This document shows, in pieces, positions 1-64,000 of a DNA stretch of 64,000 nt. The stretch lies in the NCBI RefSeq assembly GCF_964194025.1, contig NC_134469.1, forward strand, positions 76,012,001-76,076,000, in the 5' to 3' direction. The position numbers and the translations under genes are program-made. The notes beneath the pieces were generated by a model. The model worked only from the letters and a program-made list of their open reading frames with translations. It did not search any database and was not told where the DNA came from. How positions within the stretch are numbered: the stretch's first letter is position 1; each line of letters opens with the position of its first letter. This DNA comes from Convolutriloba macropyga. Taxonomy: Eukaryota.

Positions 1-1149
1 AAATTGACAAATTTCAAAACTTCACTAACATTCTCTTAAAACCAAGACATTCAAAGTCATAAGGGGATTAGATAATAACTGAAGGCATTGCATAGGCTCA
101 CTTGCAGCTTTTTATGAACTTATTAGAATCTTTAATTTAAAAAATGTAGTCATAGGGCTGCAAAAAGTATTACAAGTGAATCCAAAACAAAAGGAAATCA
201 TTTAAAATTTACGAAAATACATTTTCAATTCTCTGAAAACTATGAGCTTTTCTCTGAAGACAAACTATTTTCATGTGGCCTTGCTTTGTTGTGAAAAGGA
301 TTGATAGTCATTGATTGGGCCATGATTTAAAATAATTCGTTTCAGTGATCAACATAAAAAAACAAAACTGCAAAAAATTTTGAAAAAGATCGCGCCCTTA
401 TATAATCCGAATAGTTATTGATTGTAAGAGTTCATGACGTGTTGACCCCTAGCCCTGATTTTTCTCAGCGTCCAACAAAAGCAATTAATTAATCCATATA
501 TTTGCAAAATAGATCAAACAATAAATGAAATATTTCAATAAACCACACTTCGTATAATTTTTCGGTTTATTTTTCAAAAACTGACAAAATTGAATTCAAA
601 AAAAACTCCTACAGGAAGCAAATGTACAGCTGTCTTTTTAGGAGTTTTCAAAGATTGTGGCAGCAGATGTTATGTCTCTACTTCCTGCAAATTGAAACGA
701 AGTAGGAAACAAAAGCTTATTTGCAGCCTTTTTTGAGTTAAAAAAGTCAAATTCGAAAAATTTAGCAAAATTATTAACCGAAAAGCTCGGATAAAACAAG
801 TGGGCGAGCCTTCTCTATCCTTAACCGTAAAACCAATAACATTGTTTTAAAAAATTTTAACGAGTTTTAGCAAAATTAACGAAAATTTGGTCAAAAATTA
901 CGGAAAATGTGAATAAAAACATTGGAATTCACTCTACTTTTCTCAAAAGTTTAAACCGCGATAACTCCCCGTAAATTACAAAAATCAAATGTTTTTTAAT
1001 TCCATATTCTACGCTGGACGAGCTTTCTAATGATACCAGTCTCAACTCTCTTCGATGAATATATCGATCGGCCAAAATTGTCTGAACAAAAAAAATGAAC
1101 CCATTTGAGTATATAGTCCCCCCCCCCCCCCACATGTGGGTCGGAACAA
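1..1149 (-). mobile_element. Family D element, partial, in the last MELK intron
   Basis: 780-1149 aligns by eye with 31530-31875 and ends CCCACATGTGGGTCGGAACAA. Confidence 0.6.
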
Positions 1150-1363
1150 TGAAAAAGTCGACAATATTGGTCTCACTGTTACCCACTATAATGCTTAATT
1201 GTGGTCCAAAACCTCCTCTAACAATAGTAACATTTGAAGCTTTTACATGAATTTAGAGCCCACCAAACCGACAGCAGGCTGCAATAGAATAGATACCCAT
1301 CGGTTATTTTTAAAAATGCTGAAGTCTAGCTCGAGTGATGCAGTGACCTGTTTGTTGTTCTAG

Positions 1364-1638
1364 TTGAGAATTGTCCATCAGCAGCCGTTTTACTACACGA
1401 AGTCCACCGAGTTTGCAAGGAGGATGCAATGCTGGATACGAAGTTGAAATTATACACAGTGTCATGCAAAGCTCTTGACCAAAAGAGTAACACCCGCCTC
1501 AAATTTACCCTGGAAGTGGTTGTTGTATCTCGACTAAAGCAGTTCGGAATTCTCCGGAAGCGACTGGTTGGTGACACTTGGGAGTACAAGACACTTACTC
1601 AGAGAGTTCTCAACTCTCTTAAGCTTTCCGACGATTGA
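1364..1638 (+). CDS. MELK: Terminal coding exon of a MELK-like kinase (C-terminal KA1 domain); rest of gene lies upstream of the window
   Basis: Acceptor ttgttgttctAG ends at 1363. Reads ENCPSAAVLLHEVHRVC...KLYTVSC...LKFTLEVVVVSRLKQFGILRKRLVGDTWEYKTLTQRVL...stop, matching the MELK KA1 pattern LLNEI...KGYTLKC...QFELEV...GIRRQRLKGDAWVYKRLVEDIL recalled from memory. Kinase domain is not in the window. Confidence 0.78.
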
Positions 1639-4153
1639 ACGATGCAAATATTGTTTTTAATCAAATGATGTTTCGTTGTTTTATGTGTCAAACAACCAAG
1701 CGATCGTGTGCTGTTGATGTAAATTACTTTGATTGATGATTTATTGTTTTCCGACTTTCTTTGCTTTGAGCTATTTCTCATTTGAATTTACTATCAGGGA
1801 GTCTTTAAAATACTTACTTCGAAGCAATATTGTTATCTCTGTGTGTAGCCAACCCCTCTCATGATCTTCAGTGTGTGAAGCTCAAAATTAAAACTTGTTT
1901 AAGGCTACGATTTTCTTAAGCTAAAGTTTGCTGTAAAAGGCATGCATTCGCCCCTCTAGAATTGAGATATTGTTGCTGAATTAAATTGATTAAAACATAA
2001 CGAGTTCAACTTGCAAGCCATAAAAATAGTATTAGCGAACTATAACGTCATTTGATGAATTTAGTTTCATAATGATATGAACTGTATTTGTTTGGCTTTA
2101 ATCTCTCGTGCAATATATGCTGAAGCGTGACTATTAGTGAATAGATAGATGGTTAGTGATTTGTTTTCAGTTTTGATTTTGTGTGTGCTGTAACAATTAT
2201 TTTTGTTTCTGCTTTTTAATCGAACGGAGCGAGCAGTAATCCAGCGCAACTGCAGTCGCAATCCAATTCCGTTAATTGAACTGAGTAGTTTAATTTGAGT
2301 TTTGTTGCTGAAGATGTATAATAAGTGATTGCAGCTTATTGCCTCAACTTAAAAAGACGAAAATGGAAAAGTTTACTCGCTGTCGAACGACGTTTGATAC
2401 CATTTTTATTTGTCGTTTTTTGGCTGAAATTTTGTTGCACTGGTTATAATAATCTCTGATGACGTCATTTGAAGACATTCCCTCAGTGAATCCCCCCCCC
2501 CCCCCCCCCCCGGCTGAAGCAGGCTACAATAAATTCGAGCTCCCGCTAGTTGTTCGAGCGAGAAGTCTTCCGACGGAAGTCGGTTGTGTTTTTGAAACGA
2601 CGACGCAATTTTTTTGGATCTTAATGACGATTGTTGAAAATATTTGCTAGGATATAACAGTTTGCTGTAGTCGTCATTACCAAAGCTTGATTTTCATGGC
2701 AGCAAGGACGTGTCTTCTATATAAGTTTTAAAAAGCGTACGTGCATGCTACAAGGCATCGAAAACCTATTTCATGCCTGCTGCGGGGAATCGTGAAAGCA
2801 GTTCAGTGTGGCTGTCTGACATGGTTCCGTGCTAAATGTACAGTTGGATAGCTTGATGTTGTAACAATTGGCAGTTTCAGATTGTTTTTTGACCGGATTT
2901 TTCCAATTCTCTTCTGCTTGAGTAAATGTACTACGTGAACAGAGATTCACTAGTCAATTTTTATTTTAAAGTTGCAACTTAGAATGTCCATTTGACTGTT
3001 TTACTGCAATATTTGAGGCATAAGTTGAGTTTTAAAGAGCAAGAATTACACATATATGTGTCCAAACAGATGAGAAATTGGGCAAGCATATGCTGTAGTA
3101 TGCGTATCTATATGACATTCGTTTGTTAATTGATCAATTTTCCCGATTCCTCGTTGAAAAGGGGGTATCACCGGAAAAAAATGTTAAGCAATGTTTAAAA
3201 CATGTTAAAAAAATCTTGCGAAACAGACGCAGCACTGATTATTACCAGATAACAGCAAAGAAATATCTGATGCGGATTTTTTTTAAAAAAAACAATCATT
3301 TTATTTGTTCTCCGAATGATTATACAGATTGATGTTAAGGTTTTACCGTTCCAGGCAGCGGAACTAGTATTTTTTGTCTCCGGTGAAGTTTTGAAAGGGT
3401 GAATATGATCTCGTCCAAGTTCAGTATATCCGATGTTGGTCAGTTGTTTGCTGTACATTCACATTTGGCAACAAAGCAGAAAGCTCTGGTAGTGATAGCA
3501 CAATGAAAGATAGTCCATCATGAATATTTTCATGAAAACATCATGAGGATGGAAAGAAATACAAGAATTTTTTGCAACGACCAAATGTTTGTAAGCACAT
3601 TTTGAATATGACCTTCATCTGTGTATCATTTTGAAAATTTTTTTCTGGGTGCAGTTCTGCTAACTTGTGAATCATCGTTTGCATTTATTGACCTTATCAA
3701 CGTATATATATTTTAGTATTGTAATGCAAACAATTTTCCATCAATTTCAGATTGGATTGAGTTCCAGCTATCTGCATAGAATTCAAAATCTGTTGACGCG
3801 AATTACGACTTGTAGTCAGTTATTGTCTTCATCTGAAGAGCTTACAACCACTACAGTTAACGAAATACATTCATCAGAAGCAGCTTTTTCATGACCGTGG
3901 TTTGTTGTCGAGAAAACACGAGTTGTTTCAAGAGAAAGAGGACAACCAGTTGTAGTGTACCGGAGGACTTGGAGTCATCGCAAAACTCAAATAAACACTC
4001 ATCAAATTTACAATTTGCCTGTTGCATCAAGTCGAATTGTTTTACAGATTTTAAAGTTTTGCATTATTTAATATCAATTGACAGCCTTAGATTAATTTTG
4101 AAAAGTAGTGATACATTTACAAGCTGCAGTGCTAACAAACAAGTTTTGTCAAG

Positions 4154-7100
4154 ATGCCTCCTAAAAAGGGCAAGAAGAAAAACAACTTTGAGGAGGACTA
4201 TTTCTTCGAGGATGCAGAAGCTACAGCGCCAGGAGCTGCCGCTAATCAGCTTAATGAAAAAGGAGACCCTACTGTGACAAATGGATCAAGTAAATTATTA
4301 AATTATTGCTTTTGTTTTTAATAGCCGCGAAGCGATAGCTGAGGCTATTATTTGCCTTCTCTTGTTAATAGCCGCCCTCATCTTCTCAGCCGGCTATTAT
4401 TGCGCTCGTATTTTTTTTTACTTCGTCAAACTTTTTTTCGCTTTACCATTTTGCCGCTTTTTCGACATTTTGCGTGAAATCTTTTTTGACTTTAGGCTAG
4501 TTTCTCTCATTCTGCTAAAAGTGAATTTGAACATCAGTTGCTAAGCAAAGCAATTCAAAATGAACAGAGTGGGTATAAAAAATTGAAGTCAGAAATAGAA
4601 ACGGGATAAACCCATAAAGCCCAATTTTAGATGCCCGCTATTTGAACGTCGTTCCTATAAGTCTTAGTTACCACCTCTAATGCTTATTGGTGTTGATAGT
4701 AGCCCCTGTAGCCTCTCTCTAAGAAACAGAAGTATGTTCAACTACAAAATGCCATCAAAATAAATCGGACTTAAAAAATATTTTTGTACAAAAATCTTTT
4801 TTTTAATATATTCTATTCGTTCAATCCCAATCATGCTTATTGGAATCAACGGCGGCTATTTTCCGGCAATCTGCCGGGTATGTTTTTTATTTCGTCAAGA
4901 TTTTTGTTACGACCATATGACGTCATAACCACTTCTGCTTTTTGTTCATTCGTTCATGCAATTTCAAATTAATTGCGTGCGTGACGTCATTTTTCACTCT
5001 TGGTGGAGCTAGTTTTTTTGCTCATTCGCGTGATTAATTTTTTGGTCACACGTGACTTACCTCACTCTTAAAAATGACTTCCTCACTTTGAAATTGACTT
5101 TTCTTTGCTTTAATTCAAAGAGATAAGGTCAAATGAGTGCTTGTCACTCTACTTGAAGGTTATTTAAGAGCAGCAAATAGAAACAGCAATAAGTTTTACA
5201 GATCCTTATTCAAAATTTAACATCTCAGCGCTTAATGAAAAGAATAAATTTCTTTTTTGGTCTGCCTTTTTTACCTTCTGTTTGAGACTACAGATCTATG
5301 AAACTATTGCGGCTATTTTCTGGCAAATTGCCAGCTATGATTGAATATTTGCCCTGAACGGCTGTTAATGCCTTTTCAAACTATATTTGGAAACATCCTC
5401 GCGAAGACCATTTTCTCCAAAACTGATTAAAGAGTTATTTTGTTTATAACGAAAAAAGTGTTTGACTATAAGCATTTTTTTCCGTTGGAACATTTGACCT
5501 ATTAGTAGTTCTTGAGGCTCTTACATTTGTGATGTTTGGAGAATGTGTTTTTAAGTTTTGGCACGTGTATTTCTGTGTATTTAGGATCCCAAATCGTGAC
5601 AGCTATTAAGAAAAGTTCTCTTGCTGTCGAAATTTAGGGTTTCATTGTTTGAATTGTTATCCCTCTTGAGCTATGTCTGCATAATGGGAGAGAATTCTTT
5701 TGCTGAGAAAGAAGGTTGAGTTTCTTTGTGAGGCTCATTTTGTTTTTTTTACGACTCGAAGAAGAGTATTGGAGAAAGGTCTTTTTTAAATTGCTCTCGA
5801 AGAGAAGCAATTCTTCTAAAAGCGTATCTTTTTTACAACTTGAAGAGGATTATTGAGATTCTACAGGTTTTTACGACTCGATGAGGAGTATTGAGATTCT
5901 ACAGGTTTTTTTTAGCTGAAGTCATGACTTGAAATTTGATTGTTACTATTGTTTTAGAACGTTGACTTCTGTTTTCAAACAACCGACTTGAAAAGTATCT
6001 TAGTTTGTAATGTACAGTAATTAAGAACTTATAGTAATATTCAAGGTGAAAAAGTCATTTAGTCAATTTTTGATCCTACATAAGTCCCTACAACCTATCT
6101 AACCTACCCCAACTAGCCCCCACAATTACCCCCCCCCCCCACACACACACACGCCTACTCGCACACCACACCTATCACCCCCCACCACAAACCTACCCCC
6201 CCCCCCCCACGCATGCGGACGTACATCCGAAGCTCCTTGTTTTATTTCACATAGTTTAAATACCGCCAAAATTGTATTATATTTAGTGTTTCGTTACTAT
6301 CTTATTTAAAATTTCCTATGTTATTTTCACATGCTAATATTTTCATACTACCTTACCATAGCGGCAGCATCTATTTTATTGCAGAACTTAGGCAACGATG
6401 ATGTGCAATCACTATATCCATCTTTCACGGCTCTAATACTTTATGCTGACTTCATTTAGTGGGCAGAGGTATAAAGTGCTGCGCTCAACTGGTTTCTTGA
6501 CAATTCTGGCCAATAGATATTTTTATTTCAAAGTTCAAAGTGACATCAAAAGGAAGCTCAGCTGCAGTGGATTAATTTGTTCACAAGATTTTTCAAAATT
6601 TGTTTTGTAACTACTTTTCTCATGTGAATTATTGAAAAACAATCCGGAAAATGTTTAATATGACGATTTTTCGTTTATTTATTGTTGACTTGATTTTAGG
6701 CACAGGCAGTTTGTTTATTGTTTCGACCCCACCGTATTTCAAATAGGAAATTTTCCTTCTATCCGTTTTCAAGTTGCTATCGAGGTTTACAGTTTTATGA
6801 GCAAATGGCTGACTTCCGCCGTTTTTGTTAGCGTCCTTATTTATTTTCATAAATTTTGAGCAATCATGCTAAAAGTATGTTAAATTCATTAACAACAGTG
6901 GTTTTGATCTTACCTTTAAAGTTAGATGAAAGTTGCTAAACTGATTGATCTGACTTTTTGGCTAAATTTTGGACGATTTAGTTTTTATTCATAATGAAAA
7001 ATGGCACCAAGTATGCTTCTTAAGCCCACTTCGTCTCAAATCTACTGGAACTACAGACTTAAAAAGTGCTGACATAAATAAAATTATTTTCGTAAACCGA

Positions 7101-10100
7101 GAGGATGGCTAGAACTAAAATGTTCTAGAACTAAAATTTTAACAGCTTTTCGCTAATTTAAATCGATTTATCCAAAATACATCAGGTTTTTTTGATATGT
7201 ATATTTTTGGCGAAATTTGTGTTGCACTAAGAATTGGAACAATTTTGTATTTTTAAAAACGCTCATCATTAGGAAGTGTTGTTTAGGTCGCAACGGGATT
7301 CAGATTGTTTGGGGACGCTTTTTCAATTTTATTTGCAAAAGTACATTACGAACCTCCTTGTTTTCTTGCACATAGTTTAAATACTTCGATTTTTTTGATA
7401 GTATGGAATGAGTCTCGGTTAAATTTTGCGGTCCGTTTTGATTCACCTTCTATAATTTTTGTATAAATTTATGCCACGTCCTGTTTAGTTCGTTTTTGAT
7501 CTTCTTCTTAAAAGTAAAAATGAGGAAACTTAAGTTGGTCTTCTGACGTTTTCAATTTGCTTTATTCTTTTGTGATAAAATTAATTAGCACAATTAAATA
7601 TTTTTTTAAAAATCATTGGTGAGATGGCCGTTCTGCGATATTTCATTCTGACGTTGAATGCATTTTTATTAAGTAAATTTTTTCGTAACTATGCATCATA
7701 ACTTTTAACTGTCCTAGTTTGAATGAAAACTGTGTACAGACATGAGTTTTTCGCGGACACAAAAATTGATTTTGGGCGGCGCTCAAACAAGATATATGCT
7801 TCTGTTTGACTGTGGTCTATTATGCGGCGCGGTACAACTAAGTATTACTACTAATAATAAGTGACTCGGTACTACTAATTTCTGTGATTACTAAGTAAAT
7901 TCGTATTCTGATGTTTCGACTCATTTAGCAAACTGAGTTTGAATCATTGTGAAGTTTTTGAACTCTATCCTTTCTGGAGATTTTTTAAAAGAAAATATTA
8001 TTATTTAAAATTTTTCAAGGCTGGGTTTGGTACCTTTAATGCGCCTAGTCTTTGAAGAATTCCATTATTGTGCGGGTTAGTTTTTATCGTTTTCCTCATT
8101 GTATTTTTGTGTTTTTAGTCGGTTTTATTTCGGTAGCTCAACAAATTTTTCTAATTTGTTGAGGCTTTGTGTGTGATGGCTCACTCAGAGCTTCATATGG
8201 ACTTAATGTTTTATTGAGGTTTGCAAGCTGCTGTCATAAACTTTTTTGATGATAGTCAACGAAATTGATGATTATTTCGAATTGGTATCAGTTGACTTCA
8301 ATTGGTTTCTAGAAAATGAGGACGGAGACAGCAATATGTCGGAGTCAACTCAGCCTTCCAAAAGTGCTTCCAAGAAAGCAGCCAAGGGTGGTAAGAAAAA
8401 GGCCAAGTTCGAAGATTTTGACGACTATTTCTTCGGAGATGATGATGCCGATGAGGCTAAGGAGAATCGTGACGAGACTGCTAATGCTGATGAAGTAAAC
8501 AAAGAAGCAAAGTCTCAGAAGTCTTCTAGCCCGCCTGAAGAACCAAAAGAAGCAGGTGAGTTTGTTGCCTTGAGGTCATTTATAACTGAATTTATTTTAA
8601 CTTCCTCCCTGACTTCTTTGAAATTCATCAATATTTTCAGATAAAAATTTAATTTCTAGAATTTTTTTGTAAAATAATAATAATAATAAAAAATTAATTG
8701 ACAATTAACTTGGTTAACATAACGGTGGTTATCAATACAACCGTTATGAACCATCAATATTTATCTAAACCGAGTTTGTTGATATTTTTGTATAACAAGC
8801 TTGGTAAAAAGCAGTGTATAAGAATCATGCACCCAACTTGTCAATGAAAAATTAATGAATTGAAGTCATGGGATGTCGTGTTTACGAATTGAAACAGATT
8901 GTATCGAAATAGATTATTTCTAACCTTTTAAGCATATGAATTTCAGTTTGATAAATTAGCTGTTTCTTAGCTTTCCTACTGACGTTTGTTAACCTATTGA
9001 CCACTTTTGCTGCAGAAATTTTGGACACACACTAGCAAGGTCTCGTATGGCTTGCTCTCTTATTTCATCAAGTTTTTTATTTCAGATGTTGAGCAGATAT
9101 CTGACCAGAATTTTTTCTTTGTGAAGCAAGTTTTTGAAATGTGTACGATGAAGTAGACAGAGAAGTGGATAAACCAATAATGGCACCATCAAACACAATT
9201 TGTAACATGAACATTAGCCCTGTTGGTGTAGTGATTTTTTGTCTCACCGTTTGACTTCTTGATCAATCAAAGTTGTTTGGGTGCTGTTGGTTTTCGTAAT
9301 GCAGTTTTTTTATCATATTTTTGGCGTCTGTTCTACTTGAGTTTTGACCCGCAGAACGGATAAAACCCGAGCGTATTGAGTCCCTGTGCAGCTCGGTTTT
9401 AGTTTTTGTAGTCTCGTAGTGTAATGTTCAACAAAGCTCTTATGAGAGCTAAATTCATGATCTGTTGGTCTAGAAATTTGAACAACCACGCCGACGAGTG
9501 TTTTCACATCTGTTTTTTGCGCATCAGTTTTATTGTCCAAATTTTTGAAGGGCACCATTAATTTTGAGTTTTCATTACAATTTTTTTTGTCTGCACAAAA
9601 AAATAGGAATTTACATCAATCTACGCTTGAGGTACAAAATTAGTTTGGATTTTAATTGAAGTTTTTTTTCTTTATATACTTTATATCAAAAGTTATGCTG
9701 CCACTTTTATACTTTTGATGAAATCATGAAAAAATTGGAGGAATAATTACATGCCCAATAAGTTCCATACTTGTCAACAAATTTCTTTGTAATCAAATTT
9801 TTTGACGTGTTTTAGCGGCTTTTTTACGTACCTTCTACAGAAATTCAGAGAAATTTGCCGAATTTTTCACGGAAATTTGGCTGCAGAAATAAATTGGAGA
9901 ATTCTTCTAGAAGTATGCTAGACATTCAAAAATTGAGGGATTTTAATTAGTTTTCTTTTCGTTCCAAGGGAAAATTTCGGTTGCTGCTTTTTACGTTTGA
10001 TAGAACAAATTAAAATAACACTTGTAAAACTTCTAGCATCTTTTCCGTTTGTGGCCCTCCCCAGTATGTTATGCAACCCGTTACTGGGCACTTGCCATTA

Positions 10101-13100
10101 CATAGTAAATCATTGTAAAAACATGGCACGCGTGTCGGGGGGGGGGTGCAATTAATATGCACCCACTAAGCTGGGGGATGCACAATCGGAAAAGATCCAA
10201 CATCTACTATTGTAAAACACCTACAACAACTTGATACTTGTTTTTAATAGCCGAGAAGCTATAGCGGCTAATATTGGGGACATCGTGTTTTTTTAAATTC
10301 ATTGTCTCTATCGATGATTTTTAAACCTGACTTCTTGGAATTGAGTTTTTCAATGACTTCAGTGACTTCTACTGCTTTGCAGTTAACATTTGTGTGCGTG
10401 ACGTCATTTCTGTTATTAGATCAATTGTGTGACTTACCTCACTCGAAAAAAATGACATCTGAACTCACTTATGGAACTTTAAGTGTTATGAACATTTACT
10501 AGTTAAAGATCAATAGTGCGCATCTAAGTAGTGCCAAACCTATATGCCCCACTTCTTGATTATTAGACTTGAGTTTTTGATTTCGAACATCAATTTTGTA
10601 AAAGCTCTTTTAGGTCTTTTTTTCCTTATAGACCGTATATGTAATAAAATTGACTGTCCAAATATAACCCAAAAAGTCTAGTGGTCTGTTAAAGGACAGG
10701 TGGTCAATCTGTCTATCTTATTTCTGGAGTTGTTTCACTTCCATGGAAGGCTACAAGCGTGTATCGATGCTTTTTTTTGGAAGTCTGCTGGCTGTGTTCA
10801 GAAATAACCACTTTACGCATAATTATTGGCTAGTCACATTGAAAGTCTCGCATATTCCTTGGTCTCTTATTTATTACCCATATATTGAGCAGATTTTTGA
10901 CCAGAATTATGTTATCTTTATAAAGCTAAATTACTCAATTTGACCTTTGATCAGTTTTGAACTGCATATTTGCCATTTGACTGCAACTCGAAGCAATTAT
11001 TTTAAACGTGTTTTTCAAATTTTTGCTTGAACGATTTGCGCGTTTGTTCTAGAACATTCTCTGACTTCTCAAGTCTCAAGTGGCTTCTTCACGCTTGTCC
11101 TCTTCGTGTTTGATTGATCTCGATTGCTCACAAATTAATGTTTGCTGCTAAAATAAAAGCGATTGTATCATTGGAGATACAAGGGTATGATAGCCGAGTG
11201 GTTTAATGTTTCTGTCGAGTACTCCGGAGGTCGGGGAGTTGGAATGCTTTCCCTTTTCGCAGCCATGAAAAATTATCTAGGCTACATCCCCAGAAATATA
11301 CTGCCCGCCTGTATTTCGAGATCATATTGGTCCGTTATTGGTCGGTTTGTTTTGACCTGCGACCTGCAGAAGGGCTTTATATCCGAGCGCATTGAATCCC
11401 TGTACAGCTCGATGAAAGTTTTTGTAGACGTCAATATGTTTTAGAGCATAATCCGTTTTGAGTTTTTGGTTGTTAGCTTTTGGCTGCACGAATAATTGGA
11501 GGTTTTCCATCATTTTATGCCATAGCTTAAAAAGTAATGTTTAGGATTTCAAATACAATTTTTGATCTATTGAAAAAAATTGTATTGCTACTTTTATACC
11601 TTTGATGAAATCATGAAAAAAAGTTTGAGGGAATTAGAAACCTAAGAAGTTTCATACATTTAAACAAAATTCAAATTTTTCTTAAATGTTTGGATTCACA
11701 GAGAATTTCGTTTTTTTTGTCATGCAGATGAAAAACAGTGCAATAATTAGTCGGCTGTTAATGAACGATTGATATGAAAAAAGCAATTTAATACGGCAAC
11801 AATGTGATACCGGAGAACTTCGTTATGAAAAAGCACTTAAAGCTGAAATTTGTCGACTGTTGTTGAGTCTACTTACATTTTTGTGTTTCATGCATTTTTA
11901 ATTGCTCTCAAAAGAAGTTTGTAGCAATATTAGTCCTATGGTTTTTTATGTGATTTTTCGTCTGACCCATTTGAGTTTTAGTCCTCAAAAATGGGATAAA
12001 GGTAGCGCTTGGAGGGCATTAAGTGGCCGAGAAGCTCTCTTATAGCCGTAAACCTTACACCAACCATCCTTTCTTAGTCTTAAAGGTTTGACCCACCCTG
12101 TCATTCCCCCGCCCCTCAGTCACCCCAACCCCCTCCCCCAAAAGCCCCATCACTTGACCCCCCCCCCCCCCCCCAACGCTTGACCCCCCTCGCTCCGCTC
12201 ACACCCAACTGATGCATCCCTAAGCCCCAGCTGGCTACTACCGAAGCCCACCGATCGGCAGTCGTTTCAGAGCAATTCGCCCGAAGTTAGTCGGTTGTTC
12301 TTTTTTTTACTGTTGAGACCGTTTTATATCGGAGTTAGTCTAACCTCTTTTTTAAAGGCTGAATGGCGCACCAAAGTTTCTTCAAAAGTGAGCTGGAACA
12401 CAGCTGCGAAAAACTAAATGTTGGAAAGATTTAAAATAGGAAGCATCGGATAATTAGAAGTTGGCGAATTGGATGATTAAGCAAGTTTGACTGCGCTTTT
12501 GTCGATTACATCAAGAAACGTGACATAGTTCATACAGTTTCCGATATCAAACACAAATGTGGTAGTTTTTTCAGTAATTAGTGGAAACAATTTTATTTTC
12601 TTAACTTTTTATAGCTGCGAAGCTGTAAGCTGAGCGTAGCTATATTGCGGTGCTCTTGGTTCTTACGACTCGAAGAGGAGTATTGAGATTCTGCAGGTTT
12701 TTTAAAGCAGAAAGCAAGTTTGTTCATGACTTGAATTTTGACTTCTTTCTGTTCGACCATTAACCTCCGTTTTTGATTGTTGACTTCTGTTTTCGAACAT
12801 TGGACTTTAACAGTAGCTTCTTTTGTAATGTATAGTAATTAGGAACTGCTCATGATGTTCAAGGTGAAGAGGTCATTTTGAGATTTTTCGTATAAAAGTC
12901 ACCCCTAATTATCTAAATTACATCGCACAAACCCCCCACCACCTATCTACCCCCCCCCCCACCACCACCTATCTACCCCCACTTCCAACACCTACCTACC
13001 CCCCCCCCCTCCCCACCGCCCCCCGCACCCCCCCCCCCCCAAAAAAAAATCCACCATCTACCCCTACCCCCTCCCTTCACCTAACTACCCCCAACTATCC

Positions 13101-16100
13101 CAGCACTACCCACCTCCCCAACCTAGCTACCCACCCACCCCACCTAGCTCTCCCCGCACCTAAAAAATTGTCGGAATTTTTAAAACACTTGAATGTGGTT
13201 TGTTGGGCTACTTTTGTTTTTTCTCTTGTCTATCTCGATGTATTGATTTCGGTAAGATTAGGTTAGAGATTATAGTGCACGACGATTCGAGTCGTTTCCG
13301 GTATTTTACCGGCTATGTTTTTTTGTTTCGTCGTTTGACGCTCCATTTTCGTTTTACATTTGTTCTAGAACATTCTGGCTCGTCACTGCTTAAATGGTTT
13401 TTTCGCGCTTGATTTCACGCTTTCTGTGTGACCTAAATAGCGGTTATTCACAAGTTGTCTGATGCTTAAACAAAGTTGATTGTAAGTAAAAGATTGTATG
13501 GTCCGACTGCCGAGTGGTTAAGGAGACTGGCTGTTAATCAGATCGGCCGTTCGAGCCGAGGCAGTGAAACATTTTTTGCACCCAAAAACAACCTCCTTTG
13601 AATTAAAATTGTAAGTTTTATAGGCGGCGGCGATAACTTCTATCAACTCATTTCTGTATCTTATTCCATCTGTATTTTACTGCACGCAAGTCTATTTTGC
13701 AGCTATTCCGGCAATCTGCCGGCTATGTTTTGTATAGTTTTCTTTAAAAGGAACTAAAATTCTGATATAATGGGGGTCAGAATATCGAATTTTGATTTTA
13801 CAGAGATCTTTAATTGTAGTTTACCAACAGAGCACAACAATAAAATTGTCAAATTGCTTTTCAGAGTCAATTAATTTGGAGGACGAATTCGAATCAAAGG
13901 GACCGCCGAAGAAAGCAAATAAGGCTGATAAGAAAAAGAAAAACAAGAAAGGTCAACAAGATGATTTCTTTTGGGAAAACGAGGAAGCTGAAGCTCCTCC
14001 AGCAGAGGAAGCAGCAAGCGGCGAAAATATTTCAAAACCTAATAAGAAGGCAAATGAGAAACCAAAGCCTGGGGAAAAAGTGAAGCCAGTTGGAGATTCG
14101 GACGATAATGATGATGGCGATGAGTCCTCGACGTTTAAGAAGAAAGACGCGAAGAGCACAGCTGAGAAGAAAGCAGAGAAAAAGAAGAGAGACGCAGAGA
14201 AAAGGAGACTGGAGCGACAGAAAGAAGAAGAGAGGCTACAAAAACTTGCAGACCAACAGGCCAAACAGGTATTGAATTGCGTTATTTTGATCTTAAAATG
14301 TTTTTGCATGTCTCTATATGCTACTTTTTTTTTGCTTGACCCTAAAAACCTAGGAATGTAAGTTAAACGTTACTTGTAGTGACAAGGAAAGAATGACTTT
14401 TAGGATCTCAGGAAGGAGTTCGAAATTTTGGTCGGTTGACGCATACAATTTTCGGGCCATTGTACGAACAGTCCATTGTCTTAAGACCATTATAAATTGA
14501 GAAAGAAAAGATCGAATAGCAAAAACAAAATGCGGTTTTGAGTCTCGTGTTGAAATTGTATTGCTGCAATTACAAAAACGAAGCTCAAGTTTCAATCGGA
14601 TTGTGTTCTAGGAAGAGAAAGAGAAGGCGAAAAGAGCAGCAGCTGAAGAAGCAGAGCAGAGTGCTGCAACCACTGCTGTCGATCCAGCGGTTGGTGCTGT
14701 GCCAACTGAACCCGGGGATGAAGAGGGCCCTGGAAAGGGAGCTGCGGGCAAACAGGGCAAGAAGAAGGAAAAAGGCGGCAAGGGTGGATTAGGTGCTGCC
14801 GCTAAGAAGGCTCTTCAGGAGGAATTGGACCGTAAGAAGGCGGAAGAGGAAAGAATCAGGAAAGAAGAGGAAGAAAAGCTGCGGATAGCCGAGGAGATGA
14901 AACGACAACAGGAGGAGAAAGAAAGGTTGGATGAACAAACTATTTAAATGAACAATTTCTAATTGCATTTCTGATTTGATGAACAATTTCTAATTCCATT
15001 TCTGAGTGAATCAAAATGATTTCCGAGTGAGTGCATAATGTAGATCTCGGTCCATCCTGTATTCATCAAAGAAAAATATATTATAAAGTAATTTAGGTTC
15101 ACCTTTTAAAGTAATTATAGCAAAAGATGGGATAGTTTGTTTCCGTGGTCAGTATACTTCTACACATTCCCTTTTTGTGTAAATATTTCGTAGATTTTGC
15201 CGATTTTAGGAACAATATTGCTCTTTTTAGGTTGGAGAAAGAACGAAAGGAGAAGAAAAAGCAGCGAAAGAAGGAGGAAATTGCGAAACAGAAGGCGGAT
15301 GGAACTTATCTGACCAAATCGCAGAAAGAGGAGAAAGCACGACTGGAAGCAGCGAGACAAATGTTCTTACAAAGCGGTAATGTTAAAATCGCAGCTCTTG
15401 AAAAACAGCAGGAAACAGCTGATGGAAAGGAAAACAATAACAACAACAAAAACAGACAGAACAACCAGTTTCTGGCCCAGAAAAAGAAGCCAGGCAAGGG
15501 ACAGAAAGAGAAGGAGGATAAATTAATCGAAGAACAGAAAGCAGCGGAAGAGTTGAAGCTGAAAGAAATTGAAGAAGCCAAAAAGAAGGAACCCGAAGTT
15601 GTGGACAACTGGGAAGACCAGAGCGAAGATGAAGATTGGGAGAAGATGGATGAAAAGGATGGTGATGATATTAGCGAGAAGGGTTCTGATGAACTATCAT
15701 CAAAACAGTCGCAACAGGATAAAGTTGAAGCCCTGACTAATGGTTTGAAAGCTGTCAAGTTGGAGAACGGTCAGGTCCCGTCGAAAGAAGAGCCAGTTGA
15801 AGACAGTGAAAGCAGTGATGATGAGTCGAGGTTAAGCATTCGAACTATTTTATCAATTTTCTTTGAAATAACGATTTTATATTGGTTTCCATCAACCGTT
15901 ATATAATATATTTCGCCCACAAAAAGTTTCTAAGCTGCTCCCCCTCTAAATTAAATTGCTCTGCCTATCATTCGCGAGCAATTCTTTTGACGTTGATGGG
16001 TTTATATTTTAATTGTGTCACGACACAACTATGTAGTGAACAACTATTCGCGATTACTTTACGTATGTTCTTCAGTTCAAAAGGGTTTCAAATGTGTTGG

Positions 16101-19100
16101 ACATAATTACTTGTCTTCGACTATGTTTTAGTAAAATAACTGATAAATAGCTCTCAAATAAAGTTTGTAGCAATTATATCAGTCCTGCTGGTATTTTGAT
16201 GCAATTATTCGCTTGACCCTTTTAACTTTTTGTCCTCCGAAACTAACTGTTCGCGAGTCGTTTGAGAGCAATTCTACTGACTTTAGTAGATAATGTTTAC
16301 ATGCTCTCAATTAACTTTGTGTTTTGATCTGAAATGAAGGTTATAGCAATCTTATTGGTGATGTCGGCCTGTTTAATTGCTATCAAACGAAGTTGGTAGC
16401 AATTTATGCGATTTTTGGTTGATCGATTTTGTTTACTGACCTTTTGGCTGTTCAAGTTCACGCTTTTGACTGCTCGACTTCTTGATGTTTGCCTGATCTA
16501 AACTGATCTCATTTGGAATTTAAAGTGCCAACTTAAATGGCAGCGTTTTTACTAAAATTGATCGAAAATGTGCCAAAATCGTCTTCAGTTTCCATTCAAA
16601 ATCTTCCTACATCAATTAAGAGCTCAAATAACATTTTTAAAATGCTGGAATAACATTTGAGACCTGGAATTAAATCTTTTGTGGCCCTTATTGAATTAAT
16701 TGCACCGCTACAATATAACCAAGCTCCATCTGTTGTTCCAGTGCAATTCGTCCGACTGCTGTCTGTTTGGTTTTTTCGATACAATATTGATGACTTGTCA
16801 TAGCTTCATAAACCTCATAGCAGTAGTCCGCTATTGAACAACTTGTAGCACAACTTCAGACACCTCATAGCTGAAATCGATTTATTGATCGGTACAAAGG
16901 GATAGATAAATTTGTTTTTTTTGGCTTCCTTTGGTTTTATAACTCAGAGGCGTTATGGCTACCTTCTGTTTTTAATCTGTGACTTTTGTGGCCAAATTTG
17001 TTGGGTGGGCACCTGAAAATTGAAGAACAGAAGAGGCGGGCCAGATTGTGTACTTTATTCATGCCTTCTGCGAGTGCTACAAACGAGCAAATTTTTCCTT
17101 CCAATGGGATAACTTCAAAGCAAATTTGTTTTTATAGCTGCGAAGCTGTAAGCTGAGCGTAGCTATATTGCGGTGCTCTCGGTTTTTTTTTTGTTTCGTC
17201 GTCTGACGCTTCATTTTCGTTTTACATTTGTTCTAGAACATTCTGTCTCGTCACTGCTTAAATGACTTTTTCGCGCTTGATTTCACGCTTTCTGCGTGAC
17301 CTAAATTGCCGTTATTCAGAAACAGAATCTGTTCCTAAAACAAAGTTGATTGTAAGAAAACAGATTGTGTGGTCCGACAGCCGAGTGGTTAAAGCGACTG
17401 GCTGTTAATCCGGAGATCGCCGGTTCGAGACGCGACAGGGAAACTTTTTTTGCACCCAAAAACAACCTCCTTTGAAATAAACTTGTAAGTTTTATAGGCG
17501 GCGGCGATAACTATTATCAACTCACTTCTGTATCTTTTTCGACCTGTATTTTACGGCACGCAAGTCTATTTCGCAGCTATTCCGGCAATCTGCCGGCTAT
17601 GTTTTTTAATAGCAGACGTCAGCCTCTCAAACGGCTATTAATTAGGCGCCTTCCTTTTCTTACAATTCAAAGAAATTGAATTGTATTGGGGTGCTGTCTT
17701 TTTTTAAGATCTGTTCACACGTTTTCATGATTTTTGAAGGCAAATTGGAGTAGTGATTTTGGTCACGCCGAAACAAGAAGTGGAGCGGAAAAGCGAGTGG
17801 TTTTGCGGCGTGGGTTTTTTCGCTCTAATATTAAAGTAGAGTGAGAAAACGGTGTTTGAACAAAAATTTGCTTTCTCGCTACTGGCTTTTTGTTCACATG
17901 CGGCAATTTCACTTATTTTACACTTATGATTCTACTCTGATTTTACACTTTGATTTTACTTTTTTTTCAATTTTTTGGATCGGATTTTTTAAATGACTTT
18001 CTCAATCCATTCATAGTTCATTCTAGTCCTAATTTTTTGTTTCAACTAAATTTCCATTTCTTGCTAGTGGTTTTTTTGTTCACATGAGGCATTTTGACAT
18101 TGTTTTTCTGTTTTTTTAATTTTTTTGATCTGATTTTAAGAGGGTTTTTCCAATTCGCTCATAGTCCGTTTTAGGTCTAGATGTTTGTTTAGTCAAAGAA
18201 AATTCTTTGAATTGTGCGTCAGGACTTGTCCTGCTATGTTTTTTTTTTAATTCGCTTTACCTTTTGTTCACATGAGGCATTTTGACATTGTTTTTCTGTT
18301 TTTTTTTAAATTTTTTTGATCTGATTTTAAGAGGGTTTTTCCAATTCACTCATAGTCCGTTTTAGGTCTAGATGTTTGTTTAGTCAAAGAAAATTCTTTG
18401 AATTGTGCGTCAGGACTTGTCCTGCTATGTTTTTTTAATCCGCTTTACCTTTTGATCACGTTTTTCGTTTGACTTCTGACTTACCTCAATCACTGTTTCA
18501 ACTGAATTGTTTTTAAATGCATTCACTCAATGAATTATGCAACATAGTGAATACAGTCAAGGTCAAAAGAGCAAAATCAAAAATCAAATGCGATAAAGTC
18601 AAGTCATTGAGTCAGTGAGTGAGGAATAGGTTATCAAAGTTCATTAGAGTGTTTGCTAGATGACACTGGTAATAAGCTTATTAGCTTTCAGTTTAGAAGC
18701 TGAGTTAAGTATAGTTTTAGAATCCAACTGAAACTGCAGGCCGAATTAGAACACTTCTTGACACTGAAAAAATAGAAATTGGGTCATTTTATCTCCTCTT
18801 TTTTCTTTCTCTGGTTCAATCCCGATGTGCATCAAGCGCGTCAACGGTGGCTATTTTCTGACAATCTGCCGGCTATGTTTTAAATTTGATTGCTCTCACA
18901 CAAAGTTTGTGGCAATTAATTTAAACGTGTTTGTTTTGTGCAAAAATGTTTTGCTTGAATGTTTTCTGGAACATTTTTTCATTTCACTTCCTGACTGACT
19001 TATTCACGCTTGACTTTCAAAGGTTTTTTGAGTGATTTGAATTGCTAGCATTTTGAAAATGTCTGCCAAAAGAAAACTGATTGTGAGAAATGACTGTAAA

Positions 19101-22100
19101 TATCCCGTGTAGCGTAGAGTTTAGTAACCCGACTCTCATGCACATTGAGTCCCACCCTGGTCCGAATTTTTCGCACCATAGAATTTTCTCTAACCTATTC
19201 CTACTTCTACATTGTTTGCCTCACCAGTTTGTCAGACGTTGGTCTGTTTACGTTTTCACTAAATGATAGCACTACGCAATATTTTTTAGTATTTAGTTCG
19301 GTCCGCTGTTCTCTTTTGACTATTGGTGCGTCGAAGTTTTGTCTAAGCAGTGCATTATTTCTACAATTCTCAAATTTAGCAGTGTGAAGTCAACTGTAAA
19401 TGTTCTTGAACACAGTTCTTAGCCATCTTTTCTGAGGACTATTTCGAGGCCACCAAGCTGTGGCATTATCTTTCAAGAGTTTTGCATCTTCTGGGATTTA
19501 AGATTTTTTTGGTGCATATTATTTGCTCCCCCAATCACACGTGCCATATATGCCATTTATAGGTTGTATATGGGTTATATAGGTTTCTTGTATGCACATT
19601 TATTGTCGTGGTCAATAACACGGGTCAAAGATTTCACTAAGTTGAATTTTAAATTAAATTTTGAACTGAAAATATGCAAAAATTAGCTTGTATTTATAGT
19701 AGTTATCTATTCGAAAATGTACAGAGAAAATTTAGATTAGCTAAAATTATTTTACATGATTGGCATATGAATAGATCTTAACTCCGAATCCCGGAGGTGA
19801 TTTTCTATTTTCATCAACATTTCATGAGAATCATATATGGCTTGGGTACAATCGAGTTCATTAGTTGGAGGTCGGTTGATGTTAGAATCAGGTTTCTGTT
19901 GGTGGGAGAATTAAATTCTGACATATGATTGATGGGTCAATAAGATAATGGTAGCACCAAAACAAAATTAGAATTGAGTTTAGTTTTGTGGCGATTACTT
20001 ATCGACACAGCAATAAAGTTCGTCAGGTAAATTCTTTTTTGGTTGAAACTTTAATAAAGAAAACGTCAAAGTTTCTTGATGTTTCTTTGAAACCATCACA
20101 TCCTCCCTCCCTTTTTGAGCAAGTTTGTGGGTATAGGTTCTCCAAATCTGTCGGGTTGTTTTCTGTTTCTTGTCGATGTTCGTGAAGGCTCTGAGGTTTT
20201 GGGTTGTTGGTGCTGTGCAGATGATATGGCTGCAGAAGCTTCATCTTGAAGTGAAGGTCCCACATCTGTGTTCTGAAGTTGTTGTTCTGATTGAGATATA
20301 GTCTCCTCCACTGCTGGTTCAGTTTTCACATTGTCCTGGTCTAGTCTCGCAATTTGGTTGTCGCCCACTAGAATAGTCCGTGCTGAGTTTTCGGGCTGTC
20401 TGAAAGATGTGTTGAAGCCCTTCCTGATGATGAAGGTAGCAGGAACTGTCTTTGTCTTTTCGTTGGCCTTGAATAGAATGGGTTCGCACAAGTCGAAATC
20501 TGCTATGGCTGGTAGTTTCACTCTGCGTCCCAACAAGAGTTCCACTGGAGTTTTGCCTCTCGTCTTTGAAGTGTTGCGATGTGTCATCAGTGCCCTTTGC
20601 AGGAATGCTCCAAATGACACATTAAGGTTGGGACTCCACGCTTGAAGTGCCCGCTTCACTGTCTGAACTGCTCTTTCAGCTAGTCCATTAGCTCTTGGAT
20701 GATAGACGGGTGATTCCATTTTCTTAATTGCCAGCGATTCAAGCCACTGTTTAAGGTCACCACTTACAAATTCAGGACCATTATCAGATACTAAAGTTTT
20801 TGGTATTTCAAATCTTGCAAAGATTTGACTAAGATATATTTTTTTCTGTTTCTGATGTCCTATTTCCCGCGGGGAAAGCTTCTATCCAACCAGAACCCGC
20901 ATAAACAATTGCGCATCGACATTGCCTTGGTCCTTAACATAACCCCAGTCTATGTGGAACCGTTCCCAAACGTCGGCTTCTGGCCACTTAGAGAGTGTTT
21001 TTCCCTGGCTAGGCCTGTTCAATTGACAATTCTTACATTTACTAGCAAAGTGTTGAACGTCTTGGGTAATGCCAGGCCACCATGCTATCATTCTGACTGA
21101 TGCCTCGGTTGCATTCTTCCCGGGATGTGTCTCATGTGCTTTTGACAAAACCAAGTGTCGTAATTTGGGTGGAAAGGAACACCTCTGAAGATGATTCCAT
21201 TATGTAAAGTAAGTCCATCTTTCTGTCTTTCGAATCCTTTTTCCGCTTCTGAACGTTGTTTCCAATTGCCGCTTTTGATTCGTTTCATTATGTCCTCGAA
21301 GAGTCTGTTTGTTCCAAGTTCAGTTTTTATTGCTGCTTTGGTCACCAAATCATTCTGGGCGAAGTAAATGTTATTGATTGCGAAGCACACTCGATCGTTT
21401 TCCGATTCGTCTTCGTCAAAATCCATTCTGCTCAAAGCATCTGCATGGGATATCTGCTCTGCTGGTGTGTACTTCAACTCATAGTCGAAACCCATTAGAG
21501 CTATTGCCCATCGTGATTCTCGCTGATGCTGTCTTGGGGATGATCTCCTCGTCTGTCTTGGGGATGATCTCCTCGTCTGGTGCAAAGAGATATTTGAGTG
21601 CTTTGTGGTCAGTCTGTAGGGTAAATCGTCTTCTAAGAGGGAATTGCTTAAGTCTTGTGACCACAAACACAATTGCCAGTGCTTCCCGCTCTATGTTCGA
21701 GTAGTTTTGCTCCGCTGGAGTCAATTTTCTCGATACATATATGACTGGATGTCCTTCTTGCGAAGGAACCCCGCCATTGGCTTTTTCAGAGGCGTCAGTA
21801 GTAACTGTTGCTGCTTTTTTTAGACTATATGGCTGTACTGGTGGGTTAGCACAATTCATTTTTTATGTCTTTAATGGCTTTTTGTTGCATTTTGCCCCAT
21901 CAGAAATCGCTATTTCTCATGTTATTTAAGGGTAGCATTTTTGTTGCAAAATCAGGTATCATTTTTCCGTAAAAATTAGCTAGCCCAACAAACGATTCGA
22001 GTTGTTTTTTGTTAGTTGGTGCTTTTGCGTTTTTTTTAAACATGTTTGGGATCTGGTGCTATTCCCTCCTTTGAAATGGAGTATCCCAAAAAGCTAACGC

Positions 22101-25100
22101 TATCGACTGGTTTTGAGTTAGATTTTTTCTCATTAATAGTAAAATTTATCTCACGTAGTCGACTCCTGACTGCAAGCATTCTCTTGTCGAACTGCTCCTT
22201 GGTAGTTCCATACACCAATATATCGTCTTGAAAGATCACAACACCTTTGATTCCTTTGAGTGTTGATTCGATGCAATTCTGTTAGATTGAAGAAGAGTTT
22301 TTCAATCCCTGAGGTAGTCGGCACATCTTGAACAGTCCCTGAGATGTGTTGATTGTGCATATATCTTTTGCTTCTTCGTCAAGTTCAATTTGATAGTAGA
22401 CTTCTGAGAGGGAGGTCAATTTTGCCAAAGTATGAAGCCCCATGTAGGTTGTGGAAGATCGTCTCCATGTCTGGTATTGGGTAGTCCTCATCCATGACCT
22501 TGCCATTGATGTGCACTTTCAAGTCCACGCAAAGTCTCAGTTCTCCACACTTCTTTCTCTGCCACACCACAGGAGATGCATTAGTGACTCCTCCTGGCTG
22601 TACTGGTTCAAGGATGCCTTGTCTGACCATTTGTTCCAGCTTCTCCGTGACCTTGTCTTGAAGAGGTAGAGGTATTTCTCTGACTTTGCAGAACATTGGT
22701 TGTGTTCCTGGTATCAGCTTCACGTGAGCTTTGTAACCCTTCTTAGCAGGCAGGTGCTCGGCTGTGATGTTGTTCACACCGTGCTTGGGTAGAAGGTCTC
22801 CACCAGGTAGTCCAAATTCTTTGTCAGACTGCACAATTGCTAGTTGCTTTTGAGTGAGCCTGCTTCCGTTCCACTCAACGTCACAATTAAGTGATCCCAG
22901 AAGCGTAAATTGATGACCATCATAAGCTTTTGAGATGTGTTATCTTACCATCTAACTGAGGTTTACCAAGCTCAGTCCATATTTTTTATGATATTACTGT
23001 GCTATCTGCACCTGTGTCTACCTGCATTTTTACTTTGCAGTTATTTATTGAGATATATTCCCATGTCATAGATATGCTAAAGATTTGTTCTTCTGTATAA
23101 AACATTCCCATCTCCGATGCTGGAGATGCTTGCTCTGAAGAAACATTTTCTTCGCAAAAGTTTTTCTGTTTATTGTACTTACCTGAATTTGGTTGGGGTT
23201 TGCTTCTAAACATTTTTGAGAAGCGTCCCACCTTTTCACAGGTGTTGCATTTTTTACTTTGCGCTGGACAGGGTCTACTAGAGTTTGGCTTACCTCCACG
23301 CCTAGTGCACATGTTGTTGCTTTTATTAGCCGTTATTTTTTCATTTGGTTTTCGAAAGGTCTTTTTCAAGTTGAACCCAACTTCTTCTTTCACAGTAAAG
23401 GGCTTATTACCTGATGAAGAACTTGCAAAAGCCATTGCTTGACTTCTGAACTGTAAGCTCTCGGTCATTTCAGTAACCGACATTGCTGGTTTTGCTTTTT
23501 TAACTTCTAGTAGTCTAAGTTTTACTTCAGGGTCCCTCAAACCTGAGATAAACTTTATTTTTACCAACTCCTCTTCGGGGTTGGCCGCTGTTTTCAGTTT
23601 TTCGACGCCACAATAGCGTGCTTCTTCTCTAAGACGTGCTAGGAAGTCGTCGTACTTCCGTACACCTTGTATTACGGACCGAATTTGAGCCCTTTCTACC
23701 GTTACTACTCTCTCTTTAGAGAACTATAATTTTGAATCGCAAATATGATGTCTTTATACGGAGTGTCTATCAAATTCCCAGGACTCATTAGGCTCCTAAG
23801 TTTAATAATTGCATTTTGCCCGCACATACTAAGAAAGAAATTGGTTAGCTGTAGGTCCTGTACAGTACCATCGGTGTTGACCTTGTCCTCTTTCTTCTCT
23901 GCGCGACATTTCGCCACAAAAGACATAATCCACGCAGTAGCTGATTCTGCATTCTGTAGATCCAAATTTTGTTTGTCTGTAGTTGGTCTGGATCACCATT
24001 GTCGTGGTCGATAACACGGGTCAAAGAATTCACTAAATTGAATTTTAAATTTTGAACTGAAAATATACAAAAATTAGCTTGTATTTATAGTTATCTATGC
24101 AAAAATATACAGAGAAAATTTAGATTAGCTAAAAATATATTACGTGATTGGCATGTGAATAGATCTTAACTCTGAATCCCGGAGGTGATTTTCTGTTTTC
24201 ATCAACATTTCATGAGAATCATATATGGCTTGGGTACAATCGAGTTCATTAGTTGGAGGTCGGTGGATGTTAGAATCAGGTTTCTGTTGGTGGGAGAATT
24301 TACTTCTGACATATGGTTGATGGGTCAATAAGATAATGGTAGCGCCAAAACAAAATTAGAATTGAGTTTAGTTTTGTGACCATTATTTATCGACACAGCA
24401 ATAAAGTTCGTCAGGCAGGTTCTTCTTTTGTTCTTTGAAACTTTAATAAAGAAAACTTCTAAGTTTCTTGATGTTTCTTTGAAACCATCACAGTTATACA
24501 ATTTTGGTTTTTCATTTTTGGACTTCAACTTTTTCTTTTTGAAATCCATATTAGTAGGTTATGGAAAGCAATTTGCATTTCTTTAAAATTTTTCATGAGT
24601 TTTCACTGATTCTCAAGTGTTGTATTTTAAATTGTGCAGCGCAGTCTACACCGCCATTAATTCATTTCGGAAATTTTAAATAATGTTTGTAGTAATTTCA
24701 CGGTTTCAATTCTCGACGTAAAAAGCGTAGTGTTAAGCGTAGCTATCAAATTGAAAAAAACTGCAAAGAAAATTAGAGTTGTTTCAGCACTTCTGCTAAC
24801 TCGCATTTTCTTTTTCCGTTCTTTTGTGATCTTCATACTCGGGCAAAGTACAAAGTAAATTGAATCAGGCTTTTGTCTACCCTAAAAAGAACAAGACATT
24901 TCATCTGGGTATAATATCAATAATGGACGGTCATATTTCGTCTTTTTTATACTGTTTTTCTTTTGCAGCAGTGAAGAAGATGAGGTGGGAACGTTTACAC
25001 ACGAGGAGATTCGGGAGCGGATTGAGAAGCGAAAGAAAGAATCTGAGGCGAACAGAGACGTAGGGAATCCTCGATGTGCCGTGGTCTGTGTGCTGGGACA

Positions 25101-28100
25101 TGTCGACACTGGTGGGTTCACTTATCACCTTAGCAACAAATTGATTAAAATTTGGCTCATTACATGAAGCGTTTTGAACAAAACAAGAGTTTAAGATCAC
25201 CGTAGTTTGGGTTAAATTTAACTCAAGAAGGGCGGGCGCGCGTACATAAAAGTTTAATACCCCGTACATTTTTCTTGATTTTTGACAAATTCAAAGCGCG
25301 TACTTTTGAACCTAATTTTGGGTTTGGGGATGCAGGGTGCATATAAGATAATATTGAGTCACGGGCTTCGCGGGAGATTCAAACAGATTTAAACGATAGT
25401 TTGAATTATCAGGAAAGACGAAGATCCTGGACAAAATTAGAAGGTTTAAACGATAGTTTGAATTATCAGGAAAGACGAAGATCCTGGACAAAATTAGAAG
25501 GACCAACGTGCAAGACGGTGAGGCTGGAGGGATCACGCAGCAGATTGGTGCCACTAACATGCCCCAGTTTGCGATCACTGAGTGGAGCAAGTCGGCTAAT
25601 GTCAAGGGATTTGACGAGAGCACCCTGAAGCTCCCGGGATTCCTAGTTATTGATACCCCAGGTGTGAATACGAACCTCCTATTTTGTTCTTGTCGGCTAA
25701 CAGAAAACACTATCAAATTAGATAGATTATCAAATAGATATAGGCTCCCTATTTCTTAAGAAGGCTTTTGAGCGATTTAGTTGATCATGTTCCTAAATTT
25801 AGTAGTTTTTTAGGAGTTTTAGTTTAGGATTTTGTTTTTTTTTGTTAATCAAACAATATTAAAATTTTTTCCTGATGTTCTTCTCTTTCTGCTAGCCACA
25901 TTTGTTTGCAGGTTTTTGTGAGCCCGAGTTTTTTTGCGGAAATTGAAAATGAAAGAGCACCTTTTGTAGTTTTCTCCAACTAACCATTTCATTCATGGTT
26001 TAGACGTCTTTTTCTTCAATTAATTTGTCCTTGTGAAGATAATCAACAGGTGCTCTTTGAAGGCTTTGTTTGAGCCATTGTTAACTCTGGTTATGATTCC
26101 GCATGGTTGAGTTTCACTGTGCTTTAAAAGTCTCCAGCAAAAATTTGACAATGGTCAGCGATGATCGTATGCTTAGCATTTTAATGCTGAATAGAAATGT
26201 TGAAAATCACTTTTTGTAACAACAGGCCACGAATCTTTCACAAACTTGAGAACAAGGGGATCTTCTCTGTGTGATCTGGCAATTTTGGTTGTCGATATCA
26301 TGCATGGACTGGAACCTCAGACCCTGGAATCGATTCAGCTTCTCAAGAATCGACAGGCGCCCTTCGTAATTGCGTTAAACAAAATTGATCGTCTGTTCGA
26401 GTGGAAATCGAACCCGAACCAGGACATCAGAGACACAATTAAGCGACAGAAGAAACATACAAAGGATGAGTTTGAAACGCGTTTGAAGCAGGTGATCGCT
26501 GAGTTTGCCGAAAAATGTGAACTGAATGTGGTCCCATTTTGGGAGAACGAGGATCCTGCAACCTACGTGTCAATTTGTCCAACTTCTGCGCATACAGGTA
26601 TGTTGAATATTGCTTGTTCGTACAACTGCGCATTTAATTCAAGGTTTTTTTTAGTTAACTATGACTTAGTCTTATCCCTCAACTATAGATCTGATAGATC
26701 ATCGGTTCAATTTAAAAATCTCAATTTTGAGGTGTCAGGTTTGTTGAAATCTCTGGTTTTTGATGAAGCTTCTAAAAGTTACTAAGAATGCATTTCCTTT
26801 ATAGAAATGCAACCAACGTTATATCTTTTTTTGCATTTTTCCGAGTTCGTTAACCCAGTACGTATAACCCCAGCTGTGACTCAAAAGATATTTTTAATCA
26901 GAAACGTTAAATTTTTCTTTCGATGGAGATATTTTTCATTTGAAAGAGATTTGATTATACAGAATGATAAGCTGGTACTCGACATGTACTATAATGTGCT
27001 CTATAGGTGATGGGATGGGCAACATGATCTGGTACATGGTGACATTCTGTCAGAGCTTCCTGAAGAAGCGATTGGCCTACAGAACTGAGCCACAGGCCAC
27101 AGTGCTTGAAGTCAAAGAAATCCAAGGACTGGGCACTACTATCGACGTCATCCTCGGTAAGATATTTTAAGATAAATTCAACTACGCTGTCATATAATCT
27201 TTAAACTGCAAGGAATCGATAGCTAAGGGGAATGGAACTTTTTCTAGTCTCTTTAGCTCGTGATTTGGCGTTTTGATAACGGCTTGTCTGCCTAATAAAG
27301 GTAAAATTAGTACTTATAGTAATTGACTGCTATAAAACAGCAAGACTAATAATTTTTCAAATAATATTTGCTTTCCATTGCGAGAAATTGAATATTTCCT
27401 ACACCGTTTCCATAATTTCAACAATTGACCAAATACCAATTGGCAGCTAAGACTACTTGATTTGAAATTTTTGTCTCTAAGATAGAAGGTTGTTTTAGTG
27501 AACGGACGCTTGAAAGAGGGTGTGCCAATTGTCGTCGCTGGCTACGAGGGTCCTATTCAGACTTATGTGAAGGCTTTGTTGGTGCCACCTGCAATGAAGG
27601 AGCTCCGTGTAAAAAATCAATATGATAAAGTCAAACAGGTAAGTGTATCTAACTTTCTAAATCAATGCTTCGCATGTGATTGAAAGAAATCTGTAAGATC
27701 AATAGACGTGAGACAATACTCAAAGTTATTATTTATCTGATTTTGTATTTTTTAAGACGCATCATCATATTATTGTCCTCTTATATGTTAGAGTATTTGA
27801 TCTTCACTCATTTTGGCTTCCATTATTAGGATTTAGGTGACTTCCTTTTATAACCCATCTCAATTTTCTGGCGTCTAGCGCGCCGACCACATATTTGCAA
27901 GCTCGATCTAATTAACATTATTTACCGACTTCTGTTTTCGAATATTGGGCTTTTGTAGTAATTCAGTTCCTAGTGTAAGCTAACGAGGAAGTGATGTTAA
28001 TAGCAGTCATTTAAGATTGGACCACTAAACGGTACTATTGAGCTCATTCCGCCAATCTGTCCCCCACCCGTTGGTAAGATTAGTCTAGCGTTTCTATTGT

Positions 28101-31100
28101 ATGACTCTTTGAGTCGTTTCCGTTACTCTACCTGCTGTTTTTTATGCAAAATTTTTGCCTGAACGATATGACTTTTCATGCGACTTTTACGCACTTGACT
28201 TTTTGAGTGATCTAAATTTCTCTATAATTCACAATTTTCACACTCAGTTGGCGGCAGTTTACTGCTAAAATTCAACAGAAAAGTCGCCGAAATTTGTGTC
28301 TTTTTTTACAATTTCAATTTTACGAAGTTTTAAAAGTTCACGAAATATATGGACTATTCTTTGCATAAAACATTGTCTCTTTCATACCATTCGCTAATTG
28401 TTTTGTCCAACAGAGTTCGGCTTTTTTAAAAACCGGAGGAGCCAACATTTTGAGCGATATCGATTTCTTAACGCAAAAATTTCATATTTATTAAAACCAA
28501 ATAATTAAAGAATTAAATTTGTTCCGAAATCTAATGATTTAAAAACAATGCTTCTGTTTGAGTAGATTTTCAATAATTTACAAACTGAATCATGTCTAAT
28601 TATTTAGAAATAGAGTTGTTTTGATTAAAATAATAGAATAATAAGAAATGAATAGGAAAACGATCTAATTGGTTTCACTCTAGTTTAAATAAGGAGGCTC
28701 GGTAATGTGCGTACGCACATGAGGTTCCGACCCCGCTCATCCACATTTCTGAGTTAATTGGCTACCAAATGATGAAGAGTTAGAAAACCTTCAACTACAT
28801 ACATATCGTTCAATAAACAACCAATGGTATACAATGGTTTCCCGCCTTTTCACCCCTACTCATTTAAACCCGATTTATTCACCCCTGTATCATTTAATCC
28901 CTCTATCTTTTAACCCCTCTATCCTTTCACCCCGTTTTTAATCTTTCTATAAGAAAGGATTATTAAATTAGCAATATAATCATTTGGCCATTCCTCGCGG
29001 GCCATGGCCATGCCTCAGCTGCCCGTGGGATTTGATATGAAACTATGAAAACCGAAGGGGACTAGTTTATTCACTTTGTTATGGCAGAACATGCTTTTAT
29101 GTCGACTGCTAATTGGCGGGATGAAATGATATAGGGGTGAAATGATAGAGGGGTTAACTGATAGAGGGGTGAACAAATCGGGGTTAAAAGATAGGAGGTT
29201 CAATGAATAGGGGTGAAACTATCAAAACCGATCGTGGGATTAATTTACTTAATTATGACAAAACGTGTTTTAATGTCGACTGCTAGTTGGCGGGATGAAA
29301 TGATAGAGGGTGAAATGATAGAGTGGTTAGATGATAGAGTGATGAACAAATCGGGGTTAAAAGATAGGCGGTTAAATGAATAGGGGTGAAAAAAGTAGAA
29401 GCGGATATAAAATTGCCAGCTTAGAGGGCCAATGAACGTTATTGATAATAGGATTAATAGAAACGAAAATAGTAAATATCAAACAACAAACACTATTTAC
29501 GACCAAAACTTGATGGCTATAATAAATAAAATCATAAAATCAAACTCGCATCAGATAAAAACTAAACAAAGCAATTTGATCTTTGATCTATACTTAATTT
29601 GAAACGATATGAGACCTGTTCTCAATGCGACTGGTTGGAAGGTCGACAAAAAGAGTAAAGAGGTGCGCAAGTCAAAAACACGTTTTCGTTTTTGAAAACA
29701 ATTAATTTTACCGTTATTTACGTCATTAGATATCAACTGAATTCCTAAAATGTTCATTTATATCCCAATAGCAAGCAATTGAGACATGTCATTATCCAAA
29801 TTTCATTTGCACAAACTTCAAAGCCAGTGGAACCTACGATCATTGTTATATATTAAAAAGGAAACAAAAGTCCTATAAATTGTACAAATATAAAAATTCT
29901 TAAATATTTTATGAAATCTTGTAGTTACAGTAGTAACAAAGCCGAGAAACAAATGTTTGAAACTAACACCGTTGTAGAGATCAAATTGTAGTTCACTGGA
30001 AACGGGTTGTGACCTGTGTTTACGGAGACTGAGCTACAAATTGACCGAAAAACTTTAAAAAAAATGACGAATTTCAAAAACAAAAATATGTTTTTGAAAA
30101 CAGTTTTTTAGGTCATAACAGACTTTAAAGTTCAACAAACAGCAATAGAATAAGTTGCAATACCTCAGGAAACCAATTGGGCCTGTTAATAATGAGACGA
30201 AGTCACGACCCCACAAAATGACTATAAATATATAAAGAAGCCAAAACTTTTACGAGATCCCACTATTCGAGGTTCTTTAATTATAAAATGACTTCTGCAA
30301 GACCTGTAAGTTGCACTTTTTTCTTCATTTTAGCATCAATGAGCCTTATTTTTAAAAGGACTACGAGGAGATGATAACAAAAGGAACCCAAAAATTTAAC
30401 GGTATAGAAATCTCGAAAGATTTTTGAGAAATTAGTGGTTGAAGCAATAGGTCATAATGTATAACCAAACGCAACAAAATGTATGAATCAACAAAAGTAA
30501 TGGTAAATGAAAAAAAGGTACATTTACAAAAATTTTTTTCAATATTTTAGTCATTGAAACAAACATATAAACTGAAATCTTCAACTGGGTTGAGTTATAC
30601 GTCTTGGGGAAGCAATTGAGACCTATTGCTATCAGGTATATGGCGTACAACATCGAAAAATGACATATATAGGGAAAAACAGAAAAAGTCTATTTAAATT
30701 CTGCGAGATAACTGTCTCAGCGCAACTATGTAACTAAAACAATAAACATATCCAGATACGCTTTTTTCTAACCCTGTGCATTTTCCCTACTATGCTTTCC
30801 TTCAATTGGACCTGTCAATAATATGATAATTTGACAAGTAAACAAAATGAACTAATAAAATATGCAATTATGCTCAAAATGAAAAAAAATTAGAAAACGC
30901 GTTGTAAAAAAGCATAGAACCATTACGAACAATTATTTATAACCCACAGTAAATCGGTTTTCGCTTGTTTTTACTGAGACTGCGCCCGAAATTAGAGAAA
31001 TAAGACGAAAATATTGGCAAAGTTAAAAAATTAACTGATATTTTCTAAAAACAATTATTTTCAAAGTCAAAACAGACATTAGATAACAACTGAAAGAATT

Positions 31101-34100
31101 GTCTAGATTCATTTATACCTCCGAAGAATTAACAGGATCTTTGACTGGGGACAATAAGTCATTTAACTACAAAAGGGATAACAAATGAAAGCAAAAATTC
31201 AAGATGTACATAAAAAAATTTTTACGAAAACAATTGGTCAGAGCCACAAAAACTATGAGCTTATTCTGAAACTATCAAGATCAGCCCAGATGTTACTGCG
31301 CGTCTAACAAATTACTAATTTTTTTCAAATTGTTGCAAAAAAGATGAATTTTCAAATTGTTGCAAAAAAGATGTAGCTCGTTTGTCAGCTTAAAAAGAAA
31401 ATGATTGCATTTTTAAGGTATCTACTTACAGCAAATTTAAAATAATTGGGCTAAGAAAGCAAATCTGATCCCGAAAAAAAAATGGAATTTTGAAAAATTT
31501 AGTAAAAATTCTAACAAAAAACTCAGACCTAAGAATTCTGCAACCCTTCCCTATCTTTAGAGATAAAATCAATAACACTACAGCAAAAAATTTGAACAAA
31601 TTTTTGCAAAATTGACGAAAATTAGGTCAAAAATACCAAAAATGTGAAAACATGAATTACGTCAATTATTCACAAAACTTTAAACATCGATAACTCCCTA
31701 TCAAAAGGGAAAATCGAAAAAATCTTTTTTATTCCAAATTCTACACTGTACGGGCTTTTTAATGATACCACTCACAACTTTCTACGATGATTATATCGAT
31801 CGGCCAAAATTGTCTGAACAAAAAATAACCCATTTGAGTATATAGTTCCTCCCCCACTAAAGTGGGTCGGAACAACAAACTCTGAAGACGTTGACCTTCA
31901 GTGTTTTGAAGCTTGGGGAAATTTACCCCAGTGAGATTGTAAGCGTGTCGTAAACTGTCAAAGCGCACAGGACCCAGAAAGTAACTGAAAACGAATATTC
32001 CCATTTTGTAAAACACAAAGTCAAATGAAAATTTAATTACTGTTTCTTTTTAAAATTGGGAGTGCTTGAACCAAAATTTCTTGCCTATATTTTTGACTGA
32101 ATCAAACAAGGTTTGAATAAAATTCCCAGACAATGCAAAAACTGAAATAGAAAATTTATTTTCTTTGAATGATTCTCTTTCGCTTGTTTAAAAAGTCTTC
32201 GCCAGCAACACATGCATAATTTATTAAATCAATAGTGCAAACCATTTTGGTTTTCATTTTTTCATTTTGGAGATTGGATGTGTCAATTGTTTGGGAGATT
32301 AAAAGCGATAAGGCACTTTAAAGATTGGAACTAATATCTGTCAAAAAAGTAACATTTGGAACGTTATAAAATTTCATTGACAATTATTATTTAATCGGAA
32401 CTAATGAATTTTTTTCCGTTTCTTCTGTTGGCGATCATCTATTGTAAAATGCATCATGTTGATTTTAAAAAAAAATTATCCAAAAAAGTATTTCGGAAAA
32501 CAAATGAATCAGTTAACAACCTTGAGGGGGCGTATTGATACCTTCTGTGCTGTGCACACTTGAAGGATTCCGGGTTGGTTCTTAACTTGGAAACAAAATT
32601 TGTAGCAGTTATATCAGTCTTGCGCTCTATTTTTATGCGGTTTTTGCTCGGCCGATTTTTTGTCTGACCTTTTGACTTTTTGTCCTCTAAAATGGGATAA
32701 CCAGGTAACGCCCAGAGGGCATTAAGTTCTTTATACCGTATGCGATCCACTGATTCCGTTTTCGAGACATAAAATCATTGCGTGAAGGAAGGTTCCTAAC
32801 CATGTTCTCTCCTCTTCCCTACTTCACCTTCCGTTGCCCAGCGCTCTGTAACCCCTTATGAGTCCGCACACCCACGCACTTCCTCTCTGCCCCCCCCCCC
32901 CACCGCGCTCATCTCATGCCCCTTTAATTAAGCTAAAACTAGCATCCCTAAACCGTAGCTAGCTACTGAAGCCAACGGCTCGCTAGTTGTTTGAGAGCAA
33001 TTCGCCCGACGTTAGTTGGTTATGTTTAATAGCCGCCCTCATCTTCTTAGCAGGCTTTCATTGCGCTGCTATTGATTTTGTTTACTTCGTCGGATAAAAA
33101 TTTATTTTGCTTTACCTCATTTTGCCGCTCTTCCGACATTTTCCGGGAAAGCGTTTTGACTTATCAAGACTAGTTGCTCAGCAAAGCAATCTAAATGAGT
33201 GGCGTCATGAAAACAAAATCAAGAATAGAAATGGGATAAAAACGTAAAGCCCATTTTTAGTTGCCTGATAGTTCAACTTTGCTCTTCTAAGTCTTAGTTA
33301 CCATCTCCTATGCGTATTGGTTTTGATAGTAGCATTTGTATCCTCTCAACAAGAAGCAGGAGTATATCTAACAGTGGAATGAAATCAAAATTGTTCGCAC
33401 TTAAAAATTTTGTTGGACAAAAATGATTGATGTACTAGCAAAATTTTTTAAGTGCAAACAATTTTGATTTCATTCCACTGTTAGACATACCTCTGCTTCT
33501 TGAGAGGATACAAAGGATAGTATCAAAACCAATAAGCATACGAGATGGTAAGTAAGACTTATAAGAGCAAAGTTAAACTATTTCTTCTGTTCTGTCAATC
33601 CTAATCGGGTTTATGGGAAGCAGTAGCGGATATTTCCCGGCAATCGGCTGGTTATGATAACCCAATTTTAAATTATTATAAAACTCTGTTTAGTTGTTGT
33701 CGCCTGTTTATTTTGGATTGATTGATTCCAAACCATCAATTTTTGGTTGTTGCGGTAAAACGACAGATGTTCCTTTTCCATAAATATTTTTAAAACACAA
33801 GGAGTCCCATTTTCCTCTTTCAAAACAAAAGTTTCCAAACTGAACACATGTATCGTCTTTTTACGGGGTTGAGGATTGGATGACTTCAGGGAAATTTTGG
33901 TTATAGGTGCGAGCTGCGACTGGTGTGAAAATCCTGGCTAAAGACGTGGAGAAGGCGTTGGCTGGAATGCCGATGCTGGTTGCAGCCAGAACTGACGAGC
34001 AAGAGTTACTTACGGAGGAAATGGAGAAGATACTAGCCAGTATGATTTCGTCAATCAAACTCAATGACAGAGGCGTATACGTGCAGGCATCTACGCTTGG

Positions 34101-37100
34101 TATGGCTTTCTTTTTAAATTTCACCTCAAACAAAAAGCAATATTTGAGGCTCTTTGTTCACCTGTAAACGGTTAACTTGTAAATTAGATGAAAGGTGGAA
34201 TCTTTTCTGTTTCGCCCCAATGTTTTTCATGTGACCGAATTACAAAATGAAATGTTATATAGCACGTTACTATGTTAAAAAAAATTAGCACGTGCGGGCG
34301 TAAAAGATAATATGCCCATTAAGCTGGGCGGGAGGCTGATACAGAATAGATCCGAAAGGTGCTCTTGATTGATAACAGTGCTATCATGATTTTTCGCCGT
34401 GCTAGTTTTTCATCGTATATCCGCCAGCCCCACCATTTTCAGCTCCTAAAAACAAAAACAAAATCCGCTGAGTTGGTTTTATGTATTCTAGAGAAAGCTG
34501 TTTCCACGTGGCTTTTGAATCTAAAGGAAATGATTTTAGGTTCACTGGAGGCTTTGCTGGAGTTCTTGAAGCAGTCACAAATTCCGTACTCTGGCATAAA
34601 CATTGGCCCAGTTCATAAGAAGGATGTCATGAAGGCTACTACAATGCTGGAGCATAACGAGTTATACGGTGTCATTCTGGGTAATGACTCTTGCAGTACC
34701 TCTTGAAATAGACGACTATTTTTTAGGGAATGATATTCTATTTTCATTTCTGCTCTCTTGACGCACCTACATTCCATGGATTTTTAATACTTTCTAAAAA
34801 CTTATTCCGAGAAGTATTGATTTAGTTTATCAAGCTAAGTAGCTCCAAGTTTGTGCCCTATTGAAATATATTTGTTATCTTATTCATATCTTTTCGTACA
34901 TAGTTTTATTTGTTCAGCTTTCGATGTAAAAGTGGAACGAGACGCACAGGAAATGGCAAACACATCCGGCATCAGAATATTTACAGCCGACATCATTTAC
35001 CACCTGTTCGATAAGTTCCAGGCCTACAAAGATGAGCTCAAACAGAAGGCCAAAGACAAACACAGACATCTGGCTATTTTCCCATGCAAGCTTCGAGTGT
35101 TGCCCAACTGCATATTCAACACTCGAGACCCAATCATTATTGGAGTCACCGTTGAAGCAGGAATTGTCAAAGCAGGAACTCAAATTTGCGTGCCCTCCAA
35201 GTAAGCGGTACAGTTAATTGCTCCTAAAGTTTGAAGCAATGGTTGTCTGTCTCTTTTTTGGAGCAACAAATTTTTCCTAGAATGTTATATCCCTAACTTG
35301 AGCAATTTGAATTTTCGATTGATTTTCATGCTTGAAGTCCAGATTTTTGCGTGATCAAATTCGCTCCCATTTAGGATTTAAGCCGGTATCATAATTTGCG
35401 GCAGTTAACTTTTTAACCTTTTATCAATAGACGCACAGCGAAAGCTGAGGCTCGGGCTATTATTGTCTCTTGTTTTTTACAATTCAAAGAATTTGAATTG
35501 TATTGAGCGCTGTCTTTTTTGAGATCTGTTCACACATTTTCATGATTTTGAAGTCAAATTGGAGTAGTGATTTTGGTCACGCCGAAACAGGAAGTGGAGC
35601 GAAAAAGCGAGTGGTTTTGCGGCGTGAAATTTTTTCGCTCTAAATTTAAAGTGGAGTGAGAAAACGGTGTTTGAACAGAAATTCGCTTTCTCGATAGTGG
35701 TTTTTTGTTCACATGCGGCAATTTCAGTATGATTTTTACTGTTTTTTCGATTTCTTGAATTGGATTTCTTTCTAAATGGTTTTCCCAATCCATTCATAGT
35801 TCGTTCTAGGCCTAGCTTTTTGTATAGTCAATGAAAATTCTTTGAATTGTACGTCAGGAGTTGTCGTGCTGTTTTTTTATTTCGTCGTCAAGAGTTTTAT
35901 TACGACCATATGACGTCACAACCACTTCAAATCTTCTTATTGTTCATTCGTTCATGCAATTTCAACTGATTTGCGTGTGCGACTTCATTTTTCACTCTTA
36001 GTGGAGCGAGTTTTTTTTTGTTCATTTGAGTGAACAAGTTTTTGGTCACACGTGACATCCGTCACGATGACTACCTGACTCTAAAATTGGCTTCTCTCTA
36101 CTGTAAATCAAAGAGATAGGGTTAAATGAGTGCGTGTCACTCTAAATGAAGGGTATTTGAGGGCACCTATTAGAAGTAGCATTAAGTTAAACGAATTCTT
36201 AATTATGAAAAAGGTTAAAGGGTTTTTTTTGGGTCTGTATCTTTTATTTTATATTTGAGACTGCATGTCTACGAAGCTATTGCGGCTATGTTCTGGCTAT
36301 CTGCCAGCTATGTTTTTCTGTTTCAATCCCGATGTGCGTCTAGTGCATCAACGGGGGCTATTTTCTGGCAATCTGCCGGCTATGTTTTACTGTTTTTTTA
36401 GACTGCAGATCTACGACGCTATTGTGACTATTCTCTAGCAATGTGCCAGCTATTTTTAAAACTGCGCAAAAATTGGTTCAGTTTTCGCTCTATATCTTAG
36501 TAGTGGTCTGTAATAAGCTAGATTAACATTTTAAGGCAGGCAACTACCTCCCCCTGCGGAAGTAAGGTAAAATTGAAACTTGCCGCCACCAGTCGTTCGA
36601 CAGCTATTCATCCGACTTTAGTCAGTTTGTTTAAACTTCCTGAATGAATTGTAGAGAACATTGTGAAGTCTATATTGAAAATTTTTTGGTTTCATTAGAT
36701 ATCCTTGAAGCCAAAAGAACTACTGCGCAAAAATTGGTTCAGTTTTCGCTCTATATCTTAGTAGTGGTCTGTAATAAGCTAGATTAACATTTTAAGCCAG
36801 GCAACTACCTCCCCCTGCGGAAGTAAGGTAAAATTGAATCTTGCCGCCACCAGTTGTTCGACAGCTATTCATCCGACTTTAGTCAGTTTGTTCAAACTTC
36901 CTGAATGAATTGTAGAGAACATTGTGAAGTCTATATTGAAAATTTTTTGGTTTCATTAGATATCCTTGAAGCCAAAAGAACTACTCGATTATTATTCGGG
37001 GATGTCAAACCACGTTTCACTCTGCTTAGGTGAAGTCAAAACTTCTCTGTAAATATCTGGGAAGCGATAGCGGAGCTAAGCCATATATTGGAGCTGCCCC

Positions 37101-37450
37101 CCCCCCCCCCCCCCCCCGAGACTCCAATAGATTAGAGCTCCAAATAGTCTTTTGGAGTAATAATTTGACCATAGTCGATTGTCTTTTAATTTCATCTTCT
37201 TCACGGGCAAAAGCTCCAATGAGCAGCTTTAGTACCTATTCGTGATACCTCTGAACAGCTTTTGTATATATATAAACATTCAATTACCTCAATCGACATT
37301 TAGCTCATGAAAATGTAAAAAGCAAAAAGCTCAGGTGAAACAAAAAGCTCATGTTGCTCAGATGAAACACCGCTTATTGCAAGCTTTTATTCAACATCTG
37401 AAACACAAAACACACACATACACACATATATATATATATATATAAATATA

Positions 37451-37494
<44 letters not shown>

Positions 37495-40400
37495 GACGCA
37501 GTATTAGTTAAGGAATGTTTTGTACTAGGTAGTTGAATAATAGTTACTCACAGAGTACACTTAGTTGTTTTTGTTCACTTTACTTTTTTGTTTCAGGGTG
37601 AATGCAAATCGGGGTACTGATTTCAGTCACCACCAAACTAAAATGAGCAAAAATACAGTAGTAATAGTTCGTAGTTTTTTTTAATAGCCGCCCTCCTTAT
37701 TGTGCTCCTTTTTTTACAATTCAAAGAATTAGAATTTGAATCGAGTGGTTTTACGGCGTGAAATTTTTTTACTTTAACTTTAAGTTTCCCGCAATTGCTT
37801 TCTGAACAAATTGTTTATTTTTTGGGAGATTTGGCTTTAGAAGTTTCTCGCAGTATTAGTTAAAGAATGTTATGTACTAGTTACTTGAATAATAGTTGGT
37901 CACAGAGTACACTGTTGTTTTTGTTCACTTTACTTTTTTGTTTCAAGGAGAAGGCAAATCTGAGTACTGATTCAGTCACCACAAAAGTAAAATGAGCAAA
38001 AAGAGTAGTAATAATTCGTAGTTTATTTAATAGCCGCCCTCAGCCGGCTATTATTACGCTCTTTTTACAATTCAAAGAATTAGAATTTGAATCGAGTGGT
38101 TTTGCGGCGTGAAATTTTTTCATTTTAATTTTAAAGTAGAATGTGCAAAAATTCGCTTTCTCACTAGTGGTTTTTTTTTCGTTCACACACCGTATTTTGA
38201 CATTGATTTTGTTTTTTTTTTTATTTTTTGATCTGATTTTTCTGGAAATGGTTTTCTCAATTCACTCATAGTCCGTTCTAGGTCTAGGAGTCGCCTGGAC
38301 TTTTCCTGCTTTGTTGTTTTTACTTCGTCGAAAAAAAATTTATCGCTTTACCTTAGTTCCCAGCTTGTTCAACATTTTGCGTGAAATCTTTTTGACTTCG
38401 CTAGGTTAGTTTCACTCTTCTCTCATTCTGCTAAAAGTGTTTTTAATTGCTCTTGAACGAAGTTCATAGCAATTATTGTAAACGTGTGGGCCTTTTTAAT
38501 GCAAATTTTTCGCTGGACAATTTTGCTAGAACATTCATTGACTGCTCAACTGACTTTTTTACGCTTTCGTTCATCATTTTTGAGTGATCTCTATTGTTCT
38601 CTCCGAAGTAAAGCTTGTTGCTAATATATAATCGGTTGCTGTTTAGGATAATCAGTGAAACATGTCGCAGTGGTTAGTGGGGGTGGCTCTGGATCGGGAG
38701 GTCAAGGGTCGAATCCCGTCGAGGCCAAGGTTTTTTGCACCCATAAAGAAAATGATTTAGGCCACAGAGCTTGAATTAAATCGCCTCGCCTGTCGTTCAA
38801 GAGCAATTCTTCCGATATTTGTCGGTTTATGTTTAGACAGCAGTTGCTCAGCAACGCATTTCAAAATGAACAGAGTCAGTAGTCAGTATCAAAAAACGAA
38901 ATCAGAAATAGAAACGGGATAAATCCTTAAAGTCCAATTTTAGATGCCCATTACTCAAACTGTTTTCGTAGTTACCATCTCTAATTCTTATTGGTAGCGA
39001 TACTAGCCCTTGTGTTGTCTCACTACGATGCACGAGTATGTTCAGCTCCAAAATAACATCAAAATAGTTCGCACTTTAAAATTCTTTGTGTATAAATTTT
39101 TTTTTGTCATTAGTTTTTTCTCTTCTTTCAATCCCAATTTTGGTTATGGGAATCAACGGTGGCTGTTTTCCGAGAATCTGCCTGGTATATTTTAAATTGT
39201 TCTCGAAAAACTTTGAAGCGATTATTGTAAATGTGTGTCTATGCTATTTTTTTTCTCTTGATCTTTTGAACCGGATGGCATTAACGTCGAGGAGACTTAG
39301 AACCTTATGCTTTTAATAGTCTCCAGGTAGCCGAATCACTGACACTGTTGAAGAGACGTAAATAATTCAGGGTTTGAGTGGCGGCTCTTGCAAAGTTACC
39401 CTTACTCTACATCCTTACTCCACATCTACCTCATTCTAACTAGCCTGTAAGCTCGGCTCCCTTGAGACGCCCCATCCCTTTTGCTTAAAAAATCTTTTTA
39501 GTTGCTCTTGGACAAAGTTCATAGGAATTAGTTTAAATGTGTTGGTCTTTTTTATGCAATTTTTTTGCTTGACCGGTTTTGCGCTTTTTTCTAGAACATT
39601 GTTTGACTTCTCAAGTGACTTTTTCACGCTTTCGTTCTTCATTTTTGAGTGATCTCTATTGCTATCACTCCGAAGTAAAGCTTGTTGCTAATAAAATATC
39701 GGTAGCAGCATAGCATCAATTAGGGACTGATGGCCGAGTAGGTAGTGCTTCTGGTTTGGAATCGGGACGTTAAGGGTTTGTATCGCCGAGTGGTCAAATT
39801 TTTTTCCATTCGCTTGTCGTTCGAGAGCAATTCTTGCGACATTAATCAGTTTATTATAGCTGCGAAGCTGTAAGCTGAGCGGAGCTATATTGCGGTGCTC
39901 TTGGTTTTTGATTTGAATTATATTGGGGCGCTGTCTTTTTTAAGATTTTTGCAACTGGTTTTTCCAATTCACTTGAATTGTACGTCAGGACTTGTCATGC
40001 TATAGTTTTGTAAGATGTTCACACATTTTCATGATTTTTGAAGTCAAATTGGAGTAGTGATTTTGGTCACACCGAAACAGGAAGTGGAGAGAAAAAGCGA
40101 GTGGATTTGCAGCGTGAATTTTTTTCGCTCAAAGTTTAAAGTGGAGTGAGAAAACGGTGTTTGAACAGAAATTCGCTTTCTCGCTAGTGGTTTTTTGTTC
40201 ATATACAGCAATTTCACTTTGATTTTTACTGTTTTTTATAATTTTTTGGATAGGATTTTTTTCTAAATGGTTTTTCCAATCTATTCATAGTCCGTTCTAG
40301 GTCTAGTTTTCTGTTTAGTCAGTGAAAATTCTTTGAATTGTATGTCAGGACTTGTCCTGCTATGTTTTTTTGTTTCGTCGTCTGACGCTCTTTTTTCGTT

Positions 40401-41270
40401 TTACATTTGTTCACACTTCAAAGCTAAAAAGTCAAATTTTCTGAATGACTTCTTTCTCTCACTAACTGCTTTTGCGCGCGTGACGTCATTTCTCACTCTC
40501 TCTAGCAAACGTTTTTTTGCGTGATTAGATTTTGATCATAAGTGACTTACCTCACTCAATAAAATGACTTTTGCACTTTAAAATTTAAGTTTATTCTGAA
40601 TTAGTTTAAGGTCAAAGGAACTCTTATGTGTAATAAGGGTCCCTAATGAAAAGGCTTCTGCGCAATGAATTTTGACAAGCTTTATTAATTTATTGTGTAA
40701 TTTTTTTTTCATAGCTTTTTGAGTGGCGTCGATAACTTTTTCAACTTATATCTGTATCTGTTTCTATGTCTATCATACAGCACGCAAGTCTATTCTTTCG
40801 CAGCTATTCCGGCGATCTGCCGGCTATGTTGTTCAATAGTACTACATTATTTTAAACACTTTCCGGTTATTTGGCGGAAAGTTTTTTATTAAACCCGTGA
40901 AGTATTAAGGTTTGGAATTGTTTGATGATATCTGAGAAACATGACTTGCATAAACAGTACTAATGAAACATTAATAATTTATATTTTGTCTCATAGGGAA
41001 GGAATAATATTGGGCACTGTGGCATCCCTTGAAATGAACAATAGAACTGTGGACTCGGCCAGGCAAGGATCAGATGTGTGCCTCAAAATTGAGAACACAA
41101 CTGGCGAGGCGCCCAAACTTTACGGACGACATTTTGATTCCACCGATTTGCTGATGAGCAAACTATCTCGCGAATCAATTGACGCCTTGAAAGATCACTT
41201 TCGCGATGAAATGACCAAAAACGACTGGCTTCTCGTCAAAGAGCTGAAAGCGGTCTTCCGAATTGTTTGA
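4154..41270 (+). CDS. EIF5B: Eukaryotic translation initiation factor 5B (IF2 family GTPase), 14 coding exons, ~1194 aa
   Basis: Phase-consistent GT-AG exons: 4154-4289, 8313-8555, 13865-14268, 14612-14925, 15231-15830, 24969-25111, 25470-25661, 26226-26597, 27007-27156, 27499-27638, 33907-34099, 34540-34680, 34918-35200, 40997-41270 (3585 nt). Long K/E-rich N-terminus; G1 [11 protein letters not shown]; [16 protein letters not shown]; [37 protein letters not shown]; ALNKIDR; TSAHTGDG; [19 protein letters not shown]; [12 protein letters not shown]; C-terminal [25 protein letters not shown]. Confidence 0.97.
4320..5340 (+). mobile_element. Family A Helentron/HINE-like element with a second family A element (4366-4883) nested in it
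   Basis: 5' ATAGCCGC..GGCTATT palindrome; 3' GCGGCTATTTT-CCGGCAatcTGCCGG-TATGTT. The outer element is colinear with the uninterrupted copy at 53181-53681. Confidence 0.75.
9310..9790. repeat. Diverged interspersed repeat, second copy at ~11320-11680
   Basis: Shared blocks CCGAGCG.ATTGA.TCCCTGT.CAGCTCG and CTTTTATAC.TTTGATGAAATCATGAAAAAA. Confidence 0.6.
10036..10198. mobile_element. ~160-bp MITE, GGATC..GATCC termini, 8-bp TSD (Merlin- or MULE-like)
   Basis: TIR GcATCTTTTCCGTTTGTG / CACAATCGGAAAAGATCC; TSD AACTTCTA/AACATCTA. Confidence 0.8.
10246..10798 (+). mobile_element. Diverged family A HINE-like element
   Basis: AATAGCCGAGAAGCTATAGCGGCTA 5' end; interior homologous to 48180-48744; decayed 3' hairpin. 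Confidence 0.6.
11900..12298 (+). mobile_element. Family B HINE-like element with C-rich core
   Basis: 5' AATTGCTCTCAAAAGAAGTTTGTAGCAAT; 3' GTCGTTTCAGAGCAATT followed by hairpin CCGAAgttaGTCGG and a T-run. Confidence 0.7.
12610..13729 (+). mobile_element. Family A HINE-like element (tRNA-like cargo) interrupted by a family C element at 12662-13318
   Basis: Colinear with the intact copy 17133-17603. The insert has ACGACTCGAA...TTCGAGTCGT subterminal inverted repeats and a CCGGTAtttTACCGG hairpin; no TSD. Confidence 0.78.
13500..13577 (+). pseudogene. tRNA-like (Asn GTT-like) cassette, paralogue of 17371-17451
   Basis: GGTCCGACTGCCGAGTGGTTAAGG..GGCTGTTAATC..GTTCGAGCC followed by T6. Confidence 0.6.
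17133..18878 (+). mobile_element. Two adjacent family A HINE-like elements (17133-17603 with tRNA-like cargo; 17607-18878 with an internal ~188-bp duplication)
   Basis: ATAGCTGC...GCAGCTAT and ATAGC...GGCTAT termini, each ending in the CCGGCA/TGCCGG hairpin plus TATGTTT. Confidence 0.75.
17371..17451 (+). pseudogene. tRNA-like (Asn GTT-like) cassette in a family A element; not a canonical tRNA
   Basis: A-box-like CAGCCGAGTGG, loop GGCTGTTAATCC, B-box GGTTCGAGAC, T7 run; acceptor stem does not pair. Confidence 0.65.
19604..20100 (-). repeat. 3' LTR of the gypsy element (497 bp)
   Basis: Preceded on the minus strand by a polypurine tract; TG..CA ends. Confidence 0.93.
20101..23965 (-). pseudogene. 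Fragmented gag-pol of the gypsy element
   Basis: Gag with degenerate zinc knuckle ([14 protein letters not shown]), protease [21 protein letters not shown] / [10 protein letters not shown] / FQDDILV, RNase H TTDAS / [14 protein letters not shown], integrase HETHPG..CKNC / SDNGPEF / NGLAERAVQ. Split by many stops and frameshifts; 24-bp internal duplication (DEEIIPKT x2). Confidence 0.92.
24000..24492 (-). repeat. 5' LTR of the gypsy element (493 bp)
   Basis: Direct repeat of 19604-20100 with about 28 substitutions and 3 indels by hand count; PBS adjacent. Confidence 0.93.
25388..25501 (+). repeat. Perfect 57-bp tandem duplication spanning the acceptor and start of eIF5B exon 7
   Basis: 25388-25444 is identical to 25445-25501. 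Confidence 0.95.
28691..31875 (-). mobile_element. Family D long non-autonomous HINE-like element (~3.2 kb)
   Basis: GTTCCGACC (28724) / GGTCGGAAC (31865) inverted pair; perfect 16-bp palindrome ATGTGCGTACGCACAT at 28705-28720; CCCAC-TAAA-GTGGG at the other end. The same ends occur near 1130-1149 and 42221-42263. No ORF of note. Confidence 0.65.
28834..29405. mobile_element. Foldback-type element with tandem subrepeats, nested in family D
   Basis: Left arm made of TTTCACCCC/TCTATC units (28845-28935); reverse-complement arms GATAGAGGGGTGAAA at 29115-29220 and again at 29290-29395. Confidence 0.6.
32620..33657 (+). mobile_element. Family B element (3' end at 33027) followed by a family A element (33028-33657) containing an inverted duplication
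   Basis: GTTTGAGAGCAATTCGCCCGACGTTAGTTGGTTATGTTT abuts AATAGCCGCCCTCATC; homologous to 4366-4883. Confidence 0.68.
33268..33581. repeat. Imperfect ~314-bp palindrome
   Basis: 33268-33419 versus reverse complement of 33431-33581. Confidence 0.88.
34198..34353. mobile_element. Same MITE family, in eIF5B intron 11
   Basis: Perfect 8-bp TSD GAAAGGTG on both sides; decayed TIRs; shared core. Confidence 0.78.
36461..36984. repeat. ~261-bp tandem duplication containing a family B 3' end
   Basis: Units start at 36461 and 36722; few differences. Confidence 0.9.
37409..37493. repeat. (CA)n/(TA)n microsatellite
   Basis: Direct observation. Confidence 0.9.
37497..38135. repeat. ~352-bp diverged tandem duplication containing a family A 5' end
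   Basis: CGCAGTATTAGTTAA...CACAGAGTACAC at 37497 and 37849. Confidence 0.8.
38656..38736 (+). pseudogene. tRNA-like cassette in a family B element
   Basis: TGTCGCAGTGGTTAG A-box, GGTCGAATCCC B-box, T6 run. Confidence 0.55.
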
Positions 41271-41888
41271 GGAAGCTACAATTGGCGGTCGATTTATACT
41301 GAGATGATGGTTATCGGATAGCAACAAGGCGTTTGAGTTAAATGCGACAGATTTGACGAGATCTATTATTTGTGGTTCTGTGTACAGATGCTTTGTATAG
41401 ACAGTGATAGTTAATATGACGCTTTACTATTTTTTTCGTTGGATATAGTGGTTCGTGATTTCCAATTTAATTTTAATGACGGTGCTTTTAATTTCTGTTT
41501 TGTTCATTGGTGTAGTTGGCAGTCTTTAATTTAATGTTGATAGCCGATCCATGTGCGTGCCTGTTTTGGCTCAGAAGCAAATTGAATCGAAACCTCCTCG
41601 CAGCTTAGAGCTCTATGAGCAGCCGTAATCAATTTTCCATAAAGTAAAACTGTGGGTGTTGTTTCACTTCCAAGAGCAATTGGTTTTCAGGATCTTAAAA
41701 TATTTAGCAGTTATGCGGTCTTGAGCATTGTTTTTCCAATAGGTTGTTTTTGCGGCTTGATATATCCTTTGGTATTGTATTGTATTGAGTTGTGAATAAT
41801 TGATTTCAGCGTATTTTGAATCGCTTTTCCGAATTTTGAAAAAAATACAACGTCAAAGGGAATTTAAAACCCTCAAATTTTACGAGTT

Positions 41889-41962
41889 TTCATTCGGATT
41901 TCTGGTACGGTCAATTTCATAGGGATGCAAATGAAATTGATCGTACCAGAAATCCGAATGAA
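41889..41962. other. 32-bp stem / 10-nt loop hairpin downstream of eIF5B
   Basis: TTCATTCGGATTTCTGGTACGGTCAATTTCAT - AGGGATGCAA - ATGAAATTGATCGTACCAGAAATCCGAATGAA; one G:T pair. Confidence 0.85.
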
Positions 41963-42220
41963 TAGAGTACATTAAGTTGACATCGGGTTTTTCTGGTAAG
42001 TTACCATTATTACGTTTTATCTCAATATGTATACAAGAACATTAGTGTAGAAAACCGATTATGAGAATTTTTTTTTAAAAGTTTTGCAGAATTTGGTGCA
42101 GTTTTAGGTCCAAAATTAAATTTCTGTAAAACAGCTTGCTAACTTAATTTTGAAGTCGGTTTAGTTACCAACTAAAATTCTATAGAAATGCCGACGATCA
42201 GTCCGTCCTCAGGTTCAACC

Positions 42221-44036
42221 AAAGAGGCTCGGTAATGTGCGTTTGCGCATAATGTTTCGACCGAAACTACTACTTTTTGACTTAATTGTCTAACAAATGA
42301 GCAAGAGATGGAAATCGTTCTCAAATTCATTTACTATCCATTTAAAAAATCGCTTTAAGTTCAAGCCCCTATACAAATTAAACAATAACTCACTAGAGAG
42401 CCGATGATACTTAACATTAAGGACAGCAAGAGACAAGACAAACAAACAAAAATAAAAAGAAACAAGCATTACTTAAGACCAAAAATCAATGGCATTTATT
42501 TAAAAAAAACTGAATGAAAGTCAAATTATCATCAGATACAAAATAAAATAAACCAATTGACTTGAATTTCACCGGAAATGATTTGAGACCTGTCTTTGTT
42601 GAGACTAATCTACAAGTAGACAAGAAACAAAAAGAGCAAATTCAAAAAAAGTGTAACTTTTTGAAAACAATTAAAACAATTAAAGTCATGAAAACCATAA
42701 GCTATCAACTGGAATCTTTTAATGGCTTCACTTATATCTTCATACCAAACCTTTAATACCTCTCATTATCCAGAATTTGATAAATACAGAAAGAACAAAT
42801 ACAGGCAAAAATCTCAGTCAATACAATTTTGCGAGGAAACGGTGTCGAAGCCTAAAAAGTCGTAATCTACTATTGAACGCACACTCATGCACCTTCCTTG
42901 AAAGGCCCTTAATGTGATGTGTGACTTGTCACTAATGTGACTTAAATGTGAGAATCGGACAAGCCGACAAGGCAGCAAAAAGGAACCTCAAAGTTTGGAA
43001 AATGTCCAAAAACAAAATGTTATGAAAACTTGTCGAATACACAACCACATGCCATTATTTAAAAGACAAAACTGCAATGGAGAATACGTTTTAATTCTTT
43101 TGGAAGGCAATGCGACTTCTCTTTTGGCCGAGACTACGCTGAAATGTTGCAGAAAAAAATGAATTTGCGAACTCAAAAAAACCGTTTAAGCTTTGAAACC
43201 ATAAGTCAAAAAACCAAGTTTTCAACTAAAATGAATTTTTAGATTGACTTATTGCTACCCAAGGAGCCAATTGGACATGTCATTAGTTAGACTAAATCAT
43301 AATGACAACGAATACAGACAGTACTCAAGAGTTGACAAACAATTTTAGGCAAATGGTGTTGATGCCAAAAAACCATAAGCTGTTGGCTGAAATTTTTCTT
43401 TTTCATGGCCTTCGTTTACACTTAATGCGACACGTCAGTAACTGAGCTTTGATTTAAAATCAGTCTGGTCTGTAACTAAAATAGAATTTTGCAAAAAAGT
43501 TTTAAAAAAGTGCGTCGTAAACGTCCACAACCTGACCAAAACTCACCGTAATCTTGCTGCTGGCGTCCATTAAAAAAAGTTGTTCAAAATGGTACCGAAA
43601 TAGCTAAATTTACCAAAAGTCAATACATTAAATATAATTAATATATTTTGGTTGGATACTTATCGAGTTATATAAGCGAAAACCCATTCTATCAACTGAA
43701 GATCCTAGAAAGTTCTTTAAAAAGCAACTTCGATGACAATTTAGACATTTGATCGAATGACTTACTTTGAGACCAAAAAAATCAGCAACTGCTTGCAAAA
43801 CTCAATTATTCATTAAAAATTTACGAAAACAGTTTTTGGAGCCATGAAAACCGTCAGTTTTACTCGGACAACACAATATTCATTGGGAATCATTTCAACA
43901 TAAACGGGACCTCTAACTAATTGACTCTTTGAAAACTAATTTATACTAATTGAAGACAGAATTTCCGGTTATTGGTATGAAGAAATTTCGAAAAATATTT
44001 TCAAGGCCAGACTCAAATTAAAGTTGATCGGAACAA
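42221..44036 (-). mobile_element. Family D element between eIF5B and B3GAT
   Basis: GAGGCTCGGTAATGTGCGTTTGCGCAT..GTTTCGACC end shared with 28694; other end GATCGGAACAA; internal blocks similar to 29420-30220. Confidence 0.6.
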
Positions 44037-44224
44037 TTAAGATTTTTGTTCTTAGTATGGTTACGGCAACTGTTTGCTGATATAAATGATCTGTTTTTAT
44101 GGGAAATTTTTATACATGACCTTAGATCATTTGAAGCAAATGTGTTCAACTTGAGAAAATCTTTGAAGTCAGTTGAGGGCTTCAAACTATAATCGACAAG
44201 CCAATCAATTAATTCTACTCTATT

Positions 44225-44982
44225 GCAATTTTTTATGCAATGTTTTGCTCGACCAATTTGACATTTCAATTGATTTTCCAGTTTTTCTTATTGATTTTGT
44301 GTAATTTAAATAGCACTCCTAATTTAAATAGGATTTTATAGTGTTGAATTTCGTGTGCAGCTTTTTTGCTTGACGGTTTTGACTTTTAAAATGACTTTGT
44401 TAGGCGTAACTTTCAATTTTTTGATCCTAAGTTTCAATTATTAAATTGAAGACCACACCGGCTGAAGCTGGGTTAAATTATATAGAGCCATCAGCCGCTT
44501 GAGAGCAATTTTCCGAAGTTAGTTGGTTATTTTAATTTGAAATGCTCATATGAGCAGTATAAGGTTAACTTGCAATTTTTGTTCGTAAACTCTCAGTACT
44601 CAATCCATTCAAAATTGTTTTGAAAAGTGCCTCTCCCAATTGAGTTTTAGAATCTTCGCAGGAACCTCTTTAACTTTAATATGATTCTTTTAACTAGTTG
44701 TATGGCTCTGGAGTACTCCTGTTTTAAAAAATTATTTGCTCCCGAAAGAAAATGAAGCAATTGTTTAAGTTCTCTATCGGTTTTACGTCCTTCACGGGTG
44801 TTAACTGCTCTCAAACGAAGTTTGTAGCAATTATATTAGTACTCTCGGCCTTTTTTATACGAATTTTCGCTTGACCAATTAAGCTAAAGTTAGCCTCACT
44901 AAACCGTGCCTAGCTACTGACGAAGCCAACCGCTCTCCGGTCGTTAGAGAGCAATTTGCCCGACGTTAGTCGGTTATGTTTT
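44225..44982 (+). mobile_element. Two short family B elements (3' ends at ~44530 and 44982)
   Basis: TGCTCTCAAACGAAGTTTGTAGCAATT ... GTCGTTAGAGAGCAATTTGCCCGACGTTAGTCGGTTATGTTT. Confidence 0.65.
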
Positions 44983-45038
44983 CAATATAAGTGGAGTGTT
45001 TTTTCAATTTAAGTTGAATGTTTTGTCAATATAAGTGG

Positions 45039-45404
45039 AGTGTTTTTTTTAAATATAAGTGGAGTGTTTTTTCCTGAATCTGCTTAAATTTAATTTATGC
45101 GTAGTCGGCAAGTGACAAATTATTCAAGAAGATCAAGTGATAATATTGTTGTTGCGAATTGTATGTCTGTGGTCTAACTTTAAATAATGCAATTGTAATT
45201 TGTCGGTTTTTAAACCCTTATATTTTGAAGCAAGAAACATTTAAAAACCGACAAATTACAATTGCATTATTCAAAGTTAGACCACAGACATACAATTCGC
45301 AACAACAATATTATCACTTGAATAATTTGTCATTTGCCGACTACGCATAAATTAAATTTGAGCAGATTCAGGAAAAAACACTCCACTTATATTAAAAAAA
45401 CACT
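45039..45404. repeat. Long near-perfect palindrome (arms ~165-175 bp, 25-nt spacer)
   Basis: 45039-45214 is the reverse complement of 45240-45404 apart from one 9-bp indel and a few mismatches. Confidence 0.93.
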
Positions 45405-45872
45405 AATTAATCTAAGCAAAACTGCGTCTTCGACTTTTCTTAAATTAGCAAAACAATTATGACAAAACAAAACTTCATGAATTTTTTCCATTTCTGTACC
45501 GTTCAGCACCGTAGAGGTTCCAGCACCGTACAGGTTCTTCTCTGAACAGTCTGTCGTCTATATTTTCCGCAATAGTTCAGTGCAATAAACATGACTCTTG
45601 TGCCCGATGCTGTCATATGCTTCGATTCAAGAGATCAAGACTCATTGACGGCGGTCATCTCAGATATTGATATATAATTCCAATTTTGAAAATTGAGCTT
45701 ATTGGATAGTAGGAGGAGGATAATGTGCGTGTTCCATGGCCAACGCAAACATCGCGCAGAGCCAGATTGCGTCTAAGAATATCCTCAGGTTGTTAGAGCA
45801 AATGCGCGTTATTGTCAGCTGATATGTGAAGATAAGAAAGAACCGCTCACTCGTGATGTTATTGTTTTACGT

Positions 45873-48800
45873 TCACTCAGATATGATACCGAATCTATGT
45901 TTCAAGTGTGTTCCTTTTTTGTGACCTTTAGAGTTGCTGTAATATAAGGGTTTGCGAGGATAATGCGGAAAAGTCTTGAGGATGCCTTTTGTCTCAGGTT
46001 GGGTAGTTTGAGTATGCCATACGTGAACAAAATTGGGCCCTGAAATTCACAAAAACATATATGGTCCAGTGTTGAAAATCACTGTTCTTGTTAATTTCTT
46101 TCAAAGGAAAATTGTAGAAATTGCCGTTGGTCTATCTTTTTAATGCAATTTTTAGTATTATCGACTTTTTGTTTGGTAGTTTTTTTTAATTTCGGCCGGC
46201 AGTTGTTGGTTATGTTTTCCCTATTGCTTTTATTTCTTCTGGTGTTTTTCTAGGCTTTTTTAATGTGTACTTCAATCCTTCTATTAATTTCTTTCATCTT
46301 TGGGGAAAAGAAGACTTTTATCCTTCAGGCGAGTGTTCTAACTGCGTGTTATGACAAAACGGGGGAAAATTTTACTTCAGAGAGGAAATTTTTGTATGCA
46401 ATGAATGTTTTGTGCAGACGCCTGCGAGCCTTTGCATTTTTGTGAGTGGGGCAGATATTCAAAAAAATTGCACATGAATTAGTCCGTTTTTAAAGTCTTA
46501 CCAATGGACTATATAAGCACTAATAACATCATTTGAGGCTCCTTGATAAGCCCAATGCGCTGCTTCTAACCACGCCCCCCTACCGGAAGCAGAATGTAAT
46601 AAGAGCGAGCCTCGGTCAGTCATGCGAGAGCACATCTTCCGAAATTTGTTGGTTATGATTTATAGCCGCGTCCTCAATTCCAGCGCTCCTAAATTTTTTT
46701 ACAATTCAAAGAATTTGAATTGTAGTGGGGCGCTGTTTTTTTATTTTTTAAGATGTGTTCACACATTTTTCAATGACTTTCATCTTTTAAAATGGGATAA
46801 ACAGGTAACGCCCAGCCGGCATTAGGTTTCATTAGAAGCCCAAAGTGAGATTCATTAGTCCTTCAAGTGCTTAGAGTGGTGCAGCTGCTGGGATGGCCTT
46901 AATTAAAGGTTAAAAGGTCATTTTTAGGAGTTTTTGGGCTCAAAATGTTGCAATTTTTCATGTTTGTGATTTTTTTTATTTTGTTTGTCTTACGTTGAAG
47001 TTTTTGAAAAATGATGAAGGCCTTTTGCGATACAAAATAACTTGTTATGACCATTTTATGAGCTATATGTTTTGGTACTACAAATACAAACATGCAAAAT
47101 GATACTAATTTTGGCAATTTTTTTCAAGTTTTTTCAAAATTTTTGTCATTTTTTGAGTTTTCTAGATTCAGGGGCCAAGAAATGTCATTTGTGGTTTGAC
47201 AATAGAGCACTGCATGGTTTGTAGTAATAATGGATTGTTTTTCAACATTTTAATGTCTCGAAATTTGGCATTTTTATATATAAATTTTGCAATTTTTTCA
47301 AGGTTTTCTGAAGTTTTTGTTAAATTTTGATATTTGTCCATTCTCAAGTGCTGGAAAACCTATTCCACTGTCTGATAAGAAGTTACTGCATGATTGCTGA
47401 CTTTAATGGATTTGTTATCAACAATTTAGCTTTTCGAATTTTAGAAATTTTTTGATCAAATTTGCAATTTTAATTTTTTTTAAACATTTGTCTTATATTC
47501 AGTTTTCTTTGCTTCAGTAGCTATCTAACCTCATCCAGGGTGTGATAATATGTTGTTAGATAGCTGCTAGGGGAGAATTGAACGGTTTTCAACTTTTTAA
47601 TAGAACGAATTTCTATTTTTTGAATTTTGATATTTTTTCTAAGTTTTTGCCTACCGATCTTTGAGCCAATTAATTTTTTAATGCTTGGAATGGGGTTAAT
47701 GGATAGCCTCTTTGAGACACAGAAATGATTTTGAAGATATTAATATCACAATTTTCAGCAAAATTTTAATTTTTGCAATTGATTTCATTTTTTATATTTT
47801 TCGGTCATTTTTGAGTTAATCGATCTTCAAGGGCCAATGAATTTTTTCAGGTCATGCAGACATAATACTGGACCAATTTCAAAATCAAAAAATGGTCTTA
47901 AACATATTTTTGAAACGTGTATTTTTAAAGGGATGAAATTTTGCCTGAGGGAAAAAAGCTTCAAAAGTTTGAGTAATGAGTATATTTCTGTTTAGTTTGT
48001 TTGATTGTTTTAGTTTCTCAATTTTTTTAGATGATTTTGTTTGTTTTGGCTTTGTTCAATTGATCTGCTGGTCAGGTAGAGTACTTTTAAGTTTTCCATT
48101 CAATTCTTTGAATCGTATTTCAGGACTTGTCCTGCTATGTTTTTTTTTAACTTCGTCTAACATATTTTTGTTTCGTCTTACACTGACGTCTTGGAATTGA
48201 CTTTTTCACTGACTTACCTCACTCAAAAATATGACTTCGGAACTCACTTATGGAACTTAAAACCTTATGAACATTTACTTGTTAAAGGTCTATAGTGTGC
48301 ATCTAAGTATTGACAAACATATATGCCCTAATTCTTGATTATTAGAGTCTTGAGTTTTTGATTTCGAATATTAATTTTGGGATCTTCTCTGTTTGTGCCC
48401 CCAGTACGTTATGCACTCCCAGTTACAGAGCACGTGCCATTGCATAGTAAGTCATTATGTAAAAAATATTGCACGTGCATCTGAGGGGTGTAAATAATAT
48501 GCGCCCACTATACTGAGGGGGCACAAACGGAAAAGATCCTAGTTTTGAAAAGCCCTATTAGGGCTTTCTCCTTATAGAGCTTATGTGTCTCATAAAAATG
48601 ACAGTCCAAAGCTAACCCAAAAAGTCTAGTGGTCTATTAAAGGACTGGTGGTCGATCTGTCTATCTAATCTCTTTAGTTGTTTCAATTCATGGCAGGCCC
48701 CAAGCGTCTATCGCGGCTATTTTCCGGCAATCTGCCGGCTATGTTTGTTTTTTTTTGTGGCTTTACCTTGTACAGTGCACAGTTTTGTCTATATACAATA

Positions 48801-51265
48801 ACTCGCTTACATGCAGTAGTTTTTCTGGCGCTAGGCTATCTAAATTGTTTGTTTTTGTTTGGGAGGGGGGATACCCGATTAATTCTGGCCAGATTTTACA
48901 ATGTTTTCATGGCTAACCTGTGAACACCTCCAACTGACTGACCTCAACTCCCAGGTTTTCTAAGAACTGGTTTTCTAAGTGCCCCTGAACAAACCAACAG
49001 GCTATGGAAATAATCGTAAATGAGGTATTCGATTAGTTGTTTAATGGTGATACCTTACGAGTATGTTGAAAGAGGACTGGGCGAAATGTTCTTGACCTAC
49101 TGAGGAAGAAGTTCAAATTGATGACGATGCCAGCCATGTCGATGCAGAATTCCCTATCTCCATTCCATCCTGTCTTCCATCCGATTACTTTTCCCTCTTC
49201 CGATACTAACGGACCCTATTTCCAGGATTTTGACTTGTTAATTTTCTCAGAGAATGCTTAAGTGCAATAATATATGCGCGATCCTTTCTTTAAAAGAAAT
49301 TGCCCGTGTTTACGCTTTGTGAAGTCTGCTTCAGTGATTCTTTCACTTAAATTTATTTCGCTTTGTGAACTTTTGGTCGTTAAACATAAAAATCCAGAAT
49401 TTTTTTTGTGGTTGCTAGATACATTCGATGAACCGAAATCATCGCAATTGGGACCATGAAAACTATGATCTTGGATATGGTTTGTCCGAAACCACAGAAA
49501 TTTCTGCTAATATTGCAGTTTCATCTCAGCGCATAGCATTTAAATTAAATTTGCAGTTTGCTGTGATAGTTTATTTCGTAGGCCATGAAAATGGCCGCAT
49601 TTTGCGATTTACTCCCTTAAATTTTTACTATTAGGATTGTCAAAATCCTGCCTCAAACGGAAGCCCGGCGATCAGCCCCACGTTGAACACTCCGACTGTT
49701 TTCACCCATCGTATCTGATTGAGGAATGCGGCATCGTAAGTGTTGTCGTCGTCTGCAAAGTAGAGAGCTCCATTAGTATCTAATTTGAGCTTGACAATTT
49801 CTACCAGGGCGCGGTTCCGCTGTGCGACTCCACGGTCCACTTCCCTCCTCTCTGAATCTTCATTAATGTAAATTAATCTAAGCACAAGTTGAAGCAAAAA
49901 ATTGTAAGAATTCAAGTTGTTATCTGCTGTGAGTTCTTGAGCTTTTTTCTTTCACATGGAGTTTTCTTTCACGACACAAATAGATGAGTTAGAAAATTTT
50001 GAAAAATTGTGCAGACTTACAGCTAGAATGCGACATGCCTGTCCTAGGAAATATTTGATGGGTTTTTACAAAAGTAAGTTCAAAGCAAGACTTGAACATG
50101 GTCTCCTTATACATGGATCTGTCAGTAAAAACATTGGAATCCTTGATTAAGACTCAAACTTAGGAATCAGACTTATTTTTCAAAAAGTTTCGGGACTCCG
50201 TTAATGATCTTTTAACTTTAATATATGCTTAATGTATTAGCTCTATTTAAGACAACTTCTCGTTTTTGCATTGAAAGCTGCAAACAATTTTCATTGTAGT
50301 AGTTCCTAAACGATCTTGAACACTAGGAACCAAAACACATTATCAAACAAGAAGACAAATATGAAACTCATATATAAACGAAGAAATGCATAGGAGAAAT
50401 GCAAAACGAAGAAAATGCAGTTTTTGTTACAAAATAGAGCAAACAGAATGCTTAATTATATAGTTACTAATGAACTGATACCACCAGATTACAGGTCCTA
50501 CAATTAAATGCAAATCAGAGATTTTTGTAGGAAAGGAACTAAATGGGTAATTATGCAAAATGAGTCTTTATTGGTTTGCATTTTTCTTTGAAGAAACTTG
50601 AAGGGGTGCTGTCGTATTGTCCGCTGCATGATTTTGTAAACTTTATATGCGAAACTTAATTCCGTGAAGAAAAGCACTGAAGAAATTATTATTTTCGAGA
50701 TCTAAAGTTTTTTTAAAGCATTCTCAACGCAGGATGTTACTGCGTTGTCTAAATTGGTCTCCCGCTGCATGATGGCTCGCAGAACTTAGCTCTGCCTGGC
50801 AGCAATGACAGCCGCATATGCATTAATATCTTCAAGAATTTAGTAACTATTTCTAGTACCCTGCGGCTATGTAATGTTGAAATTTGGTTATTATTTTTTG
50901 AACCGCTCAATAGCTAAACTGTTTGGGTTGTGCAGACACATTTATAAAAACCTTGGAAAGTCTTCTATATATCTGTGGACTAGTGGATTGGTCCTATTGG
51001 CATCCTCAACCACAATCCATGCACATTTGGGCACCAATTTTAACGTCTGTTTCAGTCGCACTAAGTCTGCAATTTGTGTCTTCCTGCTGTAAGTGGGGGT
51101 GATAACATACAAAGTAGGCATCGAAATTTTCGAATTGTGATTCTGAATCTGATCTCGCACTTCGTTTGCAACTGAATTCTCAAAATAAGTCAATAAATTG
51201 TAGCACAATAGCAACGAAAGTAAAGCTGTTAGGAAGTACGAGGGCCTGAACCTGAAGAATCTCAT
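45873..51265 (-). CDS. B3GAT3: Galactosylgalactosylxylosylprotein 3-beta-glucuronosyltransferase (GT43, B3GAT/GlcAT-I-like), 5 exons, 311 aa
   Basis: Exons (minus) 51265-50952, 49877-49652, 49215-49054, 48984-48918, 46039-45873 (936 nt, phases consistent). N-terminal signal anchor; LYVITPTYSR, WIVVED, RGVAQRNRAL, YFADDDNTYD (DxD), GLPFEGP, IDMAG, GHLENQFL, VHVWHTQT. The family call is solid; the paralogue (B3GAT1/2/3) is uncertain. Confidence 0.9.
46661..48744 (+). mobile_element. Composite family A element inside B3GAT intron 4 (antisense to host), with a T-rich module and a nested MITE
   Basis: TATAGCCGC 5' end; GCGGCTATTTTCCGGCAATCTGCCGGCTATGTTT 3' end at 48713-48746. Confidence 0.68.
48380..48539. 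mobile_element. Same MITE family, nested in a family A element
   Basis: TIR GGATCTTCTCTGTTTGTGCCCCC / GGGGGCACAAACGGAAAAGATCC; TSD TAATTTTG/TAGTTTTG; empty site visible in the paralogous element near 10590. Confidence 0.85.
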
Positions 51266-53180
51266 ATCTAGTGGACAGAGCGCTGGACTTTAATTGCAAC
51301 TCTGATCTCAGATGAGCAGTTTGGTCAGGCGGAAGTTTGGTTACGATTGCATCTGCGTATCTCGTTTATATTTTATTAAATATGTTTTCCGTTTTTAGCT
51401 GCTCGGTTGATGAGCACAATTGAATTTTATGAATTGAGAAGCTCTAATGCTTAAATGCTGTGCCGGACACTGTATATATGCCAGTGGTATTCATTCATAT
51501 ATCTCTAATTTTGACTTGAATAACGAAGCGTAATTGAGTCACGGCTTTTAAAAAGCAGAACGTAATAAAAATGAGTTTGTTATTATAGTTTACTGAAAAT
51601 CTGTGTTTAGTACATGCGTAATTCAGATCTTTAATAACGAGTTGAGAACTTTGTTTAGAGCTTTTTCAAAAAAAGTAATAGACTATTGACAGTCAAAAGC
51701 TATATTTGAGAATTGTTTTTGACATGGCTCGTTGAGGTCTAGCTGCTTATCATAGTAGCCAGTAGGTGAGGCAATTTGATCAAATGAGAAGCTTAAAAAT
51801 GGAAATGAGGTCCTCAAAATCAGATTTGATTTATTTAAAAACTGATATGTTAAAGGGAAAACTAAAATTTTGCCGATGGAAACGGAAGACAAAAATTTTG
51901 AAGCTTCGATGTGAAAATGAGCCAACCAGTTATGACCTGCGGATATACTTTTTCCCTTTAATAGGTTTGGCGTTTCCCGGTATATCGAAGCTGAGAAAAC
52001 ATTGCAGTGATATGGCAATTTTGAAACTTGGATATACATAAAAGCCGCTTTCTTGAAACCCTAAGTGATGTGTAATACTTTTGCAGCTACTATTGCATTT
52101 TTTAAATGTGAGCTGAAAATATAAATCTTTCCCATTTTAACCGTTAGTCTGTGTAAAAAGAAAATGTAGGCCTTTGGAAATTATGGTCGTTAAATAATTT
52201 AATTTTGATAACATGAAAAGCCTTGATGTTTTTTTCTCGATCTGTTTGTCGAATATAGCTTGCAACTTGATTGGCATGCGTGACTGAGGTCAGTTATATG
52301 CTAAGTTTTTTCGTGGTCAATTGTGTGATCGACTGTTTGGTCATGCTTAAATTGCCAGGCTCGCGCTCAATCATAAAAATTTATTCAATCACCTTAAATG
52401 CAATTGAAGGAGCCGTACACTATGGCACTAAAAGGTACTTGCATGGTTTGAACTCATTAAGCATGATTTGTGCTAGAATTGTGGTGAGCCTTGAAAAAAG
52501 TATTTAACTCTGAACTTCTAAGAAAGGTTTCATCGCTTTGTCGGATTTAAAAAAATGTTGGTTGCATTCTTTTTGCCAAGTTGAGACCGCGCAGTGTCGG
52601 TTTTTGTGAATCAAAATAGAGAATAAATGAAGCTGAAATTGCGATGCCGCTCAAAGTGAGAATACAATCTTTAAAACAGTTAATAGGCCAAGAACTGAGG
52701 CACAGATATCGGAGCAGAAAGAAGCGAAGTGCCAAAATATCCCAAATCTATGGCCCTTCACTTTTTCCCACTTTGTTTTTGACAGATTCACAGAATATTA
52801 ACATGAACATACTTTAAACAACATAAGTAGTTCATATTTGAGTAAACGACATCGTTATCGTAGTTTCGTGTAATCGCTATTTTTCATTGCAATTTATTCT
52901 CTGATTTTCAGCAAAAATATCTCTGCTACTGGACAGCAATTGAGATTTTTCGTCAAAAACTAGGACTAGGGCTATTCAGACAAGGGTAAAATTCCGAAGC
53001 GGGGAAGAAAACCGAAAATAAAATTTTACTTTTTTACTTGGAACAATCCTTCTTATGATTGACTGTGACATGAAATATGACAAAAATTAACTTTTTATTT
53101 AGATTTTTGAATTTTTATCTATTGGCTCTCGAACTATGTTTTGGCAATTTTTGTTGTCGCATGTTTTATATAGCGTTTTT

Positions 53181-54183
53181 AATAGCCGCACAGCGATAGC
53201 TGGGGCTATTATTGGCCTTCTCTTGGTTTTTCTTTATTTCGTTGTCATGATTTTTGTTACGACCATATGACGTCACAGCCACTTTTTGTTCATTCGTTCA
53301 TGCAATTTCAACTGAATTGCATGTGTGACGTCATTTTTCACTCTTAATGGGGCGAGTTTTTTTGTTCATGCGCGTGATTAAATTTTTGGTCACACTTGAC
53401 TTACCTCACTCTCAAAAATGACTTCCTCACTTTGAAATCGACTTTTATTTACTTTAATTCAAAGAGATAAGGTCAAATGGGTGTGTGTCACTCTAAATGA
53501 AGGTTATTTGAAATCAGCTAATATAGGCAGCAATAACTTATACAGATTTTTAATCAAAATATAACAGATCAACCTTCAATGAAAAGACGAATTTTTTTGG
53601 TCTGTCTTTTTTACTGTTTTTTTAGACTGCCGATCTGCGAATCTATTGCGGCTATTTTCTGGCTATCTGCCAGCTATGTTTAATAGCCGCACAGCGATAG
53701 CTGGGGCTATTATTGGCCTTCTCTTGGTTTTTTTTTTATTTCGTCGTCATGATTTTTGTTACGACCATATGACGTCACAGCCACTTTTTGTTCATTCGTT
53801 CATGCAATTTCAACTGAATTGCATGTGTGACGTCATTTTTCACTCTTAATGGAGCGAGTTTTTTTGTTCATGCGCGTGATTAAATTTTTGGTCACACTTG
53901 ACTTACCTCACTCTCAAAAATGACTTCCTCACTTTGAAATCGACTTTTATTTACTTTAATTCAATGAGATAAGGTCAAATGGGTGTGTGTCACTCTAAAT
54001 GAAGGTTATTTGAAATCAGCTAATAGAGGCAGCAATAACTTATACAGATGTTTAATCAAAATATAACAGATCAACCTTCAATGAAAAGACGAATTTTTTT
54101 GGTCTGTCTTTTTTACTGTTTTTTTTTAGACTGCCGATCTGCGAATCTATTGCGGTTATTTTCTGGCAATCTGCCAGCTATGT
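53181..54183 (+). mobile_element. Head-to-tail dimer of a 501-bp family A element
   Basis: Units 53181-53681 and 53682-54183 are nearly identical; junction GCCAGCTATGTTT|AATAGCCGC; no TSD. Confidence 0.85.
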
Positions 54184-54673
54184 TTGTTTTATGCGAATTT
54201 TTTGTTTAACCGTTTTTGTGTTCACGAATATGCTTTCGCTCGTTTGAACAATTTGACATTGCTTCAGAAGAAACGGGATAAACTGGTTGAGCCCGAGGGC
54301 ATTAAGTTGTTTTGTAGTTCTTTTAGAAGAGCCTTAGTAGGTTCTAAGTGTTTGGTTCGCCGAAGCAGCTGAGTGAGAATGGCAATTGTTTAAGTTTTAC
54401 CACCTCCTCTCCTATTTCCGAGTGAGCTAGCGAAAACCAAAACAACCCCCTCGCCAGTCGTGCAAAAGCAATTCGTCCGACAGTAGTTGGTTGTTTAGTG
54501 TATGTCAACGCCAACGCATAAATTAAGTGATGCAAAGAATTTAACAGTCCTATTTTCAGCCTATTTATCCATTTTCGCCATGTTATGCCTATCAAATAAT
54601 TTTGTTATTCAATGTTCCTCTACACTGATGGTAGTTAATAAAACATGCAACTGAACTGTTTTTCAGATTAATA

Positions 54674-57326
54674 ATGTCCCTCAAAAGACCCTTAGATAGT
54701 AATCCCAAAATTGATTCGCCAATGGCCAAATTGACCACTAAAGGTGAAGTAATGTGCACATTATGTGGCAAGATTATTAAACCAGCCTCTCAGAAACTGT
54801 GGAACGCTCATGTAATCTCGGTTAAGCACAAAGAAATGTTGGAAATGCTACGTCAGAGTGTGAATAGCAAGAAATCGGACACCAATGTCCAACAAACAGT
54901 CAAAGATGAGAATAATGTTGCTGAAACTGTAGCGGCTGTTCATCCATCGTTATCGATTGGTCCTCCCACGAAAGGCATCCTGAAAAATAAACGTCGACCC
55001 AGTGAGCAACCAATTGTTTTCACACCTTCTGCGAAGAGTGGCAATAATGCAATATCAGAAAATACTCCAGGGAAAAACATCAGTGCATCTACGGTATCAC
55101 CGACGCCTCCGAAACAGTCGAAACTCGCTGATTCAACAACAACAACAGGTTTTTTGTTATTTTTCATTAGAAATCACCATACCTATGCATTCTGGGCTCT
55201 GTAGACCATTTTTTTTCGAAAATATTGAGCATCGACTGAGCGAAACAAAAATCAGTGCGAAGTATTTGATTTGCTCCGCCGGCCTCAGCATCGAGTTCAA
55301 CGGTTTGATCCATTCAGATATTATGCCTGATCAAGCGGAAACTTAATTGACTGAAGTAAATATACGTTAATATTAACTGATTTTTAACAATCATATTGTT
55401 TTCACGCTTCTCGTGAAGTGTCTTCATTTCCTGCGATTGGCGGAAAAGGTGTCCCACTTAGAAATGCACATACGAGAATCAATAAATAGGTGTAATGATC
55501 ATGACAATGTTTGCATTGATATTCTAACTTTTTTTAAAACAAGTAAATTGAAAATATAACCCAGGGGTTAAATATTACAAGTTTAAAATTATATAAACAA
55601 AATCAGTACAATTTTTTCTTACTACAGTTTTTTTACAGTTTTTTCTTACTAAGACATTACCACTTAAACAAAAACTCTCAGTGCCGTGTGTTTTCAATAA
55701 TGAAATATCATTCCTAAGTTTTGAAACACTCATCTGGCTTATTAAAAATTCTGCAGGCAAAATGTCAGATTTTACTAAGAGATCTGTAGAGCTCTCAAAC
55801 TTTTTTCTCATATAGCAAACTTTAATACCCCAATTGATTTGTCGATTAATTCGCTGCATTGCAGAGAAATTCAAGTTCTGAAAAAATAGAGCACTGAATA
55901 TTAAATGAGAAAGACTAGGGATTTGAATAGCATAGACTTAAATATAGACTATCTCTATTTGAAATTTGCAACCATTATAATGGTAGATTTAAAGTGTACT
56001 GGATAGTCCCACCTCTATATTAACCTCTATATGTTAATAGAGGCTATATTAACAATTATAATCGCAAAACAAGCATTATTTCACATTTAAAATGATTACA
56101 GGATAAAGGAAACAGTTCATTATTTTTAGATCACGGAATCTGTTCGGTAGTGTGTAGTGTCTGATTGATTGTTGTGATAGGTGTTAAGTCACCAAACAGT
56201 GGACAGAAGAGCATATCACAAGTAGTGAGTGATGTAACTGTTGATATGGAAGAGGCGGAAGGCAGTAGCAGTGGCGAGAGGGGAGATGCCGAATACGCTG
56301 GTACAAAGAAGAAAAAAGAAGAGGAAATTGACATGACTTCCGAATTACCCGCTGGCTTCTTTGATGATCCAAAATTGGATGCAAAAGCACGAAATATAGA
56401 GTACGTGGACCCAATGGAAAAAGAGCTTCAGGAGTTCCAAAAAGTCATGCAACAGGTTTGTAAGATTTTGTAAAATGATTTGATTCTGTAACGCATGAGT
56501 AGTGTTTTGAGTAACGAAGTAGCTGAATGACAAATATTCATTTTAATACGAATGCTTTTAAACTCAATCAAAACTTCCAACTTGGTGAATGGTAATGTGA
56601 TTAATCTCAGGTGCACTTTCAGAAAGTATTAATTAATTCTCTACAACAGTTAAGATATTAAATTAGGTATCTCTTGAAGGACAGGAGAAACGGAGCCCAC
56701 AGAACCTAAGAAGCATACCCCTTTGCCATTCTCATTAGAATAGTAATTTAAGAAAAACTTTTAATTGATATTTTCGTCTCATACACCAATCTATATTAAT
56801 GCCTCTAATGTAGGAAGAGCTGGCCTCTGAAATGATGCAAGTGGAAGAGACAACAATTACTTTGCACGAAAGAGAGATCGAACAGATTGAGGGACAAATG
56901 AGTTACTTTGCGAGGGCGGCAAACCTGTTTGAACAGAAGCGAAGCCACGAAATACCTCAAAACGGTCACAACAGTGCACAAGAAGCAGACATCCAACAGC
57001 AGCGCATATCAAAAGGTCCTGACGTTGACACGTCCAGCATGGAGACGAAAGACGTCATTGCCCATTTTCTCAAACTGGAGACAGACTCGAAGGGGGAAGA
57101 AGATAAAATGGACCAGGACAAAATGTCTTTGCAGGATAATATATTAGTGAAACTGAATGGAGCTATGCGTGATAATCTGGGCTCTTACGATAATATTTAC
57201 GCTCGGAACTTTGTCAAATCTGAGCCCGATAGTGCTTCAGATAACGGCAGTGACGTCGATGATATTTTTGATGAATTTTCAGAGTTTGACATGTCCAATT
57301 GGAGGAAGAAATCAATTTTGAAGTAG
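54674..57326 (+). CDS. ZNF830: Zinc finger protein 830 (CCDC16/Omcg1, XAB2 complex), 3 coding exons, 420 aa
   Basis: Exons 54674-55148, 56181-56455, 56814-57326, phase-consistent. KIDSPMAK; U1-type finger CTLC..LWNAHVISVKH; LPAGFFDDPKLDAKAR; coiled coil; C-terminal NWRKK. Confidence 0.88.
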
Positions 57327-57754
57327 TGTTCCAAATTTGCCTGGAGCGATTAAAATACGTGGGTGATAAAATGTTTCTACTACATTATCAACAATAATTT
57401 TTTTCGAACTGCGACTAAATGGTAATACCTGCAGTTCAAATTAACGTGAAAACGGGTGCTTGTGTTTCGTAAATAGAAGTGTGAACGTTTTTCCAATTAG
57501 ATTTTCAGTTCTTGAACATCTGCTGCTGAATGTATTGACCTTATTTGGTGGAGGGAGTTTGTTCAAATATTTTATGGAGTAATAACTGAAATCGTTTCAG
57601 ATTGTTTTTGCAGTGAGAGAGCGTGTCATCTGTAGAAGTTTCTGGAACCATGTCCGAACAAATAATGCTGAGATTTTGTATGTTTGAATGACATTCTTTC
57701 TGCAGTCGACACACATGCAGAGATCTTTTTGTATCGGGTTTTTAATTGGTCAAA

Positions 57755-58240
57755 ATGTCAACCAATGGCGTTTCGAGTGATGTGTTCCACCTTCTATACG
57801 AATCAGAAGACGATGACGACGAATTTGAACTTAACAATCGAACACAATACGCAAAAGCACCCCTTATTAACCACAACAACAATCACCGGAATGCAAAATC
57901 TCTTTTCAAGACAGGGCCGCCAAATAGCCACCCGGTATTGCCTTCAGAACCTCCCGTCAACATGCTTCCTAATGACTCAGTCACAGTGGCCTCAAGAAAT
58001 GGTATTATCAAGATCCCCAAGGGTACCATGCCCCCGTCCATGGTTCGAAGCCGCTCCTCGGGAAAAGTTGCCGAGACGAGTTTCTTCGGAGCTGATTCGA
58101 TGCAGGGCGACGGTGTGCGCATCTCACGCGATTGCATGCAACAGGCGGAAGAGGCGGCTATGGAGGCAGATAGCTTTGTATATAAGAAGATGCACCCTAC
58201 GGACACAATACAGGGCATTGCGTTGCAGTATCACACAACA
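57755..58240 (+). CDS. First coding exon of a LysM-domain protein (LYSMD3/LYSMD4-like); gene continues beyond the window
   Basis: ATG at 57755; acidic EDDDDEFELNNR motif resembling LYSMD3 EEDAEVYELR; ends in the LysM start FVYKKMHPTDTIQGIALQYHTT followed by a strong donor GTAAGT at 58241. No downstream exon was found in the window. Confidence 0.75.
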
Positions 58241-58275
58241 GTAAGTTACATTTTCTGTTCAGTATGTATTTTACT

Positions 58276-61200
58276 AATTGCTCTCAAACGAAGTTTGTAG
58301 TTAGTCCTGTCGGTCTTTTTTTGCGATTTTTCGCTTGACCGATTTTTCGTCTGACCCATTTGACTTTTCGTCCTCATGGGATAAACATGTAAAATGGGAT
58401 AAACAGGTAGCGCCAAGCGGGCATTAAGTGCTCATAGAACCTTTCAGCTCAAACTCAGACTTATACTTATGGCGTGAAGGGAGGTTCTTAGAGGTTAAAG
58501 ACCCCTCTACTGTTGACCCCCCGCGCTGTTACCCCCCACCCCACTGTTGGCCCACCTCCGCCCATCAGCCCTCGGTGCACCCCCCCCCCCCCCGTTTCTA
58601 GCTACTGACGAACAACCGCTCGCCCAAAAGACGCAAATTTATACTATTTTGCACAATTTTCGTGAAAATTTTTGAAAATTTGAAAATTTTTGACATTTTT
58701 TAATCTTTATCAGCCCTAGGTGTCAAGGAACCTCCTCCATGTTTTAGTAATAGGTTACTGTATAGTTTCTAGTGGCAACGGAACGGTTTCAACATTTTAA
58801 CAATAAGTTACTGACAAATTTTTATTGGCCATTGATCAGTTTTTCAAATTTTTATTGTCACAAATTTTAGCAATTTTTTGATAAAACTTGCTTTTTTCAA
58901 ATTTTTTGAAAATTTTGTCTTTTTTAAGGTTTTTCAGCCTCATGAGGCAAGGAACTTCCTCTACGGTTTGAAAATATAAATTCAAACTGTATAACTTTTA
59001 GACCTCTGTTAGGGTCTGATAATAAGATACTGGAAAATTTTTGTTGGTCATGGATTAATTTTCAACTTTTTAATATCACAAGATTTACCAATTTTTTTCT
59101 TAGCTCTTGCAATTTTTTTTAGGTTTTTCAAAATTTTTTGCCATATTTAGGTTTATCTAGCCTCAAGATTCACGAAACTTCCTCTTGGGTTTGATAAAAT
59201 TTTACTGCATAATTTATAGATGTAACGGAATGGTTTTCAAGATTTTAATATTACGAATAAAGGCAATTTTTTAAAAGGTTCGCTTTTCTTTCATTTTTTT
59301 TATTTTTTTCCGGCAACAGGGGCCCTGAGACCTCCTCCAGGGTTTGACAATAAATTGCTGCTTAGTTCTGGAGTTAATGGAATGGTGATCAATATTTTTT
59401 ATGACTCAAAATTCTCGTAATTTCTTCAAATTTTCGGAAAATTTTTATGTTCCAAGTGTATAGATCTTTGAGCCAATGAAAATATTTCTTGCTTGAAACA
59501 GGGATACTGGATAGTCTCTTGAGACAAATAAATGGTTTTCAAGATATTAATATCTTGAATATCAGCAAATATGTAATGAATGTTTAGCAAAATTTGCAAT
59601 TTTTCCAACACTTTTCAACCTTATTGTCCTTTTATTTAACGACCTATTCTGGCCAACGAAACTTTTCAATTCTTGGAGATAGGTTAGTTGAAATTAGTTT
59701 CAAGACAAAAAATAGTTTTTAACTTTTTTTGCCAAGTTGAAAACTTTTGTTTTTAATCTTGCCTTTTTGTTTTTCTATATGAGTTATTTACTAACAGGGC
59801 TAGAAAACTAGAAGTTGCAGAGTCGAATCCCATCATGGAAAATTGTCCGATCTCTCTTTCTCTCTCTCTCTCTGTCGGTTAAGGTTCTCTCCTTTTATTC
59901 CTCGTTCACGTTTTATCTCTCTCTCTCTCGCTCTCTCTCTCTCTCTATGTTGATGCCGCACTTCAACTGCTGTTATGTGGCGTAATGTCATCATCTCTGA
60001 CCCTCATTAACAATGAGTTATAGTGGAAATGTTTTTATCATAAATGACCTAACAGGCACTTTTTAGGAACTCATTGATAATTGCTCTCTAAAGCAATTTG
60101 TAGCAAATATATTAATCCTGTTCGTCTCTTTTATGCAGTTTTTTGCTTGGCAGATTTTTCTTCTGACCCATTTGACTTTCTTCTTCCGAACCGGGATAAA
60201 GAGATAGCCCCTAGTTTGCATAAAGTTCTCTTAGAGCCTTTCAGCCCACTAGTCGTCAAATATGCGATTAACAGAAACTGTTTTGGAGACTTATACTTAT
60301 GGTGTGAAGGACGGTTCTTAGAAATTGATCCCACCCACCCACTGCCCCCAGATCAGCCCCCCCCCATCCTTTTTTGCAGCCCCGGTGCTGTGCACCAATC
60401 CGCTCTGCGCTCAAGTCCCTTCAATTAATCTAAAGCTAGTCTCATAAACCGTGGCTAGCTACTGACGAAGCAAACCGCTCTCCGGTCGTTTGAGAGCTAT
60501 TCGCCCTACGTTAGTGAGTTATGTTGTTAATTGCTCTCGAATGGGAAGCAATTATTGTAAACATGTGTGCCTTGTTTATGCAAATTTTTTGCTTGACCGT
60601 TTTGCGGTTTTCTTTTAGAATAACCTTTAGACTTCTCAAGTGACTTTTTCACGCACTTCTTTTTGATTTTTGAGTGGTTTCAATTGCTCTCACTCCGAAA
60701 TAAAGTTTGTTGTTCAAACAAAACCGATTGTTTGCCGATGACAAGGCCATAATAGCTGAGTGGTTAATAACTCTATCGAGGTGGTGGAATCGGACTCAAG
60801 AGGTAGGTGTTTGCACCCGACCTTAGTCTGTTGTTTTTGCAACCATAAAGAAAAATTTATTTGAGCTACAGCCCCTGAATTAAATTGCCCGCCTGTCATT
60901 CGAGGTCAATTTTTCCGACGTTAGTCGGTCTATGTCAGTGTCTAAGTACCTGCACCAATACAAATTTTTCCGACTCATTATTGTGGACAGGAACAATATA
61001 CCCAAAGATCATTTTTTTACCAAAAAATGTGGCCGATCAATATAGCACGTAGAGAACTGTTAGTGTTAACATTAGTAAGCAGGCCGAGGTTCAATTTTAA
61101 TTACAGGATATCTAGGATTTGATATTGTTGTGGAATCATTGATTTGGAGTTTACTAAATTTTCGGTAATATTTCTTTATAGCATTTACTCCTGCTGCTGC

Positions 61201-63767
61201 ATATTTTTACCTTAACATCCGTTGAGTTATCACTCAAATATTATAAGACGTGTTTCTATAGCGGAGAATATGTAAGGTCTGCATTGCTATATTGCGGTAC
61301 TCGTGGTTTTGAAGACTTGAATTTTGATTTTCTACGTTTTCGGAAATACGTTGATTGAAATTTATTTATACAATGACATAGTTCTGGCACGGAAATCACT
61401 CAAAACCTTTGTTAACAAATATGTAATCAAATGTTTCTAATCCGGCGGCATAAGAATTAAAATCTCCCCGCTCATTGGGTATGAATATGTTGAATGAAGT
61501 GAGTAGAATTGCCGCTGTGAACGACTCTTTGGGAAGCGAGAGAATTTTAAGTTGCGTTTTTGGTTTATGCGCGGTGTTCAGTGGATGACTTTGAGTTTTT
61601 TTACGCTCGAAGAGGAGTATCGGAGAGGTCCTTTTTAAATCAATTTTGGAGTGAATTTTGAATCGGGAAATTAAACACGCGAAAAAATTTAGTGATTTTG
61701 TTGCTGAACAAAATGAAGAGTGGAGCGAAAAGAATTGTTTTTTGTTCATATCGCTGTTTTCTAGAGAGCGAGAAATTGAGATGTGAAAAAAATTCTTTGT
61801 TCACGTGCGGCATTTTGAAGCAGTTTTTTTTCGTTTCTTTGGTGAAGAGGTTGGCTATGATTTTGTTTTTATTTTAGACAGGTTTTGGTAGTGGTTTGAA
61901 GGCTTCTGGAAATTCATAGGAATTTTATGCTAAATCGGAGGTTTTCCACGTATTTTGCTGATTTTCAGGCTAATTTTTGTGTTTTTTGACAATTGTTTCG
62001 CTTTACTGGCTCAAATGGGTATTGAAAAGACCCCTTCTACTTGATCAAATTTTAGATAACAATTGGTTACAGTTTTTGTGGATATGAATCATTTTTTTGT
62101 TGAGAAATATGACAAAAGTTGGCGAAAATTGGAATTATTTTTCTTAATTATTTGAAGTTTTTCGGGGTTTTTTTCCTGTTTGTAGACAATTCTTTAGCCT
62201 ATTATGACCTGCTTGTTGTTTAGCGAGCATCTGGATACACTATTGGCTGAAAGGAGTTTTTCTTTGGATTTATATGCTTTTGTAATATTAAAAATTTTTA
62301 AAACTTTTTCCAGTTTTTAGTGCAAGTTGTTTGTAAGAGCCTTTTATTCATAACTTGGCTTCAAGTGATTTAAAAAAATTCACATAGGGGTTTTAATAAG
62401 TACTAGTTGTTTTGATGAAGTAATTTTTAGCAGAGATAGTTATTTCGGGATCGCAATTTATGACAAAATTTGATCGGACTTTTTTGTCATATTCTAACAG
62501 ATTTGATTTACTTGTTTTTACTTTTTTTGTTTTATGGTTTTGTTTCAAGATAATCATAAATTAGTGGAGGCACGTTTTGTCTGATGAACAGTTGGATGGC
62601 GTTGAAATCGATTTCCACTTCGAGTTGTTTACGGATTTCTCCCGGCTATGTTTTTTTAAGATCTGTTCACACATTTTCATGATTTTTGAAGTCAAATTGG
62701 AGCAGTGATTTTAGTCACGCCGAAACAGAAAGTGGAGCGAAATTTGAGTGGTTTTGCGGCGTGAAATTTTTTCGCTCTAATTTTAAAGTGGACTGAGAAA
62801 ACGGTGTTTGAACAAAAGTTCGCTTTCTCGCTAGTGGTTTTTTTGTTCACATGCGGCAATTTCACTTTGATTTTTACTGGTTTTCAGATTTTTTGGATCG
62901 GATTTTTGTCTAAATGGTTGTTCCAATCCATTCATAGTTCATTCTAGGCCTAGTTGTTTTTGTTTGAAACAAATTTCTCTCTTGCTAGTGGTTTTTGTTC
63001 ACATGCGGCCTTTTGACATTGATTTTCAGTTTATTTTTTTAAATTTTTGGTCTGATTTTTTAGAAAACGTTTTCCCAATTCACTCGTAGTCCGATCATCT
63101 AGGTCTAGTTTTTGTTTAGTCAATGAAAATTTTTTGAATTGTACGTCAGGACTTGTCCTGCTATGTTTTTTTTATTTCGTCGTCAAGACTTGACCATATG
63201 ACGTCACAACCACTTCGAATCTGCTTTTTGTTACCTCGTTCATGCAATTTCAAGTGAAGTGCGTGCGTGACGTTATTTTCGCTCTTGGTAGAGCTAGTTT
63301 ATTATTGGCCTTCTCTTGGTTTTTTTTATTTCGTCGTCATGATTTTTGTTACGACCATATGACGTCACAGCCACTTTTTGTTCATTCGGTCATGCAATTT
63401 CAACTGAATTGCATGTGTGACGTCATTTTTCACTCTTAGTGGAGCGAGTTTTTCTGTTCATGCGCGTGATTAAATTTTTGATCACACCTGACTTACCTCA
63501 CTCTCAAAAATAAATTCCTCACTTTGAAGTTCACTTTTAGTTTCTTTAATTCAAAGATATTATGTCAAATGGGTGTGTTTCACTCTAAATGATAGTTATT
63601 TGAGAGGAGCTAATAGCGGCAGAAAAACTTGTACGGACTTATAAACAAAATAAAACATATCAGACTTGAAACGACGAATTTTTTTGGTCTGGCTTTTTAA
63701 CTGTTTTTTTTCGACTGCAGATCTACGAAGCTATTGCGGCTATTTTCTGGCAATGTGCCAGCTATGG
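58276..63767 (+). mobile_element. Cluster of family B (58276-, 60079-60525, 60529-60935), C (61601-62652) and A (62650-63767) elements in the LysM gene intron
   Basis: Diagnostic 5' palindromes and 3' subTIR-plus-hairpin ends as in the other copies. Confidence 0.7.
59852..59947. repeat. (CT)n microsatellite tracts
   Basis: Direct observation. Confidence 0.85.
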
Positions 63768-64000
63768 TTGTCCATTTGCCTTCTTAGTCATTTGCCTTTT
63801 TTGTTTTGTTAGATTTTCTAGGAGAAATTTGACTCAGAAAATTTAAATTATTTTTGTTGATTTTTGTTTTATAGCATTTTTTTCTAATTTTTAAGCGCTG
63901 CTCAAATAGACTTAATTTAAGTGTTCTTCTTTCTACTCTTTACACGAGTCACGATTTTCAAATTTGACTTTGACTTAATTTCTTTGTCATTGTATCAAAT

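Follow-up and report, generated by a model that had tools for sequence, protein, structure and literature searches.

A putative tRNA-gene-derived unit, probably captured once, inside Helentron-type elements of Convolutriloba macropyga

Seven times in a 64,000-nt stretch of the Convolutriloba macropyga genome (contig NC_134469.1, positions 76,012,001 to 76,076,000; hereafter the window), a tRNA-like piece stands at the same internal place of a mobile element; the question is whether this place is a slot at which different tRNA promoters are captured or exchanged time and again, as the initial annotation proposed, or whether one tRNA gene was acquired long ago and has diverged since. The seven copies of the surrounding module, each 250–290 bp long and all on the + strand, can be aligned over ~280 columns; conserved among them are an upstream block, TTCACGCTT...GAGTGAT...ATTGC...GATTGT, and a downstream block, TTTTTGCACC(C)A.AAA. 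An nhmmer profile of the module returned exactly these seven as full-length matches in the window (E 1e-43 to 1e-70) and none on its minus strand, and together with the alignment confirmed the number and positions first assigned to them. Each copy holds a piece of 70–90 nt; its A box lies at position 8, a B box follows as a rule, and a run of T4–T7 is present. These motifs had been described correctly, as had the occurrence of the module under two kinds of termini, family A and family B, which are distinguished by their terminal motifs.

The carriers are classified, on their anatomy, as non-autonomous Helentron/Helitron2-type (HINE-like) rolling-circle elements of ~375–475 bp, which agrees with the rolling-circle nature first ascribed to them. 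HINEs, or DINE-1-like non-autonomous Helentrons, are short and non-coding, with subterminal inverted repeats (subTIRs) of 11–15 bp, a short palindrome near the 3′ end and a second inverted repeat beside the 5′ subTIR; they insert into T-rich DNA without target duplication, reach very high copy numbers and occur as several families per genome, and capture of host DNA is expected for them too (Thomas, Vadnagara and Pritham 2014; PMC4067079). The elements described here share all these structural and insertional features: their subTIRs fall within ~11–15 bp, as expected with the 5′ one a few nt from the terminus, their palindromes agree with the expected stem of 5–10 bp within ~8–35 bp of the 3′ terminus, and they sit in T-rich or TT sites without target-site duplication. 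A young and complete family-A element occupies positions 17134–17603 (+); its borders were set by alignment of 30 genomic copies of 98% identity, in which similarity ends at the element borders and the flanks are T-rich. Its 11-bp 5′ subTIR ATAGCTGCGAA (17134–17144, +) returns as the reverse complement TTCGCAGCTAT at 17570–17580, followed by the hairpin CCGGCAATCTGCCGG (17582–17596), which has a 6-bp stem (CCGGCA-ATC-TGCCGG) and lies 7 nt from the end, and by the terminal CTATGTT (17597–17603). Family B has the subTIR pair ATTGCTCTCA with TGAGAGCAAT and the palindrome CCGAC-GTTA-GTCGG. In both families the 3′ subTIR copy is found 24–34 nt from the element end, somewhat nearer to the terminus than in mite HINEs (38–60 bp; PMC4067079). 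At 16 readable + strand family-A loci of the 30-copy alignment, T-rich DNA precedes the 5′ end, unrelated sequence follows the final ...CTATGTT, and no target-site duplication is visible; hairpin-type 3′ ends number 12 in the window, with 0 expected by chance. The carriers have no coding capacity, and a Pfam search with nine ORFs of the window gave no transposon protein, only a piece of an eIF5B-like GTPase; Helitron_like_N domains gave 90 matches in the genome, some of them inside open frames of ~2500 aa; the Rep loci of this kind number roughly 50 and are candidates for the autonomous Helentron (Rep/helicase with endonuclease) with which HINEs share their termini. The genome holds thousands of these elements, a first look giving at least 875 candidates for family A, at least 550 for B4, at least 3196 for B1 (full-length matches 83–85%) and at least 3495 for B2 (81–85%).

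Within the young family-A element the putative tRNA-gene-derived unit (17371–17451, +) begins 237 nt inside; its A box CAGCCGAGTGG occupies 17378–17388, that is, position 8 of the unit, the B box GGTTCGAGACG follows after a 33-nt gap at 17422–17432, and a T7 run lies twelve nt past the B box at 17445–17451. Family A′ is represented by a 1.1-kb element at 12611–13729 (+), with the 5′ motif at 12611, the unit at 13500–13577 and the 3′ hairpin at 13708–13727; its increased size is due to C-rich low-complexity insertions, and its identity with family A is ~89–94% for the flanks and 85% for the slot. The remaining copies are of B type. A B3-class module at 11087–11354 (+) holds a unit at 11184–11257 in which the B box is broken (AGTTGGAATGC), and a B4-type element at 18881–19255 (+), with its unit at 19103–19171 and the 3′ hairpin CAGACGTTGGTCTG, comes from an old family whose identity to its relatives is ~70–75%; it was aligned with 24 of these. 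One B1-type module spans 38557–38834 (+), its unit lying at 38656–38736; the element ends at 38834, past which many contigs diverge. A second B1-type module at 39622–39854 (+; unit 39724–39805) has lost part of its downstream flank, and immediately beyond it, at 39856, stands a family-A 5′ end. In the B2-type module at 60646–60936 (+) the unit (60746–60838) contains a 12-nt internal insertion, shared with a relative (L087) in which it measures 16 nt.

By sequence, the slot can be identified as a whole tRNA gene in origin, its own oligo-T terminator included. Within the module profile, the slot portion (positions ~97–189) aligns with real tRNA genes found in this genome, starting at position 1 and reaching the T-run (E 1e-8 to 7e-10), which bears out the initial reading of a tRNA-derived insert bearing both boxes and an oligo-T run; the family-A unit gives a best local score of 46–51 with a real tRNA-Thr (shuffled sequences: mean 18, sd 2) and reaches 63% identity over 73 nt. 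The cloverleaf, by comparison, is worn: 6–14 of 21 pairs can form in the slots (11 of 21 in the family-A unit) versus 16–21 in real tRNAs, and the acceptor stems, rightly called broken from the start, retain 0–3 of 7 pairs. ARAGORN found no tRNA gene in the window, and the Rfam tRNA model RF00005 (Infernal cmscan, E up to 10) had no match in the window, in a 201-base stretch or at 20 loci; both marks of a functional tRNA, an intact acceptor stem and recognition by a covariance model, are thus absent from the slots, and the consensus of young family-A copies likewise has neither an intact acceptor stem nor a tRNA score. Folding of the seven slots revealed no stable structure beyond that of shuffled sequences (z −1.75 to +1.4). 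Because neither ARAGORN nor the Rfam model recognizes any slot, the isotypes read into them (Asn-GTT-, Gln-CTG- and Glu-CTC-like) cannot be assigned; the strings on which these calls were based occupy the same alignment columns and differ by 3–5 substitutions in 11. Two loci considered as cases of real tRNA genes inside such elements (L042 and L043) were rejected, their matches consisting only of T-runs and A-rich sequence.

Conserved boxes in a lost cloverleaf are also what the heads of tRNA-derived SINEs look like, and it is conceivable, if highly improbable, that a SINE head landed in an ancestral element or that the copies are SINE/rolling-circle chimeras moving via RNA. tRNA-derived SINEs consist of a 5′ head, a body and a tail and are flanked by target-site duplications. 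Here, however, nothing separates tRNA position 73 from the T-run, an arrangement shared with the real tRNA genes of this genome, so that a transcript would stop short of the element's 3′ end; there is no SINE body, no A-rich or LINE-derived tail and no target-site duplication, the unit is internal, away from the 5′ end, and the element has Helentron termini, ending in a hairpin and CTATGTT.

If different tRNA genes or promoters had repeatedly been captured or exchanged at this position, the slot classes would stem from different tRNAs; slots and flanks were compared over ~40 copies from 350 kb, with several classes represented by one or two decayed copies, and for the slot classes A, B1, B2/3/5 and B4. 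Flank and slot distance matrices are correlated (Mantel r = 0.65, reached in 0 of 2000 permutations), and for A, A′, B1 and B4 the nearest neighbour of the slot belongs to the same family as that of the flank; this is congruence, and not the incongruence that was proposed as support for exchange. Among the B-type families the inserts do differ more than their flanks (distances of 0.33–0.58 for slots and 0.18–0.40 for flanks); this is not so for A versus B, where both distances are ~0.45. In favour of exchange, besides this divergence among the B families, contig depth falls 10–400-fold over the slots, a gauge of copy heterogeneity taken from DNA-type contigs of four runs with unrecorded library type; further, the 7-nt loop CTGTTAA of family A includes a GTT triplet, and in A′ this loop is enclosed by a 4-bp stem. 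The four slot classes are 0.45–0.6 identical to each other, which is within the range of unrelated real tRNAs sampled from the genome, Asn, Ser and Leu genes excepted (0.41–0.65), so that distance alone cannot exclude old replacements.

Against exchange stands the distribution of the divergence along the module. Identity between classes is 0.66–0.70 upstream, 0.37 in the leader, 0.67, 0.53 and 0.49 in the 5′ third, the centre and the 3′ third of the tRNA body, and 0.78 in the T-run and trailer; divergence therefore peaks in the 18-nt leader, which is not part of the tRNA body. The third that contains the A box equals the flanks in conservation, and homology is unbroken across both slot borders. 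Variability is thus not limited to a tRNA-shaped cassette. Moreover, the classes share a 5′ part, GG.CC.GA.AGCCGAGTGGTTAA, and, before the T-run, a 3′ part, CC.TCC.TAGTC.GAA, although neither is a universal feature of tRNAs. GC-rich slots decay ~1.3 times faster than flanks within one old family (B4), and the extra divergence of the slots is largely accounted for by faster decay of this GC-rich segment. On the opposite side, divergence in B1 is 2.1 times faster for slots than for flanks, above the neutral ratio. Identity at columns that vary among real tRNAs, 14 in number, is 0.36 between slots, 0.28 between slots and tRNAs and 0.20 between tRNAs, values too noisy to favour one origin or several. 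Repeated capture, the central proposal of the initial annotation, is therefore unlikely: the slot classes follow the flank families, and no class has the intact cloverleaf expected of a fresh capture.

Instead, we favour, at a probability of roughly 70%, one old capture inherited vertically within one large HINE-like superfamily, with loss of RNA features and retention of DNA blocks. The ancestor of the superfamily would have acquired, in the form of DNA, a single entire host tRNA gene, body and oligo-T terminator together, and every subfamily, whether its termini are of A or of B type, would have received the tRNA piece by descent. Features that matter at the RNA level, namely the cloverleaf, the acceptor stem and the anticodon arm, would then have worn away; faster mutation of the GC-rich segment than of its AT-rich flanks would make the slots of different subfamilies look like distinct cassettes. 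What the subfamilies have kept best lies at the DNA level, namely the A/T-rich block, the A box and the T-run with GCACC, less clearly the B box; inserted copies would decay neutrally.

The boxes of the slots were compared with those of Pol III units. Type-2 Pol III units have an A box (TRGCNNAGTGG), a B box (GGTTCGANNCC) 30–60 nt downstream and a terminator of T4 or more; family A has CAGCCGAGTGG, GGTTCGAGACG and T7, and the B4 consensus an A box TAGCGTAGAGG and a perfect B box GGTTCGAACCC. Among class representatives the A box is within the top 5% of 11-column windows by conservation and the T-run block, with GCACC, is the most conserved, while conservation of the B box is average; between subfamilies, an A/T-rich block spanning approximately −36 to −27 also ranks among the best-kept parts. 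When 24 old B4 copies are compared with their consensus, identity is 0.80 for the A box, 0.77 for the B box and 0.77 for the flanks, with 0.71 for the rest of the slot. The suggested test of box conservation was therefore positive for the A box and T-run between classes, but no excess was found for the boxes in old copies.

This bears on two possible roles. Dispersed copies might be kept by the host as Pol III/TFIIIC sites, be it insulators or small-RNA genes, and the recognizable A box, B box and T-run of most copies, together with copy numbers in the thousands, would suit such a use. However, the old B4 copies kept their boxes after insertion no better than their flanks, which argues against the use as insulators en masse that had been put forward; there are also copies in the window with broken B boxes, such as that at 11184, and none of the predicted RNAs folds stably, so that selection by the host appears very unlikely. 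Alternatively, the unit could be an active Pol III/TFIIIC module kept because it helps the elements, for example by keeping source copies in open chromatin or by producing small RNAs, the leader, centre and 3′ third being hypervariable through diversifying selection or repeated conversion and not by plain drift; this we consider unlikely. Under the favoured single capture, binding of TFIIIC/Pol III may persist in source copies, as the A/T-rich block, the A box and the T-run are the best-kept DNA-level blocks.

Comparison with known systems sets these elements apart. As in Helitron/Helentron gene capture in general, host DNA was apparently picked up and amplified in non-autonomous copies; the captures reported consist mostly of protein-coding gene fragments and are family-specific, whereas here the cargo would be a small Pol III gene, placed at homologous sites throughout a diverged superfamily. 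The likeness to SINE heads, a lost cloverleaf with recognizable internal promoter boxes, is offset by the internal position, the immediate terminator and the termini described above. Cassandra TRIM retrotransposons, plant LTR retroelements with 5S rRNA-derived (type 1) Pol III sequences in their LTRs, are likewise a non-autonomous mobile family that carries and conserves a segment derived from a Pol III gene, but here the carriers are animal DNA elements of the rolling-circle type and the promoter is of the tRNA (type 2) kind. The internal region of HINEs is described as a core accompanied by microsatellites or central tandem repeats, and the word tRNA is absent from the paper that defines them (PMC4067079), in contrast to the core found here, in which an entire unit derived from a tRNA gene is lodged, A and B boxes and terminator included. 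In the literature, no description was found of a Helentron-type non-autonomous element built around a captured tRNA gene.

Non-autonomous Helentron-type elements are among the most abundant repeats in many invertebrate genomes. A rough first look at this one gave 88,012 tRNA candidates, much of which is probably made up of element copies, and the copies should be masked before tRNAs or SINEs are annotated. If source copies do recruit TFIIIC/Pol III, this would be a new use of host machinery by a DNA transposon, and thousands of potential TFIIIC sites would have been seeded across the 1.18-Gb genome.

The seven slot-bearing stretches of the window, which lies near 76 Mb on contig 2 of a 1.18-Gb animal genome, can be aligned over about 280 columns; common to all are the upstream blocks TTCACGCTT, GAGTGAT, ATTGC and GATTGT and, downstream, the T-run and GCACC(C)A.AAA. 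Searched against the window, a profile of the seven copies finds precisely these seven at full length (E 1e-43 to 1e-70); every one is on the + strand, and the minus strand yields no hit. This bears out the module described in the initial annotation. So does the anatomy of the insert in copy 17371 (copies are named by slot start), where the A-box-like CAGCCGAGTGG (17378–17388) stands at insert position 8, followed by the B-box-like GGTTCGAGACG (17422–17432) and a T7 run (17445–17451). The slot part of the profile matches real tRNA genes of the genome (Thr, Arg, Lys and others; E 1e-8 to 7e-10), and since the match spans tRNA position 1 through the T-run, the insert corresponds to an entire tRNA gene, terminator included, that was captured in DNA form. 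The slot of family A, to which copy 17371 belongs, is 63% identical to a tRNA-Thr over 73 nt, scoring 46–51 versus 18 ± 2 for shuffled sequences. Judged by similarity, the insert is tRNA-derived, as had been proposed, at the level of sequence but not of structure. ARAGORN recognised no tRNA in the window, and the Rfam tRNA model gave no match with the E limit relaxed to 10, either in a 201-base stretch or at 20 additional loci; the slots keep 6–14 of 21 cloverleaf pairs (16–21 in real tRNAs in the same alignment) and 0–3 of 7 acceptor pairs, and all seven fold no better than their shuffles. These results speak against a working tRNA in the slot.

The carriers are HINE or DINE-1-like in anatomy. 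Thirty genomic copies of the 17371 type show 98% identity; in their alignment similarity begins at ATAGCTGCGAAG, with T-rich DNA in front of it, and ends after ...CCGGCAATCTGCCGGCTATGTT, so that the family-A element is 17134–17603, about 470 bp. It has an 11-bp subterminal inverted repeat (17134–17144 and 17570–17580), a second small inverted repeat adjoining the 5′ one, and a hairpin with a 6-bp stem 7 nt from the 3′ end; it has no ORF and shows no target duplication. B-type copies follow the same plan in other letters: ATTGCTCTCA is paired with TGAGAGCAAT, then comes the hairpin CCGACGTTAGTCGG with TTATGTT. Subterminal inverted repeats and a hairpin near the 3′ end define HINEs (Helentron-associated, DINE-1-like; PMC4067079), and both types match, so the rolling-circle assignment holds. 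Twelve Helentron-type 3′ ends occur in the window, all on the + strand (0 expected by chance); across 59 kb (4863–63766) all 12 (hairpin plus CTATG) and all seven modules are in + orientation. The chance of 12 of 12 ends sharing one orientation is about 5e-4, and part of the uniformity is due to nesting and local duplication. First-look candidates, counted as lower bounds, number at least 875 (family A), 550 (19103 type), 3196 (38656 type) and 3495 (60746 type), and Helitron-like Rep domains number 90 genome-wide, some of them within open frames of about 2500 aa.

Long C-rich low-complexity tracts (poly-C with CCACC/CTACC motifs; 12050–12200 and 12890–13140) lie inside and beside the family-A′ element and bring it up to 1.1 kb. 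The final 284 bp of element 60746 (60657–60940) recur with 99–100% identity at 76076152–76076435 and 76079496–76079779 of contig 2, 3.6 and 6.9 kb downstream and just past the window, a spacing that points to a tandem duplication, local and recent, whose period is about 3.3–3.6 kb. A third kind of 3′ end, the hairpin CAGGACTTGTCCTG followed by CTATGTT (18219–18245 and 18409–18436), closes 190-bp tandem units and suggests a further Helentron-type family devoid of the tRNA-like module.

Genome-wide, the slots are far more heterogeneous than their flanks, as is confirmed by contigs of two public runs of the organism aligned to 38480–39900 at 80% likeness: summed contig depth is 1e5–1e6 over flank blocks but falls to about 9e3–1.3e4 in slot 38656 and about 2e3 in slot 39724. 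At 30% share slot 38656 has one differing position, among 40 of 112 rows, which suggests a family-level variant; the variant of slot 39724 is rare.

Whether such differences reflect repeated capture or exchange of tRNAs at a fixed slot, as first proposed, was addressed with 69 full-length modules, collected over about 350 kb comprising the window plus 90 loci; 34 family-A copies were cut to three plus the window's own for the alignment, and all others were kept. The modules group as A, A′, B1, B2, B3, B4 and B5, where B1, B2, B3 and B5 comprise one to three decayed copies each. Flank and slot distance matrices are congruent (Mantel r = 0.65, reached by 0 of 2000 permutations). For A, A′, B1 and B4, slot and flank nearest neighbours fall in the same family; B2, B3 and B5 intermix by slot, yet are equally close by flanks, and among the compared modules unrelated flank families never shared a slot class. 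Nor is there a fresh tRNA capture in any slot; even young family A has a consensus in which the acceptor stem is already broken. The strings once told apart as isotypes, GGCTGTTAATC, GGCTCTGGATC and GACTCTCATCC, share the same columns a few substitutions apart.

That slots differ more than flanks holds among the B-type families and in the contig depth, but not between A and B. Within old B4 the slot/flank divergence ratio is 1.3 (identity to consensus 0.79 versus 0.83–0.86; pairwise distance 0.34 versus 0.26), and these differences are post-insertion decay; between families it is 0.8 to 1.7, about 1 for A versus B, and only B1 exceeds that range (2.1). On the B4 and between-family ratios, most of the slot excess is accounted for by a GC-rich piece mutating faster against an AT-rich genomic background, together with weaker constraint. 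Mean identity between classes is 0.66 far upstream, 0.70 near upstream, 0.37 in the 18-nt leader, 0.67, 0.53 and 0.49 in the tRNA 5′ third, centre and 3′ third, and 0.78 in the T-run plus trailer. The least conserved block, the leader, is thus no part of the tRNA body, and conservation of the A-box third equals that of the flanks, a pattern that reads as a mosaic of constraint on one sequence and not as tRNA-shaped replacement.

An ancient replacement of the slot by other tRNAs appears unlikely. Identity among the four slot classes (0.45–0.6) is at the level of unrelated real tRNAs (0.41–0.65), so distance alone does not settle the matter, and the comparison of tRNA-variable columns covers only 14 columns; however, besides the congruence, the variable leader and the broken acceptor stems, several slot classes have in common the 5′-side GG.CC.GA.AGCCGAGTGGTTAA and, ahead of the T-run, CC.TCC.TAGTC.GAA, neither of which is a universal tRNA feature.

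Among class representatives, conservation is 0.91 for the T-run with GCACC and 0.88 for the A box (top 5% of 11-column windows), versus 0.72 for flanks and 0.68 for the rest of the slot; the B box is average (0.74). Together with a well-kept A/T-rich block at −36 to −27 from the tRNA start (TAAAATAAAA in B4), boxes and T-run have the layout of a putative type-2 Pol III unit preceded by a TATA-like element. The expected conservation over neighbouring bases hence holds for the A box and T-run among classes, but neither for the B box nor in 24 old B4 copies, whose boxes (0.80 and 0.77) show no excess conservation over the flanks (0.77); copies therefore appear to evolve neutrally once inserted, evidence against the insulator role suggested earlier as a large-scale use.

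Elsewhere in the genome, tRNA bodies occur in tandem arrays. In a large one on contig 13 (31.10–31.23 Mb; loci L033–L040 and L053), tRNA-Thr-type genes with a period of about 275 bp have near-identical bodies with AGT, TGT and CGT anticodons, also TCT (Arg) and AGA (Ser). In arrays on contig 15 (4.79–4.83 Mb; L037, L038, L052) and contig 7 (44.05–44.10 Mb; L047–L051), a single body bears shifted anticodons: a Cys-type body has GCA or, in at least 10 copies, GGA (“Ser”), and a Lys-TTT body has the stop-reading TTA in 4 copies, or else TTG (Gln). Such genes could be pseudogenes or tRNAs whose anticodon has shifted. The window itself also holds an exon-sized open frame (26246–26785) with an EF-Tu-type GTP-binding domain (E 1e-15) and near-perfect long hairpins at 33356–33496 and 45186–45268, whose matches to plant and animal microRNA precursor models are below cut-offs and on both strands; in appearance these hairpins are fold-back or MITE-type palindromes rather than microRNA genes.

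A full-text literature search found no description of a tRNA-derived unit in Helentrons or HINEs, and the reference HINE paper (PMC4067079) never mentions tRNA, whereas the carriers here hold such a unit. HINEs as a kind are known; what would be new, on the sequence comparisons presented, is the tRNA unit, in a HINE superfamily apparently built around one captured tRNA gene.

What the first reader, a model, noticed from the sequence alone, without database searches (positions are those of the whole stretch)
25388..25501. Duplicated splice acceptor in the eIF5B P-loop exon: poison isoform or intron being born
Seen: an exact 57-bp duplication copies the acceptor plus the [11 protein letters not shown] codons. 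Three outcomes are possible. (1) The distal AG (25468-9) gives normal protein. (2) The proximal AG (25411-2) read through hits in-frame TAG at 25454-6, an NMD target. (3) The proximal AG plus removal of 25444-25500, which starts GT (AAG|GTTTAA, created by the junction) and ends AG, restores the wild-type frame exactly as a new 57-nt intron. GTT-type donors are used elsewhere in this window and a 69-nt intron exists in B3GAT. Known: tandem duplication is a proposed but rarely observed intron-gain route. Caveat: it may be an assembly artefact or a rare allele.
Basis: partly seen in the sequence, partly recalled or inferred. Interest (0 to 1): 0.7.

Follow-up and report, generated by a model that had tools for sequence, protein, structure and literature searches.

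The report
Heterozygous splice-acceptor duplication in eIF5B
One of this worm's two chromosome copies carries a fresh 57-letter doubling of a splice signal in an essential protein-synthesis gene; it looks like an ordinary, possibly harmful variant covered by the intact copy, not a new intron or a control device.

Summary
Window 25388-25444 and 25445-25501 are an exact 57-bp tandem duplication. It covers the last 25 nt of an intron and the first 32 nt of the eIF5B P-loop exon.

New here: the public assembly ERZ25071359 holds two collinear contigs for this locus.
- The 48x contig is 100% identical to the window over 20.5 kb and has the duplication.
- The 57x contig differs by 2.0% in substitutions and has one copy.
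- Their G-domain exons differ by 15 synonymous and 2 non-synonymous changes, so both look like working alleles.

Three related species also lack the duplication: two have the intron with one acceptor, one has no intron. At least two other tandem-duplication indels separate the two contigs within 20 kb, so this mutation type is routine in this genome.

An unused AG at -13 places the branch point inside the duplicated 25 nt. The allele therefore has two complete, identical acceptor modules. The distal one gives normal mRNA. The proximal one gives a stop 14 codons into the exon, a likely decay target.

The proposed 57-nt intron has a poor donor (GTTTAA) and no pyrimidine tract, so it is unlikely.

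No reads or RNA could be examined.

The parts
24969..25111 (+). eIF5B exon encoding ...[13 protein letters not shown] plus the first base of the P-loop Gly codon. Its acceptor is a tandem gCAGCAG (AG at 24967-68 and 24970-71).
   Evidence: Sequence and frame. Conserved in relatives L001 and L003.
25112..25412 (+). Phase-1 intron as defined by the proximal acceptor (301 nt). It runs to 25469 (358 nt) if the distal acceptor is used.
   Evidence: Donor CTG|gtgggt. An intron at the same codon position is present in L001 and L004 and absent in L003.
25388..25444 (+). Copy 1 of the 57-bp unit: 25 nt of intron (branch-point region, weak pyrimidine tract, AG) plus 32 nt of exon.
   Evidence: TRF 100% identity. 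The sister contig has only one copy.
25445..25501 (+). Copy 2 of the 57-bp unit. Its AG at 25468-69 restores the normal exon.
25388..25394 (+). TTTAAAC, the inferred branch-point region of copy 1. The same motif in copy 2 is at 25445-25451.
   Evidence: Inference. An unused AG lies 13 nt upstream of the acceptor, so the branch point should lie about -15 to -25. Four other eIF5B acceptors show the same layout.
25411..25412 (+). Proximal acceptor AG.
25454..25456 (+). In-frame TAG met if the proximal acceptor is used, 14 codons into the exon.
   Evidence: Direct reading.
25468..25469 (+). Distal acceptor AG, which gives the normal mRNA.
25470..25661 (+). P-loop/G-domain exon (G)[31 protein letters not shown]...VIDTP(G).
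   Evidence: Match to eIF5B structures. Donor CAG|gtgtga.
25444..25500 (+). Judged unlikely to be spliced.
   Evidence: donor +3 is T against 8 of 8 GTR donors in this gene, and there is no pyrimidine tract.

Best explanation
This is a young 57-bp tandem duplication carried on one of the two chromosome copies of the sequenced animal. An earlier scan note calls the animal an acoel worm. The other copy keeps the ancestral single acceptor.

The unit contains the whole 3' splice-site module of the intron that splits the GHVDTG|KT P-loop codon of eIF5B: inferred branch point, weak pyrimidine tract, AG and 32 nt of purine-rich exon. The variant allele therefore offers the spliceosome two identical acceptors 57 nt apart.
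- Splicing to the distal one removes copy 1 with the intron and gives normal eIF5B mRNA.
- Splicing to the proximal one leaves 57 extra nt with a TAG, producing a transcript expected to be destroyed by nonsense-mediated decay.

I expect a mixture, with the proximal site taking a substantial share. That would make this a neutral-to-hypomorphic allele sheltered by the intact haplotype. It is neither an evolved regulatory isoform nor a nascent intron.

Shown: the duplication, its absence from the sister contig and from three relatives, and the intactness of the rest of the gene. Inferred: that the two contigs are alleles of one individual, where the branch point lies, and which acceptor is used.
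For: - Exact duplication.
- The same sample assembly ERZ25071359 holds ctg34209_48x, 100% identical to window 16300-36785 including the duplication.
- It also holds ctg31310_57x with a single copy.
- The two contigs are collinear over 20 kb and share the intronic LTR element. They differ by 2.0% substitutions over 18,820 aligned bases and by 59 indels. Their coverage is similar (48x and 57x).
- The protein collection holds only these two contigs for this gene.
- Conserved exons differ by 15 synonymous and 2 non-synonymous changes over 433 codons, with no stops.
- Relatives L001 and L004 have the intron with one acceptor; L003 has no intron.
- Other tandem-duplication indels separate the two contigs (189 bp at 18241, 24/27 bp at 21539), and further two-copy tandem repeats lie in the window.
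- The AG at -13 places the branch point inside the unit.
- In a human BRCA1 case, a tandem duplication across an intron-exon boundary was retained in cDNA with a premature stop (PMC11839443).
Against: - Neither the read support for the duplication nor the use of either acceptor has been observed.
- The 48x contig may derive from the same reads as the window's assembly, so it is at most a second assembler's opinion, not an independent sample.
- The two contigs could in principle be a very recent segmental duplication rather than alleles.
- The branch point is inferred from AG positions, not mapped, and TTTAAAC is only a partial match to yUnAy.
Confidence: 0.75

Rival explanations
1. Assembly artefact: the haplotype really has one copy, and the second 57 bp was created during assembly or polishing.
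For: The copies are perfectly identical. No reads were seen. The only other record with the duplication may come from the same reads.
Against: - The 48x contig matches the window base for base over 20.5 kb. If so, two assemblers agree.
- Tandem-duplication indels of 12-189 bp are a normal class of difference between the two contigs.
- I know of no reason why 48x of long accurate reads would yield a false exact 57-bp duplication. This rests on my own knowledge.
Confidence: 0.1
2. Null allele: the proximal acceptor is used almost exclusively, so the allele is a recessive loss-of-function (probably lethal) variant of an essential gene, kept alive only in heterozygotes.
For: - The proximal module is identical to the distal one and closer to the donor.
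- Copy 1's purine-rich exon part (GAAAGACGAAGA) lies just upstream of the distal site. In that position, enhancer-bound SR proteins usually favour the upstream site and repress the downstream one (general splicing knowledge, not tested here).
- In the BRCA1 boundary duplication, the duplicated intron piece stayed in the cDNA.
- A wild-type haplotype is present.
- An earlier scan note reports a heterozygous stop on one haplotype elsewhere in this genome.
Against: The distal module is complete and identical, so some normal mRNA is expected. There are no RNA data. This is an extreme version of the best explanation rather than a separate mechanism.
Confidence: 0.1
3. Nascent intron: after use of the proximal acceptor, 25444-25500 (GT...AG, 57 nt) is removed as a new intron, restoring the frame. 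This would be intron gain by tandem duplication caught while still polymorphic.
For: The GT and AG are in the right register. This lineage gains and loses introns: the P-loop intron is absent in L003 and a 6.27-kb intron is absent in L001 and L004. Tandem duplication is an accepted route to intron gain (PMC3443670, PMC2891723).
Against: - The donor GTTTAA has T at +3, against 8 of 8 GTR donors in this gene.
- The acceptor has no pyrimidine tract and four AGs in its last 32 nt.
- The good branch/AG module inside the 57-mer is only 4-25 nt from the donor.
- The product is identical to that of the far simpler distal-acceptor route.
Confidence: 0.03
4. Evolved autoregulatory poison isoform: alternative acceptor use coupled to decay tunes eIF5B levels.
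For: A stop-bearing alternative 3' splice product is possible.
Against: The duplication is absent from the sister haplotype and from three relatives. The copies are identical, so it is very young. Nothing is conserved.
Confidence: 0.02

Closest known systems
[quoted passage not shown] 2011, PMC3265369; Drosophila cases in Lehmann et al. 2010, PMC2891723; review PMC3443670)
   Same: A short tandem duplication inside a gene yields a GT...AG interval exactly one unit long, and removing it would restore the reading frame. Unspliced forms carry a premature stop, so decay could act as a backstop.
   Different: The unit here is not purely exonic: it copies an existing acceptor. The AGGT is made at the junction and its intronic side is GTTTAA. 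A much better outcome, the distal old acceptor, gives the same mRNA without any new intron. No new intron position would result.
Disease-type tandem duplications across an intron-exon boundary (for example the BRCA1 intron 9/exon 10 partial duplication, PMC11839443)
   Same: The duplicated acceptor plus exon start gives a transcript that keeps the duplicated intron piece and meets a premature stop. The variant is carried heterozygously.
   Different: That case is 2 kb and in human. Here the unit is 57 bp, a multiple of three, and contains the inferred branch point, so the downstream copy can fully rescue the mRNA.
Tandem alternative acceptors (NAGNAG and longer-spaced alternative 3' splice sites coupled to nonsense-mediated decay)
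   Same: Two competing AGs serve one donor, and one product is non-productive. (From my own knowledge of the field.)
   Different: Those are usually conserved or arise by point mutation. Here both sites are identical full modules made by one recent duplication, and they are polymorphic. A real NAGNAG acceptor does sit one exon upstream, at 24966-24971.

Membership tests
Intron gain by tandem genomic duplication | Tandem duplication of an exonic segment that carries an AGGT proto-splice site | tested here: not met
   The unit spans the intron-exon boundary (25 nt intron plus 32 nt exon). AGGT exists only at the junction of the two copies, 25442-25445.
Intron gain by tandem genomic duplication | A GT...AG interval one unit long whose removal restores the frame | tested here: met
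   25444-25500 is 57 nt, starts with GT and ends with AG.
Intron gain by tandem genomic duplication | Donor, branch point and pyrimidine tract adequate for the host's spliceosome | tested here: not met
   The donor is GTTTAA against 8 of 8 GTR donors in this gene. The acceptor aaaattagaag has no pyrimidine tract and competing AGs. This rests on sequence only.
Intron gain by tandem genomic duplication | The new intron is seen to be spliced in RNA | not testable with these tools
Heterozygous small tandem-duplication variant | Present on one haplotype and absent on the other in the same sample | tested here: met
   ERZ25071359 ctg34209_48x has two copies and ctg31310_57x has one. They are collinear over 20 kb at 2.0% divergence. 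That they are alleles is inferred.
Heterozygous small tandem-duplication variant | Single copy is the ancestral state | tested here: met
   L001 and L004 have one acceptor; L003 has no intron.
Heterozygous small tandem-duplication variant | Raw reads support both forms | not testable with these tools
Regulated alternative 3' splice site coupled to decay (poison isoform) | The alternative site gives a premature stop well upstream of later exon junctions | tested here: met
   TAG at 25454-56, with at least seven exons downstream.
Regulated alternative 3' splice site coupled to decay (poison isoform) | The arrangement is conserved | tested here: not met
   Absent from the sister contig and from three relatives.
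eIF5B (the gene itself) | G-domain sequence with GHVDxGKT P-loop matching solved eIF5B structures | tested here: met
   The exon 25472-25660 matches human eIF5B at E = 2.7e-19. Pfam GTP_EFTU is recorded on neighbouring exon products.

The most novel reading that the evidence does not exclude
The duplication allele is common and tolerated in the population, and part of its mRNA is made by excising the 57-nt GT...AG unit as a separate intron. That would be a tandem-duplication intron gain caught while still segregating, in a lineage that visibly gains and loses introns.
Probability: 0.03. Interest if true: 0.7.

Novelty: new member of a known kind. Interest (0 to 1): 0.25.

Why it matters
As it stands, this is an ordinary heterozygous structural variant that happens to hit a splice acceptor of an essential gene. 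It matters in two modest ways.

First, it warns annotators that the reference haplotype of this genome carries a potentially disabling lesion in eIF5B. A gene model should use the distal acceptor at 25469/25470.

Second, it is a natural cis-competition test: two identical complete acceptor modules 57 nt apart, with phasing SNPs about 110-135 nt upstream in the preceding exon. Ordinary RNA-seq of a heterozygote could therefore show how this animal's spliceosome chooses between them and how much transcript is lost to decay.

Tried and rejected
- A search with the antisense ORF that spans the duplication found no same-species protein, only a relative (L001).
- Nine of ten exact look-ups of window ORFs were not in the collection. 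The tenth led to the 48x contig.
- Extending that contig to 20.5 kb gave 100% identity to the window. It therefore could not show whether the contig is an independent assembly.
- Literature searches for direct experiments on duplicated acceptors gave little. Gao & Lynch 2009 is not held.
Full-length transcript-derived eIF5B proteins of this species were therefore out of reach of the length-limited word search.
- The large representative search was not used, because the protein's identity was not in doubt.
- I rejected a conserved regulatory reading because there is no conservation.
- I considered that the orphan distal acceptor might receive the spliced leader that earlier notes report for this genome. 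I set this aside as untestable here.

Full report
**1. The observation**

Window 25388-25501 is an exact two-copy tandem repeat of 57 bp: Tandem Repeats Finder gives 100% matches and score 228, and the repeat finder gives the same pair.

Reading the sequence gives the following layout.
- The upstream exon ends ...GGA CAT GTC GAC ACT G at 25111.
- The intron starts with GT at 25112-13.
- Each repeat unit is the last 25 nt of that intron (TTTAAACGATAGTTTGAATTATCAG) followed by the first 32 nt of the next exon (GAAAGACGAAGATCCTGGACAAAATTAGAAGG).
- The proximal AG is at 25411-12 and the distal AG at 25468-69.
- From the proximal AG the frame runs into TAG at 25454-56.
- 25444-25500 is a GT...AG interval of 57 nt.

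The exon translates to [31 protein letters not shown]... and matches solved eIF5B structures (human, E = 2.7e-19). The only correction is that the upstream exon ends at 25111.

**2. The gene and its state**

eIF5B lies on the + strand from about 13.8 kb to beyond 35.2 kb. An LTR retroelement sits antisense in a large intron at 20-24 kb.

I fixed the exon borders of the conserved part by frame, splice signals and conservation in relatives: 24969-25111, 25470-25661, 26226-26597, 27007-27156, 27499-27638, 33907-34099, 34540-34680 and 34918-35200. All are open in the window.

**3. Independent records of the locus**

I went through the protein collection instead.

The 83-residue ORF that starts in the P-loop exon exists on one public contig, ENA ERZ25071359 ctg31310_57x_l, 75 kb. 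That contig has a single copy of the acceptor and exon start.

An exact look-up of ten window ORFs found one further record, ctg34209_48x_l of the same assembly, 127 kb. It is 100% identical to window 16300-36785 and includes the duplication.

The two contigs compare as follows.
- They are collinear over 20 kb and share the intronic retroelement.
- They differ by 2.0% substitutions over 18,820 aligned bases and by 59 indels.
- They also differ by transposon presence/absence.
- Their coverage is similar (48x and 57x), and the collection holds no third contig for this gene.

The simplest reading is two haplotypes of one diploid sample, so the animal is heterozygous for the duplication. This is an inference.

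Across 433 conserved codons the two contigs differ by 15 synonymous and only 2 non-synonymous changes, and neither has a stop. Both have therefore been evolving as functional alleles, and the duplication is the only lesion seen.

**4. Is the duplication an artefact?**

I cannot see reads. The ERZ contigs carry metaMDBG-style names. If so, two assemblers give the same sequence. Because the two are identical over 20.5 kb, I could not prove they are separate assemblies.

Tandem-duplication indels are a regular class of difference between the two contigs: 189 bp at 18241, 24/27 bp at 21539 and 12 bp in the sister contig. The window also holds other two-copy tandem repeats, at 31322 (exact) and 36461 (98%). 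I put the artefact reading at about 10%.

**5. Relatives**

Three more distant relatives were reached, with exon identity of 75-82%.
- L001 has the intron at the same codon position with one acceptor, ctgtatttttcag|GAAAGACG.
- L004 has it with gctgtgtgtag|GCAAAACG.
- L003 has no intron there...GGTCACGTCGACACTGGGAAAACAAAA... is contiguous.

The single copy is therefore ancestral, and nothing about the duplicated arrangement is conserved.

**6. How it should behave**

The acceptor has an unused AG whose G lies 13 nt upstream of the acceptor G (gatAG, 25398-99). Four of the eight other eIF5B acceptors examined have an unused AG 10-17 nt upstream of the real one.

By the usual rule, the spliceosome takes the first AG far enough downstream of the branch point and skips AGs within roughly 10 nt of it. 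This is established splicing knowledge, not tested here. Under that rule the branch point must lie about 15-25 nt upstream of the acceptor, in or next to TTTAAAC (25388-94). That is inside the duplicated 25 nt.

Copy 2 therefore carries its own branch region, weak pyrimidine tract and AG, and the allele has two complete, identical 3' modules.
- Branching in copy 2 leads to the distal AG and normal mRNA. The old intron simply grows from 301 to 358 nt.
- Branching in copy 1 leads to the proximal AG, 57 extra nt and the TAG. At least seven exon junctions lie downstream, which makes this a standard decay substrate.

Which site wins cannot be read from the sequence. Proximity to the donor and the purine-rich exon start of copy 1, which sits just upstream of the distal site, would favour the proximal site. 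This comes from general knowledge of position-dependent enhancer effects. In a human BRCA1 duplication across an intron-exon boundary, the duplicated intron piece was retained in cDNA with a premature stop (PMC11839443). I expect a mixture with a substantial non-productive share. The allele would then be neutral to hypomorphic and sheltered by the intact haplotype.

**7. The new-intron route**

All eight eIF5B donors examined are GTG or GTA. The candidate donor is AAG|GTTTAA. The candidate acceptor, aaaattagaag|G, has no pyrimidine tract and four AGs in its last 32 nt. The only good branch/AG module inside the 57-mer is 4-25 nt from the donor.

The accepted tandem-duplication model of intron gain duplicates an exonic AGGT (PMC3443670; PMC2891723). 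This duplication copies a pre-existing acceptor instead, and the distal-acceptor route gives the same mRNA with no new intron. I give the new-intron route about 3%.

The lineage does show intron turnover: the P-loop intron is absent in L003, and a 6.27-kb intron is absent in L001 and L004.

**8. Comparison with earlier notes, and verdict**

No earlier scan note touches this place. Other notes report transposon-derived intron gains and a spliced leader. I used these as context only.

Verdict: the feature is real in the assembly and is an ordinary kind of mutation, a new example of a splice-acceptor duplication variant. It is of modest interest as an annotation warning and as a natural splice-site competition test.

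Noticed in passing
window 27639-33906: A 6.27-kb intron splits ...YDKVKQ|VRAATG... here and in the sister contig. The coding sequence is contiguous at this point in relative L001 (read directly) and in L004 (adjoining BLAST hits). This is a lineage-specific intron gain, or a loss in both relatives. The intron holds inverted-repeat and 173-bp tandem-repeat sequence at 28.9-29.4 kb and 33.27-33.58 kb.
   Followed up: partly
L003:3190-3260 versus window 25111/25470: Relative L003 has no intron in the P-loop codon ([16 protein letters not shown] is contiguous), while the window, L001 and L004 do. This intron position is itself variable in the group.
   Followed up: partly
window 24966-24971: The acceptor of the preceding eIF5B exon is a tandem gCAGCAG (NAGNAG type), which could add or drop one codon. 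Relative L001 has ttAGCAG at the same place.
   Followed up: no
window 25870; 17133-17602; 18241: Transposon and repeat presence/absence between the two contigs of ERZ25071359. A roughly 1.07-kb repeat-family insertion is present only in the sister contig (L006 10365-11440), with copies at window 17.6, 35.5, 40.1 and 62.7 kb. A 469-bp segment and a 189-bp tandem unit are present only in the window.
   Followed up: partly
window 21529-21579: An exact 24-bp x 2.1 tandem duplication inside the pol ORF of the intronic LTR retroelement ([17 protein letters not shown]). It is absent from the sister contig, so it is another young tandem duplication.
   Followed up: partly
window about 49000-49900, minus strand: A B3GAT-like glucuronyltransferase gene (FADDDNTY motif).
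   Followed up: partly
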